Part shown: in pieces, positions 1 through 64,000 of the stretch
How the letters are laid out: each line of letters opens with the position of its first letter
Numbering within the stretch: position 1 is the stretch's first letter
Source of the DNA: Amoebophrya sp. A120
Taxonomy: Eukaryota > Protista > Dinoflagellata
Direction: 5' to 3'
Assembly: GCA_905178155.1 (NCBI GenBank)
Contig: CAJINV010000003.1
Location: forward strand, 1,793,557 to 1,857,556
DNA: 64,000 bases
Notes under the pieces: generated by a model
The model's database searches: none
Told to the model about the DNA's origin: nothing
Seen by the model: the letters and a program-made list of their open reading frames with translations, nothing else
Position numbers and translations under genes: made by a program

Positions 1-2828
1 TCCTGGTTCACGATCTCCCGTCCAAAGCGAATCCGGGATTCTGGCGCTGTTGCAATCCTCGCGCGCTTTCCGTCGTAATTGACAGCTGACGCTTTTATTT
101 CAGCTTTTGGTTCTTGTGCCTGAGGAGCCTGAGCAGCTCCGCTTTGATTATCGTTTTCGTCTAGTCCTCCTCCCTTGCCAGAAGTTGAAGTGCGCTCCTT
201 GTACTGTGCCTGGCTCTCGCGCAGCGAAAAAAGAACGTGAAACCGCCCCTGCTGCAGACCCGGAAAGAATGCTTGCAACATTTGTCGCCAGAGGTCGCCG
301 TCTCGCGGCCCCGAGGCAGTGATGGAACCAGTTCCGGGAAAATGAACTCTTCCGTCGAAACAGGAATGTAAACGGTGGAGGTCGTGCGCTTGGTGTAACT
401 TTTCCACCACAGGATAAAGTGGCTGGCTCCTTCCTTCTTGATGTTCGGATGTGCGGGCGGTGGCATAATTATCGCTTTGGTCACGCTGATGTTCATTGGC
501 GTCTTCTGTATCCTCCTCTGGTTGAGGAGGGCGAACGAAGAGCACGAACTCGCTAGGTAAAGATGCGTTCGCGTGGTTTTCCTTTTCGCCTTTGTCTTCG
601 CGGCCCCCTGGACCAACACTTTCGTCCACGTTCTCCGACAAGTACAGAAGAGACATCCGCATCGGTTTACCCGAAGAGTCGACGTCGGCAACTCGAGCAT
701 GATGGGACTCTTCCTGGAACGTTCGGAGCGCGTCTTGGACACCGGCCTGCGTGTAAACGTCGAAAAACACTTTTTCGAAAAAAGAGTCGTACAACGTATT
801 TGTGCTACGAGACGACCGCGCGGGTTCTCCTGCGTCGCCTTGTTTAATGTCACGGTAGTACACGACGCGCCCCCCGTCGTTCAATATTTTTACCAACCGG
901 CGCGTTTCTAGCGAGATAAAGGTCGAGAAAACCATGCGCAGGATCTTCTGGTTGACCTCGGTCTGCCGCGTCCAGGCACCCGCGGGGTCGGCGAAAACGA
1001 TGCTTTCGAATGATGCTTCCTTCGTGCTGAGATAAAAGACACCGTAGAGCAGCTCCAGTACGTGCCAAATGTTGGTCACCACGTTTCCGGATGGCAGTTC
1101 CAGCGTGCTCGAGAAAATCAACGTGTTCATCTTATTCGCTGCACTTTGTGCTTGATCATGCTCCTCGCTTTTAATACCGGAGGTCTTCGTCTTACTCGTG
1201 TCCCTACTCCGACGTCGGAGAAGTCTCCAGCCGTAGGCGATGTTCTTCCAGGTGAAGTCCCACGTGAAGCCGCGCGGGAAGTCGAAGCCAATGCTTTTCT
1301 CGAGTGCGTGCACCGTCCGAGGATTCGCGCGAGTATCCCAAGTCGGCGTAGACCGCCAGGGCGCTAGCAAAAGCTGCCCGAAATAGTTCATGCTCTTATT
1401 TTTGTTCTTTCCTCGCCCAGCTGCAGCAGACGTGGTCTTTGTAGCATCGAAAGCTGCGTCGGCATGGTGTCTCTCGTCAGAATCTTCAGCATACATGAGC
1501 ATGCGATTGCTGTGCGTGAGGCACATGCCGTCGTGGACGCACGATTGCCTTCCCAAGGAGGATATTTCGCAGTTCGGGGAGACCCGGGCCTGTTCGAAGA
1601 CAGGAGCAGCAGCCTTCTGTAGCGGTTGGGCTTTATTTGTTTCAGATGAAGCCAAAGGTGATGTCGTCGTACCATCCTGCCGTATTGCTTCTTCAGCTGC
1701 ACTGTGATTCAATGTAGACGAAAACGAATCCACGCCTTGTTCCTCTTCCTCAACCGCTTGTACTTGATCGAAATGCCAGCGAGGCGTTCTCGTGCTAGAC
1801 TTTTTGGCCGCAAAGTTCCCCGAGTTGTTGCCCTCCGCACTATAATCGCTCACCGATGTACTTGTTGTTGTTGTTAGGCCGTACAAGTCGAAGCGGTCGG
1901 TTTGTGTTTTCGGGAGTCCGCAGCAGAAATCCAGGTGAATATCGGGGCGCACCCAGAGCGCGTTGGGGTAGTGGATGGCATACCACCGCTCGACCCCGGC
2001 CCAGTTTCGACTCGCGTCTTTCGCAAAGCCTCCAAAGGCAGCCAGGTCTCCGTCTTCATGCGCGACGCACGTGATGTGATCGTTCAGCTGCGTGGAACAA
2101 AACTCCGTCTGTTGATACAGCAGCATGTTGCGGAACTTCTGGTTTTCCTCGACGAGCCCGCGCATCTGCGCAAAGGCAAAGCACTGCTCAATCGCCGGAG
2201 ATTCGATTCGCGCCGCGTGCGTCAGCCAGTCTTCGGGAGGAATCGTTCGCGAAGAGGAGGAGCGAGCGGTGGTAGTTCCCGCGTCGCTCTCCACTTCGTC
2301 TGGCGTTCTTGTTGACTTCCCATTTGCGCCGCTTTCGTCTGCCGAGTCTGGCGAGCCAAAAATCTCCTTGCTGAGTGCCGTGGCCGCCTTGACTGAGGTG
2401 TCAAAGAAGGCGCCACGCTGCGGATAGGGGGCAAGTAGATTTGGTTGTTCCGCAAGGCGCACGTCAAGCTCCTCGGCCAAAAGCTTCTCGCACACTGCAC
2501 GGTAAAACACAGGCGTGTCCCGGGGGCGGCGTGCCCAAGCGGAAGCCACTGCGCCAAGGGACACGTCAGATTCTTGCCAGGACGGTAGACGGTACTCCTC
2601 GGCGACCTCATTCTTTGGTGATGCATGCCTTTTTCTAGTGGGTGCAGGTGCAGCACTTGCAACGGTAGAGTCGCGGGCAGAACACCAAGACACCAGGTCG
2701 CTCGAAAACAAAAAGCAACAGGCAAAATGAAAAGAAAAGCTTCTCCTCGTTCGCCCAATGAGCTGTTGATAAAAGAAACGCAGGGACGAGACTAACTCTA
2801 GATATGAGGCTTTCACATGCGCTACCAT
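1..2828 (-). CDS. Long ORF (>940 aa) truncated at window edge; possible GT61/DUF563-like glycosyltransferase
   Basis: Hand translation from ATG at 2828 (MVAHVKASYLELVSSLRFFY...) stays open to position 1, so the ORF track misses it. N-terminal hydrophobic stretch (FSFHFACCFLFSS), GNVVTNIWHVLELLYG and, at the edge, RFGREIVNQ resemble GT61 N-x-W-H and R-x-I-x-N motifs. Family call is tentative. Confidence 0.55.
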   Translation of the reverse strand, partial: MVAHVKASYLELVSSLRFFYQQLIGRTRRSFSFHFACCFLFSSDLVSWCSARDSTVASAAPAPTRKRHASPKNEVAEEYRLPSWQESDVSLGAVASAWARRPRDTPVFYRAVCEKLLAEELDVRLAEQPNLLAPYPQRGAFFDTSVKAATALSKEIFGSPDSADESGANGKSTRTPDEVESDAGTTTARSSSSRTIPPEDWLTHAARIESPAIEQCFAFAQMRGLVEENQKFRNMLLYQQTEFCSTQLNDHITCVAHEDGDLAAFGGFAKDASRNWAGVERWYAIHYPNALWVRPDIHLDFCCGLPKTQTDRFDLYGLTTTTSTSVSDYSAEGNNSGNFAAKKSSTRTPRWHFDQVQAVEEEEQGVDSFSSTLNHSAAEEAIRQDGTTTSPLASSETNKAQPLQKAAAPVFEQARVSPNCEISSLGRQSCVHDGMCLTHSNRMLMYAEDSDERHHADAAFDATKTTSAAAGRGKNKNKSMNYFGQLLLAPWRSTPTWDTRANPRTVHALEKSIGFDFPRGFTWDFTWKNIAYGWRLLRRRSRDTSKTKTSGIKSEEHDQAQSAANKMNTLIFSSTLELPSGNVVTNIWHVLELLYGVFYLSTKEASFESIVFADPAGAWTRQTEVNQKILRMVFSTFISLETRRLVKILNDGGRVVYYRDIKQGDAGEPARSSRSTNTLYDSFFEKVFFDVYTQAGVQDALRTFQEESHHARVADVDSSGKPMRMSLLYLSENVDESVGPGGREDKGEKENHANASLPSEFVLFVRPPQPEEDTEDANEHQRDQSDNYATARTSEHQEGRSQPLYPVVEKLHQAHDLHRLHSCFDGRVHFPGTGSITASGPRDGDLWRQMLQAFFPGLQQGRFHVLFSLRESQAQYKERTSTSGKGGGLDENDNQSGAAQAPQAQEPKAEIKASAVNYDGKRARIATAPESRIRFGREIVNQ

Positions 2829-3190
2829 CTTCGATAATCTTCAGTGACTCTGCAACATCAGCTTTTCTCAGATCTTGCGATACAGTGTCAAACAGACACG
2901 ACACACGTTTGTCTCACGTTGGAAACAAATGATGATCACATCTTGATTTTTCATTATGATCTTGAGGCGCATCCATTTCCGAACGCGGAAATGTCATCGA
3001 CTAGAGCTAACTTATACCGCGGTCGTTTGATCAAGTACGAAGAACACATAAAAAGGGTGAATCGAAGCTCTCCACTGAGCGAGTGACGACATAGAACTTT
3101 TCCACCTTTGAGTACCACTGACAACTTTTAGCATCCTGGCCAGAGCCAGAGGACGGACAGAAACCTCGGTCGCACGCAGCTTCTTGACCC

Positions 3191-5842
3191 TTAACCAAGA
3201 CTGCGTAGATGGTCTTTGACAAGATCTCTTGCGGTCCGTGCCTCGTCAAGCTCGACAGCGGCACGACAGACGCTTTCTGCCCAAAAATGCAGGTGGCTCA
3301 AAGCCGTGCCTTTTTCTTGGACCACCTCCGCTTCGTCTTCTACGGCAGCGTGGCAGGAGCTCAGAAAAGACAGCAGGTCTTTGGCGCTCATCAATTGAGC
3401 GACGTTTACGGATTCCAACATGCGCAAAAAGGTCGGACTCTTCATCAGGTTCACGTCGAAAACCGCGCTCGCGGGTTGCTGCAGCGCGTTGCTGTTCACT
3501 GCGAAGAACGCAGCTTTCGCACAGTGTAACGTTTCCAAAATCGTTGTTGGCACGTCCGACCACTCGGGTGGGGTGATCTTTCGGATGCGCTGCAAACCAC
3601 CGCCATGTGCGTCACGGACCAGCTGTTCCGCCTTTCGTTCGCGTTTCTTGGCTGCCTCCAGCTGCTGCTCGAGCATCTTTTGTTCGCTTTGTCTCTTCAC
3701 AAACAGGGCGGCCTCTTGCTCCTGCCGAGCAGCTGCGCCAGGTTCTTCTTGGAGAGCAGGAGGAGAGCAGACCTCGTTGATATCAAACGAGCCTGGAGGA
3801 CGATCATCATGATTCTGAGTATCTCCATCACGACGGGCTGTAGTGTCTGACGTTGACGCCTGCCGCCTAGACGGCTTCGGTGTGGGCTTTAAATGCTCCG
3901 GCATGACACGCCATCCTACCGTAAGTTCCTCCACGTGCTGAAATCCTCCCGCTCCTGTGTTGTCGTACTTCCTAACTGGTGGTGGCACCATTTTCTTCTG
4001 AAAGATATTACCGCTGGGACCCTCCTGCTTATCCTTTTCCTTGCCATTTGTGCCATCTGTAGAAGTGCTGCCAGATGGGGGCTTCGGCTTGGGTTTCGCG
4101 GGAGCGTGGGTGCACCCGCACAATGTGCAGTACGAACCGGGCAACGCCCAAATCACAGTAGGCGCTTCACTCACCTCTTCTTCTTTTGCCCCAGCTGCAT
4201 CGAGCTTCTCCTCAAAGGCCGACTTCGTCACACTGGGAATTGTAGTAGCTCCAGCCTCCCGTAACGCTGTGGGGCTAATTGCGCGCACTTGTTTCTCCAG
4301 CAAGTGGTGCGCAATGCCGCTTGTGACCGTCGCGTTTTTGTTCTTTTCCGCGATCATGCGTGGAGGCATTGTGTTCTTTCTGCTGATTTTCGCGATCAGC
4401 TTTTTCGCGGTCGCAGTGGCCGCTTTCCGCACCCGCGACTCCGCTTCCGCGCCGCCGACGACCCACGCCTCTGCACACTTGCGCTCCAGAAACCCGATGG
4501 GTTGTTGATCCAAAAGTTTCAGCCGCGGGAACGCGGCGACAAATCTTCGGCGGTACTGCCGAAAGGATTCTTTCATCTCGTTGTTGGAAAGATCCAGAGA
4601 CTCCAGCGTTGCCTTACCAGACAGCGCGGTTTCCAACTCCTCCAGCGTCCCTTTCTGCAGCAAATTGCTCGACAAATCGACGGCCTTCAGGCCATCCGGG
4701 AGGCCGACATTCAGTGCCTCCACCACGGTTGGCCCCAGACGATTCTCCTTCACGATTAACACTTGCAGCCGCTGCAACTTGCACGGGACCTTCTTCTTTG
4801 TGACAATGCGCTCCGGGGGAGCGGACGATGGTCTGTTGTCGTAGGTAACGCCTGTTGCAGGAGCAGGAGTACTTCTACCGTTATCACCTCCGGCGGTCTC
4901 GTCCGTCTCTCCGGCGATGACGGTCCGCTCGGCCCAGAGATTTTCCAGCAGGTTTCTTGACAGGTCGATGGCTTGTAAATTTCCTAAATTAGTGTTGTCG
5001 AAGAGGCCCGAGACCGAGGCGATGCGGTTTTCTCGCAGAGACAGACACAGCAAACTGGAAAAGGCCCGACTGGCATTCAACCCGCCATGAGAAAACCCTT
5101 CCAGCTTCTGCAGGCGGTTGAAATCCAAGACCAACAGGCGGGACTGGATTCGTTGCACATGCTCCGCCAGGACGAAGCCGTCCACGTCTGGCCCGAAGCC
5201 AGCACCCTGCAGGAACAGACTCGGCTCGGCTAAGTGCAGCACTTGTTGTCCGAACTCATCATTTTCGCCAGCGCTCGGCAGTTGCTGCGATTCGCCAACA
5301 TCGGCAGCAGGCAGTCCTCCCTGTAGTTCGCCTCTTTTGCAGGTCACGTCCTTCACAACAGTGTACTCTTGCAAGTTCTCGAGATCGATGCTGCCGCCAG
5401 GTAGAAGCTGCTGATGCTGTTGCGGCACCGCCCCCGACGTCGCAATGACATCTGGGACCTTCCGATGCAAATTGTCAAGCGCTTTGTAGTTTGCGGCAAA
5501 GTTCACTCCCGCCGTTTGCACTTTCCCCATGATCAGATCGTTCTGTCGCTGGGCGATCGCCTTGTCCTCCAAAAAGGTGGTCTTGTTGTGCCGCTCGTAC
5601 TCGATCACAGCCTCGTTCGTCATGGGGACATCCACCTTCGATGGCGACCAGTGCGTCGCGTTTGTCGCATTCGTGTTGAGAAAATCGATCTGGGTCTGAA
5701 TGGACTTCAGAAAGAACTCTCGTTTCGCCTTCTTCGCGACTTCATCGGGATCAACATTTTGGTCGTACCGGGCGGCGCTTCGCATCCACGCGACCGTAAA
5801 AATCCCGCAGTCGGATTCGAACCCAACGGCCTGGCTACTCAT
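3191..5842 (-). CDS. Leucine-rich repeat protein, DNAAF1/LRRC50/ODA7-like (axonemal dynein assembly factor)
   Basis: SDS22-type LRRs (LSLRENRI, IDLSRNLL, LIVKENRL, VDLSSNLL, LDLSNNEM), then LRRcap YRRRFVAAFPRLKLLDQQPI and ERKCAEAWVVGGAEAE, which is typical of DNAAF1. Intronless, 883 aa. Confidence 0.75.
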   Translation of the reverse strand: MSSQAVGFESDCGIFTVAWMRSAARYDQNVDPDEVAKKAKREFFLKSIQTQIDFLNTNATNATHWSPSKVDVPMTNEAVIEYERHNKTTFLEDKAIAQRQNDLIMGKVQTAGVNFAANYKALDNLHRKVPDVIATSGAVPQQHQQLLPGGSIDLENLQEYTVVKDVTCKRGELQGGLPAADVGESQQLPSAGENDEFGQQVLHLAEPSLFLQGAGFGPDVDGFVLAEHVQRIQSRLLVLDFNRLQKLEGFSHGGLNASRAFSSLLCLSLRENRIASVSGLFDNTNLGNLQAIDLSRNLLENLWAERTVIAGETDETAGGDNGRSTPAPATGVTYDNRPSSAPPERIVTKKKVPCKLQRLQVLIVKENRLGPTVVEALNVGLPDGLKAVDLSSNLLQKGTLEELETALSGKATLESLDLSNNEMKESFRQYRRRFVAAFPRLKLLDQQPIGFLERKCAEAWVVGGAEAESRVRKAATATAKKLIAKISRKNTMPPRMIAEKNKNATVTSGIAHHLLEKQVRAISPTALREAGATTIPSVTKSAFEEKLDAAGAKEEEVSEAPTVIWALPGSYCTLCGCTHAPAKPKPKPPSGSTSTDGTNGKEKDKQEGPSGNIFQKKMVPPPVRKYDNTGAGGFQHVEELTVGWRVMPEHLKPTPKPSRRQASTSDTTARRDGDTQNHDDRPPGSFDINEVCSPPALQEEPGAAARQEQEAALFVKRQSEQKMLEQQLEAAKKRERKAEQLVRDAHGGGLQRIRKITPPEWSDVPTTILETLHCAKAAFFAVNSNALQQPASAVFDVNLMKSPTFLRMLESVNVAQLMSAKDLLSFLSSCHAAVEDEAEVVQEKGTALSHLHFWAESVCRAAVELDEARTARDLVKDHLRSLG

Positions 5843-6686
5843 ATCGGAGGAGAATGAACGTGGTCAAGGTCACAGGGCGGATTTATGGCAGAAATGCTAC
5901 GCAGCTTGCTGCCAACGACGTCTCTGCGCCGCAACTTCAAACGCTAACACCCCGACGAACATGATGATCTTCACAACATTTATCGGGTCAGATATTCGAA
6001 AAATATTAAAACTTTTTTACTTAATTTGCTTGCAAGCATATGAATTTGTGCCGATACAACAACTGATACAGCTGCAATTATGAAGCAATAAAGTCAGGGA
6101 TGAAGATGGAGAAGATTTTGGGGTATTGTAGCAACTATGGAGGACAAATCGTGGCGGATAGTGACGAAGTTAGTACTTTCTAAACCGACACAGGGGGCGT
6201 GGAAGAGTGCTTTTTTCATTCTGCTTTGAAATTGATGCATGAGCATGACTATAGCGAACGAGCTAGTTACCCGAAGCCGGGCCGGGCCCCAAAATTACAT
6301 TGACATGCACGCTTGAAAATTTGGTGGTTTTGAAATACGTACCGAGGCGGTGCACCGATGTCATCGACGTGCATAGAAATCAAACAGCGACTCAGCCCTT
6401 TCACGATGAAGTGGAGTTGAAATTGCCGGCGTTGGCTTTCTTTTTGATAAATAAGCACGGAAACTACAGCTGTCTTTGAGATCTCTACAACTCGCGATCA
6501 CAGACCGATTTGAGGAAGGTGACCAGGACCACTCCGGTTTCCATAACAGAGTCACAGACACAGTCATCATGACAGATACAGAAAACATCACGTGTCGGCA
6601 TCGTATCGATTCCGACAAAGGTTCAGGTAGACCTGCTTAGCTTGCATTGGATCGACGACCACGGTGATATATCCTGTCATTGCTTG

Positions 6687-9600
6687 TTACATCTGGAGCG
6701 TAATCTGATTCAATTCGTGAAAGTCGTCCATGCTTTCCAAATGCTCGGTGCTGGGCTCAAGTCCTAGCTCCTCTAAAAGGAATTTCAGGAACAACAACGT
6801 GTCAGAGAACACTCTCTCCGTCGCCAAGTGCTCAAACGGGGTGGTCTGTCGCGTCACCAGCACTAGCTTACCGTCGTAGGAAGCGGACGGCGGCGGAAGA
6901 CTGTCCAGGGGGTCTGGGTAGTTATCGTACCCCTCCTCTCCGTCGACGTCTTCTTCTTCCACAAAAACCGTATCTGGTCCCCAAACGCCTTCAGGGATGT
7001 CGTGTGGTGTAGTTGCATCTTGTGTCTGCTGGTGCGCGTGCGGAGCTACTGCCGCGGTCTCACCACCATTTGCAATCGCTACAGCTGCGCCATCCCTTGC
7101 TCCTTCTATCGCGATGTCATCGGGCGGAGGTTGCCGAGTGGTCATGTCGTCCCACCCTATTCCCGTTGCTGGAGGAGTTGTATCGGGTCCGGGTGGGCCG
7201 GAAACTACCACATACTTCCCGTCCGGAGAGGAATTTTGGTGCGCGCCCTCACGGAATAAGCGATCATTGCGGGCAACCAAATCCTGTGGCAGTGCTGACG
7301 GCGGCGGCTGCAGAAACGAGATCGCACCATCGGCCGTGTTTCTGTCCGGTAGAAAATTAGCATTAGCTGCTCCATTAGGTAGAGCAGTGTGCGGAAACGG
7401 CTGACCGCGTCTTGCCCCGGCAGCGCTGCGCCCGCGCCTTTGTCTTTGACGGTCAAGGTCGTCCTGTATCCTCTGTCGAATAGCCGCCATAGTACTGTCA
7501 AGCGGAAATTGTTGGTCTTGCGCTCTGAAACTCCCTCCGGAAGGAGGCTGAACGTGTGCAAATGCACTCGGCATTCCTTGCTCTGGTTCTTGCGACATTG
7601 TGATAGCAACATGTTGATGCTGGCCCCCTGCAGCTCTACCCCTGTCTACTACTTCCTGCTGATCGCTAGCACAGCTCTCTTGGCTGCTCGGATCGAGATC
7701 GCGGTCCGGCCTCGGGGTCTGCCCCTGCTCCAACCCCATAGCTTGCTTGCTCTCCCATAGCCGGTAGGCTCTGACCCGCCGGCAGCAACACCGGAGACAC
7801 ATGCACGAGTTTCTGTCGGAAAGCAGACTGCCGGGGGCCTGCAGTGGGTAGTTCTCCAAATCGTCATCGATCCCATTCACGTGGTCCCACACCAGGCGCT
7901 GTGCAATCCAAGCGACGTACTCCGCGGTGGGGTAGTCGGTCAAATCTGTGCTTAACGTGACACACAGGTCCGCAAATTCGCACACGTCCCACAGAACTGG
8001 CTCCTGCGGCCACACCGGCAAGCCGTGCACTTCTACGAACGTCTTATCGATGGCCCCGGCGAAAAACTGCAGCTCTTTTGAGCAGAACAGGCAGTATTGC
8101 TCGACCGCTCGTGGGTGGGGGCCGAATTGCTGGTCGCGCAAGGCAAACCGGTTTTCGGCAATTTGGGCCTGAATGCGCTGGTTTAGGCGCGCGTTCAGGT
8201 GCTCGGAGACGGTGCAGTAGTCGCAAGGCTGGCAGGTTCGGGCGCCTGCATCGGCGTCCTTCGAACTATAGCTGTGAAGATGCTTCGAAGAGGCAGAGGG
8301 AACAGAAAGCGGTAAAAACAGGTTGTCGCCACTCGTCTGCCAATGCAGCTCGTGGTTTTCCGGGATCGTGAGGTCAACTCTGTTCCCTCCTGGTATCAGC
8401 CTCAATTTCTCCAAAAGCGTTACCGATTTCGAGTTTGATGTGCTCGTCATACTTGCCAAGCGAAGCCGTTGGGTCTCGACACACTCGGGCGCCGCGAAGC
8501 GTCCACCCGCAATGATCTGCGCCAGTGGCGAACGCCGCCAAACCCGTGAAACCATATCGCGCAGCCCATGACTCCCCCCAGTGGAATTGTTGGGTGCAGC
8601 AACAGGAGACTGGACGTGGCCAGAAGCGCGTGTTTCAGGTGCTTGAGGAGGAGAAAAGAGCAGACCGCGATCGTCTGGTCGTGCAGCCGGAACTTCTGAA
8701 AGTTCCCCGCCACTGTCCGTGTTTTGTCGACCGGTCGTCGTGGGCCCCGTTGCTGTCGTGGCGGGCGGTGCGGGAACTCCGTCGACGCTGTAGGGATTTA
8801 CTACATTGGTGCCGCCCATTGCTGGAAGAGGTTGTCCGCCGAGTGTGGCGGGGGGGTCTACTTGGGCGGCCTGGTAGCGCCGCGTCATGCGGACTTGGCG
8901 ACATTGCATGTACTTTTCGCACTCGTCGTTGGGGCAAAACTCGAAGAAGTTGTTTTCGTTTCCGTGTAACTCCAGCACGTGGTTCTTACACCCCGATAAC
9001 GCCTCGATGGTGCTCCGCAGGGTCCCCGTCGTTTCGGTTGTGACGACGAGGCGGCAGTAGCCCGCCTTACCCAGCTTGTAGATCATTCGGGCGACTTTTT
9101 CCAGCAGAATTTTCTCGAGGTCGCGCATTGTCGGCGCCGGATTCTGCTGTCGCAGGTCGTCGCTCTTCTCAGCACTGAGCCCAACATCGAGCTGCGGTAG
9201 TACTACCTGTGGTCTATCATGGTCCAACATAGCAGCGGTACTTCTGTAAGCCGACTGGTCGTCTGGTGTCGACCGGGAGCCACTCTGCGTGCTGGTGGCA
9301 CGACCAGTAGCCGAGGATGAGAATGCCGAGGAACTTCCTGTGGCACAATTGTTCGACGAGGCGCCTGAACCGGAAATAACCCCCTCCGAGGAGTGTGAAT
9401 GGGTCCGACTCCGCAGGAGCGACCCCGCAACCGCTTCTCTTTTCGCGCGGAAGGCCGCAATTTCGGACTGAAAGTCGTTGCCGACGAAAAGGATGGGAAA
9501 GGATGACTCTTGAAAGTAGCCTGCGGTTGCCCGCGCCTTTTCGCGAAGAACGGCGGTTGCCTCTTGATCGTGCGTGATGGCAAGTTTCGGCTCCAACATA

Positions 9601-9731
9601 CCATCGTACATATCGCGCTGTCGGCTCGCCGGAAGGACGTCCCAATCAAATGCGCTGGCACTAGTTGGCGCACGACCGCCTGTGGCGGGCAGCCGATGTC
9701 CCTGCAACGCTACTGAAGAACCAGCACCCAT
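6687..9731 (-). CDS. Highly divergent class IV sirtuin-like protein (SIRT6/7-like) with large insertions
   Basis: Sirtuin motifs in order: PILFVGND (GAG position), PAPTMRD, RLVVTTETTG (SQNVDG position), VLELHGN..FEFCPNDEC, ADLCVTLSTDLTDYP (GTSL position), GKLVLVTRQTTPFEHLA..LLEELGLE. Confidence 0.6.
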   Translation of the reverse strand: MGAGSSVALQGHRLPATGGRAPTSASAFDWDVLPASRQRDMYDGMLEPKLAITHDQEATAVLREKARATAGYFQESSFPILFVGNDFQSEIAAFRAKREAVAGSLLRSRTHSHSSEGVISGSGASSNNCATGSSSAFSSSATGRATSTQSGSRSTPDDQSAYRSTAAMLDHDRPQVVLPQLDVGLSAEKSDDLRQQNPAPTMRDLEKILLEKVARMIYKLGKAGYCRLVVTTETTGTLRSTIEALSGCKNHVLELHGNENNFFEFCPNDECEKYMQCRQVRMTRRYQAAQVDPPATLGGQPLPAMGGTNVVNPYSVDGVPAPPATTATGPTTTGRQNTDSGGELSEVPAARPDDRGLLFSPPQAPETRASGHVQSPVAAPNNSTGGSHGLRDMVSRVWRRSPLAQIIAGGRFAAPECVETQRLRLASMTSTSNSKSVTLLEKLRLIPGGNRVDLTIPENHELHWQTSGDNLFLPLSVPSASSKHLHSYSSKDADAGARTCQPCDYCTVSEHLNARLNQRIQAQIAENRFALRDQQFGPHPRAVEQYCLFCSKELQFFAGAIDKTFVEVHGLPVWPQEPVLWDVCEFADLCVTLSTDLTDYPTAEYVAWIAQRLVWDHVNGIDDDLENYPLQAPGSLLSDRNSCMCLRCCCRRVRAYRLWESKQAMGLEQGQTPRPDRDLDPSSQESCASDQQEVVDRGRAAGGQHQHVAITMSQEPEQGMPSAFAHVQPPSGGSFRAQDQQFPLDSTMAAIRQRIQDDLDRQRQRRGRSAAGARRGQPFPHTALPNGAANANFLPDRNTADGAISFLQPPPSALPQDLVARNDRLFREGAHQNSSPDGKYVVVSGPPGPDTTPPATGIGWDDMTTRQPPPDDIAIEGARDGAAVAIANGGETAAVAPHAHQQTQDATTPHDIPEGVWGPDTVFVEEEDVDGEEGYDNYPDPLDSLPPPSASYDGKLVLVTRQTTPFEHLATERVFSDTLLFLKFLLEELGLEPSTEHLESMDDFHELNQITLQM

Positions 9732-10505
9732 CTTTAGATCGGTGGTTGGCTCAGCGCTCTTTCAATGCAACTATGAAGCGAGGACGAGGAGATGATAAAA
9801 ATAAATCAAGCCCTGCTCCTCCCTTGTGTCCCTAGCCCGAATAAAAACGGTACATGAAAAAAAATGTGCTGGTGACTAATATCCAATGAAATACACTTCT
9901 TCCTCTGCGTCCTTTCTAGCGTGTCACTACGATCGGGACGAATAGAATACGAGTAGACGATGAATGCAGCAAGAAGATACAGGTAGTTCTAGTTATAGCA
10001 CAGAATAAAAATAAGTAAACGACGTGTTGAGCATCATACGGGGTCCCTGGTAGCACGATGTGGAGCAATCTGAGCGACGGTTGACGACACCATCCGCGTT
10101 AGCACGAGAGGCATCTTCAAGTTCGGCTTGACGTCCGTCTCTTTTTTCCACGAAGACTAGATGACTAAGTAGCGACTGGTGCAAGGACAGAATCAGTATA
10201 GTAAACCGAAACTGATATTTTTACCGAACTACAGACACTGCGCATACTTATTTTATTTTAATCTTAACCGACTTAATCCTCGTGGTCGTAGATCTTGAAA
10301 TAATCCGAACACGCACTATTCAGAGGTAGAAGTCGTACGTTTTTTGTGATCAATGACACACAGCTGTGCAAAGTACTTGCTGCAAGCCTGATCCGTGGAC
10401 GCATATGCTTTGATGCTATTTGTTTTGCCATGGATACATGCAGTTGCAGCGTGCTTCGTATACATGTTGATAGTCGTAATACTAATACGCGAGAGGTTTA
10501 GAGGA

Positions 10506-13352
10506 CTAACAGACTGCACAAGCAACATTGCTACCTTTACTCGGCGGCGTTGCAATCGGCTCTTGTCTGAAACTCGGTTTTACTGCTTGCGCTTCTACGT
10601 GCCCAAGGGATGAGTGTGACTTTGCTTCGCTTCCGCCTTGAAGAGCCTCATCGCCAAACATCTCGCGCAAGCACACACTTGCATATTGTCCAGCATCAAG
10701 CGAGAAACTTACGATGAGATTCTGACCCGAGCGCTTTGACTGAAGGCTGTCAAATGTTGAATCGTTTATTTCTTCTGTTCTTTCGTCTTGTTCTTTACCA
10801 TCTTCCCGGACATCAGGAGACACCGGTGGGTTTCTCAGCCGTTTTCGCGCAATAGCTTCCAACGGGCCATGTATTTCGGGCACGGCAAAGAGTAACCGAT
10901 CTTTGATTTTTTCCGCGTCGCAGGGTGACGGATCTCTGATTTTTTCCTCCTGGCTGCTGGATGCTGCATCTTCTTTTTGCGCAGAAGTATACAGAACACC
11001 TGTGGTGCTTTTGGATCCCAAACAAGAACGAGAATGCTTTACTTTCTCTTCGACCGGAATCTCAACGGACACGTTTTTCGGAAACGCAAATAGCTTTCGG
11101 TAGCCCCCCTCGACGCGAAACTCTCGATGCGCGCAGCTGTCAAAAACGGACCTCGGATCCCTGCCTTCCAACAGATGGGTGTACACCGAGTGCCAATAGT
11201 CGGTCAGCACCACGTTTTCGCTGCCCACGATGGGAACGACAATGTCCTCGACACGATCTGCTCCAGCCTTTTGTCCCGCTTGAAAGCTATTTCCGGGTGA
11301 TGAATCAAAGCGTCTCACACGGGGTAGGGTAACTTCCATATGGTCAAATCCGGGTGTCTCACGATCGCGGTAGGCATCAGAGTGGCCAAGAGCAGAACTG
11401 CGCGCACCCAACGAACTTTCCATTCGCGACTGATCGTGCCCCGAGGAAAACAACAAGCTCGATTCATCTTCTTCCACCCGGTCCCGGACCTTCACACAGG
11501 TATTCTTAGTATTGCCGCCGTCCAAAAGCACTAGGTCGGCAGCAGAATCGCCGAGAGGAAGGGCAAAATGCCGCCTGTCCGCTGGTGGGGAGAAGGAGCT
11601 ATCTCGATCAACATCTGAAGAAGGTGGAAAGCCTGTCGCCCCATACGATCCGCTCAGGGCGGATATATCCTGACATCGGAGACTCACCGCCTGGTTCCAC
11701 AGGAGGGACACATAGGCACGGGCGTAGAACAGTCGCATGCACCGGGGAATGCCTTCCCGCAGGGCCTTCTCGAAATTCCCACCGGTACGGTGCAGCACGC
11801 GGAGCAGATTGCGCTCTGCTAAACGCGAGTGCGCTGTGAGTTTCAAGGCTTCCTCGTAGTTTCCACCGTCAAATGCGACGGCTGCCTCTTCGGCCCGCGG
11901 GTTTTCTGTTTTCAAACTGTGGATCACAAGTCGACAGGCAGTCTCGTAGTCTCCCTGGATGCATGCTCTGCCCACGTCGGAAGACAAAACGGAGCCAGTC
12001 CCGAATCGCTGCGGGCCGAAATAGTTCAAAAATCCAAACTGCGCAACCTGAGCCGCGCGTTCCTGCGCCAGTAAAAGGATACTTCCTTTCGACGTCGACG
12101 TACCTTCTGGGCTTTCCTTTTGCCGGTTCTCGATGCTTTCGCGAAAAGAAGTGTCCTGTTGAACATGATGCAGATGCTGTGCGCCGTCAGGTCGTACGAG
12201 TACCTGCACATTGCGAAGACCGACTTGGAAGTGATTTCCTGCCTGGCTCCCAAGCGCGCAGTGACGGGGGCGGGGCTGCACCTGCCCAATTTTGATGTAA
12301 GTGTCGCGGAAAGAATACAGCCGCTTCTCCAGTTTCCGCGCTTCGTCACCAGCGCGGACGGACATAAACTGAAAGGTGATGCCTCGGCGGTCCTTGAGAC
12401 CGGCATAGCTGATGCGCTCCGTGCTGACTCCGAGGTGCTTCGCTATCAGGCTTCGTGCCTCTTCGCTGGTCCGGTGTCTCTTGGCGACTGTGAACCACAA
12501 ATGTCGAGGTGTCCATTTGGCTTTCTTCCCCGCAGGAAGCGTTTCCTGCTCGCGATTAGGATTGACACCAAAAACCTCTAATACTGCATCAGCATTTTCT
12601 TTTTCGAGGGAGTCTTTGCGTGTTCCAATGTTTACGCTGTTGTCGTCACTCTCAGCGACTTGCTCGCGAAACGACACTTGAGGTTCTTTTTGCAGAGGCA
12701 CAGATGTACATGTACTTTTACCGTCCAGGTCATATATGCTCGTCTTGCGCTGGCTGCCTTGATCCCCGCTCGACACTGAGCTGGTAGTTGACACCTTTTC
12801 TCCAGTTTCCACCCGATGAAGATCCTGGTGCAGTTTAGTCGTGGCCTCGGTCACGCATGAGGCACTCCTGCTGGTGTCCCCATCTCCACCTGGAGGGCGA
12901 TACGAATCACAATCACGTCTCAGCTCTTTCGCTGTCACCTCCTGCTTTTCGACCCTGTGCTGCCCGGTCTTGTCCGCCAGATTCCCGCTTATTCCCCGAG
13001 GCTTGACATAGTGCTGATCCATGGACCAGGCATCTGGGTGGGGAACGTCTTGAACAGTGCATCCCTGCAGCGGCTTGCCGGTGTCTCCGTCCAGCTCCCG
13101 GACCACAAAATCTTCAGCGTACTTTTTGAAGCGCGCAACAAATTTTGGCGGTTTTCTGCTCATCGACGCTTCTGCTAACGTACCATCACGAAGACAAGTC
13201 GCGGCCGAAGTACCCGTAATAGCCGATCCAACCAGTCCGGGGGCAGTGTTCACATCCCAGAGCCGGGGGTTGAAGCACCAGATTCCACCTGCCTTGCCGT
13301 TGCAAATACTCTTTCCAACGTCGACGCCGTTTCGTGAAATATGTTTTGCCAT
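10506..13352 (-). CDS. PUS7: Pseudouridine synthase, TruD/PUS7 family
   Basis: KKYAEDFVVRE, SYAGLKDRRGITFQ (catalytic Asp), GNHFQVGLR, GFLNYFGPQRFG, GGYRKL, FSLDAGQYASVCLRE. Confidence 0.92.
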   Translation of the reverse strand: MAKHISRNGVDVGKSICNGKAGGIWCFNPRLWDVNTAPGLVGSAITGTSAATCLRDGTLAEASMSRKPPKFVARFKKYAEDFVVRELDGDTGKPLQGCTVQDVPHPDAWSMDQHYVKPRGISGNLADKTGQHRVEKQEVTAKELRRDCDSYRPPGGDGDTSRSASCVTEATTKLHQDLHRVETGEKVSTTSSVSSGDQGSQRKTSIYDLDGKSTCTSVPLQKEPQVSFREQVAESDDNSVNIGTRKDSLEKENADAVLEVFGVNPNREQETLPAGKKAKWTPRHLWFTVAKRHRTSEEARSLIAKHLGVSTERISYAGLKDRRGITFQFMSVRAGDEARKLEKRLYSFRDTYIKIGQVQPRPRHCALGSQAGNHFQVGLRNVQVLVRPDGAQHLHHVQQDTSFRESIENRQKESPEGTSTSKGSILLLAQERAAQVAQFGFLNYFGPQRFGTGSVLSSDVGRACIQGDYETACRLVIHSLKTENPRAEEAAVAFDGGNYEEALKLTAHSRLAERNLLRVLHRTGGNFEKALREGIPRCMRLFYARAYVSLLWNQAVSLRCQDISALSGSYGATGFPPSSDVDRDSSFSPPADRRHFALPLGDSAADLVLLDGGNTKNTCVKVRDRVEEDESSLLFSSGHDQSRMESSLGARSSALGHSDAYRDRETPGFDHMEVTLPRVRRFDSSPGNSFQAGQKAGADRVEDIVVPIVGSENVVLTDYWHSVYTHLLEGRDPRSVFDSCAHREFRVEGGYRKLFAFPKNVSVEIPVEEKVKHSRSCLGSKSTTGVLYTSAQKEDAASSSQEEKIRDPSPCDAEKIKDRLLFAVPEIHGPLEAIARKRLRNPPVSPDVREDGKEQDERTEEINDSTFDSLQSKRSGQNLIVSFSLDAGQYASVCLREMFGDEALQGGSEAKSHSSLGHVEAQAVKPSFRQEPIATPPSKGSNVACAVC

Positions 13353-13856
13353 TTTTTTAACAGTGTTCCGTCGTGTCTGTCGGTCAACGTGGCACGTCTA
13401 TGTACGCTATAAGGGTTGCGGTGGCATCAGAGAAGACAAGAGATGAATGACTGTTTTGAACGTATGATCTTCACTGTGACTGTGATCGTGACACAGAAAT
13501 GACATCGGCAAAAGCAGACACATCGTGCGCGTTTGGGTCGTCGTTCACGCAAATAATTCAAAGAATTATCATGACGAAGACGATCTGCTCCACTGGCGAA
13601 CGATCTGAAGACAGAAAGAAGGTGAAAGGCCATTTGAAAACGACTGCCCGATCATTCAATTCCAAGCATGTGATTGGATTCTCCTCACGACCAGAAGTCA
13701 GAACACTTGTTCGAAAAAAGCTTGTTCTCAAGTGGAATAGAGATAGACCTCCAATAAAAAAAAGCGCAGAATGCATTAGCCGCAAATTATCAGCCGCAAA
13801 GCTTTCCATTTGCCTTTCTTATTCTTTTTGATAGAACTATAGACCTGCTTCGTCAG

Positions 13857-14876
13857 TCAGTCACTCTCCTGGTCGGCTTCGCTAGAACTTCCGGAATCTG
13901 TATCCGGCTTGTCATCGCAAGCCTCGGTATCGCACTGCAATTCGTGCGCCACAACAGAATCTACGGGATCCAGAAGCGGCAGATCGAGTCCTAGACTGCA
14001 CCCAACATATCGCCACAGATGAAACAGAGACTCCGAGTTCATGCATATGTCGTAGTAGCTCATCAGATGCGTTGAGGTTGATGCGGGGTCCTCGGAACTA
14101 TTGGTGCCTCCCGTGACAGGGTGGGCGCTGCTGTTGCGTTCTTGAGATGAAGCGACCACGTTTACGACCTTTCCCTTTTGATGGTCGAACTTGAAGTACG
14201 CGGGTGCAGAGGTCAACAAACCGTCTATTATTTCGGGTTGCAGTTGCTCCTCCTGCGGTAGTAGCGGGACTTGTCGAAACAAGTCTTGGAGTAGCTGCAG
14301 CTTCTTGACCACCGCAGGCGTCTTGTCTCTTTCCCCGCGTTTAAGGCCTTCCACTGCGACTTTGAAAGCCGCGCAAAACTTCTCGAACTCAGTTGGGTCC
14401 GGATCGCCCATTGGGGAACAGAAAAACTGCCCGGTAATAGCAGAAACAAGTTGTCGGGAATCCAAATCGTGCGGGTCTTGTTCGGTAAACCCAAAGTCTT
14501 GGAAGAAGCTCGGAGGTAGCACGGTAGGAATCAGTCGCAGAGCCTGTTGCGTCGGCGCTGGCACCGGAAAAATATCAGTGAGGTAGGCTTCTCGAAACTC
14601 GCCACATCGCAAAAACGCGATCCAATGCGCATCCCCGTCAAAATCGCGACATACCTTCTTCAGCCACCCATAAAGTTTGCGATCAAGAGTGCAAATACAC
14701 TGGCGCGCGGGCTTATCTTCTCGTCGAAATGCCGGCTCGGATTCCTGTTGGGTGTGCGGAACATCAGAGCCGCCGGGTCGGCTCGTCCGGTCTCCTTGAT
14801 GTCCTAGTCCCATGTTCTTCATCGCAAATTTTAATTTGCGCACCGTGAGTGTGGCAAGAAGGAATATCGCTCTCAA
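13857..14876 (-). CDS. Hypothetical protein (~320-340 aa); 5' end uncertain
   Basis: Long ORF with an acidic C-terminus. The start may be MKNMG at 14823, or the gene may include an upstream segment at 14929-15135. Confidence 0.55.
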   Translation of the reverse strand: MRAIFLLATLTVRKLKFAMKNMGLGHQGDRTSRPGGSDVPHTQQESEPAFRREDKPARQCICTLDRKLYGWLKKVCRDFDGDAHWIAFLRCGEFREAYLTDIFPVPAPTQQALRLIPTVLPPSFFQDFGFTEQDPHDLDSRQLVSAITGQFFCSPMGDPDPTEFEKFCAAFKVAVEGLKRGERDKTPAVVKKLQLLQDLFRQVPLLPQEEQLQPEIIDGLLTSAPAYFKFDHQKGKVVNVVASSQERNSSAHPVTGGTNSSEDPASTSTHLMSYYDICMNSESLFHLWRYVGCSLGLDLPLLDPVDSVVAHELQCDTEACDDKPDTDSGSSSEADQESD

Positions 14877-15674
14877 CGCTGGACACTGCTGCTGCGTCCC
14901 CGAAGCTGCCTTACGCTAGTACTCTTACTCAATCCCGGCGCACAATTTTGTACTTGGAAACATAGTCGACGATCTTTTCCCCCGCCTGCAAATATGCAGT
15001 GACGAACTGCTTTACATAAGGGCTCGTCTGCGGGCTCACACGCGTCAGGTCGATGGCAACTATCCCGCGTCTTCGAGCTACTGCCAAGGCAGCACTGAAT
15101 GCCATGCTGTCAACAAAAAGTTGCAGAAGAACCATAATTGCCTGCTACTTGGAGCAAGAAAAAACGCAACAACCCTTGTAGTTTACGCTCTTACTCGCGC
15201 TTTCCGAGCTACTAACGAGAATTGTCGTCGTCCTGATCTTGGTAAGCGTAAACGTTTCCCTGTCTGAGTCCGAGTCTGTGGAACTTTTTGAAAAGGCTTG
15301 CTGCTATGCTAAAACCTCAAACATTATTGCTTTTTTGACTGATTGGTGGGATAAGGAAAACTACCACCCAATCGAGTGAAAGTGACAATAAGTACTTCTG
15401 AAGTAGTCGGTACTGAAGCAGATCAGGATCGCACGGTGCAGCCGCAAGTTTACAGTTGCTGAAGCTAGATCGAGCGACAGGGACAGTACGTAGACACAAC
15501 ACACATGCTCTGGACTGACTTGAGCGTCGTTTTGGGATCTACAGCGATATTTTCTTTTGGGACTGCATCATTTCATCATTCAAGGCCACGAAATAAAAGG
15601 ACCACGACTCATCTTCTTCAGACTGTGACAATTGATTCGTGCTGTCCTGTTGCAGGAGTTTTCGCTTCGCTTGT

Positions 15675-18600
15675 TCAGTTGTTGCTATCAAGGAGGAGCG
15701 CCAGAGCGTCAAGAATCTGTGCGTCATTTGTTGGCATCATTGACGATTGATTTTGCTTGTTTACCTGCTCCCCAGTTTCCCTCTCTTCTTTTACCTGCGC
15801 CGCCGGGGGTGCGGGTGCCCGTACCAGCACGGAGAGTAAAAACTTGTAGAGACGTTCGCGTGACGCACCGCTAACGTCGACATCCACTGGCGTCCCGGGA
15901 AACAGAGCGCGCAAAGCCCCCGGGATAGCTCGGGCATTCGATGCTGCCGCAGTGGCGGCAACCTTTCGCGCCATTCGTTCTGCCATAGGAAGGCCATCTT
16001 CCAGGAGAAATTCCACGCCTGGTCTGACGTACCTCGCTTCTTCTTCGACTTGAACAGCACGCTGGGCCAGAGCCTCCTGGCAGGCAAACTCTGCGAACTC
16101 CTTTCGCAGCTTGTGGTCGGATGGAATGGAGGTGAGGCCGAGTGCATCTGGATGCGCAAGAAATTCGCGCACATAGAGCCATGTCCTGGCGGGAATCACA
16201 GCTCCTGCTCCCGATTGGTTCCACGGGGACGTTTTTTCTGTTCTAGGCACTTGCGCAGCCTCCTGGAGCATAAGCAGAAACAAGGCACGACCAATCTTGG
16301 CAAGTGGAGTCTTGAGGGAGGAGCCCGCATCTGTTGGCAGCTGAGACATCTTCGCACCACCCGTGCTGCAGCGCCGAAGAACCGCAGCCCGGCAATGCAA
16401 GACGAAGCAGACCCAATTCATCTGGTCGAGGAAAGAGCGGCGGGGTAATTTGCGCTTCCCGCCCGTTTCCTTTTCCGCGGCACGGCCTCCTGCTCCTCTG
16501 GATCCAAAATGTCCACCCCCACGACCTCCAGCATCGCTTGCGCCCTGGTTATTTTCGGCTCCGTAAGTGGCGAACGCGCCGTCGCCGAGCAAGAGAACGT
16601 CACGTACGTAACCTTCCAGTTCATAGGCCAAGGAAAAAATTTCATCGTCTGCCGCCTCCAGAAAACGCTCTGCAACATCCGGAAAAAAAATGCCGTGTTG
16701 GACCGTCTCTCGCGGTGGTCCAGTGCTGCTGCACAGCAAGTACGCTTTGGTTAGGGGGTGCTGGAAATAGCGGCCCACGTCTTCGACTTGGTGAACGAGA
16801 GTGTTCGAACTGAGCGCGCTTTTTTCAAGATTTTCTTCTTGAAACAGGCCTTCAATCACGAACGCCTCTGGAAAAACATGGCGATACAGGTTCCGCTTCG
16901 CCGTCACTTCAGCGTTTTCTTCGAGCTCTATGTGCTTCTGCTGTCGAATCGCAGCTTCTGCCGATTGCAGCCAAAACAGCACCTGCGCCGCAAGGTCCGG
17001 GGCTCCCATCTCAAATAGAGATTGCAGCAGATGCTTTCTGATTTCACTCGGTGAGCATGGATCTTCGCCCTTCTTTAGTTTGGGTCCCGTAGCCGTACTA
17101 GTTGCAAACAGTCCCCGTCTGGAGTCCTGCGAAATCACTACAGGAGGGTCAAGAGGTACGCGCAAAATGGTCGAAAAGTAGTCCGCAAGATCCTCTCGAT
17201 CATCCGCGTCACCAACGATCTTGCTGACGAGAAGACTGCGTGCGGGCGTCTTCGACAGCACAGCTGCGACAGCCTCGCAGAGTCGCTGTTTTAGAAAGGA
17301 GTTCTGCGTCAGCATAATCGCCCGCAGGCACACCCGGGTAGCTGCTGCTCGACACGCCTCGGCATCGCAGAAGTACAGTAGCGCTCCCAGCGTCGCTGGC
17401 GGCTCTCTGGTGCGATCGCCAGTGAGGTTTCTCTGCATTTCCTGCAAGAACGAACGACCGAGCGAAAAACTTGAACCGCCATTACTGCTCGATCCGTGGT
17501 CCGCAAGTTCCTCCATTCGGAGAAGCGCCAGGTACGATAAAGCCGCGTCCATCACGTTGACAATTTCCGCCACCCGGTAGGCGTGAATCGCTTGACTACC
17601 AGCGCGCAGGTTTGTCTGCCACAGAAAAGCCAGCTCCTGCAGCATCGTCCGGGGAATGTCGAGGCGCCGCAGCACCTCTTCGTGCGTTTGCGCGAGACTG
17701 GCGAGAGATTTCGGCTTTGCCCCCAGCACTACTTTCGAAGATTGTTGCAGCACGCGAAACTCCGTTTCCAAGCCGCAGTATCGCTTCGCCAGCCTCGACG
17801 GTACGTGCCGCATCATCTCGCTCGTCCGCATTTCCGGGGCACGCGCCACAATGCCAGACAGCTCTTCCTCGAACAGCTCGGAGTAGTCCACCAGTAGCTG
17901 CAGACTTTCGCGGGTGTACTGCTTGCTCCCGACCTCCGCCTTGGCGAGATCGATGGCCTCATCATCGCGCCCCGTATCCTCGTGCTCCTCCATAGGGCGA
18001 ATCTCCAACAAGCGGTCTTTTCGAATTTTCAAAAGTTTGCCTTTTTTTGTCCTACCAAGAGTGCTGGTTCGTCCAACACGCCCGGTAGGACTACTAGAAG
18101 TACTTCCGAATGCGCGCCGTGCACCACGACTTCGCCGCGCGAGAACGCGATCGCAAACTTCCTCCACCTCCGTCGCGGCCTTCTGTCCGAAGAACACCTG
18201 AAACACTTCGCTCACCGGGATCGCCTGCGGAAAGCGCAAGTTCTGGATGACCAACATGCGGTCGAGGAAGTTCTGGATCAGCTTGCGAAACTTCGCACGA
18301 CACACCGCCCGCGCGCTTTCCGAAAACACGAATAGAGTGCGCGCACTTTCTTCGGAAAAGTCCGCGCACACCTGCGCATACACGTGGTCGATGCGGTCGG
18401 TGCAGTCCACGAGCTCCGGGTCCTTCGTCGCCGCGTTCGTGCTGCAGAAAAACGGCTTCCACTTCACGGGACGGAAAAATCCGATAATCGACGGAATCGG
18501 CGCTGGCGCCCCACCGGCCGCGACGCTCTCCTCGTTCGGAAGTTCTAATCCGTTCTGAAACTGCAGAAAGTGCCAGCACGTCGCCTCCCAGGCAGCGTCG

Positions 18601-21515
18601 GTCGTATTTTTTTTCGGACTCGTGGCAGTGGCACTTGCTATTGTGGTGCCGCTGCTGGGGTCGGGTCGTGCAGGCTGTTCAGCATCTTTGTCCATACCGA
18701 TCCTCAATTCCACATCGAAATACGCACCCGTGGCCCCGAAAAGCAGGAAATCGAGCAAGCGTGTGATCACCGGGGTGGTCAAGGGGGCTTGTCCACCGAC
18801 CGTCTCGGCGTCCATCGTTTGCACAATCTTGTCCAACACAACGGAAAGTTCGCACAGGAGCCGCTCCGCGCCAGTGGCATCGAATTCGTGCATCGCGAGC
18901 CAGAAAAACTGGTGCAACACTTGGTGGTCAAAAAGCATCAGGTAATCCCGTTCCATGCGCCCCTCAATTACCTCAAACACGCGGCGGAGCGACAACGTCA
19001 GCGTCTCGCCCTGGAACGGTGCGGCCAGGACGCTGGTTGTTGGGTCCTCCCGAGACTCGTCGCTCCCGTGGTCTGCACCACGACCGGGGAGGGACACGTC
19101 TTCGCCTCCTGTGAAGGTGAACCGAACCGCCTTACTGTTCGGAGCCGCGGCTGCTGAGTCAGGTGGTGCCTCCGTTTCGTTTGTGACAGCACCTGCGGCA
19201 TCTCCTGGTTTATCTACAACCTCCCGTGGACGTCCTGTGTCCGCCGCCCTTTCACTGTCGCCCAAAAGATTTCCTCGTGGCGTTTCTTCATCTTCTCTCT
19301 CCGCCGGCTTTTTTCCGGTCAAGATGTCGACGAAAATGCAGTCCATTTCAGTTTTAGCCGCTGCCAGTTCATCATTTCCCACGCCACCAGCTCCTTTCGC
19401 GTCTGCAGGGCTGGTGGCGTTCTTTCTGGTATAGTCTCCCGCGCCACCAGAAAAGAAAAAAGCGTTGTCTGCTTCGGCCTCCAGGGCTTTACCGAGGTCA
19501 ACCGAGCCGCGGCCGGGTAACCGCTGCCGCATTTCCGCCGCCCAGTTCAGGACCAGCAAGCCGCACCGCACGCGCAGCTCCTCTTCCAAGCTGATGATCG
19601 CGAAGTCTGTGGGCGGCAGCATCAGATGCTGTGGCGTGATGCGCTTCCCGCTGATGGCTGCTTTAGCTAGAACGTCTGCTTTTTTGGAGTACGCCTCCCG
19701 ATCACCGCCAAAAAACAGCGTTTTCTGTTGGTACAGCCCGAAGACACACGACGCACAGATCTGACTGCGCTCTAACAGCGGATAGAAGACGTGTTCCGGA
19801 ATGCGGCACTCAAACGCAGCAGCCAGCTCTTCTGCGGCATCAGGTAGTTGTTGATGTTCCTCAGCAGCGGCAGCAGGATCAGCAGCAGTTGTAGTGCTGC
19901 CGACAGTGGTGCGACGCTCTGCAGCATCAGCCGCGTCAACGTCGTCAAAAGATAGTGGCAAGGCAGGTTCTTGTGCTGGCTTTTGATGCGCAAGAATCTC
20001 TCTATTTGTCTTCGTGAATTTGCCCTTCACCTTGTCCCGCCAGAAAGCCGCTGCTGTAGACCGGCTCTGCGGTTGAAACGACTTTTCGTATGCGGGCGCG
20101 TACTGCCGAAAGACCTGACGGATTGCTTCCATTTCGTCGACTACCTTTGGCTCTTGATGAGGTGGCCCTTCCCCAGGTAGCAGGGCAGTACTACCAGCAG
20201 AAGATTTGAGCGCTGGCATTTTCTGTGCAGCCGATTCCCGATGGAGCGAGGCCGCGTGTATCGTGGAGGCAGTGGATGATCCCAGTATTGCGCGGCGGCA
20301 CTGTGTGTAACACCAATCCTCGACCCGTTCCTGCCACTCGGCGCGGAAAGCGATGGAAGAGAAGGACAGCCCCGGGGGCTGGACCCATTGCAAGCGGTGC
20401 AGCACCGGTCCAGCAATAATGTCGTTGCTACTTCCACCAGAACTTGGCGAGCCTGGGGCAGCTGCTACGAACGGAATCACGACTTCTTGAAAGAAGTGGT
20501 CCGTTGCCTCACGATGCAAGATGGATTCGCGGGCCTCCATTCGCTTGTCGCGGGCGACCGCCGCAGCGATCGCGGTTTCCACCACTTCAGACTCCAGCAG
20601 CTCCTCGCAGAAGGTGGGTATGACGAAGCTCCTCAGCAAGTCGTGCGCCATCTTGACAGCCTCCGCGGTTGCAACCTCCTCACAGTATCGATGGACAAGG
20701 GGGACAGTCACAGGCACGTAGGGTGGAGTTCCTTTCGTACCAGGAGTTGTAGTAGTACCCTGCAGCTCTTGAGCAGAAACGCAGTCTGGTGCGCACCTGG
20801 TCATTGCGTTTATTTCCTCGTGTCGTACGGTTACGGCAACGGTAGCCTGGTGCGAATCCGCTGCTTTTGTTTCATCGTGACCACTGTCTTTGGCCTGCTT
20901 TTGCAGCTTTGGCTCCTCGTCATCCTCGTTGGCTAGCGCCTCTTCGCCTGCCGAGACTTCTGGACCGCGGCCATTAGGTACTTCCGGAGCAGGTGGTCGA
21001 GAAATATGTTTGGTGGAAGTCGAAGCTGACGCAGCTATCGGTTTTGCATTCAAAACGCCAGCTCTGCTTGCCGAGCTCGCCGACTGATGTGCACCAGCTT
21101 CCAGCTTTTGCTCCTGTGCTGCAACCTCGTTGCCCAATCGCGCTGCTGCGCGCTGGAGGTTTTCACCGCTGAGGCCCAGGTCCCGGCCTTTGCTGATCAT
21201 ATTTCTCGAAACCTCAGCCTGCAAAACTTTCCTGAGTTTTGACAATGAAAAAAAGGGAACGGCTTCGATCAGCTGCAGCGCCTTTTTGTTCGCCTGATTA
21301 GCACCCGCGCCGGCACGGAGGAGGATCTTTGCAAGAGTCACTCCGGGCACATTCTTGTCGGTAATCTTTGTGCGGGGAAATCCAGCAGCCATCCCGGGAT
21401 CCGCCGCCGAGGACGGTTGTGCGCTGAGTTCTAGCAAGGCTAGAAGCTGCTTGCGCTGCTGGATGGGAACGAATTTTCCAACCAACCGCGACACCGCAAC
21501 GTCTGGATTTTCCAT
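15675..21515 (-). CDS. Large hypothetical protein (1946 aa), intronless, helical blocks separated by low-complexity linkers
   Basis: 5.8-kb ATG-to-stop ORF; no motif recognised. Confidence 0.8.
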   Translation of the reverse strand: MENPDVAVSRLVGKFVPIQQRKQLLALLELSAQPSSAADPGMAAGFPRTKITDKNVPGVTLAKILLRAGAGANQANKKALQLIEAVPFFSLSKLRKVLQAEVSRNMISKGRDLGLSGENLQRAAARLGNEVAAQEQKLEAGAHQSASSASRAGVLNAKPIAASASTSTKHISRPPAPEVPNGRGPEVSAGEEALANEDDEEPKLQKQAKDSGHDETKAADSHQATVAVTVRHEEINAMTRCAPDCVSAQELQGTTTTPGTKGTPPYVPVTVPLVHRYCEEVATAEAVKMAHDLLRSFVIPTFCEELLESEVVETAIAAAVARDKRMEARESILHREATDHFFQEVVIPFVAAAPGSPSSGGSSNDIIAGPVLHRLQWVQPPGLSFSSIAFRAEWQERVEDWCYTQCRRAILGSSTASTIHAASLHRESAAQKMPALKSSAGSTALLPGEGPPHQEPKVVDEMEAIRQVFRQYAPAYEKSFQPQSRSTAAAFWRDKVKGKFTKTNREILAHQKPAQEPALPLSFDDVDAADAAERRTTVGSTTTAADPAAAAEEHQQLPDAAEELAAAFECRIPEHVFYPLLERSQICASCVFGLYQQKTLFFGGDREAYSKKADVLAKAAISGKRITPQHLMLPPTDFAIISLEEELRVRCGLLVLNWAAEMRQRLPGRGSVDLGKALEAEADNAFFFSGGAGDYTRKNATSPADAKGAGGVGNDELAAAKTEMDCIFVDILTGKKPAEREDEETPRGNLLGDSERAADTGRPREVVDKPGDAAGAVTNETEAPPDSAAAAPNSKAVRFTFTGGEDVSLPGRGADHGSDESREDPTTSVLAAPFQGETLTLSLRRVFEVIEGRMERDYLMLFDHQVLHQFFWLAMHEFDATGAERLLCELSVVLDKIVQTMDAETVGGQAPLTTPVITRLLDFLLFGATGAYFDVELRIGMDKDAEQPARPDPSSGTTIASATATSPKKNTTDAAWEATCWHFLQFQNGLELPNEESVAAGGAPAPIPSIIGFFRPVKWKPFFCSTNAATKDPELVDCTDRIDHVYAQVCADFSEESARTLFVFSESARAVCRAKFRKLIQNFLDRMLVIQNLRFPQAIPVSEVFQVFFGQKAATEVEEVCDRVLARRSRGARRAFGSTSSSPTGRVGRTSTLGRTKKGKLLKIRKDRLLEIRPMEEHEDTGRDDEAIDLAKAEVGSKQYTRESLQLLVDYSELFEEELSGIVARAPEMRTSEMMRHVPSRLAKRYCGLETEFRVLQQSSKVVLGAKPKSLASLAQTHEEVLRRLDIPRTMLQELAFLWQTNLRAGSQAIHAYRVAEIVNVMDAALSYLALLRMEELADHGSSSNGGSSFSLGRSFLQEMQRNLTGDRTREPPATLGALLYFCDAEACRAAATRVCLRAIMLTQNSFLKQRLCEAVAAVLSKTPARSLLVSKIVGDADDREDLADYFSTILRVPLDPPVVISQDSRRGLFATSTATGPKLKKGEDPCSPSEIRKHLLQSLFEMGAPDLAAQVLFWLQSAEAAIRQQKHIELEENAEVTAKRNLYRHVFPEAFVIEGLFQEENLEKSALSSNTLVHQVEDVGRYFQHPLTKAYLLCSSTGPPRETVQHGIFFPDVAERFLEAADDEIFSLAYELEGYVRDVLLLGDGAFATYGAENNQGASDAGGRGGGHFGSRGAGGRAAEKETGGKRKLPRRSFLDQMNWVCFVLHCRAAVLRRCSTGGAKMSQLPTDAGSSLKTPLAKIGRALFLLMLQEAAQVPRTEKTSPWNQSGAGAVIPARTWLYVREFLAHPDALGLTSIPSDHKLRKEFAEFACQEALAQRAVQVEEEARYVRPGVEFLLEDGLPMAERMARKVAATAAASNARAIPGALRALFPGTPVDVDVSGASRERLYKFLLSVLVRAPAPPAAQVKEERETGEQVNKQNQSSMMPTNDAQILDALALLLDSNN

Positions 21516-22083
21516 TTTTCATCCAGAGCGACAGCGAATACAACGCTGCGGCTGCAACAGTACAAAAACCAACACGTATACGAAACTCAAACTACTCTCT
21601 ATGGTGGCTTTGGCACTCCCAAAAATCGTTTTTTTATCATTTTGGCGAGCCGCGCAAGAGCGAGAACTGAGCCACATTGCAGCACATCAATCTCAAGACG
21701 ACGCTTTACAATGCCAGTTTTCTCCTTCATCTGGTTCTGCTCATTTATAGTCACATTTTTGGGTCTTTCGCAGGTTGTAGTCTGCTTGGATGCATCAAGC
21801 CCTCGCTCCTCTCGCAATCGCACCTTCAAAAGTTCTCTCGAAATCTTCAAGGCTGATCCGTAGAACGGCATCACCAGGTAGGTAGGATAGTGCATCTTCA
21901 TTTTACTCCAATGAATCCAATTCCAACAATTCTGGTGGAGCATTTCTATCATTATGCGCAGAGAAATTGTCTGTACTCAATTTTGTTTGCCTTTGCGTCA
22001 AAGCGAAAACAAAGCGCAGCATCTCCATCTTCATCACGAAAACAGGGCCAATTTCACTTAGCCACCTTTCAGGAACGACCCTC

Positions 22084-23433
22084 TTACTGGTAACAGACGG
22101 GAATTTCCGTGCCCCCCTGCGCCCAGCATCCGTCCGCGCCGTCGTCCCCGTCGGCTGGCGTACTCAGTGGCGTTCTGAGGAACCGGACAGCGCCGGGCGT
22201 GAAGATGTCCCGCCCCGCATTTGCGGCCTCTGACGTTTGCTCCATTTCTTGGACGACTGTGGACGGTGGGGGTTTATGTTTGGAGTGGTCCGCCCGAGAT
22301 GTCGCCGCGCCAACTGCTTTTATTTGTGGTCCACGAGATGTTCCCGAGCCACGTCTTGGACGAGGACCTTCGAAAACCTGCTTTCCGTGCAGAGCGTTCC
22401 GGCTTGCATTGGCGTCCATGGGATGACGACCGCGACGGGAGTGCGTTTCTGATCCGTTAGACGGTAGGTAGACCGAATACATCTCCTCCTCGTCGTACAT
22501 CATGTCCACATCGTGCTGGCCGTTGTAGAAGCCTGGACTGCTGTTCGCTTGATTCCGACTCGCAGTTGGAAAGGGTTCCTTGGTTGTCGTGGTCAAGCCA
22601 GCATTAGTCTCGTCAGCATCGGCAAAGTAGGGAACGATGCGCATGTGGAAACTGAGCGCCACCTGTCCCGCAATGTGTGGGTTCTCCAGACTCAACGCGT
22701 GCGCGCGAAAGGGCTGGCTGACCAGGATCGACTCCTGTTGGATTCCTTCCAGCTTGGCATGCACGTAGCCCAAAGCGGACAATCGGACCAGCTCTGCGCA
22801 GTGAAGGGTGCTAAAAGCGACGAGAAAAGCGCCGACCGGCGGCAAATTCGTTTTGCCGAGATTGTTTTTGTTTTCCGTGAGCAGATCAGCGGTAGTAGAA
22901 CAATTTCTACCCGCTTCATCAGCATCCGGCTTCTCATCATCGGTCACGTTGGGATTTGCGTCGAGTGCAGTTTCAGCGGAAGTAGCATCCTCATTTGGAG
23001 TGTTATCTATCATCTCTTCCGGCACTTCGACTCCGCCCCGCGGGAGCGCGAGCAGAGCAAGCCGCAAGTCAAAGTCCGTCGAGTATTTCAGCTGCACGTC
23101 AATTTCGCTGGAAGCAAGATTCGACGGCGCGTGTTCGTAGTCCTCTAAGTCGACAGGGGGACCAGAGCTGGATGCAGCTCGGCGCAGCGTGACACGATAC
23201 CCGGTCTCAGAAAGCTCGAAGATCAAAGCTTTCCCACGGCCACCAAAATCCAGGACGCGCTTTTGGTCAAACGTGGCGTTGTCCAGTGCAATCAGAACGG
23301 GCGGCAAATTCAGCCAGGACACCTGCAGAACCGGTTCACAGTCGGCCAGCCGGTCCGAAGCCAAAAAGGCCTCGGGGAGGAGCATCCGATCGAATACCAA
23401 ATCCAGCGACAGCAACATCTTGAGGTCAGGCAA
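22084..23433 (-). CDS. MAP10/DUF4497-like protein (C2-like N-terminal domain)
   Basis: LLSLDLVFDRM..PVLQVSWLNLPPVLI..FGGRGKALIFEL..IAGQVALSFHMR resembles MAP10 (LFSLELLV..FRLLDFP..FGRGKSCLF). The true start may be ATG at ~23418. Confidence 0.5.
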   Translation of the reverse strand: MPDLKMLLSLDLVFDRMLLPEAFLASDRLADCEPVLQVSWLNLPPVLIALDNATFDQKRVLDFGGRGKALIFELSETGYRVTLRRAASSSGPPVDLEDYEHAPSNLASSEIDVQLKYSTDFDLRLALLALPRGGVEVPEEMIDNTPNEDATSAETALDANPNVTDDEKPDADEAGRNCSTTADLLTENKNNLGKTNLPPVGAFLVAFSTLHCAELVRLSALGYVHAKLEGIQQESILVSQPFRAHALSLENPHIAGQVALSFHMRIVPYFADADETNAGLTTTTKEPFPTASRNQANSSPGFYNGQHDVDMMYDEEEMYSVYLPSNGSETHSRRGRHPMDANASRNALHGKQVFEGPRPRRGSGTSRGPQIKAVGAATSRADHSKHKPPPSTVVQEMEQTSEAANAGRDIFTPGAVRFLRTPLSTPADGDDGADGCWAQGGTEIPVCYQ

Positions 23434-24035
23434 GCTGCCAGTGTAGCCCAGTAGAATTCAATTATGGGTAGTTGTACAGCTGTTCTGCTAATAGCATCTT
23501 TCAAACGTCGTTCTTGGTGTTGCAGATACGAAGTGAAAAGTCGTGTCAGCGTTCTCCGAATTGTGCCATGCGCATGCAGCTGCTCCAGACAAGAATATAT
23601 AGAATTACGATTTCAGTGCGTGTTTGCCTTTCGAAACCTCTTCTCGCTAGAAATCGCTCTTGTCTAGCACACGTAATATCTAGAAATAAACGTTTTTTTC
23701 TAGCCGGTGGACAGGAGCCAGAGCCACAGAAGGAAGATAGCCTTCACTCCCGGTCCCGACTGTGCTGATGCTGTATTTTTTTTGTCTTGAAGCAGTACAG
23801 GGCACTCGCATGATTCCGCATTTGCCTTTTTTCTTGGCGCTCGCAGCTGCGACGTCAGTATGGTTTGCAGACCACAGCGACAAAGAACATAGAACACGAC
23901 ACCCATTATTTGCTCAGGCCAGGAAGTGCGCTCTTCACCACACATTTCACTCCCTAACAAAGAGAGGACTTTTGGTGTTGCTTTCTCCGGTTTCATGATT
24001 CCGAATGCTCTGCTGCGATGCATCTTTTTCTTCCG

Positions 24036-27000
24036 CTAGAAAAACCTTCTGAGCAGCCTCGCTTTCATTTTGTTCATTTTCTCGTTGAATGTGACATTTG
24101 GCAACCGGTAGCCCCCTTTTTGGACTTGCGCGCGGTGATATAGGAGAGTGTTCCCGAACAGAATCGCGGAAAGGGAAATCAGAGCGCTTTCCGGTGACAG
24201 TTGCTCGGCAAAGTATCCCGTCAGCGAGGCTCCCAACAAGTATCCCAGGTCGTTTGACGTCCTCAACATCGACAGGGCCTGTCCACGCTGCACCTGTGAG
24301 TGAGTTTCTTGTTCAAAATCTCATGCGACGAAATTCAAATTGAAATCAACAAATTACTAGCATCCTTGCTTCCGATGCAGACACAAAACCGACACAACCC
24401 ACAGCAAAAAACAGCTTGTGACAACAGGAAGAAGTAAATACCGGGGACACCATGTCGCTGACGAGCGAGTTCGGCGCGGCTCCGTAGGCTGCACTCCCGA
24501 GGCCCCAGAGCGCGAAGATCGCGACCGCGCTGGAGTCCAAACCGTGATGCAAGAACGGCAGGAGGGCCATGGCGGCGCCCATGGCCAGCGTACCGCCGAC
24601 CAGCACCTTCTCCTTCCCGACCGTATCGCAAAGAAAGGCTATCGGTGGCCCGGATAACACCTGGATACCGGCCATGCCCGCAAACACGAGTCCCGTTTGC
24701 CCGACGTCCAGGCCAAACTGGGGCCCAATCAAAACGAGCGGCAACACCGTGGCGTGTCCACCGGTATGAGAGTGGTGCACGACCCTACTAGCTACTACCT
24801 GCTGCCCGTCATTTCATGGAATGTATCACGAACAGCGACAGACAGCAGCTGACTCACATGTAAATGCTCTGCAGCTCGTTCTTCTGGACAAATACACGTG
24901 TAAGTCTAAGTTCCGTACGCGGTGCATAATGTTGATGACCGGGGGCTCGGATCATCAACATCATGCAAGGAATTGCTAAATAGAGCTAGAGGGGAGATAG
25001 CAAAAGGCAAAATCTGGCTTAGATGAGCTTGTAATATATTTTTGCGAGAGAAATGCGGAGCAAAAAAATCATGTTGGTTCGTGCACTATCATAACCGGCG
25101 GAGCTGATCCAGAAGGCCCCGCTCAGGACCAGTAGGTCTTTCAACCGCGCGTTGTCTTGCCACAAAGTTCGCCAGTGGCTGACCGCCTCGCGCATCGCGT
25201 CTTTCATGGAACCGCCAAGCAACTTCGGTGCTGTCTCCACGATGAGAACTTGATTCGCTACCATGAGGACCATGAACGTGGACCCGACGGCCAGGAACGT
25301 GGGCTCCATACCGATGCGGGAAACCAGCAGTCCCCCAAGCGCCGGGCCCATCGCAATGCCGGCGTTGAAGGCGACCTAGAATCAAGAGCACCGAGAGATT
25401 TTGAATTTGTTCAGCCACAACCTGGCTGAAGAACCATAACTGATGAATCCCTCTATCCAAACTCATCTCGCAGACTACACTTTTGCTTTTCCGCCCATAA
25501 CTTTTAGTATCATCAGTACCCCAACTGGCGCGATGGTTCGTGTCATGTTCAACTTTGTCCCGAGGTCCATCATGCTCATAGATGCGGAGGAGGTCAACGC
25601 TGCGACGCAGCCTCCGACCAACATGCGCGAAAGACACATTTGCTCGAAGCTGGTTGCGAACGCCAAACTACCAAAGGCCACCCCCACGATCCCAGTCGGC
25701 ACGACGAAGAACGGCTTGCGCCCGTAGCGCTCCACCAAGAATGCAGCAGGGATGTTGGCGACTATCTTCGTCATCTGAAATAAATTCAAACTCATTCCGC
25801 ACGAATTTTGGGTGGAATAAGAGGCATTGATGATCATGTGACGTTTAGTTTTCGCCATGCAATGCTATTGCTAAATGACGCAGACGCTTACGTATTGATT
25901 GTGCTAGATCTAGAGCTAGACGCCAAATCCACTAAAAGCAAAAGATTCGGAAGCAATGGCGTCGTTGTAGCTGACCAGCAGTACTTCCCTGCCAAATAAT
26001 CTGTACCGCGAACGACGCGATGTAGATTCCGAACTGCGCTTTGGAGAGGGCGAGCTTTTCCGCGAGAAAGGGGATCACGGGCGTGAGGATGCCCAGCGTC
26101 GCGCCGGTCATGAAGCACGAGAACGCGATGGGATAGACGCGGTGGTCGACCTTTTCCGCCAAGCGCAAGATGGTTTTGGTCCACTGGTCCCGACTGATCC
26201 GGGGCTGCCCATTCTCGGTAGAATCGGTGGACACGCGGAAGACATCCAAGATCCGCTGCGTCAGCCGGTGGTCTTCCTCCTGCGTCTTCTTGGAAGTCTT
26301 CTGCAGCCGCTTCACCAGCTCCCGGATTTCGGGTTCGGTTAGGTACCCGTCGTCATCTGCATCCAGTTCGTCAAAGCGCTCCCGTATCTCCCGAGAGGAG
26401 AACTCCACCAGCCCGAGGGACTGGAACATGTTGGCCTGAATCGGTTTGCGGTTGAAACTCTGCAAGTAGCTGACCAGGGACGTTGGCGGCCGGGGGTACG
26501 GGCGTTTGTTTTTCGGCGGCGCGGCCGGGATGCGGGTGCTCTTTTGCCGCTTCGGAGCAACGCTTGTTGCAGGCACAGCTTTAGAAGTGCTGAGCGGGTT
26601 TTCGGCTGATGCCTTAGGCGGCCCGGCGGCGTTCTCCTTGTTTCTCGTCGACGGATTCGATGCCCCTGAAGTGTTCTCAGCAGAAAGCGCTGCAGCAGGT
26701 GCAGAGTCCTGCTTTGAAGTGGCGACACCCTGCTCGTTCGGTGCATTTTCACCGACATCAGCTTCAGCTGGCGCTGCTGGCTCTCCTCCAGCATCCTGCT
26801 TCCCTGGTGCAGTGTCTTTTTCGCGAGTAGTTGATGCGCTGAAAGTTCTTCTACCAGATGAAATGCAACTGCATCTTCTGGCATCCACAATTTTCTTGCC
26901 ACTGCAGTACGAGCGCGAGGGCACGTCTCGCGCTGCTGTAGTGCAGACCCTTGCTGAGGCGGCCGTGCGGTCGAAGATTGTGATCGCTCGGATGGCGGTC

Positions 27001-27164
27001 GAGTGGCAGCAAAAAAGTTCGCCAATCGGTCGTGTCGGTCCTCTGGTGACCGGCTGAGTCGTTCCTGGCCGTAGCGCGAAACGCCCAGTTCCAGATGGCG
27101 CGCTGCAAAGCAATTGTACTCTTGCTGTGGCATGATTTCTGTAGTACCAGCTACGAGCATACAT
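24036..27164 (-). CDS. MFS transporter (DHA1/Tet-like) with N-terminal transit-like extension and EF-hand; 5 exons, 756 aa
   Basis: Exons 27164-26007, 25774-25520, 25375-25096, 24761-24442, 24293-24036 sum to 2271 nt in frame. MFS motif A twice (LVERYGRK; LCDTVGK), RMLVG, GPALGG, RGQALS, GYLLG. EF-hand DADDDGYLTEPE. Three GT-AG introns plus one non-canonical intron. Confidence 0.85.
24765..25093 (-). mobile_element. TIR element acting as non-canonical intron (introner) in the MFS gene
   Basis: Plus-strand ends TATGAGAGTGGTGCACGACCC ... GGTTCGTGCACTATCATA (imperfect inverted repeat). ACCGG direct repeat at 24760-24764 and 25094-25098. Removing 334 nt gives FWISSAG|GHATVLPL. Confidence 0.8.
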
Positions 27165-27653
27165 TTGTGGAATTCAGACGCACATTGCATGTCTGCACCC
27201 GTCGATCCTGATCACCGAATCCTCTCTGAAGGACGACAAAAGCTATGGCTTTCTTGCTGTCTTGGTCCCACTCCTGGCAGCCTGGATCAGAACTACTTGA
27301 ACTTCAACTCTTTCTGCTTACATCGACGATCCATTTTTTCGACATGATCTATTCCCGAGATTACCGCTTGAGCTCCAGTGTCATGACCGAGAGAGAACTT
27401 GAAACGAGATCTTCAGAGGACTGCAGAAACGCTTCTACAACAGAAACCAGAAGCCCAGCTGCAACACCAACACCCCGTTGATTATCAAGGAAACATAAAC
27501 AACTCCTCTCCAGACGTAGTTGCTTGCCAGGTTCTGCCTAACTTTGAAATGACAGTACTGCTGCAACAGGATAGACACCTGTTCTGTTAAGAGCGGTTTG
27601 AGTCAACATGCTTTTTGAACGAAGTAAAAGTTGTCTGTGGTGCAACGGGGATT

Positions 27654-30418
27654 TCATTTCTCGTTGATCCGACCAGCGAAAAGCGAATGCGCAGACGAAG
27701 TGCCAGCATTCGCCGAAGCTTTCGCATGACTTGCTGCTCGCGCGCCAAAAATGGACGTGGAAACCGGCACTGGTTTAGCGTTTGGCGATGGCTTTGCAAA
27801 CAGGCTCGATTCCTCGCTGTTGATGCCCCGAGCGAGCTGTTGAATCGTCTGGTGAATGATTTTTTGTTGGTCCCGCTGCGACAGCTTCTGAAACTCCGAG
27901 GGCATTTGCGCCATCGGCTTCATGTTCATCGTTCGTGGCACAGCTGCCTGGACTTGTGTTTGGTTCAGGTGGTGCACCGCTGTTGATGCTGGTGGCCCTG
28001 CCTCGGCTCCTATATGCTTGGGCTGCGATGATTTTCGCTCATCCGCTTTCAGTTCTGAGCCTCGAGGGTCTACTGGTCTCGGACGCGGCGCTGTCCCTTT
28101 TTCGTCCGATACTAATACTCAGGGAAAATTTGTCACCGTCACCGTTTTGGCATATTCATTTTTTGAGCAAAAAAATTTGAATTTCTGCTGGCTTTGTATG
28201 CGTGTCCGTGTCTGCCACATGTTGCAACTGCGGCAAGCTAGCTACTGCGTTTCAAGCGCGCTGACCTAGCTCGCTGAAGGTAGTCCCGAAATATCCCAGA
28301 ACGGCGCTGCCGTTATACAGGCCAAAGCCGCGGCTCGTCCAGAAGGTCCTTGGCTGGGAGGCTGTCTACTGACACTAGAGCAACCAGATTTCCGTCCGCG
28401 GAGGATCGGAATACTGCGGCTGGTCTTGCTGGGTTGCCCCTCAGCATCTCGGGCACATCTTACTCCTTGACGAAAGACCTTCAGCAAAGGACCTCCACAA
28501 CCCGTGAAAAAAAGGCAAACTTTTAAGCAAATTAACCGACGACCCGGTGACAAATCTCGAAAATCGTGCATTTTGCACGGTATGGTGGACTATGGGAGCC
28601 CAAAAGCGGAACTGGTGACAAATGCCCGAAATTTTGCATTTTGCGCGGTATGGTGGACGATTGCGCACTGATCAAAAATTCTTGCAGCTGCAAGAATTTT
28701 TGGTCCGTGCGCAATCGTCCACCATACCCTGCAAAATGCAAGAATTTGCTGATTTGTCACCAGTAACAAATCTGGCTCGGAAACGTCCACCATACCGTGC
28801 AAAATGTAAAATTTCTGGGATTTGTCACCAGGTGGTCGTTAAATTTGCTTAAAATTTTGCTGCTTTTTTCTGGGTTCTGGAGGTCCTTTGCCGGAGGCTT
28901 TTAGTCAAGGAGTGACAAGGGCCCGACATTCCCAGGAGCAACCCAACATCACAAGCCGCACCATGCAGAAGCCCCCCCAGCAAGGATCGAGCCCCTATGC
29001 GCCAGCAGCCAGCCTCCTCGCAACGGGCCTTCTGGAGCCGCGTCTTCGGTCTGTACGACGGCAAAGCCATTCCGGGGCGCTTCTGGATTGTGTTCAACTA
29101 CACGGGCCACCATGCTCGAAGTGTAATGCCTCGCGGGCCACATTTGCAACAACTGATCAATACGGGCATGTGTGGGATATCAGGAAAAAATCAATTTTTT
29201 TGGGTCGGAAAATGAATATGCCAAAACGGTGACGGTGACAAATTTTCCCTGAATAACTAATACGTCAGTATCATGTGCTGGCGGCTTGAAGAGTGAGGCT
29301 AATCCTGCCATCGGCCGTGAAATCGGGTTCGTTGTCGTTGTACTTACCGCGGATGCGGCAGCCGCAGGTGCAAGTGCGGGTCCGGGCGATCCAGCGACAC
29401 GACGCATGGGTGCAGGACCGAACCCACCAGGTCGCGAGGGAAAATTGGCAGCATTCACTTGCTTCACCTGTCAGACAAACGATTCATTCGAAGTAGCTTC
29501 CGAACAATTCATTACTCCAAACAAACGAGAGTCCAAGTCCGCATTTCATCAGACACTCCAAAGCAAACAGTTGATAGATTAGATATGCATCAATTCGAAT
29601 TCCAACTTCACGCACCGGAACAAGTACTTACCTCAGCTGCTGCAGATGAGGATGCTACAGATGCAGCCAGAAGAGGCGTCTGTCCGGCAAGTGGTGGACT
29701 CGAGGCGAGACCATTCTTGATCCCCGGTTCTGGATTCGCGCGTCCGGTGCCATATTGGTCTCGAGTATGACCTGCAGAGAATCCGGTACGAGCAGCGACG
29801 ACCACATCAGGGCCAGGCGTGTTAAGCGGCTTCCTCTGCAGCGCCCCTGGTCCGTCTTGTTGCGCCTCCTCCGCTCCTCCTGTTTTCAAACGCTTCGCGG
29901 GCCGCAGTTGCTCCTGAATTGCTCCGTTGAGTGCATCTTTCACCACATTTTGAAGAGGGAAAAATGTACAGCGAAGCCGAAAAACGGGTGACGGTGCTAT
30001 GCAAACAAAACCATAGTCATAGAGAACTCTATTTTTTGAGTTTGCAAAGGTCACCTACAGTCTGTGGAACAGTTAAGTACAGTATCACCCTGTAGTTTTC
30101 CGCGCGATCGCACATTTGAACACTTTCATACTTCATATCCAGTATTATCGGTGGGAAGGTCCCGAGAAGCATCGTCTTCAGGTCCTCGAGCTGTAGAATG
30201 CTGTCCTGCAAATTTCGTTCCAGCTCTTTCTTGATTTCGATGTACGCTTTCTCGCGAAACTCCGTCTCGACCGCACTGCATGCTGACGTAGTGGTTGACG
30301 ACGGGAAGCTCGTGGCTGTTGGTAGAGACGAGGACGAGCTCGAGCCGCTGGAACCTCCGCCACTTGATATGCTGGTCAGGATCGCGTTCGGGTTGAACAA
30401 CCCGGCACAGCTGTTCAT
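27654..30418 (-). CDS. Hypothetical protein (~465 aa), 4 exons, interrupted by the fold-back element
   Basis: Exons 30418-30055, 29996-29632, 29467-29256, 28110-27654 sum to 1398 nt in frame. Intron 29468-29631 is GTAAGT..CAG. The intron-1 boundary is less certain. Confidence 0.65.
28116..29255. mobile_element. 1.14-kb fold-back (whole-length palindromic) TIR element / introner
   Basis: Perfect ~44-bp TIR TCAGGGAAAATTTGTCACCGTCACCGTTTTGGCATATTCATTTT, with its reverse complement ending at 29252. ACTAA direct repeat at 28111-28115 and 29256-29260 (extends to ACTAATAC). Arms stay complementary to the centre at 28687/28688. Confidence 0.92.
28546..28830. repeat. Core of the fold-back: two ~68-bp tandem units mirrored around a perfect palindrome
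   Basis: GGTGACAAAT...TGCATTTTGC(A/G)CGGTATGGTGGAC at 28546 and 28614, with inverted copies on the right arm. Centre AAAAATTCTTGCAGCTGCAAGAATTTTT. Confidence 0.9.
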
Positions 30419-31244
30419 CTTGTTGCACTTCTACTTTTGTATTTCAGAAATTAAGAATGACCACGTGAATGACGAAGCAGACGGAGACGACTAAAGGAGC
30501 TTCTACTTTGGTTGTGTAGCTCCCGGGCTGGCACAAAGGTGTAAACGCACCACTGTTTAGAAGGGCAAGAAGTTGCTTGGATTGAACTACACCAGTAGGT
30601 GGCCTAAGAGACTGACTTTCGTCCTCGCAATCCCTGAACGAAGTCCAACTGAAAGAAACTGACGATAAGGGATATCGAGGACAAATCGAAACTCGACGAA
30701 AAAAGGGTAAATCAAAACTCAAATTACTGGACAACTACGAAAATCAAGAATGTACAAGTAGTGGGCGAGAACAGCGGGTACACAAAAAATGCATAGTCAC
30801 CACATCAAGTCATGGCTTCCACTAGCACGACTGGCACTCGTCAGTCACCGTCGCAAGTAGCGGACTTGCTTTGTGTTCCTTTTACACTTATACTTAACCT
30901 TGTTCTTGTCTTTTTCCAAATTTTTGCTATTCAATAGCAATTTAGAGGAGGTCCGAGGTCGAGGTCACACTAACAATGAATTGAGCAATTCACACAAGGT
31001 TTGCATTGCGATTGGTAGTTGTTTCAAGTGCTACAACTAACACGAAGGTATGTTGTCGCTTTCCTTTTGTTCTTTTCTCGTTCCGTGGTTTTCGCCCAGC
31101 ATTACAAGTTCCTTTCGTTCCATAGTAAGTACCACAGTCCACTTTTGCTTGTTCGAGCCAGCGCAGCCGCTGTTCGTTTTTTTACAAAAAACTCACAAGG
31201 AAGATGAAATTTGGTTTTTCTAGGGAGCTCTATTCGGGTTTGCT

Positions 31245-32475
31245 TTACTTCTTCTTCATCACGACCATCTTGGGCTTGGTTTGCTTGGCGTTGGCATTCG
31301 TAGTTTTCGCCGTCTTGCTATTATTTTTCGTGTTTTTCATGTTCATCTTGTTGGCTCCATTCTTCTTCATCACGACCATCTTGGGCTTGGTTGTCGTGGC
31401 GTTCTTGGCATTCATTTTCGCCGGCATGCTATTGCTTGTTTTCGTCTTTTTCTTGTTCATCTTGCTGGCCGCCCCATTTTCATTTTTTCCCCCGCGTTTT
31501 GATTTTTCTCTACCTGTTGGTTGTATTGATGATCTTGGTCATGCACAACTTGTTAAGGTGTGATCGTACAATGAGCAACTCGCAACAGGAAAGCGAGTTC
31601 TTTGTGCTTGTATTCCTTTCTTGTCCATACGCCGTTCCTGTGTAGTCCGCATCGCACTCGCACAAGATTTTAAAAAAGCACTCATAATGGAAGGACTTAT
31701 CTATCACGACCGGCTACGCAGTGGCAATACGGCCGAGAACAAAGGAAAGCCGGCCTTTTTAAAAAAACACTGCACAAGTACTAGCCGCAATACCAATGCC
31801 ATCGCTTCCTCAGGCTCTTCGTCCTCGGCCTGCTCTGCGTCCTTCTTTTTTCCATGATGCGCTTTCCACTCGCGGAGGAGCAGGTCCGGGTCGATCTTCG
31901 CCGCCGCCTCGTCTTCGCCGCAAAACTCGCCAGACGTGACATATTTGTAGGAGTCGAGGTAATCGAGGCGGTCCTCAACCCACTTGGTTTCGTTCTCTAC
32001 TTCAGCTTTCTTCCGCCCCGCTACACTGCGCGCCAATTTTGCCAAGCCATCGCTAAGCACCTGAAAGTTTTTGCCTTTTGAATCCGAGCAGAAGAATTCG
32101 ATTTGATGTCATGGAGTTTCTCAATATCATGGCGAGATGAGCTATGATAAGCAAACGAAAGATCCGGGTCTAGAGCATGAAAAGCAAAAGCGACACATTA
32201 CCTCATAAATCTTCTCGACCGGAAACCCACACGAGCTCATTACTCCTCTGTCATGAATGTGCGAGCACACGTTCAGCACGATATCAATTTTGCCTTGGAG
32301 GCTTAGCACCTTCCCCGCTTGCTCCAGCGCCTTTTCGTGGAGGCGGTAGAGCGGATAGCGCATCCGGGAAAACAAACCACTTTTGACGCTCCACACTTCG
32401 TCTTCATAGAGATCGAGCCACGCCTCGATCTCGTTTTCCGAAGCGTCTTTTTTTAACGCTTTCATGTTGATTCCC
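31245..32475 (-). CDS. Multi-exon hypothetical protein, probably ending in a Lys/Met/Asn/Thr-rich basic tail
   Basis: Exons ~32475-32202 and 32060-~31794 are joined by GT-AG intron 32061-32201 (KIYE|VLSDG). Last segment ~31513-31245 (KMNKKKTK..KPKMVVMKKK). Phase of the last junction and the 5' exon are unresolved. Confidence 0.5.
31251..31470. repeat. 111-bp (37-aa) imperfect tandem duplication in the basic tail
   Basis: CTTCTTCATCACGACCATCTTGGGCTTGGTT at 31251 and 31362. Confidence 0.8.
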
Positions 32476-33209
32476 TGCGGTCACGGGGAAATGAAATGGT
32501 GGTCAGGAGCTACGGTACAACAAATAGGTCTATTGTTTTGTTTTTTTTTCTTTTGGAACGATATACACGACAAAGGAATGCTCAACATGAAGTATGGGCG
32601 GCGATACTCTTTTGCATAAAGATTAGATGTAGATCATGGCATGTTGTTGGCACGGCGTTTTAATCAGCGCACCACAATTGTGTGCGGCGTTGATTCTATT
32701 TCGAGGCACGTTTGAGCTAACGAGTGGTGCTGCGTCCCCCATACGAAAAACAATGGCAGACCGACACCGACGATCGTCGTGTTTATACTTTGGAAAACAT
32801 GATCAGTCACAATCAACCGAGATCGAGAAACCATATTTGTAGAAGATTTGTACGCTCATATTCATCATGGTCCCTGCTAGGTAGTAACACGAAACAAGAT
32901 CCCGGACCCAGCTGTTCCCCTGAACCCAGCTGAAGATAAGCCGACGTAGTCCTGAGTGTGCCGCCGAAACCCAAACCTGGACCGATAGGGAATGCAGAGA
33001 CTTCCCTAGTACAAGCGACACGTCGTGCTCGTGATCGATTTCAGCACGGACACGCACACGGAGCACATCTCGTACGAAGGAAAACGACCGGCGCGAACAG
33101 GTTCTATTTTTCTCCGATTTTGGATTCTTGCGCTAGAAACTCGGTTTCAAATTTCCTTTATCGCCGTCATTTGCGTATTGAAATGTAGGTCCCTCCTTCA
33201 GGTCGTGCT

Positions 33210-34097
33210 TCACGTTTTTGTTACTACGCAACCTTCATAGCAATACACTGGTATGGATTTGAACTTTTCCACTTTCGTTGGAGCCACGTTTTCGATAGGC
33301 AGGCGAAACACATACGACACAACCTTGCATTTTCTCGTCGTCAGCGCCGTTTCGAGCACATCCACGATGTGCTTCATGCCCTCCGGAACCAAGTATACGA
33401 AAAATATTGTTCCAGTTTCGGCAATTTCTGTCCGAAATCCGCATACATCAGCGAGCAGCAGCTCGGGGCGGAGCGTGTTTTCATTTCCGCTATTTGGTGT
33501 TTCTGTATCTGTTAAAGTAGTTTGAGAAGATCTTCCAAAGCGCATCGCCGCTAGTACCTGGCCGGCAGCTTTCGAAGACAGCACGGCGCCCTCTCTGTCT
33601 TTGACCAGGTATTCTCCGCTCGTGGCCGCAGTTTCTTCTTCAAGAATCGCCGGCGCAGTAGATGAGGTTGAACATAACGCAGCAGGAGTTCTTGTCTTGC
33701 CGTGAAGTAGCTGACAGCTTTCTAGCCGCTCCTGTGCCTTCTCGAACAAAACGGGATCGTACTCTATCCCGATGGCCGCTCGTGGTAGTCGGTCCGCAAA
33801 GCGCTTGACGAAAGCACCCACTACACGGCCGTCACCGCAGCCAAGATCGAAAAACACGTCACGGTCCGTCACACCCGCGCCCTCCGCGTAGAAATCCAGC
33901 GCCAGCTGAATCACTTCGTCGCTTGTCGGATTAAACGGCGCTAGCTTTGGCCCGGAGCAAAGGGCGGGGTCCCCAATCTTGGGCATTGTCTTCGTTCCAT
34001 GATCCGCTGTCTCGGGGGGCGGGGCGCCGTAGGGATTTGCGGCAGCACCACTCGGTACCGGAGCGGAAGAACCGCCACTAGTACTAGGGGATACCAT
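33210..34097 (-). CDS. Class I SAM-dependent methyltransferase (FAM173/DOT1-like lysine MTase group)
   Basis: APFNPTSDEVI, FFDLGCGDGRV (motif I), GIEYDP, FFVYLVPEGM, VVSYVFRLP. Confidence 0.8.
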   Translation of the reverse strand: MVSPSTSGGSSAPVPSGAAANPYGAPPPETADHGTKTMPKIGDPALCSGPKLAPFNPTSDEVIQLALDFYAEGAGVTDRDVFFDLGCGDGRVVGAFVKRFADRLPRAAIGIEYDPVLFEKAQERLESCQLLHGKTRTPAALCSTSSTAPAILEEETAATSGEYLVKDREGAVLSSKAAGQVLAAMRFGRSSQTTLTDTETPNSGNENTLRPELLLADVCGFRTEIAETGTIFFVYLVPEGMKHIVDVLETALTTRKCKVVSYVFRLPIENVAPTKVEKFKSIPVYCYEGCVVTKT

Positions 34098-35443
34098 GAT
34101 GTTCTGTTGCGACGCTGTCGCTGGATACCACTACTAGTACCTCCGGAAGGTCAATAAACCGCAAGACTGTAGTACACTCAAATGGAAGTGATGAGGTGTT
34201 CATTGATTTTGTTTTTGTCTAGGAGCACGAAGTGCAACTTCTGCAACTACAGTGCCTACTTCTAATGGGCCTGATACATGATTTGGCGAGTTGTTTGTGT
34301 TCCTCACAAAAGTTTTAGTCAGCGCATATACACACTGTATGTTCCTCTTTGCTGAATTTCGTGATGGTAAGGAGGTGATACTTTCTCTTCGCTCCCTGGA
34401 CCTTTGCGTTTGATCGTGGCGGCTCAAGGCGATATCAATGCTGTTCAAGGAGCAACCCACACGACCTCCTCATACGGACCCATTCTGGGATAAGGGTGAA
34501 GATCACGGCCTTTTAGCGGTTGGCATTGATTGCCCTGCACCAGAAAGAGAAAAGACGTATCGGTCGTGGTTTTATCTTCATTTTCGTTCTTGCACTTGCA
34601 CCGCTACTTTCCTACGTTGCAGCCTTGCACCAGCACCAGTAGTACTTTATTGCGTCGCAAACCCGCAAACAAGTGCCACCCTGGTGACGATGAAGACGAG
34701 AGCAACTGGGCCATCCTCCTTCAGCTGCATCTGGTCTTCGGAACTCCCTATCCGCAGCTGTGCTCCTCCTGGATGGTGGCGTCTCGTCTGATTGAATTCA
34801 TTCGTTCTACTTGTGCTACGGATTGGTAACAGGATCAGTTCAGCAAAAAGTTTTTCATACGCACGCATACGCATGTTCATACGCTTTCGCTGGCAAGGAC
34901 GACCTCATACGTTGGTGCCCCACGGCCGTTGCTTACTGTCAAGAACTGAAACAACCGTAACGGTAACGGATGCAACATTCACATTCATCTGATGTTTGAT
35001 AATCGGATAATTGTTAAGAGGATTTCTAGGAAAGTCTGCAACGTCAAAATTGTCAAAGAAAGTTCAAGAAAAACAGACCGAGCAAGTGTCCATAGGACCT
35101 TGAAGAAGATCACTTAGAGCGGAACCCTACGCCTATAGAATCTCTCGACATTGTACAATGGGACAAAGCTGCAGGGTTCTCGCTAGACATTCAACTGCAT
35201 GATGTTGCATTGTTTTGGTAATTGATGGTCTAGTCAGTGCAAGTGCTTCTAGTACGGCTAGGGACAGAGGCGGAAGAAAACATCATACATACATATACAA
35301 TGTGGTCGACACCACGAACAGTTCTACCTAACGTAACCCGCCTCTATCTGGGATGAAAATGAGTGAATTGAAACGGAAATATTAACATCTTGTTCTCCTC
35401 ACTCGATTAGGACTACATGGACAACCACATCCTACTCCTAGTC

Positions 35444-38400
35444 CTACATCACATTTCCGAGTATCGAGTTCGCGGTTCCTCCGATCGAGTTGCCAACGGA
35501 CCCCAGTCCCGTAATGCCTTGCTGGCCCAGGTTTCCGAAAGTACTGCCGACACTGCCCAAAGCCCCGGACACGTCTCCGTTCGTGAGCTGCGTACCCAGG
35601 CCGCCCGCAAAGTTCGCCGCATCAACACCACCCTGGCCAGCCAGCTGAGCCCCCTGCCCCGCCAGCGCAGCTGCGTCTTTTCCTAGTCCCACCGCGCTTT
35701 CCGGTGCGTTGCTCAAGGCGGTGCCGGCGGCGCCGACCGCATTCCCTGCTCCGTGCGCAGCATCTCCCGCGGCGGCGGCTCCCTTTGACAGAATGTTCTT
35801 GTCCTGCGCGTTCATCAAGGCGCTTTGGTGCCCGTCCTCCGTTTCTGGTGGGGGGTTGTGCGCCATGCGCAACTTACAGCGGGCATTCGCGTTTCGGCCG
35901 CAGTAGCACCCTATCAAATGCAGAAGTGTCTGGGTCTGGAAGGATACAAGGTTTGTCATGTTGGAAGGCTAAGGGCAGGGCGTCCCATTCGTTTATAAAC
36001 TTAAAACGGTAGCCACCTACCCAGCAAACTCTGAGTGGAATAAGCACGGGCAAAGCGATCTCTACCGAGAGACAGTCACAAGAGCTCCTGGGACGGCTGC
36101 GGGATGAGCTTTGTAGCCATCTGAGTAGGGATAACTTTGCCGGCAGATACAAGGTTTGTCATGCACATTTTGCAAGAATCCTGATGTCTGCGATGCATGC
36201 CCTAGCATCACAGATTATGTGAGGGCTTTCTGATTCCTATGCCGCATGAGAAATGCCCTCTCGCCGTGGCCAAAACCAGACCTCTTTTGCTGTTCATGCA
36301 ATACAGATTTTTGGATAATGCAGACGCAGCATCACAAGCTGCAATCTTCCAGACCCAGACATATTTGCATTTGATACACCCGAGCCGCGGCTCGGTCCGA
36401 AATTCGAACATGCACCCGTGCGGGTACTTGTCCTTTGGACAGTTCCGGTCGGACGTCGTGTTACTCAAATGCCCGTTGTTGTCGTCGTGAAAGGCACACT
36501 CGTGATCGGACATCACCTTGGTCGCGCAGTCGTCCCGTAACGCTTTCATGACGCTCTCCTCCTCTTTCGCAAGCTGGTCGCGGAAGTGCTTCAAGCCGTC
36601 CTTCTCCAGGCCGTCGAGAACTTTCAAATTATAGCCGATCGTCTGCCCGAGCGGCATGCCGACGCCCCCGACTACGTGCTCTTTGATCACGTCATTGGAG
36701 AAAAGATCTGCATCTACTTCTGGTTCTGCGAATGAGGTACTACAAGACGCAGGACTCTTGTTGTTCTTCATGTTCATTCGGTCTCCTGCTCCGCTGGACG
36801 CTGTATAAAAGCTGGTTGTGGAAGACGACGACCTCAATCGCGGTGTTGTTCTCGAGACCACGGGTGACGGGGCCGTACCGCCCCCTCCGCTGACCATGTC
36901 TGCGAAGAGCGCACCGATTCGTGAAGACAAAGCCTGGGTTACGCGACCAACCGTAAGCGCCGAGGCCGACAGCTGAAAGGCGGCGCTTAGTGCTGTCGCG
37001 GTGTTACCACCAGATGATCCCGCCATGTGTAGCATGTCGTATTGCGCGTTACCGTCGCTGTGCAAGAAGGATGTCGTACCACCCAGCAAATGCGACGCGT
37101 CGTGCTCGTCATGTGTATCATGCACGAAGTCAGAACCGGAGAAAAAAGACGATCTTGATACAGTGCCGCTCGTCGGCTTGAGCTCCTGGGCACACCCAGA
37201 CGCCGAACCTTTCACCCATGGCGAAGCGAGCTCATCAGAGGAAGAAAAGAATGTGGTGGAGGAGTACTGGTGCTTTTGGGATCGCCGGCCGCGGCCAGCA
37301 AAACTTTTTACTCTTTGCGAACCCGTATCTTCGTGAAGTGGTGAGATATTTGAACAAGATGATGTGGAAAAATAGTCCACGTACGACGAACGTGTCGGAA
37401 GAAGAACCGAACCCTCCTTCTTTGCGCCTCTATTCGCGACTGGTCCTCCTGTAGTTCCCGATGTGCTTAAGAAACTACTCGAACCTGCTGCTGTAGTGCG
37501 GAACGTGGTGGAGGGGACGCTGTCAGGTTCTTGCAAAGAACCTCCTTGCGTCGTCGAAGGTTTCAGATCGTCGCCAGCACCTCCGCCCCGCGCAGCCGCG
37601 TCTGCATGATCCACTCCTTCGCGAAGATTCTTCGTAGATCGTTGCGTCTCCACCATGGCAGTGATGTTGGTTGGAAGTCCCATGCTTGCCATGGGATTCA
37701 TGGAGGGCATGCCACCGCTCAGCGGGTTAGACATCATACCTCCTGGCATTCCGCCCAAAGGGTTTGACATTCCGCTAAGCGGGTTCATTGAGGACATGTA
37801 CCCCTGCGCAGCGGCGGTTGCCTTCTGTTGCGCGGCTTCGGGGGAAAGCGCTGCGGGGTCAAGACCTTGCTGGGCCGCCAAGGCTGCGGGATCTAGGTTC
37901 GTCGGCAGGTTTTGCGCCAAATTCGCCCCTGCAGCAGCTCCTCCAGCACCGGGAACTACCGGAGTGGTCGGTGGGGCCTCTGGCAGCTCCTCTTCCGGCT
38001 CCAGGGTTTCCAAGAGCGCTTCGGCGACGTTCTCCTGCTTCGGAACCGCGTGAAATTGCTGCAGTGCGTTTCCGTCTGCGAATCGCATCACCCGCTGGTA
38101 GTCTTCGTCCTTGATCAGACCCAGGGCAATCTCCGCTTTGATGGTGGCCTCGCCCGGGTAGAGGGAAAACACGCTCGTCGCACTCTTGTACGTGGCGGGG
38201 ATCTGCGTTTCGTCCACCTCGTGGTCGCCCCACAGCGGCACGCCGAACTTGTCGTAGGTGGGCGTCGGCACGGGCTTGGTCACCCGGTACACGTTGGTTC
38301 CGAGCTCCTGACGGGAGGCGTCGTCGATCAACAAACTCACGCCGCCGGCACAGTCGGCGTTGTCGATCCTTCCGCACACGCAGGCCTCCTGACCCACAGC

Positions 38401-41400
38401 AGTGCGGAAACTGAAGTACTTGGTCGTCCCACTTCCGCACTCCGGGTCGGCCCCGGCCAAGACAGCGCACCTGTAGTAAAAAGCACCAGATGATTTTTGA
38501 TTCGTACTTGACTTCACTTGCAAGTCATGATCTACAGAAAAAAAAACTCGCGCGGCGTCGTGCCACTTCATGTAAAAGGTTTTTGACTACTAGTGTCCGA
38601 AGCCAAAAAATGACCTCCACTGAGCCTGACTCTGTATGTGCTTACAGGAAAGAAAAAATGGTCAAAAAGAAACTCAGTACAGCTCTGGGGTTTTCGCGCC
38701 TGGTAGAAGCTTCACGTCTGTGGTTCCGTCGCCACATTTGAGGTCCTTGGCGACTTCCTCGAACAGTTGCTTGGTCCGGAACTTTTCGTCGATGGTGCCG
38801 CCGCCGTTGGGGCGGTCGCAGCGCCCATTGTTGATCGCGGTGACGCATGTGGCCGACGTCACAGGCTCCCCCTCGTGGTTCGCGATGTTGACGGCCCCAC
38901 TTTCCGGCGAGAGCTTGTGGCAGCAGTGGTTTCCATCCTTGGTCAGATGGGACGCACACGTCGCCTCGTCTTGGCTCATTTGGCACAAGTTTGCCGACAA
39001 GGGACCCTCCCCACCAGCGTAGCTGAGGTCGAAACCCCCGGGTGGCTGGGGGTTCCAGCCAAGTGCGGGCGGGTGGTCCACGTCTTCCGCGGTGTCCAGC
39101 GGGGCTTTGGAGGCGACCGTGTCGGTAAATTCCTCCGGGTCGCCGTACCACTGCAGCGTGTCGTCCACATGCGCGTTGGGATCGCGCCACGTGCGCTTCT
39201 CCAGCACCCACTGCGGCTTCGCGGGTGCGGGTGCTGCCGCGGCCTCCTCGCCTTCGCCCGCTGCCTCCGTCTCTGCTGGCGGCGGTGCCTGCTCCACCCG
39301 GACGCGGAACAATGCCTGTTTCTTCAAGTCCTCGCTCTCTTCCAAAGCCCAGTACTGCGGCGTTTCCCCAACCGCGGCAACTTTTTTGTAGCGGCCAAAC
39401 GGTGGCTGTGGCTCGGGGGTAGTTCCTCCAGCAGCTCCTGCAGTTTTTAACATTGCTTTCGAACCTGGTGCCGCATTCGCAGAAGCGGTGTCTCCAGTAC
39501 CGGTCGCATCTCCCGTGGCCGCTGTGGTTTGATCGGCCGCAGCTGTTCCCACTTTTGCTGCACTTGCTCCTGCATCTGGTGCATCTCCGTCGCCTTCTGC
39601 AAAGTCTGTTTTACTTTTGCGAGCTTTTCTCTCCAACTTTTCGTGTATCGGCCAGTTGCTAGAGGACCCGGACATGAGTGGCCGCTCGTCTCGGTGCGGG
39701 GATGACAGACTTGAAGAACTTTTACTTTCTGAAAGAGCTGAAGCGGTTATTGAGCGCGGGGCGACTTTTTCCACTGACACTTCAAGCGCCGAAGTCGTTC
39801 CCGCGGCGGCCGTTCCGGCTTTAGCTCCTCCTGCACTTCCGCCCGCTGCGTCAGTAGTACCAGTCGGAGTTGCTCCACCTGCACCACCTTTGCCGTCACC
39901 AGCTACCTGTCCGCCCCCATCTGCGCCGGCGCCCGAGCCTCCGTCAGCACCAGCACCAGCTGCTGCAGCCAGAAGCCCACGCGCCGCACCCCCGGCTTTG
40001 AGTCTGAGATCCAGGATTGGATCAGTGCCTCCTTCCTCCTCCCCGTTGTTGAGCTGACACTTGAGGTAGTACGCCGGTGGGCCTTTGATGCACGTGGTTT
40101 TGCAACGATGCATCAGTTTCGCCAGCTCCTCCTCGTCTTTCCACTGGGAGTTCCATCCCTGCGCCTCGTCGCGCACGTCTTGCTCCTTCTGGTCCGCGGT
40201 TTCGGGGTCGAGCAACTTCGCGATTTCGAACTTGAGTTGCTTCTGCGGATCCGTTTCCAGGGGCACGGAGGTGATCTCGCACACCGCGCGACCGGTCGTG
40301 TCCCGGGTACCGCCCGGTGCGAGCGCGTCCAACCGCGACCGTGCCTTGGCGACGGTTTGATGCACACTGTCCACCATGTCCTCGCGGATGACGCAGTACG
40401 ATTTGTCCACGTCGGGCTCTTTGCCGACCCAGAACGACTGATCCTTCACCCAGCACTGCTCGTGGCGGGCCGAGGAGGTGTCAGTCCCCAGGCCCCGAAG
40501 CTCCGCATCGTCCATGCTTCCCATTAGCTCGCAACTCATGCCGCCAGCACCTGGGTGGAAGTTAGTTGGACAGTATAGAAAGTCAACGAACTACTTACTA
40601 CAACGCGAAAGAGCGACCAGTACTAACTGCTACCGGTACCGACAACACAAATCTAGCTAGCGCTTGGAATGACTACAAGTGTGAAAACTACAACTTCACT
40701 CAGTATTTAGTATTTTTTTAAGAGTCCAGACTTGGACCTTTCTACCAGGTCCAGGTTTGGAAAGAATCTCCAAGTTTCTTTTTTATACCTTTCAACATTT
40801 TTGTTTGCATGCCCGCGAAGTCGACGGTGATGCCTTTTTCCGCGTTGTACCCAGATTCCGGTGGCAGGAAGTTCTGGGGCTCCGGGTACACGGTTGGGTT
40901 TTTTGCCAACACGCGCATTGTGGTGGATGCCTTGTCTGCCGGCCAAGTCGGTACCACCGTCGGGTGAGAGGCCTCGGCGTCCGTCCACTTCAGTTCTTCG
41001 AGCTGCCACGGCGACAACGGATCCCCCTGCTTGCCCTGCACCAGCCGATAGCCCTTAGTTGGCCCCGCCGCTGCGGTCGCTCCGGTGTCGTCGCCGCCTC
41101 CTCCGGTTGCAGCCGGCGGGCTTCGCGGCATCACTTTTTCCCACCAACCCGGCTTCTTCGGCAACGCCAGTGTCACAGATGGCGGCACCACGGGATCTTT
41201 CGGGGGTTCACCACTAGAATCCACGACCGCAGCTTCAGGCCCGTTCTTCTCGGTATCCGCACCGGCTGCAGCTGGTGTGCCTCCATCGTTCGAAGCTGCA
41301 GTCCCAGTAGCCGCGGCCGCTGTCCCAGACGAGCCTTCTGCTGTAGTTGTTGTCGTGGCTGCACCAGTATTTCCGTCGCCTTCAGCGAAGCTTGTGGTCA

Positions 41401-44400
41401 GTCCCTCTGCTCGCGCCTCCGTTGAGCTTGAAGAACTACTTTGCAAATTAGGTTGCAGGACGTCAGCGGGCGGGCTCTTCAATAATACGCGATCTTTTTC
41501 CTTGATGGCGTGCATTTGCTCATTGAGCTTTTTTGCAGATGCCAAGCCGACATTTCTCTCAGAGCCTATTTCGAGCTCGCTAGTAGCTGTACTGGGCGCC
41601 GCCCCCGTCGTTCCTGCACCAGCCACTGTACCTGCACCCTCGGCCGTTGACGCTGCAGCTGCTCCTTCGCCCCCACCTCCCTCTGCCGCCGCAGTACTAC
41701 CTGTAGCTGCAGCCGCTCCCGCAGTTCCTCCACTAGCAACGCCTTCTTCTGCTTTTGCTACCTCGGCCTTCGGGGTTGGGTGGAACACGTATGTCCCCGA
41801 AGCTTCCGGAAAGCTTGCGACGGCCACCTTGACGGCGTAGCTCGGCTGGAGTAAGTCAATGCCTTTGCACTCCGGATCGTACGCGCACTCGTGGATGCAT
41901 CGGGTCATCAATTTGTTTCGCGGTTCCAGCTGGTCCGGCCCGAGGACTTTTGGGCGCAGCATTTTCGGTTGGTTCGCCGTTTTGCCAGGAAGTGGCTTGC
42001 CGGGCATGCAGGTTCGGCCGTGGATCTCGAAGCCCTCGGTGCTCGGCGGCGGGACGTCCTGAACGTCGCGCGATTCTGCTTGCTCCTGGTCGACGATGCT
42101 TGCCAGGGAAAACAATGAGCTGAGTGGCGCATTTGTTCCGCTCGATCCGCCCTCATTAGCGCAGTGCCCAGGTTGGTTTGCCGGTATACAACAATGACTG
42201 ACGTCGGTTTCCGTGCATTCCGGGCCGGCACACAGCGCCTCGCAGTTCAGCTTTGGTGTCGTCTCCGGACACTGCATCTTGAACCCATCCCGCTCCGGTA
42301 GGTTCTCCCCGCGAAAGTAGAGCCTGCACGCCATGTTCTCATAAGGCTTCGGGGGTTCTTCGGGCACCTCTTTCTCCGGTAGTTCTTGAGGCGTTAATTC
42401 GTCTTCACCAATGCGCTGTGAGAGTTTCTGTGATATGCGCCGATAGTGGTTGCCTAGCTCCTCGATTTCCTTTGCAAAAGGAAACGCTTTAAGGTTGTTC
42501 ACTATCTTGTACTCCTTTAGCCTCTCCCCGACCAACGTTTTGCACTTGACGGACTGAATATCACCATCAGTGCTACATTCTTCGTCAAGCTTTTGCTGTA
42601 CGCTCCTCTCGTCTTTTGGTGCATCTCCAGTTCCTGCACCTGTAGAAGCATCATCTGCAGTTCCTGATCCTACATCAGCACCTGTCGTTCCTGCTCCTCC
42701 TGCACCTGCAGTTCCTGCTCCTGCAGCACCTGCAGTTCCTGCTCCTGCAGTGTCTGTTCCTGATCCTGCAGTGTCTGTTCCTGATCCTGCATCTGCTGCA
42801 AACGCAGTGAATATTTTTTTCCCCGTTCTGGTTGGAGAAGATGCCGACACCAGCGGCTCTTCCGCGAGCACGACGGGGTGGGAAGGACGCAAATAGTCCT
42901 TTCGCTTCGCGCATCCGCTTCCTAGAGTTCCTGATCTCGCGCCGGCCCCCCTCCTCGTTCTCTCTCCCATCGCGGCATACGGGAACGGGATCTCGAGAAG
43001 ACCAATGACGCCTTTCACTTTGGAAAGGTTAAAGGGGTCCATGCTTTTCAAGGAGTCCAAGTTCAGGCTCTTCGCCTTGGTGGAGTCCTCTCCCGCCGCA
43101 TTCGTCAAGCCAAGGTCCGCCTTGGTGGGATCAAAAGCGTTCGAACCGACGATATCGACGGGATTGGCCATGGTGCCTAGGTTTAAACCCACTGTGCCAA
43201 CGTTCCCAGTCATCTTGTCCGCCAGACTCTGGACCTGGTAGTTCTCAACGATTTTGATCTTATGTTTGAGGCGAGATTATCCCTTGCAAAAGTACCATAC
43301 CGCTATACGGTCGTTGCACCGTGCATAGCAAAGATTCTAATTATTTGAAATTTTGTTTCATCTTGAGTTGATCCACCCAAGAACATGCTGCTATTAAAGG
43401 CACATACTCACATCAAGATCGTTCGCAGTTGCGATGCAGTGCCGGATTTCGCAGCACATACAGTGCGATCATTACGTACTTACTTTTGCACGGGATAAAA
43501 AATCTAGTTCTGCGTCAGCCTCTTCGTAATCCTCCGGATTCACCGAACACTGCCAGCCTTGTTTTCCCGGCAGCGCTTCGTACTTTCGCTTTCGGTGTTC
43601 GTAGGCGTGCTGAGCCATCAGACCCGCGCCTGCTAGAGCGGCGATCCCGGCTCCGCCGAGCAGCATTTTTTGAGCCAGAGAAGAGTTCTTCAAGGCGTTG
43701 TACATCGCGCCCGCCTTGCCTGCTGCATACTCCGCCGCTCGACGAAGCCTGGACTTCTCCGTCTGTTTGAGTTGTGGGACAAGATGAAAAAGTGATGACT
43801 CTGTAATGCAGGGTGCTGTGGTGTCATCTTGAAATTGATGTCGATCAATACATATGCAATCCCATCGTAGTTCCGTAGTTTGTTCCGTATAGAAAACTAA
43901 ACATGAAGAGTCATCAAAAAACACAGCTTTACCGCTTTCTGCAGTGCTAATGCAGTATTTGCGGCCTCCGCTTCCTTTCGCTCGCGTTGCATGAGGTCTT
44001 TGCTCTGGAGCAGATTCCCTTCTTGCAGGTTTTTGCCGACGTCCTGAATGGCTGTCTTGATCTCGTTCATTTTGTCAATCATTTTCTCCAGCTTTTCAGC
44101 GTCGCCCGTTCGATGCCTCCCGGGTCCACACACTTTATTCACGGCACCTGAGCCTGCCGATGTGCTCCCGGCGCCTCCCAATTTGACGACTGACGCTGGT
44201 GTTCCAGCCCCTCCAGCCAGGGCGCCGGCCATAACACCACCAGCACCAGGAACCGGAGGAGGTAAGGGTGACGGTCCAGCACCGATCGACGAGCCAGTTG
44301 CTGCTGCTTCCGCAGGGCCGGCAGATGCAGGTGGAGCAGCAGCACCTGCAGCCGCTGGAGATGCTGGTGGAGCAGCAGCAGCACCTCCAGCCTCCTGCGG

Positions 44401-46283
44401 CACAGGCACAGAACCCTCGCCACCCTTCGGTTGTCCAATCGGCGGTGGAGCAGGCACTGCAACTGCAGGGGCATAGCCTGCGCCTCCTCCTCCGGGCTGC
44501 GCCATCGCCGGAGGAGCAGATGCTCCACCACGTGCTGGATAATTATATGATCCACCACCGGGGGCTGCAACCATCGCCGGAGGAGCAGATGCTCCACCAC
44601 GTGCTGGATAATTATATGATCCACCACCGGGGGCTGCAACGTTACCCCCGCCAGCTGCAGCCGCAGTACTACTAGATCCTCCAACTGCACCAGCTTTGGC
44701 CCCCGGCATGTCTTCGTAGCCCGCAGCCGTCTCTGCCGCGGACGGTGGCACGCAGAAATCCCAGTTGTGACGGGACACCGAAAACCACGAGCTGGTCCCG
44801 TCCCACGCACTTTTTTCCAGACACCGCGGGTTGGTCGGACAGGCGAAAAACTGCGTTTTCCCGTCGTGCTCGAGTGCCGTGCACAGGTCCGCGCCGGCCA
44901 GCGGCTCCCGGCTGTTCCGCTTCTCCATGCGGGCCATCAGCATCACGGCGTACCGGTCCCGCAGGGGTATCTTCTTGAAGGACGCCTCGCTGAACTCGCC
45001 CGTGTGGGGGTCCCTATCCACAGAAAAAAACCCATCCACATCCATTTTTTGCATGACAAACACAGGACGTAGGGTAGATTTTGATTTTATGTATGTTTTG
45101 CATGACAAATTGGATGTGGATGGGTGTTTTTTCCTGGATAGTCCCGCAGGTGGTCGTACTCCTTCAGCAGCGTGCTGTTCCAGCCGCAGCGGCAGCCAAA
45201 GTGCGCCGTGTGGTCCGGCTCCAGCCCGGAGGGTCGGCAGTAGTCCCACGCGCCCACCGTGGGACGGAGCTGGTGGTGGTTCTCGCCCCCGTAGGCGTAA
45301 AGCGCGTGGTCCCACCCGCCCGGGTCTTTCACGTCCGGCATCAGCACGCGGCAGTCCGGCGAGGATTTCACCTTGCACCACGTGAAGGGCGTCCCCTGGT
45401 GCACGCCGCAAGACAGCTGGCTGCTCGGGTCGCACTCGCAACCCGACGACGTCAGCGGTTGACCTTGACCAGCAGCGCCAGCCGCTGGCGCCGCGGCCGC
45501 CGCAGCTGCTACAACACCGGTGGCACTGCCCGGCTCTGGGTCGATTAACTTCATGAACTGGTCTTCGGTGCCCCCGCTGCTTGGCTCCACCTCCAGGTCG
45601 CGTCGGACCTTGGCCCGCAGGGAGGTGAGGTCCTTGTACAACAGGGAAATCTTGTCCGCCGCGAGATCGTTCTTTTCCGCCACGTTCTGGCCCAGTTTGC
45701 GAGCCGCGGCGGCCGAAGAGCTGCCGGACATGAGTGCCTGGGTGATGTCGTCACGCATGTCTTCCACCTCCCCCAGCGCCCCCACGGCGCCGCGCACCTG
45801 CTTCCCGACCTTCTTCAACAATCCGGCGAACCGCAACCCCGTCTCCTGCGTTTGCTTCTCGAGGGAGCTGATCTTCTGGTGCAGGGCGAGCTTCTGAACC
45901 CGTGTCATGATGGACTCGAACTGTTCCGCCATCGGATCTGCGAATGACGTGGCCTTCACCGGTGGCGCTGCTGAAAAGGAGCTCATCTTGGTTCCCGCTT
46001 GATTGTAGTGCCGCATGCGCATCCGTCCTGAGAGCTGCAGGGGTGAATGGGAACGAACACGCTGGTGCTCCAGGCCACGGCGTTGGCTGTCGCCATCGTC
46101 GCCATACCTCGCCGACGAGCTTGCAGCACTGAAGGACGAGCAACTGCTACTGGTCACACTGCTACTCCGATTTCCAAGCAGGTTTCCATGTTCGGTTCCA
46201 TCTCCGGCAGGAAAAAACGCAGTTGGCCGCGGTGGCGTACCGACGCCGTGTTCGTAAAAAAGGTGCTGATGCTGTCCCTGCAT
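35444..46283 (-). CDS. Giant (~3,131 aa) Cys-rich multidomain surface/secreted protein, 7 exons
   Basis: Exons 46283-45141, 45009-43933, 43762-43484, 43258-40789, 40550-38681, 38470-36377, 35906-35444 sum to 9396 nt in frame (4 GT-AG introns, 2 introners). Contains WDYC/WDFC Cys modules, PAN/apple-like segments (CIHECAYDPECKGI; ELCAVLAGADPEC), coiled coils and one hydrophobic segment (MLLGGAGIAALAGAGLMA). 5' end uncertain. Confidence 0.7.
35912..36376 (-). mobile_element. TIR element / introner in the giant gene
   Basis: TATCAAATGCAGAAGTGTCTGGGTCTGGAAG ... CTTCCAGACCCAGACATATTTGCATTTGATA. CACCC direct repeat at 35907-35911 and 36377-36381. Removing 470 nt gives PRLGC|YCGRN. Confidence 0.88.
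42660..42795 (-). repeat. Coding minisatellite (GTAGA/DTAGSGT repeats)
   Basis: Repeated CCTGCAGT(GTCTG)TTCCTG units. Confidence 0.7.
44502..44640 (-). repeat. Perfect 69-bp in-frame tandem duplication (VAAPGGGSYNYPARGGASAPPAM x2)
   Basis: Identical units start at 44502 and 44571. Confidence 0.9.
45015..45140 (-). mobile_element. Small TIR element / introner (126 bp) in the giant gene
   Basis: TATCCACAGAAAAAAACCCATCCACATCCA ... TGGATGTGGATGGGTGTTTTTTCCTGGATA. GTCCC direct repeat at 45010-45014 and 45141-45145. Removing 131 nt gives YDHLRD|PHTGEF. Confidence 0.88.
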
Positions 46284-47163
46284 CTTGGCGTCGATTAGTT
46301 TTTGGTGTCACACTTCTACTGTAGCATTTGCCATGTGCCTATTCCTGAACCTACTTAATTTACCGTTACGCGGCTACAACGCTCCTCCTCCTGTTCGCGT
46401 AGTTAGTGAGCTACGTATAAATAGCAGGCGCACGCATAACGGAACCCATACTCCTTGCTGTCATACTTTTGCATCAACATCTTGTTTCCTGTCATGCCTT
46501 CTAAATTTCATCGAGTTCTTGTTCTTCAATTTCAAGAACAAAACTCACCAAAATGCGGTCTGTAACAGGACGAGCAGAGTGGATACCAAGAAATCATCTG
46601 GAGTTTGTTCGTTGTGACGAGGCGGAAAAATTAAAACGATGAAACTCAGCAAAGGTGCTCTTTTCCTCGCGTAAATTTTTTTTTGTGACAACGCTGCACT
46701 CCTCTGGACGATCATTCAACATTTCACTCTTCGTCGTAGCGCTAAACACGAAACCGCTCTTCAACACAGCAACAAAGACCTCACCTCGAGCCGAACGACA
46801 ACGTGAAATGCATTCGTGTTGGTGTTGGACGCGCGTTTCAAAGAACATAAAAAAATGTATCTCCGAGATGCGCAACGGCGCGAGCAACGAAAGCGCAGCG
46901 TTGCCTCCCGCTTCTAAGTCGTAGCACTGGCAGGGCAGAAGCTGTCATCATATCGGAACTGGCCTTTGTAGATGTGAAACTCAGGCTGACCTTCTCGCTC
47001 TCGCTGCTGGTATTCATATTCATATATCGTTCGTGTTTTTCTTTCACTTTCTGTTTCGTCACTAGATTTTTCTTATAGTCATCATCTATTTTCGTTATAT
47101 GTCGGCATCTTGTTCGGGGGCCAGATTTGCCGTTTGTGTTCCACCCCTGTCCATCTCCCCTCG

Positions 47164-49405
47164 TCAGGCTCCCGACAGTGCATCGTGACCGGTTATGTGC
47201 CGCTTGTGTTCCCCGCCCGAATGCTTGCTGCTGCTGCTGCTGTGCGCCGGCGCAACCGGAGGCGGTTTTTCCATGCACTCCGGGAGCTCGCTGGGCAGCT
47301 CCAAGCCTTGGAGCTTCATCTCGATGAAGTGCTGGGCGAGAGCGTACTCGTAAAGCGAGAGTTTGCCGTCCTTGTCCACGTCTGCCAACTTCCAAATTTT
47401 GTGCAGCATTCCATTGTTCAGCTTCGAGAGCTCCATACGCGTTTTCGCTTGCAGCCCACTGATCTTGCCTTCCTTGTCCGGACCAATGCTTACGAAGTCC
47501 CGCTCGTATTTCCCTGTTGTTGAAAAGCAGGTGCAGGTGAGATAAACAGGAGAAGATGAAGAACAAATGGAGATGAAATATGGTATCAATCTTCACTTAT
47601 GATGAGGCGAACCGAAAACAGTAGGAAAAATTCATTGTACGTGTGTCCGGCGGGCTCTGGAGATATTGACTGGTCAAGTAGGTCGCCTCGGTTACCCCTC
47701 CCTCTTTGTTAACCGCGAACGGGCTGGGATCCGGAGATTGGAACGGAAGCTTCGCATTCGGTTCTTGCAGGAGCGTCTCGCTCGGAATCAGCTTCAGCAA
47801 TTTTTGGACGTCTCGTTCCAGCATTTTCTGCAGTGCCTGTGTTTATTGTCGGAGGTTGTCCTCGCGAAGCGGCAGTAGATCGGGAAAACTACGTACAAAC
47901 ACTTGCAGAACCACAGTTACAGGAAAAAGCACGACGTGGGCGTGGTAAAATGAAAATCGAAATATGGTCTACCGCCCTAAAAGTGGATGATGATATCTTT
48001 TACGAAGTCATTAGTACCTGAATTTGTTTGGGATCGATAGTTTGCAGCTTTGAAAACTCGAAGCAGGTGAGGCGCCTCTGGAGGGCCTGCACGTTGGGGA
48101 AGTCCCCCAGCGGAAGCGAATGCTGCTTCGAGAGCGACTGGCAGATGCTGCCCAGGTTCCGAATGAGTTCCCTTTGCTTGGAGCTCCCGCCCCACAGCGT
48201 TGGCATTTCCTTGCGGAAATGGTCCATCAGGTAGGAGTGTACGCGCAGGAGCCGGGCGCGCTTGATCAAGTCGTTCAGCTGTCGTGTGGCGGAATTTCGG
48301 GGCAGCGCCGAAATCGCAGTATAAAGGTCGTTCTCTTCCATCTCAAAAAGTTTGCGCTGCTCATCGTTTTCTAACGGCTGGTCCCAAAAGCTGCCCAGAA
48401 ACACGCGAGCCACTTCGGGCGTGTGAATCACTTTTCCAAGACTCCACATCATCGCACCGTACACGCGCATCAGCTGCTGCGTTGATATCTGGAACAAGAT
48501 GCAGTATAATGATGTTATCTTTCTCAAGTACAAGTGTATGGTGCGTTTTGAATCTAACGCAAACATCACTACACTGGTACACTATAAATTTACGTTGCAT
48601 AAGTACATACATGCGTGAATGCTACAACAAGTTTGCGTATTACAGAAAATGCGTGTAAGTCACTCATTCGCAATTGTTTTCACTTCACAATAAACCGAAT
48701 GTTACAAACAAAATTATGTTGTCCTATTTATACCCGATCCGCTTTGTTGAGCACGATTTTGATTTTGCTATCGTTTCCCTTCAGCTGGTGGATGCATCGT
48801 TTAAACTCGTCCGAGATATCCAACTTGTGCGCGTCAAACAAGAGGATCACGAGATCGCTGCGGTCCGCGAACCATTTAATGACACCCTCGAAGTCGTACC
48901 CGCGCTGCAGGCGCTGCTTTTCGCCCGACAGGACGCCGGGGGTGTCGATGAAGGTGAGTCCCTCCAGGATCGGATTGTTCAGTTGGACGCACTCCAGTCG
49001 CTGCAAAAAGTTGTTGCCAAAGTTCGCGAGCTGCGTGAAGGGCATCGTGTTGTCCACGACCAGGGCATTCCCAGGAATGATGCGATCCGTTTTCCCGTGC
49101 ATTACCGTCACAAACTTGTCCGTCGTGGGCTCGGGGCCGATGCGAAGGCCCGGGTAGTCCCGCTCTAACAGGTGCCGGATGAAGCTGGACTTGCCCGTGC
49201 TGTACTGGCCCATCAGCAGCACCATGGGCTTGGCCGCAAAATCCGCGTCCGTCAGCCGGGGGGCGTAACACTGGTGAAACAGGGACGCGGATTCCAGGGG
49301 CAGCATGTTCTCCCGGTAACAGGTCTGAATCCCCTCGGTCACCGTGTTGTACAGCTCCTTGTAGGCGTCGCTGCCCTTCTTCTCCCCCAACATCCACTTC
49401 AACAT
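47164..49405 (-). CDS. EHD: EH-domain-containing dynamin-like ATPase (EHD/RME-1), 4 exons, 562 aa
   Basis: KPMVLLMGQYSTGKS, IGPEPTTD, DTPGVLSGEKQ, LFDAHKLDISDE, LNKAD, QQLMRVYGAMMWSLGKV; C-terminal EH domain (IWKLADVDKDGKLSLYEY). Exons 49405-48734, 48488-48018, 47836-47641, 47513-47164; all introns GT-AG. Confidence 0.95.
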
Positions 49406-50654
49406 TTTCTTTGGGCTGTTGATGGCGCTGGGGGTTTGCAACTAGAAGTAGAACGACTGGGTTACGCGGCTGCCCGAGGAACGGGCTTGTGGGAATCTTC
49501 TTCCTTGTCCTGGATCAGAGAACACAGTGGTCGTGCGTGGCCATAATTGCACTCAGGTTGGTCCTCTGCAGAGTGCACTATGTGTTTGCATCGAAGTGTC
49601 AGTACGATTAGGAAACAAGGACGCGCAGACGATAAAAATGCCTCGGAAGAAGGCTCCTTTCGGATAAGAAACCTTCAATCAAAGAGAATGTCACGACGAG
49701 CTCTTTCCAGAAGTAAGCGCGCCGGGCCTTCCTCGACCTTGCAACACACACAAAATTAAGGAAAACCGCGGTCAAGATCGGTACCTCTACCTTGAACTTG
49801 ATCCTGAAAATGCACGATCACGAAAACAAAAGATGATCTTTATCTTCAGCTTCCTTTTCTTGCTGGATCTATCCTTACCTGGTCGTCGTTTGGTCGTACA
49901 GCTGTTTTTAGGTGAGCGCCTGATCTCGCAGCGCGAAACGCCGGAAAAAAATCATCTCCAAAGATGGCAAAACCAAAATCACGATCCCATGGAGTAGCTG
50001 TAGTTTTACACATGCAGCTTAAAGCAAAAGGTACATACAGGAACAACAACAAGCCTTGAACTTTTCAGCCGGCTACAAATCTTTATGTAGCGCCTCCTGC
50101 GCAATCGTACGCGCGCAGCGAAAGTTCATTGATTCGAAACACGTCGTCAGACACAATCACAATCAACAATTTCGTTACATTTGAAACATGGCAACAAGAA
50201 GATTTAGGTATAGAAATAGCTCAGTCTCACCAACCGCAACCATCCATTGGTAAAAGACGCCTCGACAAACGAGGCTATCCTGATGACAGATCGCCACAAG
50301 GTGGTAATCGGAGGACAAGTTCTGGTACATAGTTAGCTGCAACTGAAAGAAACTGCTGGAAAACGCTACTTTTCTAGCTAGTGTCAGGAACCCCACTGGG
50401 AAATTCACCATCTTCCAGTGAGGTGGTTCAAAGGCTCAGGTAGATGGAGCAGAAAAAGATATTCAGGTTGTAGTACATTAACGTATAGAGTCATTGTAAA
50501 AATGACCAATTGCAGGTGCGGCGCCGAAGTTGTTGAGCTATTTTCATTTTCTTCTCCTTCATCGCTTTCTTCGATTACATTTCTCGAAGTAGGAGACTCA
50601 TCAGAAATCAAGCGTCCGACGACGTGCGCACTAAAACCCAAATCGCCACTAGCT

Positions 50655-52548
50655 AGTCTCTTTTACCTCTTGTTGTGCGTCCTCCGAAATAATCCAGTTG
50701 CGGTGTCCGCGCAGGGCCACCACCAACACTCAGTTCATGAACGCGTCCGCGCCGGCGCAGGGACGCGATCATTGTACGCAACGAGGTTCCTGTTCGTTGG
50801 AGATGTTGAGAGCAGGAGAGCTGCACGATGATTCAATCACGTCGACTCCCCACGAAAGCCGACACCCACAACAGCATCTGCATCCAGGCACTTTCCTAGA
50901 GATTTCAGTTTCTACTGACGTTCAGTTTCTACTGCCGGTGTCGTCGTAGTTGATGCTCTGCGCATGCTCGCCCTGGCGAGTCTCGTGAATGCGACTTGCG
51001 ACGTTGAAGCGGCGGCGACTTCGGTACACACTGGTCGCCGGGGCCGGTCGGTCCTTTGCCGTGCTGTTCGCGGAGTACTTCTCTATCGTGGTCGCGGATA
51101 GACCCGCCGCTTTTCGTGCCTGGATTTCGACGCACTTTTGGTCCGTTACAGGACCACCTCCCGGGGGCGGCGAGGCACTGCGATCACGGTTCGGGGGAAC
51201 GGGCGGTGCTAGAGGTTGCTGGTGATGCCCTTTGCTACCTGCGTGTTTGAAGATGGTGCAATGGCGGGTCTTGCAGTTTTATCAATGTCGCATCAATTAT
51301 CTTGGTCTACTCGTCGTGATAGAGGTAGCACGGCATCATTTGTGAGTGTCGATGTTGATGTCTGATGTTCATACTTTCGACTACGTACTGGTACTCTCCA
51401 TGTCTAATTCTATCGTTCATACGACAAGTACCTGCGTTCTCTGCCGAAAATTGTTGCGCGCTGTCGTGTCGACCTGGTGCACAGTATTCTTCTTTTGCGA
51501 TTCGTCGCAGCGAGCCTGCTGATGGACCGCGATGCAGTTTCGCACCTGCCGGAGCAGATCTGGGCCGCGACGAGGACTGCTTCGCTTTGCTCGAAGATGA
51601 TGAGCTACCACCACGGTCAGCCCGCGCAGCTCCAGGAACGCCCCCAGTTGGTAGAGGGTAAATCGTCTCGTCGTCCACTCTCGCCTCCAACGGCCACCCG
51701 ACGGTGTGTTCCTGCTGCCCGGCCAACTCCGGATCCTCGTGCGCGCCACGCTTCTTCCTTGGACTGATTGGCACCTTGATCGCGTCATAGTTTCCGCTGT
51801 CGATCCTTTCCTTCCGCCGTTGCTCCCCGATTGGATCGCGCTCTCCCCAGTCCCGCTTCGGCGCCCTGCCCCCGGTGAGCGATCGGGAAGATCGCGCCTT
51901 CTTCAAAAACAGCATCTTCGGCGAGAGAGGCTGTCTCATCTTTTCACCCAACGACGAGCCCCTTGGGTTTGACGGCGAGCCCGCAGCGCCTCCTGCAGCG
52001 GGGGCCCCGAAGCAAAGGTTCATGCCGTCTCCAGTTGGGTCGCTGTCCCGCCTTCGGGTAGCAGTTCTTCGGCTGTGGTTTTTATTTCTACCGGAGAACA
52101 AAGACAGTCTTCGTTTGCTTTTGTAGCCGCTGGCGTGGAAGAGGTCGTGGTGGAAAAACTTTTGTTTTTGGTCGTCGTGGTACTCGGCGTCGCCATTGTG
52201 CCAGAAGATGCCCGCCTGCACTTCCCGGCAGTTTTTGTCCAAATCCTGGCCGCTGACGTAGTCGACGACCAAGTCCGGGTTCATGGCCATGCCCAGCGGC
52301 TTTTTCCGCATTCCCACCACCTGCAGTCCACCGCCGTCGCCGCCCCCAGTGGCAGCGCCCGACGAGGACGAAGACCCCTCTTCGTTGTGCACCCATCGCA
52401 CCACACGACACCGCTCGTTAGTTCCCGTGGGCTGCAGCTGCAGGCAGATCCGCTGATTCGTCAGCTGCTCCGACAACGCGCCCGAGACAAAACTGGCCTT
52501 CTTCAGAGCCGCCTCCGACACGCTCGCGTGCATTTTTTCTTTCTTCAT
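50655..52548 (-). CDS. Hypothetical basic low-complexity protein, multi-exon
   Basis: Exon 52548-51432, GT-AG intron 51239-51431, exon 51238-~50935 (GSKGHHQQPLAPP...). A likely last exon at ~50800-50655 is unresolved. Confidence 0.55.
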
Positions 52549-53169
52549 TCTTTCTGTCTTGTAGCAGAAATCGGGAGCACACTAGCGAAACGAACCGTAC
52601 GGTACCTCCGAGGATAAGTACGAGTTTTTGTTTTTCCTAAACTGAATCAGTTGTGCAGCTGTTCACTCATACAACGCATGTGCTGCTCCAACTGCATTCA
52701 CAAAGAGCGAAGACGAAGACCGACTGAAAATTCATTGCGATGTTTCTCACAGACCCAGACGAAAACGACTCTCCACCACTACAACCCTCCCGCTCGTCAT
52801 ATCTTTATTTGTTCTCATTGCAATCATTGAGATTATCGCGCAAAAACAAGTTCGGTGCATCGGAACAAATGCATGTAGAATGCATCTTCTTCCTTGTCTC
52901 TCACTCTCACTGAAGTTGAACACAAGCAACGACAGTGCTTGCAATGCACATATTCGTCGCACCAGGGAACCGCCGCCGGCCATATGATGGCCATGATCAT
53001 GAAAGTGGCTCACTCTCCAGGCGGATGTGTCTTCTTGTTAGCAGTAGGCATCGCAGGAAAAAGCCACACAATGACACAGCAGCGTGCGTGCTGGTAATAT
53101 TTGTCAATCACACGACTATGCGCCGCCTGGCGCGATTCTTGGCCCGGCGCGAATGGGAATGACCGCAAA

Positions 53170-54121
53170 ATAGGCGCGCCAAGGCTTCGACCGCTCTCTG
53201 CGAGCTCCGTGGGGCATCATCGGGCGAAGCTAGCTGCGAGGCGGGCGGCAGAGCGGCCACTTTGAAAAGAACGCACCCCGCAAAATGCTTTCGGCTATCC
53301 CCGGCCGCGCAGCAAGCGCAGGCTTGGAACGGCGGACAGTTCGCGCAACCCGTCACGCCATGGCCTCCCAATCCTCGTCGTGTATGGAACAAAAAAGCGC
53401 CACGAGCATCACTATCACTAAAATGGAACTCATGAAGGACGAGAACGACAAGCAACGAGGTCGAGGCGGCTTAGCTATATACTCGCGCTGACAAAAAAAC
53501 ACGCCAACCAGCCCCCCTTCGAATTATTTCCCTTAGCTCTGCAAAACATGAGGGCGAGCGCGAGCGCATAGATTCGCATGGCAGTGCCTTCTACCTTAAC
53601 CGAAGATGTGTGACTGCTCGCTTAGCTTTTTCGCGACATACATAGTGGAAGCAAGCGCCGTAGGCACCTGCGCGCCCACAGCCTCACGCGCACAAATGTA
53701 GGCCCTAGGGCCGAGAAGCAAGCAGGGCGGCAGACCAGCACCGGCCCCGCACTTGATGCGATCGCACCCCTCTGCTTTGTCTACCCGGGCGCGACAGTGC
53801 GGACACTGGTGACGAACGGAGTGCAGGAGTGCTCCCAGTTGTGCCGCCAGCTGCGCAGCCCGGGACTCGGCGGAACCTTCGGCCTCCACGCGAAGCCGTC
53901 TGGCAACGCTGCGCGAAGGGATCGCAGGGTGGGCCAATTCGTGGCAATGCATGCAAACCTCCAGCCCGCACTTGCGGCAGAGCAGCGCGACCACCTCGCT
54001 CTTCGCCACTTCGAACAGCACACAGCCCGCGGCGTGCCCTGTGGCTTTCACGTCGCCGCCCGCGCATCTCCTGCAGGCGTGAAAGCCACAGCTGAGGCAG
54101 CGCATCGACGTCCTGGCGCAG
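53170..54121 (-). pseudogene. RBR (IBR/Rcat) ubiquitin-ligase-like zinc-finger fragments; possible pseudogene or unresolved multi-exon gene
   Basis: CRKCGLEVCMHCHELAH (IBR-like) and QCPHCRARVDKAEGCDRIKC (Rcat-like). Duplicated module ACxxCAxGD..H.AGCVLFxVA at ~54010 and ~53260. Confidence 0.45.
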
Positions 54122-55135
54122 CTATGGAACAAACAACAACAAGTACAAGCATGCTCATGTTCATACTGTGGTTATTTTGTTTTTTTTTTCTATGGGTAGT
54201 TGAATTTCTTCAGCCTAGTGCTCATCGCCCTCTTTATATGCCTCCTCAAACAGCCAGGATAAACCACTCTCCGTATAATCATTGTAATATACTCGAGTAA
54301 ATGTACATGGGCGAACGACGGCGAACTTTCTTTTCTCCTCGGGAGCACCATCCTCTCCACTCTAGTTCCCAACTTCGGTTCTACGGAACTGGTGGATTTC
54401 GCACCACTATAAAAGTCGCCGCACATCTACTTTATTAGTTCTTGTTGTTTCATGTGCTTTTTCTTTTCACAGCTGGCTCAAACCACTCACTGTCAGACGT
54501 ACGACTAAGTCAAACCACAAGACGACTTAGAACAACACTCACACTTAGATCTTACTGAGTGCTCATTTCCATTTGCAACACGAACGGGAACACACGGGGA
54601 AACCCAGATGAGGTCAAAACACTTCGCATTTATTTGTGAAATGAAGTAAAAATAGAAGTGGCTTTGACCCAAAGGTCTGCTTCAGGGAAAGTTCGCTGCG
54701 TATTTCTCTGTCTTGATTGAAGACACGGAGCTTGATATCGATTGTGAAAAAGTCTTCAAAGTGTGGCATTTGAAATTGAATCCAAGAGAAGTCGTGTGTC
54801 GTTGTCGGTCCGTTCTCTCTGTCTCAGTGGAGTCGTGCGAGTAGTCTAGTGCTTATAAACAGGAACAGAAACAGACCAAATATCACGATTGCTTAAAGAG
54901 TCCATTTCTTCTTCTGATCTGCAAAAAAATTATCAAGCTGGTTCAGCTACAGCTGCGCCGAGCTGGTGGTGCAAAATTGAAATCACATATACAATTATAA
55001 ACATACATATTTCAAATTTCATCATACACATCGATATTCCAGTGCATTTCGGTCTTTCTCTTTATTTCTCATTCTACATTATAGAGTTCTGCATCTAGAG
55101 GATAAAGTACTCCTGCACCTGCTGTCGTCACGCCG

Positions 55136-57092
55136 CTAGCGCGCTGCGGTCTGCGCAGCCCCGTTACTAGTAGCAGTTGTAGCGTCCTCGAGCACCACCG
55201 GTGCGTTCTCGATCTCCACCTTTTGACACACGGCGGCAGCCAGAATGTTTTCTGGAACGTGGGCAAGCAACGAGTTGGGTGTTGGGTACGCAGACGGACA
55301 CCAGCTGTATTTCTTTCTCACTGCCTCGGTCCGGTCCGCTAGCGGCGTGTCCCTTGCACTCTTCAGAGCGGTACGGCAGACGGAGAGGGTACGCAAAGAC
55401 AGCGGCACCACCCGCAACAACTGCGGATCCGACGCAACAGCTGTGTCGATTACTTCCGGCTCGAGGACCGCGAGGGCGACACGCGGCGACATTGTCGTTC
55501 GGCCTTTGCGCATGATGTTGTTTGCACGAAAGTGGTACCACTCTTCCCGGACTTCCTCGTGGTTTGGCGAGAGCAGCTTCGCCATGAAGTCGACAAGGCA
55601 GGAAAACACGTACGGATTCAGTTCGACCAGTTTTTGCACCAACCTTTTCAGGTGTTCGCCATTAGATCGGGCAGCGAAGTTTTTGGCCGTCGCGACTACC
55701 TTTTATAGGAAAGAAAAAACAAACATGTCCACCTCAGCGTCTCTGTCTCATGAGGCGTGGCGTAGTGACAATTCCGTGTACCGTGATTCCCAATCACGAT
55801 TGATCGCGATGTGAGTGTGGGAGTACAACATGTCGGCTAGGCAACGAAGCGCGTCAGATAAAAGCAAAATGAAAATCAAACAACAATATGCTCGTACACG
55901 GATGTAGGTAAACTGGTACTCATGTTCAATTTTAAACTCATGGATACAACGTACGCGTACCCGAGCATAGCTCAGAATAGTTTCGCAGTGAATGTGAATC
56001 GGAAAGTGTTGCTGTGCTCTGATCAGATCGTGCAGAAACGTCGTCGTTTGCGTCAGGCGGCTATTCGCGATGGCAAGTCCGTGGAGGATTGGCACGCACA
56101 TGCGACGAGTCAAATAGAACTCGTACGCTTGCTTGCCATCCGTAATGTGCGGGATCGAATCCAGGGCTGCATTCCAAGGAGTACGGGATCCAATACTAGG
56201 TACATCCTTTGGCGGGCGGTGCAGCAACATAAAAAAAATCCACCACACCTCCTCGTCCGAAATAAACCGGCTTCCCAAATCTTCATCGATGCCCTTAACC
56301 GGCACGTCATCGTCCAGAAATGAAAAGATGTGCAGTACGATTTCCGGTGGAATAGATTTCCGCGCTGAGACGGCTCGTTCAACGAGTTCTGCGCACCGAT
56401 GACGCTTCAATGTCACGTAGGTGGTGTACGCCGAACTGCGTGACTGTGATGTTGTATCGGAAGTTTGTGTTTGAGTTTTTTATTTTTGATTTTTTGTGCA
56501 GTTGTAGTTGTTGCAACATGCTCATAGGCATTACATCCACCATCCGAATCACATAAGAGAGAGCACTCAATGCGCAATCAGTATAGCAATAGTCTCTCGT
56601 CCTTGGTAAATGATGAAGTACCTTTGTGTCGTTATCTGTTCTACAGCGCGGGGCGCGCGGGAATGCGTGAACAATGTTGAAAGCAGCCAGTGCATGAGCA
56701 GGCAGGTTCGCAGGCGGCGGGGGTCTTGGTTTCTTGCAGGTACAGCGAGACGTAAGGTGGTCTGCGACGAACTCCACCACATATCGGTCAAATTCTTCAC
56801 GGTAAAGCGGTCCTTCGTCATTGAACCAGACCGATGCATCGCTTTTCGTTTTCTGCTGCAGGTTGAGGTGCTGGTAATTGTCCCTTTCTTCATACCGGTC
56901 TACAAACTGAAGAACATGCTGGTGCAACATCACAAAGAGGTCACAGAAAAGGCTGCTCTGAAGCCTTCCGATTTCCTTTGCGTGGTCTTTGTCGAAGAAT
57001 TGCTTCAGTGCCTGCAATCTGCACTTCTTGGTCCCATCGATGGCGCTCGAGCGATCCGCTCCCGGCATTTCTGTCTCGTCTCGTCGTTCCAT
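55136..57092 (-). CDS. F-box-like protein with C-terminal DUF4116-like repeats, 3 exons, ~505 aa
   Basis: Exons 57092-56622, 56443-55961, 55699-55136 (GT-AG, in frame). SIPPEIVLHIFSFL is F-box-like; AVASDPQLLRVVPLSLRTLSVCRTAL is DUF4116-like. Confidence 0.55.
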
Positions 57093-58321
57093 TTCTCCTG
57101 CTACAACTCAACCTACCGGGCTAATACTAGGAAAATTGACCAAGATCAGAAACAGAATTGATATTGAAATTGAATGTTCTACATAAGCAGCCAGGCGGAC
57201 AGAGATGGTGGAGATTCGATTGAAATTGGCACAAGTAACTACAAAAGTTGTAAACAGATGGGAAAATTGCAGGGGAGTTTCGATTTGAGACAAGAAGAAT
57301 GCCTCTCAATACAAACAGAAAACTAAAACTAGCTGTAGCTTTTGAACTCGAATGCGGTTCGAGGCGTAGTTATATTTCTGTACCCCTGTCATTTACATTT
57401 TATTTGAGAAGAAAAAAAGGAATCAGCTCCAGCACCAGGAGTTCCGGATTTCTGCACCTGCTACAAGACTGATAAGTCACGGATTCTTCATGTTTTTGTT
57501 CTTCATATTAGAAGAACGCCACAGTCACGGAAAAAACGAGGAAAAACAAATCAACAAAACAAGAAAAACAGATGAATCGAATCAAATCTAGCACGGGACA
57601 CAGCTGCGCAAGAGCCTGTACTTAACTGGGCCCAACAACAACCGAATCCCATATTCAACTCGCACTCTTTCCGCTTTGATGGCGATACTCTTGCCGATCT
57701 TCACTCGGGCGATTTTGTTAGCGAAGCTAAGCACAGCGAAAGGCCTCTCCTAGCTTCTAAATGTAAAAAATGCCCTGCGCAGCAAAAGGTTTCCACTCAC
57801 AACTCTTTTGTCGATTTCGAATCCACAATTCATACATGCTCTTCGTGACTAAGTAACAGCAACGTGGTCTAGCAACGGATTTAGTTTCGCGCATTCTTGT
57901 CGTGCGATTCCGATTGCAGCAGCTGATGTAGTTCAGCACTGATCCACGTATCGGCTTCACTACTACGGTAGCTCGCGTCAGACGCGCTTTAAACTCAAAA
58001 CTGGCACTGGTTATTTCGAGTTCGAGGCTGCTTTATTTACAACAGGGAAATGTTGTCCACAGCCACTTGTCAGCTTTCGTTTCATACACTTACGCTTTTT
58101 GTGCATATAGAAATCGGAAAAACAAGAAAAAGCTCTGCTGCAGTTATTTCATTACCTCTCTGGTCATCATCCGTCATTATGTATCCTGAAGTAGCGAGGC
58201 GTGGACAAAGTTTAGGGCGTGCCCAACTTCTTAGTGCTACAACCAGCCGCGAAGCTCCTCTTCACTAATTCGTTTTACTGGCAGCCAGTTCGACGTCCTG
58301 CCTGTCACCCAACCGCAGATT

Positions 58322-61300
58322 TTACGATCCGACGCGAACTGAAACTCCAGCAATCAGACCGACTGCTCCATGGATAAGCCGTAGTCTGCCAGAAAGCATT
58401 GCACCATGTCCTGCATCCGTTGTTTGTGCATTTGCCGCAGCTTGGAGAGTTCGTCCTCGTGACCTGTTCATGTATTTTTGCAATTCCAATCTATTGGCAT
58501 TGCGCATTCTTGAGCGCTGGTGCTGTTTATCTTAATTGCATTTTGGTGTCAGAATCCGTACGTGCTTGAGTGCATTGAAGTACATTGGCGAGTGGCTGGA
58601 AACCGAAACTTTGCTAGGTGGAAAAATCAAGGCCACAGCAAAAAAGTTTGTATGTAAGTATGAACAAACGAAGTAAACTCTACGTGCTTCCTGGTCCTCT
58701 AACTGTTGGCGCAGAACCGCGACTCGTGCCTGCGCCCGCCGAGCCTCATCCATGATTCCCCGTGCGTGAGACGCTAGCTCTGTCTGGAACGAAAGCGCCT
58801 CCTCCTCCGATGCTGGCAGCAAATTCGCGTAGGGATCGTCATTATTTGCTCCGTCTGCAACAAGAACCAAACCCACATGACTGCCATGAACTGAACCGGA
58901 AAATGTTGGAACCACAGAAACGCCTTCGAGGCCCTCCTGTTTCTCAACACTAAAACGCCCAGTGCGAGAGACGCGACGGACCCGTGGTCCCTCGGATCGC
59001 GAGCGCCGTATCACTACATTCGATCTGCCTGCTCGTGGCGCCGAAAGAACACCGGCCGGCGAGACGCTTGCACTGGTGGTGTCCGCCTGCGTTGTCGTAC
59101 TCGTGTCTTCATTCTGATTGCTCCGCGCGGACCCGAAAGGCATCTTTTCTACCTTCATTCTAGGCGTTGTGCCAGAAGCAGGGGAGCGGCGTGGTGATGA
59201 TTGCATCGACCGGCGTCGACGGAGCGTTCCACTCGTTCTCGACCCATGCTGTCGTAGTTCTGACCGATGTAGGTCCTCTTGCCCAGACGGGGCACACGCA
59301 GTTGCGTAAACTGGATGGCGTGTGTTCAGGATTGGGATCACCGGACCGCAGGATTTACTACGACGGCTGCCAATCGTATCGCATCTTGTCAAATCAGCAT
59401 CAGCATCTTTAGGATCATCTGCTCCTGGAAACCCAACGTTTACGCGTCGCGGGCGACGTACCACTCGACGAACGACGGACGGACGGTTTCTGTTTCCGCT
59501 CGCGGATACCGAGACGCTGCCCTCCTGCTCCTCCTCTGTCACTGTCATCACGCGTGTACTTTGATTTTCTGCACCGATTGGGAGGAGCCCGTTACTTTTC
59601 ATTTCGCCTGGAGACGAGCTGTGCGGAGTCGAAACAGGCGGCGCCTGAAATTGGTTCCCTTCCGCCCTCGCTTCTGGTTCTGAAGGGGAGGCTCCTGCGC
59701 CTGCCGTGGGATAACAGGCGCACCACTCGAAGAATTGCTGGGAAAGAACGCGATTGCTGTAGGTCTTGTCCACTAGAGTTTGGAACAGTGCCCACGTTCC
59801 GTCCGCGGTGAGATTCAGTTCCGCCCGAAATTTTTCAACATCGACCGCAGGCACGAGCGCAAGAGTTTCCACGAACTCTCTCCCTCCGAGCGTCGCCTCT
59901 GCACGCGCCATTTGAACAACCGACCTGCCCCAGTTTTCGAGATTGATCACCGACGCCAGTGCGCGGCCGCAATGCGCGAGCGCAATCTCGAACACTGATA
60001 AGGATACCACAGCCGTCTGCTCGCCCCGATAATTGGTTTTGCGGCCAGTCACGACATGTTCCGGAGCGACATCTTCCTGCCGCACTGACGGTGGTCTAGC
60101 CCGATGGGAAGCTTGCGACTTCTCCTCCAGCTCAGAGAATATGAATTCCGCCTCGTCCTTGTTTATGCCGAGTGCGTGCTGCTTGAAGAGAGAAAGCCAT
60201 TCTCCTCGTGAGAGGTGTAAATCTTCTTGACCCGCGGGTTGTGTCCGCGAGTCGAGGAGCAACGAGCTGACGGAGCGACCGTTCAAACGGCGGCGGATGC
60301 GGCGCAGCAGACACCCGAGAACGCGAGGATCCTTCTTCCAAATGGTAGACAGAGGCTCCACAACATGAAATTGTTCATCAGCATTTTCCGCCTGGAGCGC
60401 TGCGTGATGATGTGATCGCAGATCGGTCACGGATGTGATTTTGGACGTCGAGGATTCTTGCAGCTCGAAGTCGCTTCGCTGAGACGGCGATGGTGCGTTT
60501 ACGGTTGGATGTGGATCAGGATCTCGACGAACCATGGCGTTATAGCAATCAGGACGGGAGCGAGCTCGTGCTTGGTTGCCATTCCGACTGCTTTTGGGTT
60601 GTGTCGACGATGGTGCAACATTTCCATCGTCCTGCAGGACAAGTCGGCCGTGTTCTTCCGGCTCCGACGATGAAGTATCTTCATCTAGGCCGAAAGGATT
60701 CAGTGCGAGGTCTCGCTCTGATTCGGGTCCCGCCTCCAGAGCCAAGCTCGCGTCGGGCTCTCCTATGTACGAACTCTCCTCAGCCTCGAGCATCGCAAGA
60801 GCCGACGTCCTCTGCCCCGATGCTCTTCGCCTTCCCGTCGACGGAAGTGGTATCAGTTCCTCGAGCGGTTCGAGCCTCCCGCCGCGTCGACCGGCAGCGG
60901 GACTGCTTGACTCCAGGTTGTCGAAATCCAACCGAACGAGTACCGGGGTGTTGCTACGTTTCTGATCCGAAAGCCGAATTTGACCGCTAGGCGAAATGTG
61001 GCGCTGGGAGGGCGAGGTATCGAAACCGCACGACGCTGCAAACGTGGAATTTCCGTCAGCTCGTGGGCCGGCGGTTGTAGACCACTGTGGCAGTCGCCTA
61101 GCAACACTCTGCTGGCGGGAACTGCTCGAATTGATAGCATCTCCTTTTCGACGTGGAGGCGACTCGAATACAAAGGCGTCGGTGCCAACGTCGCAGCTCC
61201 GCCGAGGCGTGCGGGCTGCAACAGTGCTTGACGAATCAAAGTGATTTGATTCTAGCACCGCCGCCTCCTCGTCTCCGCACTCTGATGATGGGCAGGAGCG

Positions 61301-64000
61301 AATTATGTCGGTATCCCGATTGTTCCTTGCCTTGTGTTCGGCAAGTCTCCGGCAGCGGTCTTGTTGCGGGGTGTCTTCCCTTGTATCCATGCAGTGGTCA
61401 GTCGCTTCTGCAGCAGCGGTATCTGAGGTGGCGTCGAATGAGCATGACGACGCCGCGCTGCGGCAATGACGGCGGCCTTGCTGAGAACAAGCTGCAGCTG
61501 CTCTAGTAGAAGTACTTGCAGCGTTTTCATCATCTACAGAGGTGCTTTCTAAAAAGCGGCGCACGGAAGAAGACAGGTAGAAGCCTCCAGAAACGATGCG
61601 AGGTTTCGAACAAGAAGACGCTTCCATTGGTCGACCGGCGGTCGTGGTCGGTTTTCGTGGTGATCTGGAGTGCTCAGCAGCTTGCAATTGGTCGTCGGGA
61701 ACGTCTTCTAGTGTGAGGGGGTCATGGTCCTGTGTTCCCGGCTGATACGTCACTCTCTCGGGCGCCGTTGCCCGAAGAACAATCTGCCGTCGCGGTGTGC
61801 GGCTTGCACGATCCTGCAGCTCCTGCGATGTTCGCAACAGCTCTGACTCAGATGATTGCGGCAGACGCACCGGCGTGGAAGCGACCGGAGCGGCTTCCAC
61901 AAGGCGGGTCGCGCACGGCGTGCGCTCGTCTGCTTCTGTCACTGCGGTCCACCTTCTAGTGTCCTTTGCAGAGCCGGCCGTGTCAAAGAATGAGCGGCAA
62001 CTCGGCAAAGCACCCGGACTACTTCTCTTTGGCCTCTCCGGATCTTCCTCTGGGCGCAGCGAAGTGGAAGGTGACCCGAGTCCGAACGCATTGTCGTCCA
62101 AAACGATCAATCTGTCGCCGTCCTGCGACCTTGTAGGCTCAAGGCAACGTGTCACGCGGCCTATCGTTGTCTCGCGCAAGTTGCTTAGAAAGGCCTCCTC
62201 GGTCGCAAGCTGCGATGCCAGTTGCACGTTTGCGCTACCCGTCTCCTTCTCCTTCCCCTGCGCAGGCTTAACCGGAGTGCTGCAATTTCTACCTCTTGCA
62301 GTTTGGAGCTGGAGGAGATCAGGTTCTACCACCTGCTGGTCGGTCAATCTCGCGGTGGCCCGCCCCGTCGTTTCAGTCCCTCCGGTACTGGTGCAAATCG
62401 ATGAGGACGCGTGGCTTCGTGTGGTAGACGCGCGCGTGCTAGCGCTCGCACTATACAACGACACGGCGGAACAGCTCGAATTCGAAACGATCGAGTTGCC
62501 GCACACCACCCTTCGAGAAGTGCTCGCTGCAGACGAAACTAGGGAGCTGCTGCTGGGGGAGCTACATACCGGCGCACCGGGCTGCAAATCCACCAGGGTC
62601 TCACCAATACGTAGTGATGCTGTTGCATTGTCAACTACACTGGCGAGGAGCGACGTTCGCGAAATCGAACTCTGCAGCGTGTCCGCGTCGTGCAAAGCGG
62701 GTCGCAGCGTGTTCTCGTCGGCCGCGTTGGACTTTCCTGGCGGCGTGAAGTACCGCAGTCTCTCTTGATGTTGATGCTGATCCGCATGTCCTCGCATCGC
62801 CGTCGTAGTGCCCTCGCTATCGATAACGCCCAGCTTCGCATGCTGACGGTTGCGAGTCGGGGGTGTGATATCGCTGCAGTGTCGATCACCAGTGGCGCTA
62901 TCGCTATGAAGATCAGCATGACGGTGCGCAGAATCCTCAATACCCTTCTTGCCCGCGCTGCTTTTTCCGCCTGAGGAGCTGGCGCTTTTCGATGTGCGAG
63001 AAGCAGAAGTTATTTCAGTCAAGTGGCAAAGCGCTGTGACGGGAGTACTTTTTTCATTTTCAGCCGGACTGACGCTGGCCTCGATCGTGGATTTTTTCTC
63101 ATTGGAGCCACTGTCGCTGTTGACGCTCTTCCGTCGGACGATGGGCCGATCCGAGAGCGCGCCTCGAGTTTGAATCGGCGACAAGATTCGGGATGACGAC
63201 GAAGAGCACCGAAAAACGATGCTGCTTCTTAGAGCAGGGGTCGATGCATCTACAGGCGAGGCAACAGCACTACAGGCGGTCCTGGTCGTACTGGAACTTG
63301 TAGCGTCGCCCTTCAGCGCAGATCTGCATTGGGTTGTGCTAGAGACGCTACTGCCGCTCAGCGGATCGCAAATGACAGGTCGCTGCAATCGTCCGGGGCG
63401 GGGGCTTTCTGCACTCCTCGTGTCTTCTTCGAAATCCCTTCTGGTTTCGCGCTTTTCCACACCATCCTCAAGTTTTGCGAGCGGCTCGTGGGCATGCTGC
63501 GGACGCGGTGAAAAAAACGTTCTCGCAGAAGTACCATCATCGACATCGTCGTGCTGGTGTTGCTTGATGCACGAGCTTTTGCCATGACCCCCAGAGGATG
63601 CAGCAATGATCGTGTCAGGCGAAGTTCCTGGAGAATCAGTCAAAGCAAACGCCGCTTCAGCCCTGCCTTTCGTCGGAGCAGTGCGGAGCTGTAGATTTTC
63701 GCGCAAGGACGCTGGACTGCTCGGTGTCAAGGGTTGCGCGACGACGTGGCTGCTGACCTGCGCGGACAGTGCGGCAGCGGCAGCTCGCTCCTCCCGGAGC
63801 CGACGATTCACAATCGCCTCTATTCGATCGTCGAGACAACTCTCGGCCACCTTCTCGGTCTGGAAATGGTGCTCGTGTGGAGGTGTCCTCCGCCCCGCAC
63901 TACTGCTGCTCGACAAGGCGGTTGCTCTGCTGATATCGTCTTCAACCTGTACTTGGCTGCGCTTCCCCACCACTTTTGCGCCGTGCAAATCTGGTGACGG
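58322..64000 (-). CDS. Very large Ser/Arg/Pro-rich, mostly disordered protein (>1800 aa), 5'-truncated; degenerate EF-hand-like region
   Basis: Open frame 58532-63988 without an ATG start in view. LSRGEWLSLFKQHALGINKDEAEFIFSELE is EF-hand-like. A last exon at ~58322-58520 is likely, after an intron starting near 58680. Confidence 0.7.

What the first reader, a model, noticed from the sequence alone, without database searches (positions are those of the whole stretch)
24760..45145. Four sequence-diverse TA...TA inverted-repeat elements with 5-bp target duplications behave as non-canonical introns
Seen: elements at 24765-25093, 28116-29255, 35912-36376 and 45015-45140 all begin TAT and end ATA/GTA on the sense strand. 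All have terminal inverted repeats and are flanked by 5-bp direct repeats (sense CCGGT, TTAGT, GGGTG, GGGAC). Element plus one repeat is 334, 1145, 470 and 131 nt, none a multiple of 3, and exact removal restores the frame each time. No register within the direct repeat gives GT-AG ends. Established: Amoebophrya genomes are reported to carry inverted/direct-repeat introner elements and many non-canonical introns, so the class is not new, but the splicing mechanism is unresolved as far as I know. Inference: a DNA-transposon-like system makes 5-bp TSDs, and the TIR stem positions precise RNA excision at a variable dinucleotide. Precise removal restoring frame only proves insertion into an exon; the intact flanking exons beside diverged arms argue for splicing.
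Basis: partly seen in the sequence, partly recalled or inferred. Interest (0 to 1): 0.85.

Follow-up and report, generated by a model that had tools for sequence, protein, structure and literature searches.

The report
Transposon introns of parasite Amoebophrya A120
These are small transposon copies inside genes of the marine parasite Amoebophrya A120, a known class of intron without normal splice signals; two are missing to the base from spliced RNA, one is cut two bases off, and the junctions suggest the cuts are likely measured from a fixed three-letter motif at each end.

Summary
The four elements are real, and the window is Amoebophrya sp. A120. They belong to the introner class of Farhat et al. 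2021 (TAT-starting inverted repeats, 5-bp repeats), so the class is known. Contigs that also splice GT-AG introns skip E3 (470 nt, 2 of 2 runs) and E4 (131 nt, 1 of 2) exactly. E1 removal (334 nt) is supported indirectly. RNA also shows two more non-GT-AG introns (187 and 225 nt). Three junctions with broken repeats share one register: 5' cut one base before TAT, 3' cut four bases after ATA (six in E2, whose end reads GTA). In metagenome relatives, 90 of 112 copies have an exact 5-bp duplication, with no GT/AG bias, and they interrupt reading frames in both orientations (13 vs 13). Best reading: a relaxed spliceosome counts from the terminal motif, with the A at -7 as a possible branch point (inferred). 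This scan noted similar hairpin or position-defined introns before, in other protist genomes.

The parts
24765..25093 (-). E1: TAT..ATA element, 329 nt, 5-bp repeats at 24760-24764 and 25094-25098; intron in an MFS transporter gene
   Evidence: Annotated A120 protein equals the exact-removal translation over the 669 residues compared. A25 and AT5 orthologues are gapless across the junction. Depth bins of one contig place the skip edges at 24757-24759 and 25093-25094. The junction itself was not listed.
28116..29255 (-). E2: 1140-nt near-palindromic element, sense ends TAT..GTA, repeats at 28111-28115 and 29256-29260 (8 nt ambiguous). RNA contig removes 1147 nt (28109-29255 or 28110-29256), a frameshift
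   Evidence: One contig in run X4; run X1 does not bridge it.
29945..30131 (-). 187-nt non-GT-AG intron (GT..GT or TA..TG), possibly a decayed element (29949-30130 plus 5 nt); no terminal stem predicted
   Evidence: Joint 29943->30131 in X4; frame kept; 6 of 10 terminal matches and pairing probability 0.
35912..36376 (-). E3: TAT..ATA element, 465 nt, repeats at 35907-35911 and 36377-36381; enlarged member of a high-copy family of about 250-270 nt
   Evidence: Exact 470-nt skip in X1 and X4, no joined form in DNA-like run X6; family copies.
43278..43497 (-). E5 (new): TAT..ATA element, 220 nt, inverted repeat 16 of 17, direct repeat decayed (2 of 5); 225 nt removed
   Evidence: Joint 43273->43499 in X1 and X4; only this length keeps the 3131-aa frame among -2..+2.
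45015..45140 (-). E4: TAT..ATA element, 126 nt, repeats at 45010-45014 and 45141-45145
   Evidence: Exact 131-nt skip in X1; relatives in 3 of 131 metagenome loci.
24036..27164 (-). Host gene 1: EF-hand plus MFS transporter, 756 aa
27654..30418 (-). Host gene 2: unknown protein, 422 aa if E2 is removed exactly, 293 aa as annotated and as in the RNA contig; motif shared with AT5 at 27822-27902; poly(A) tail at 27531
35444..46283 (-). Host gene 3: one 3131-aa reading frame of unknown family holding E4, E5, E3 and three GT-AG introns

Best explanation
These are short transposon copies with TAT..ATA inverted ends and 5-bp target duplications that sit in coding exons of Amoebophrya A120 and are absent from spliced RNA, likely removed by a relaxed spliceosome that measures both cuts from the terminal motif instead of reading GT and AG. 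Shown: the repeats, the strict 5-bp duplication in relatives, removal of element plus 5 nt at E3, E4 and E5, and a 2-nt overshoot at E2. Inferred from three junctions: the 5' cut lies one base before TAT, so the intron starts N-U-A-U and keeps the +2 U and +3 A of a normal GUA donor; the 3' cut lies four bases after AUA. Inferred and untested: the first A of AUA (position -7) is the branch adenosine, the stem brings it next to the 5' cut, and the 3' cut is counted from it. E2 ends GUA, so the next AU two bases on would be used, which matches the 2-nt shift. Because both ends carry the same motif, an insertion would be removable in either orientation and at any target. Mobilisation would be in trans by a DDE transposase that was not found here.
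For: RNA: X1 and X4 contigs splice 8 GT-AG introns, one X4 contig ends in poly(A), and none shows a mismatch to the window at 99%. They skip E3, E4 and E5 by element plus 5 nt, while DNA-like run X6 runs into E3 from both sides with no joined form. Register: allowed 5' offsets are {0,-1} at E2, {0,-1} at the 187-nt intron and {-1,-2} at E5; the only common value is -1. At -1 all six introns have A at -7, E2 as observed included. Relatives: 90 of 112 paired copies have a perfect 5-bp repeat and 12 more one mismatch; of 278 TAY..RTA pairs, 170 have a 5-bp, 1 a 4-bp and 0 a 6-bp repeat. No bias for G at position 5 (19 of 73) or AG at positions 3-4 (4 of 73) of the duplication; GT-AG is possible in only 16 of 170. 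Orientation 13 vs 13 in frames of 250 aa or more, both orientations in one 879-aa frame. A copy with stops in all frames splits a TCP-1 chaperonin between Pfam positions 343 and 346. Among 117 strand-called copies the first A of the sense 3' ATA never varies, while its other two letters vary in 5. Paper: A120 has U2, U4, U5, U6 and nearly all spliceosomal proteins, U1 snRNA not detected; A25 elements start TTA and its top classes are all TT-NN, which also reads N-T-A (PMC7789003). Stentor has a branch A six from the 3' end (PMC9505925).
Against: The register rests on three junctions from assembled contigs of one study; two of the three lie on the same contig. The 187-nt intron has no predicted terminal stem and its end match (6 of 10) is within the range of GT-AG controls (1-7 of 10). 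For four of the six introns A at -7 follows from how the element is defined. At E2 an A at -7 also fits offsets +3 and +9, and a perfect AG at the expected +4 site was not used. The end-variant asymmetry is not significant (Fisher p = 0.11), and 1 of 117 copies has C at the predicted +2 position. The branch A is paired inside the predicted stem. Only 3 of 8 GT-AG introns have A at -7. Farhat's Fig. 3 legend calls the splice sites variable relative to the hairpin. No lariat, raw-read or direct-RNA data were available. The metagenome copies have no RNA evidence.
Confidence: 0.5

Rival explanations
1. Removal is real, but by a non-spliceosomal or unknown machinery that reads a paired motif and fixed spacers, as in Euglena nonconventional introns, and releases circles or linear RNA without a branch.
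For: Five of six introns fold into a stem that joins the ends. No dinucleotide rule, both orientations used. The Euglena code is a paired triplet with fixed spacers to the cuts (PMC12501133 abstract), and excised euglenid introns are circles without lariats (review PMC11282704). U1 snRNA was not detected in A120.
Against: The -1 register reproduces +2 U and +3 A of GUA donors. The 187-nt intron needs no stem. The E2 shift tracks the loss of one A. A near-complete U2/U6 machinery is reported.
Confidence: 0.3
2. Removal is spliceosomal, but the register floats from intron to intron within the repeat, and the common -1 value is a coincidence of three cases.
For: Only three informative junctions. 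The paper describes variable sites. At E5 the stem extends one pair to -1, so a stem-base cut would explain that case alone.
Against: No single stem-base geometry fits E5 and the others; -1/+4 fits all but E2 with one rule.
Confidence: 0.15
3. The junctions are reverse-transcriptase template-switch artefacts across strong hairpins between short direct repeats, and the mRNA keeps the elements.
For: cDNA-only false introns are documented (PMC8240250 abstract). E2 folds at about -660 kcal/mol and its junction is frameshifting, so an artefact at E2 alone is not excluded.
Against: E5, the 187-nt intron and E2 have 1 nt of homology at the joint, and at E2 an 8-nt repeat was available and not used. 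Conserved frames need removal: the MFS gene and the chaperonin. X4 has zero depth in the middle of E2.
Confidence: 0.04
4. The elements are absent from the DNA of the cells that gave the RNA (polymorphism or programmed DNA excision).
For: RNA and DNA come from different runs.
Against: RNA contigs match the window without substitutions; the DNA-like run shows the filled site and no joined form at E3. Only E3 and the flanks of E1 and E2 were checked in DNA.
Confidence: 0.01

Closest known systems
Introner elements among the non-canonical introns of Amoebophrya A120 (Farhat et al. 2021, PMC7789003; sections 10, 11, 16, passages and supplement parts 2-3 read; figures not visible)
   Same: Same strain; inverted repeats starting TAT, then seven variable bases and a run of A; direct repeats of 3-5 nt (5 bp in the Fig. 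S19 legend); RNA-supported removal; no transposase inside.
   Different: The paper treats repeat length and cut position as variable. Here the duplication is strictly 5 bp and three junctions give one register (-1/+4). It does not mention, in the parts read, a branch A in the ATA or mis-excision of a GTA-ending copy.
A120 introner families in Gozashti et al. 2025 (PMC12130899; passages and 19 of 58 A120 rows of Dataset S2 read)
   Same: Mostly TIR DNA elements of unknown family, many of 100-350 bp, with mixed splice dinucleotides.
   Different: Automated duplication lengths of 2-5 bp and mixed co-option labels; one family is noted as 5 bp by manual inspection. No common register in the rows seen.
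Euglena nonconventional introns (PMC12501133 abstract and opening; review PMC11282704 passages)
   Same: No GT-AG; ends joined by pairing; cuts at fixed spacers from a paired triplet; MITE origin proposed.
   Different: Euglena uses CDG/CH'G with 3 and 5-6 nt spacers and a purine at the exon start; here TAT/ATA with 1 and 4 nt spacers and no visible exon-base rule; unrelated lineage.
Introners of Micromonas, Aureococcus, Symbiodinium (PMC9860276 and PMC11282704 passages)
   Same: TIR elements with target duplications that become introns.
   Different: Those carry or co-opt conventional splice sites; here the duplication shows no GT or AG bias.
IS3EU/GingerRoot DNA transposons (PMC10045372 passages)
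   Same: TA..TA termini; integrase-related DDE transposase, which would fit the integrase-like TIR family reported in A120.
   Different: Their duplication is usually 6 bp; here 0 of 278 pairs show 6 bp. No transposase was seen.

Membership tests
Amoebophrya A120 introner elements | Lies in the A120 genome | tested here: met
   Two window genes match A120 proteins at 100%.
Amoebophrya A120 introner elements | Terminal inverted repeat starting TAT, seven variable bases, then a run of A | tested here: met
   Sense 5' ends of E2, E3, E4, E5 fit; E1 starts TAT but lacks the A run.
Amoebophrya A120 introner elements | Direct repeat of 3-5 nt at the boundaries | tested here: met
   5 bp in E1-E4; decayed in E5.
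Amoebophrya A120 introner elements | RNA-supported intron with non-GT-AG ends | tested here: met
   E2, E3, E4, E5 joints listed; E1 indirect.
Amoebophrya A120 introner elements | Repeated in the genome (family member) | tested here: inconclusive
   E3 very high copy and E2 several-fold depth in run X6; E4 has metagenome relatives; E1 and E5 had no hit in 131 loci; no whole genome was held.
MITE (non-autonomous TIR DNA transposon) | TIRs, fixed-length target duplication, dispersed copies, no transposase | tested here: met
   E3 family; two E2 frames have no Pfam hit.
MITE (non-autonomous TIR DNA transposon) | Cognate autonomous element | not testable with these tools
IS3EU/GingerRoot | TA..TA termini | tested here: met
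   against PMC10045372.
IS3EU/GingerRoot | 6-bp target duplication | tested here: not met
   0 of 278 pairs at 6 bp, 170 at 5 bp.
U2-type spliceosomal intron | GT (or GC) donor and AG acceptor | tested here: not met
   No GT-AG or GC-AG register in any of the six.
U2-type spliceosomal intron | Excision as a 2'-5' lariat by U2/U6 | not testable with these tools
   Only assembled contigs cover the locus; the one raw-read run laid gave 5 reads at 90-95% identity.
Euglenid nonconventional intron | CDG/CH'G paired motif with 3 and 5-6 nt spacers | tested here: not met
   Motif is TAT/ATA with 1 and 4 nt spacers.

The most novel reading that the evidence does not exclude
A120 non-canonical splicing is not variable but follows one code, N-UAU...AUA-NNNN, in which the transposon's own end supplies the +2 U and +3 A of the donor and a branch adenosine seven bases from the 3' cut. 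Neither terminal dinucleotide is read. One family of 5-bp-duplicating transposons can then become an exact intron at any site and in either orientation, and a single A-to-G change in the end (E2) shifts the cut by two bases and truncates the host protein.
Probability: 0.35. Interest if true: 0.8.

Novelty: already known. Interest (0 to 1): 0.45.

Why it matters
The elements themselves are published. What is still open is how A120 removes tens of thousands of introns without GT-AG ends and without a detected U1 snRNA. Junctions at decayed repeats break the alignment ambiguity and give a concrete, cheap test of the cut register and of a branch point, using RNA-seq that already exists. If the -1/+4 code holds, it would define a spliceosome that ignores both terminal dinucleotides and would explain why these transposons are tolerated in essential genes. 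E2 also shows that some public A120 gene models may record imprecise excision and lose conserved C-terminal parts.

Tried and rejected
No whole genome was held, so no genome-wide scan or transposase search in A120. E1 and E4 do not fit in one 20-kb lay, so the E1 joint was never listed. Rfam: 0 matches in the window. E3-type end patterns: 0 hits in viral and prokaryote genome collections. The exon after E2 found no protein of 266-2000 aa; the AT5 match came. A suspected nested element in E2 (28533-28841) was dropped: its flanks continue the palindrome. A window scan for TAY..RTA pairs without a repeat found nothing above the shuffle maximum of 12.5 except E2 and its inner arms, E3, E4 and E5. 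Reading the register from mismatched duplications in the metagenome copies failed: 15 cases, no stop codon in either version. One case (L075) seemed to favour register 0, but its frame reads like an antisense frame and has no Pfam hit, so it was set aside without a homologue test; the cullin case could not be aligned across the junction. The orientation step had a bug (no reference set) and was redone; one search lost 2 of 102 rows to a key clash and was redone. Codon-based strand calls gave 27 vs 46 for orientation (p = 0.03 against 1:1), so a mild bias is possible; their error was 15 of 463 in a leave-one-out test. Roy et al. 2023 was not held.
Full report
Observation. The four elements are at the stated coordinates with the stated ends and 5-bp repeats. 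Exact removal of element plus one repeat joins open frames on the minus strand in 4 of 4. No register gives GT-AG. In an anchored inverted-repeat scan E2, E3 and E4 scored 22, 16 and 15; 10 block shuffles gave 2 hits of score 8. E1 scored 7 because of a 3-nt indel. The four do not resemble one another.

Organism and prior knowledge. The exon after E1 matches an Amoebophrya sp. A120 protein at 100%, with orthologues from A25 and AT5. Farhat et al. 2021 (PMC7789003; sections 10, 11, 16, search passages and supplement parts 2 and 3 read, figures not visible) report over 60% non-canonical introns in A120, introner elements whose inverted repeats start TAT, direct repeats of 3-5 nt, U1 snRNA not detected, and an unknown removal mechanism. 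The class is therefore known in this very genome. The annotated MFS protein already has E1 removed exactly.

RNA test. Eleven runs were listed and four were laid. Contigs of X1 and X4 (one study, two samples) behave as RNA: they skip GT-AG introns, one ends in poly(A) at 27531, and they show no substitutions at 99%. Of 14 joints in 25300-45299, 8 are GT-AG, 5 are non-canonical, and 1 is a short match from another E3-like copy. E3 is skipped by exactly 470 nt in both runs, and the DNA-like run X6 enters E3 from both sides with no joined form. E4 is skipped by exactly 131 nt in X1. E1 was outside the second lay. Depth arithmetic puts its edges at 24757-24759 and 25093-25094, and A25 and AT5 orthologues align without a gap across the junction, which together favour 334 nt.

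E2 is the exception. The X4 contig skips 1147 nt. This gives a 293-aa protein identical to the public A120 annotation, whereas exact removal gives 422 aa. The AT5 orthologue shares a 27-residue motif (74% identity, E 9e-10) that is in frame only after exact removal, and that frame alone is free of stops and has the best codon score. So the ancestral frame is the exact one, and the recorded junction is imprecise. Whether the annotation is independent of X4 is unknown, and contigs hide minor forms, so an exact form may coexist.

Two further introns. A 225-nt skip (both runs) removes a 220-nt TAT..ATA element, E5, plus 5 nt, although its direct repeat has decayed to 2 of 5. A 187-nt skip (X4) starts at (G)TATG and has no AG end. 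E3, E4 and E5 lie in one 3131-aa frame that needs all three observed lengths. The 187-nt intron does not fold a terminal stem, while the other five do, so its status as a decayed element is weak.

Register. Where the repeat is perfect the cut cannot be placed. At E2, the 187-nt intron and E5 only one base is ambiguous. The allowed 5' offsets from TAT are {0,-1}, {0,-1} and {-1,-2}; the common value is -1, with the 3' cut at +4 from the element end, +6 in E2. At -1 each intron starts N-T-A-T, like GTA with a free first base. Each has A seven bases from the 3' cut. E2 is the only one whose sense end is GTA, and its observed cut places the next AT at -7/-6. Offsets +3 and +9 would also put an A at -7, and an AG at +4 was not used. 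In A25 the elements start TTA and the nine top classes are all TT-NN, and the nine top A120 classes all start NT (Table S4); these tables depend on how the aligner placed ambiguous joints, so they are compatible with the rule but do not test it.

Relatives. The organism is a eukaryote with chaperonin, cullin and helicase genes; that it is an A120 relative is inferred from shared families (E3 94% over 231 nt, E4 85%), not tested. Of 112 paired copies, 90 have a perfect 5-bp repeat and 12 one mismatch. Of 278 TAY..RTA pairs found without requiring a repeat, 170 have 5 bp, 1 has 4 bp and 0 have 6 bp; many of the rest may be inner or cross pairs. Removing element plus 5 nt gave frames of 250 aa or more in 27 of 80 long loci (56 junctions), against 12-14 loci for out-of-frame lengths. 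Target sequences show no bias toward G at position 5 or AG at 3-4, and GT-AG is possible in 16 of 170. Family copies lie 13 sense and 13 antisense in such frames, with both orientations in one 879-aa frame. One copy with stops in all three frames splits a TCP-1 chaperonin domain. End variants point the predicted way but weakly: among 117 strand-called copies, changes in the outer two letters fell 5 at the sense 3' end and 1 at the 5' end, and changes in the third letter 0 and 2 (Fisher p = 0.11).

Mechanism. Shown: a non-autonomous TIR transposon with a strict 5-bp duplication, and removal of element plus 5 nt from RNA. Inferred: cuts at -1 and +4, counted from the TAT/ATA motif. Inferred and untested: a U2/U6 spliceosome with relaxed +1 and AG rules, using the first A of AUA as branch point. 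A short branch-to-end distance has a precedent in Stentor, position 10 of 15 (PMC9505925 passages). The main rival is a Euglena-like paired-motif code run by unknown machinery (PMC12501133 abstract). A cDNA artefact (PMC8240250 abstract) is unlikely in general, since joints form with 1 nt of homology and conserved frames need removal, but it is not excluded for E2.

What is in print. Five searches of the held library on Amoebophrya or Syndiniales introns and passages of PMC12130899, PMC11282704, PMC11453091, PMC12005148, PMC12787238 and PMC9860276 showed no fixed register or branch proposal for these introns. The figures of Farhat et al. (Fig. 3, S19-S25), 39 of 58 A120 rows and two files of the Gozashti 2025 supplement, and Roy et al. 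2023 (not held) were not seen and may bear on this. IS3EU/GingerRoot share TA..TA ends but make 6-bp duplications (PMC10045372 passages), so the elements are not filed there. Four earlier notes of this scan describe similar introns in other genomes; they were not checked here. No note existed for this genome or for E3.

Verdict. Real and already known as a class. The added value is a sharper, testable cut rule and a natural mis-excised copy. Interest 0.45.

Noticed in passing
window 28116-29255: E2 is a multi-armed near-palindrome (arms of 221, 185 and 81 nt) with DNA depth several times the flanks; X1 holds contigs of other copies with 4 substitutions each.
   Followed up: partly
window 35912-36376: E3 is longer than its family (about 250-270 nt): the last 231 nt match family copies, and an 18-nt direct repeat at element positions 32-49 and 235-252 marks an internal duplication or insertion.
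   Followed up: partly
window 33162-43273: One 9.8-kb X1 contig spans the 3131-aa gene and the downstream methyltransferase-like gene without a break; read-through or overlapping UTRs in a one-direction gene cluster.
   Followed up: no
window 27754: Both X1 and X4 have a contig that matches from 27754 onward and carries the same unrelated sequence before it; a repeat or a chimeric transcript.
   Followed up: no
window 44501-44642: Tandem duplication of about 69 nt inside the coding sequence of the large gene.
   Followed up: no
window 1-24000 and 46300-64000: No TAT..ATA element above chance outside 24.7-45.2 kb, fewer than the paper's genome average would suggest; genes there include TruD, an LRR protein and an EHD protein.
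   Followed up: partly
P0005 (AT5) against window 24036-30418: The AT5 gene model fuses the orthologue of host gene 2 with the start of the MFS gene, showing conserved gene order and probably a wrong model.
   Followed up: partly
L095:301-559 and L115:301-569: The two metagenome copies whose predicted sense 5' end lost its first T both have G just before it, which would give GC or GG starts; two cases, noticed after the fact.
   Followed up: no
L001-L131: The metagenome organism is very dense in these elements (230 calls in 131 loci, some loci overlapping) from many families, including ones starting TATGGCGTTCTC and TATCCTGTG.
   Followed up: partly

What the first reader, a model, noticed from the sequence alone, without database searches (positions are those of the whole stretch)
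28111..29263. A 1.14-kb intron that is one continuous hairpin
Seen: complementarity is not limited to the ends. Left and right arms align along their whole length, for example ACTCCTTGACGAAAGACCTTCAGCAAAGGACCTCC versus the reverse complement of GGAGGTCCTTTGCCGGAGGCTTTTAGTCAAGGAGT. They meet at a loopless 28-bp perfect palindrome centred at 28687/8. Ends and centre are near-perfect, the mid-arms clearly diverged. Removing 1145 nt joins PPAHDTDVLV|SDEKGTAPRP; the four local GT-AG combinations I tested hit stops. Inference: the pre-mRNA forms a ~570-bp dsRNA stem that brings the splice ends together and could also feed small-RNA pathways. The uneven symmetry suggests selection or gene conversion at the termini and the centre.
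Basis: partly seen in the sequence, partly recalled or inferred. Interest (0 to 1): 0.85.

Follow-up and report, generated by a model that had tools for sequence, protein, structure and literature searches.

The report
Giant hairpin introner spliced off-frame
A 1.1-kb mirror-image insert, likely a transposon of a known intron-making class in the marine parasite Amoebophrya, is missing from the assembled transcripts, but the join removes two bases too many and so is predicted to cut a conserved tail off the host protein.

Summary
The inverted repeat is real: the arms of 28116-29255 match at 419 of 575 columns and are predicted to fold as one hairpin. The window matches Amoebophrya sp. A120. The insert has that strain's introner anatomy: TA..TA ends, a 44-bp perfect terminal repeat, a 5-bp target duplication, related copies elsewhere and non-GT-AG removal. 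Shorter whole-length palindromic A120 introners are already catalogued, and the scan noted similar introns in other genomes. I found no sign of selection on the mid-arm RNA duplex (G-U pairs 38 versus 39 by strand), and the arms diverged before this copy arrived. The new point is the join. All four RNA-type contig sets (one sample) skip 1147 nt, not 1145, and the public 293-aa protein agrees. That join is out of frame. It drops a motif that is 20/28 identical in the Amoebophrya AT5 ortholog. The two flanking repeats are predicted to pair and lengthen the stem to the observed 3' cut, which suggests the cut is placed by stem geometry (one locus, untested). Verdict: a new, unusually large member of a known kind, with a testable mis-splicing twist.

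The parts
28116..29255 (-). Non-coding TIR element (1140 bp), inverted repeat over its whole length; TA..TA ends; longest stop-free frame 129 codons
28116..28162 (.). Left terminal inverted repeat (44 bp perfect from 28119; one G-U-type mismatch at 28118)
29209..29255 (.). Right terminal inverted repeat; on the minus strand starts TAT-N7-AAA; a contig of another copy leaves the window sequence at 29255
   Evidence: (table 7)
28111..28115 (.). Direct repeat, copy 1 (ACTAA; inferred target-site duplication; match extends to 8 nt, 28111-28118)
29256..29260 (.). Direct repeat, copy 2 (8-nt match 29256-29263); predicted to pair with 28109-28116 and extend the stem
28535..28670 (.). Two 68-bp repeat units of the left arm, each holding the ATTTGTCACC motif that also lies in the terminal repeat
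28705..28840 (.). Two 68-bp repeat units of the right arm (the four units match at 44-55 of 68-70 columns)
28673..28702 (.). Perfect 30-bp central palindrome; crossed by DNA-type contigs
   Evidence: X1 record 2; X2 record 2
28109..29255 (-). Stretch missing from RNA-type contigs: 1147 nt, ends TA..AT (or 28110-29256, TT..TA); out of frame
30131..30605 (-). Host gene exon 1 (ATG at 30421; conserved N-terminal helix-like segment)
29632..29943 (-). Host gene exon 2
29256..29467 (-). Host gene exon 3, upstream of the element
27531..28108 (-). Host gene last exon; a run of T (poly-A) lies before 27531 in one X3 contig
28039..28041 (-). TGA reached by the 1147-nt join (293-aa product, same as public protein P0121)
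27819..27902 (-). 28-codon motif conserved in Amoebophrya AT5 (20/28 identical), readable only in the frame of a clean 1145-nt removal, which stops at 27656-27654

Best explanation
This is likely a non-autonomous DNA transposon of the Amoebophrya A120 introner class, palindromic over its whole 1140 bp, that sits in an exon and is missing from the assembled transcripts, with a join that removes 1147 nt and so is predicted to truncate the host protein before a conserved motif. Steps: (1) Inferred: an ancestral element was duplicated head to head, since the terminal-repeat motif recurs in four 68-bp units at the centre; the mid-arms then drifted apart. (2) Inferred from the 5-bp duplication, terminal repeats and related copies: a transposase acting in trans inserted this copy fairly recently. 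(3) Shown at contig level: the element is removed without GT-AG ends. (4) Predicted: the terminal stem brings the ends together, and the clean cut would lie at the 5' foot of the stem and 5 nt past its 3' foot. Here the two flanking repeats pair with each other, lengthen the stem by about 8 bp, bury the +5 position and likely push the 3' cut to the end of the longer helix (+7, or +6 with the 5' cut moved by one). (5) Untested: full-length protein most likely comes from a minor in-frame splice form that contigs drop; otherwise the truncation is tolerated. My odds: steps 1-3 about 0.85, step 4 about 0.35, minor in-frame form about 0.45.
For: Organism: the EHD protein at 48731-49402 is 99% identical over 100% of the query to an Amoebophrya sp. 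A120 protein; host exon 1 is 100% identical to A120 protein P0121. Anatomy: the minus-strand start fits the published A120 motif TAT-N7-AAA (PMC7789003 section 11). A 5-bp TSD with TA/TA termini is listed for A120 family 38, and 3 of the 50 A120 family rows I read are labelled palindromic (PMC12130899 supplement file 8). Copies: summed contig depth 145-424 over the element against 42-43 on the flanks in X1, variant contigs at 90-99% identity, and foreign flanks after 29255 and 29257. Removal: joint 28108 to 29256 in X3, X4, X5 and X6; absent from X1, X2 and X7. The neighbouring introner 35912-36376 loses exactly itself plus its 5-bp repeat and stays in frame (890 codons against 747 and 766 for one base either way). 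Lost frame is coding: 151 stop-free codons (52 of 20000 shuffles), codon score 0.14 bits per codon against 0.18-0.19 in two verified exons and near 0 in non-coding controls; motif 20/28 identical in P0122, E 9e-12. Stem extension: pair probabilities 0.79-0.88 for 29257-29262 with 28115-28110.
Against: The RNA-type runs are one sample of one study, their RNA status is a guess by the tool, and contigs show neither isoform shares nor rare forms. The flank pairing depends on the window folded: with shorter flanks a different 8-bp helix (upstream exon with 28108-28115) won, although it also buries the +5 position. The 187-nt non-canonical intron at 29944-30130 is removed in frame although its ends are not paired in the predicted fold, so a terminal stem is not always needed. 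Summed depth is not a copy number. No transposase was looked for (no genome held), and PMC7789003 reports none in A120. P0122 is a gene model fused to the next gene, so its linking of the two conserved segments is itself a prediction.
Confidence: 0.8

Rival explanations
1. The long duplex is kept by selection on the RNA at this locus, for splicing or as a small-RNA precursor.
For: One predicted hairpin, z about -26; perfect runs of 44, 22 and 22 bp exist. One possible compensatory pair among variants (28525 with 28850), unphased.
Against: No strand bias in G-U pairs (38 versus 39); mid-arms 63% identical; of 44 variant calls taken from the shown rows of other copies, 22 break a pair, 14 restore one, 8 do neither. 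Arm divergence is older than copy divergence. The words Dicer and Argonaute do not occur in the supplement of PMC7789003; I did not establish whether A120 has them.
Confidence: 0.1
2. The out-of-frame mRNA still yields the conserved tail by recoding: a +1 ribosomal slip in the 23 codons after the join (for example at AAA-AGG), or re-initiation at the four methionines just before the motif.
For: The out-of-frame join is the only form seen while the lost frame is intact and conserved. AGG is the rarest arginine codon in the window's long frames, 33 of 483.
Against: The AAA-AGG stretch is ordinary coding sequence of the old frame. A copy about 1% from its relatives leaves little time to evolve recoding, and the same short time explains why the lost frame has no stops. 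Methionine-rich patches occur in other proteins of this window.
Confidence: 0.1
3. The skip is a reverse-transcriptase jump across the foot of the stem, not splicing.
For: Strong hairpin plus direct repeats is the usual setting for such artefacts (recalled knowledge, no call).
Against: A jump should use the 8-nt repeat and give 1145; the observed join has 1 shared base. In X3 a contig inside the element has depth 2.9 against 27.8 for the joined contig. Over 60% of A120 introns are non-canonical.
Confidence: 0.07
4. The culture used for RNA carries a different DNA allele: the element excised with a 2-bp loss, or a 2-bp deletion next to it.
For: DNA-type and RNA-type runs carry different sample codes.
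Against: The listed RNA-type pieces of this gene show 0 other letters against the window; DNA-type runs X1, X2 and X7 show no joined form.
Confidence: 0.06
5. Fold-back assembly artefact.
For: Loopless centre; no listed contig spans the whole element; the DNA runs may be the source of the assembly.
Against: Arms differ at 27% of columns; contigs cross the centre with 41 and 119 nt on the far side and enter the element from both unique flanks.
Confidence: 0.02

Closest known systems
Introner elements among the non-canonical introns of Amoebophrya A120 (Farhat et al. 2021, PMC7789003; I read the abstract, sections 10, 11, 12, 16 and 32, passages, and parts of the supplement; figures not seen)
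   Same: Same organism; starts TAT-N7-AAA; inverted repeats at the ends, direct repeat at the borders, repeated in the genome, no transposase, removed without GT-AG; hairpin proposed to join the exon ends.
   Different: That analysis covered introns of 40-1000 bp and repeats of 8-20 nt; this one is 1147 nt with a 44-bp perfect end and pairing throughout. The paper places inverted repeats 1-5 nt from the splice sites in A120; here the two offsets sum to 7. Its main-text uses of 'frameshift' that I saw concern mitochondrial genes.
Palindromic and TA/TA, 5-bp-TSD TIR introner families of A120 (Gozashti et al. 2025, PMC12130899; passages and supplement file 8 parts 15-17, 50 of 58 A120 rows)
   Same: Whole-length palindromes are listed (families 14, 15 and 56 labelled so; by my count 19 of 50 rows have a terminal-repeat call near the element length). 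Family 38 has a 5-bp TSD and TA/TA termini.
   Different: Those palindromic calls are 106-386 bp, apart from one 5627-bp call flagged as satellite. No row I read gives a whole-length repeat near 1140 bp. I could not match this element to a family by sequence. Its Fig. S8 legend speaks of whole amino acids added or removed.
IS3EU/GingerRoot DNA transposons (PMC10045372, passages)
   Same: TA..TA termini.
   Different: Their TSD is usually 6 bp; here it is 5 bp, and no transposase is encoded.
Euglena nonconventional introns (PMC12501133, abstract only)
   Same: Paired ends with CAG and CTG near the borders; cut set by spacer length from the paired motif.
   Different: The signature needs 3 nt before CAG and 5-6 nt after CTG; here 4-5 and 10-11.
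Internally symmetrical stwintrons of Hypoxylaceae (PMC8469720, abstract only)
   Same: Proliferating introns with 45-55-nt terminal inverted repeats and a predicted double-stranded intron RNA.
   Different: Those are canonical U2 introns without target duplications.

Membership tests
Amoebophrya A120 introner element | Genome is Amoebophrya A120 | tested here: met
   99% and 100% identity to proteins named A120
Amoebophrya A120 introner element | Intron supported by RNA, with non-GT-AG ends | tested here: met
   Joint in 4 of 4 RNA-type contig sets covering the gene, one sample; ends TA..AT or TT..TA
Amoebophrya A120 introner element | Terminal inverted repeat starting TAT-N7-AAA | tested here: met
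   5' end on the minus strand fits; the other end has TAC for TAT
Amoebophrya A120 introner element | Direct repeat of 3-5 nt at the borders | tested here: met
   5 nt outside the terminal repeats, extendable to 8
Amoebophrya A120 introner element | Repeated in the genome | tested here: met
   Variant contigs, raised depth, foreign flanks; exact number not obtained
Amoebophrya A120 introner element | Inverted repeat within 1-5 nt of each splice site | tested here: not met
   Offsets 0 and 7, or 1 and 6. This is the anomaly reported; the published range describes the common case and came from introns up to 1 kb
Amoebophrya A120 introner element | Other copies also lie in genes as introns | not testable with these tools
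   No genome held
MITE / non-autonomous TIR DNA transposon | TIRs, TSD, no coding capacity | tested here: met
MITE / non-autonomous TIR DNA transposon | Cognate autonomous partner with the same TIRs | not testable with these tools
   No genome held
IS3EU/GingerRoot superfamily | TA..TA termini | tested here: met
IS3EU/GingerRoot superfamily | 6-bp TSD | tested here: not met
   5 bp here and at 35907-36376
Euglena nonconventional intron | N3-CDG ... CHG-N5-6 then purine | tested here: not met
   Spacers 4-5 and 10-11 nt
Hairpin-RNA / endo-siRNA precursor | Small RNAs from both arms | not testable with these tools
   No small-RNA run was listed
Borealin-like protein (host gene; resemblance recalled, from no call) | Match to Borealin profiles or solved chains | tested here: not met
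   No such hit at E up to 10 in Pfam or PDB sequences; host protein left unnamed

The most novel reading that the evidence does not exclude
A120 non-canonical introns are cut by a ruler that measures from the foot of the terminal stem, and this locus is a natural mutant of that rule: self-pairing of the target duplication moves the cut 2 nt. The main mRNA is then out of frame, and the cell still makes the conserved C-terminal motif from it by recoding (+1 frameshift or re-initiation). The ruler part alone I put at about 0.35; the probability given is for ruler plus recoding.
Probability: 0.08. Interest if true: 0.85.

Novelty: new member of a known kind. Interest (0 to 1): 0.45.

Why it matters
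How Amoebophrya removes more than 60% of its introns without GT-AG ends, and apparently without U1 snRNA, is an open question (PMC7789003). Loci where the cut is shifted are natural mutants: comparing flank pairing with cut position across the genome is a cheap, direct test of a stem-geometry rule. The case also shows a cost of introner insertion, a conserved segment put out of frame in the main assembled transcript, and it suggests that some short A120 gene models are mis-spliced or minor-isoform cases rather than fast protein evolution. The hairpin itself is large but of a catalogued kind.

Tried and rejected
No whole genome is held for this window, so copies could not be counted or their duplications read. 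No listed holder is on record as RNA. An 8-bp TSD (hAT-like) reading was dropped: the terminal repeats extend into the 8-mer, another copy ends at 29255, and the neighbour has a 5-bp duplication. A 2-bp TA duplication was not favoured for the same reasons. In-frame canonical alternatives: among GT or GC donors at 29240-29329 and AG acceptors at 28040-28134, none with GT and 3 with GC keep the conserved frame. Borealin identity of the host: no support. The search for longer homologs of the last exon found none at E up to 1 and missed P0122, so it is insensitive. P0123 and P0124 (121 and 78 aa) cover only the N-terminal segment; P0123 has no match to the last exon. The protein atlas gave no answer. 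AAA-AGG occurs 0 times in the training frames, against under 1 expected: uninformative. Literature: six searches showed no paper on out-of-frame splicing of Amoebophrya introners or on its small-RNA machinery; subscription papers such as Roy et al. 2023 (seen only in a reference list) are not covered, figures were not visible, and 8 of 58 A120 rows and supplement file 14 of PMC12130899 were not read. No earlier notes exist for this genome.

Full report
Observation. The inverted repeat is in the sequence. Arms 28116-28687 and 28688-29255 match at 419 of 575 columns, with 59/65 at the ends, 170/270 in the middle, 119/150 further in and 71/87 at the centre. The perfect central palindrome is 30 bp, 28673-28702. 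The minus strand is predicted to fold with one hairpin loop at -654.2 kcal/mol, against -369.7 +/- 10.8 for 20 shuffles. An 8-nt direct repeat lies at 28111-18 and 29256-63, 1145 nt apart; five of its bases lie outside the terminal repeats.

Organism. A window protein is 99% identical to an Amoebophrya sp. A120 protein, and the host gene's first exon is identical to A120 protein P0121. In this strain over 60% of introns lack GT-AG ends, and a large share are introners with inverted and direct repeats whose motif starts TAT, seven variable bases, AAA (PMC7789003). The element's 5' end on the transcribed strand fits that motif. The published analysis stopped at 1000 bp.

It is a repeat and not an artefact. 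In DNA-type run X1, summed contig depth is 145-424 over the element and 42-43 on the flanks; variant contigs are 90-99% alike, and two contigs leave the window sequence after 29255 and 29257. The tool warns that such depth is not a copy number. Contigs cross the centre (X1 28186-28728; X2 28133-28806 with 8 other letters and 3 gaps) and enter the element from both unique flanks. No contig spans it whole, and these runs may be the assembly's own source. Four 68-bp units around the centre carry a motif of the terminal repeat, which suggests a head-to-head duplication of a shorter element (inference).

Selection on the RNA duplex. Of 146 arm mismatches, 38 give G-U pairs on the transcribed strand, 39 on the other, and 69 are transversions. 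Of 44 variant calls taken from the shown rows for other copies (both tables were cut), 22 break a pair, 14 restore one and 8 do neither. The arms differ by about 27% and the copies by about 1-10%, so the pattern came with the element. Conserved ends and centre are what transposase-binding sites would give (inference). Whole-length palindromic introners are already listed for A120: 3 of the 50 family rows I read are labelled palindromic, and family 38 has a 5-bp duplication with TA/TA termini (PMC12130899 supplement). Those palindromes are mostly 106-386 bp.

It is removed from transcripts, but not cleanly. Contigs of runs X3, X4, X5 and X6 all join 28108 to 29256 and skip 1147 nt, with 210 letters on the shorter side and one shared base; X1, X2 and X7 show no such joint. 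The four runs are one sample and are RNA by the tool's guess; they also skip a GT-AG intron, and one contig ends in a run of T, so they behave as RNA. Raw-read run X9 laid nothing. The join gives 293 codons, ending at TGA 28041-28039; a 1145-nt removal would give 422. The public protein P0121 is the 293-aa form, probably from the same kind of data and so not independent. By contrast the neighbouring introner 35912-36376 loses itself plus its 5-bp repeat and stays in frame, and the 187-nt non-canonical intron of the same gene is also in frame.

The lost frame is coding. It has 151 codons without a stop (52 of 20000 shuffles) and scores 0.14 bits per codon, against 0.18-0.19 for two verified exons and about 0 for controls. 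Its motif at 27819-27902 is 20/28 identical to Amoebophrya AT5 protein P0122, which also carries the N-terminal segment (50/85 identical) and is fused in that model to the EF-hand/MFS gene that follows in this window. No in-frame GT-AG alternative exists nearby. The host protein could not be named.

Likely mechanism of the shift. With about 55-65 nt of flank, the two repeat copies are predicted to pair with each other at probabilities of 0.79-0.88, extending the stem to 28110/28109, which is where the 3' cut is seen; the 5' cut falls at the single bulged U. With shorter flanks a different helix covers the same 3' bases. Either way the position 5 nt past the terminal repeat is buried. This fits a cut placed by stem geometry, but it rests on one locus and on folding alone, and the 187-nt intron is cut in frame with no predicted end pairing. 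A reverse-transcriptase jump would be expected to use the 8-nt repeat and give 1145. What happens to the protein is open: a minor in-frame form hidden by contigs (about 0.45), a tolerated truncation (about 0.3), recoding (about 0.1), or an artefact or allele difference (about 0.13).

Earlier scan notes from other genomes describe similar non-canonical introners, and one proposes a 3' cut set by position after a hairpin. I did not test them.

Verdict. A new and unusually large member of the known A120 introners. The hairpin needs no special RNA function. The out-of-frame join over a conserved motif is the part worth following, because it gives a direct test of how these introns are cut. Interest 0.45.

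Noticed in passing
window 35907-36376: Textbook A120 introner: TAT..ATA ends with about 45 nt of inverted repeat, 5-bp duplication GGGTG, removed exactly (470 nt) in X5 and X6, frame kept; summed DNA contig depth is thousands of times the flanks, so a very large family.
   Followed up: partly
window 29944-30130: 187-nt non-canonical intron (TA..TG or GT..GT) in the same host gene, removed in frame in X3 and X4; its ends are decayed, and it holds a 15-nt match to the big element's terminal repeat (29982-29996).
   Followed up: partly
window 43278-43497 and 40599-40849: Two more candidate introners with TAT..ATA and TAC..GTA inverted ends and no clear duplication; splicing not seen in the rows shown.
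   Followed up: no
window 25932-27303 and protein P0122: The EF-hand plus MFS gene downstream is a separate contig in the RNA-type runs but is fused to the host gene in the AT5 gene model; synteny is kept.
   Followed up: partly
window 27902-27929: Four methionines within nine codons lie just before the conserved motif of the last exon, possible re-initiation sites.
   Followed up: no
window 161-59107: Nearly all long open frames lie on the minus strand, several intron-free over 800-1947 codons, in line with the co-oriented gene blocks reported for Amoebophrya.
   Followed up: no
window 44494-44640 and 31249-31469: Short tandem duplications inside coding regions (79 nt at 97%; about 110 nt at 82%).
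   Followed up: no
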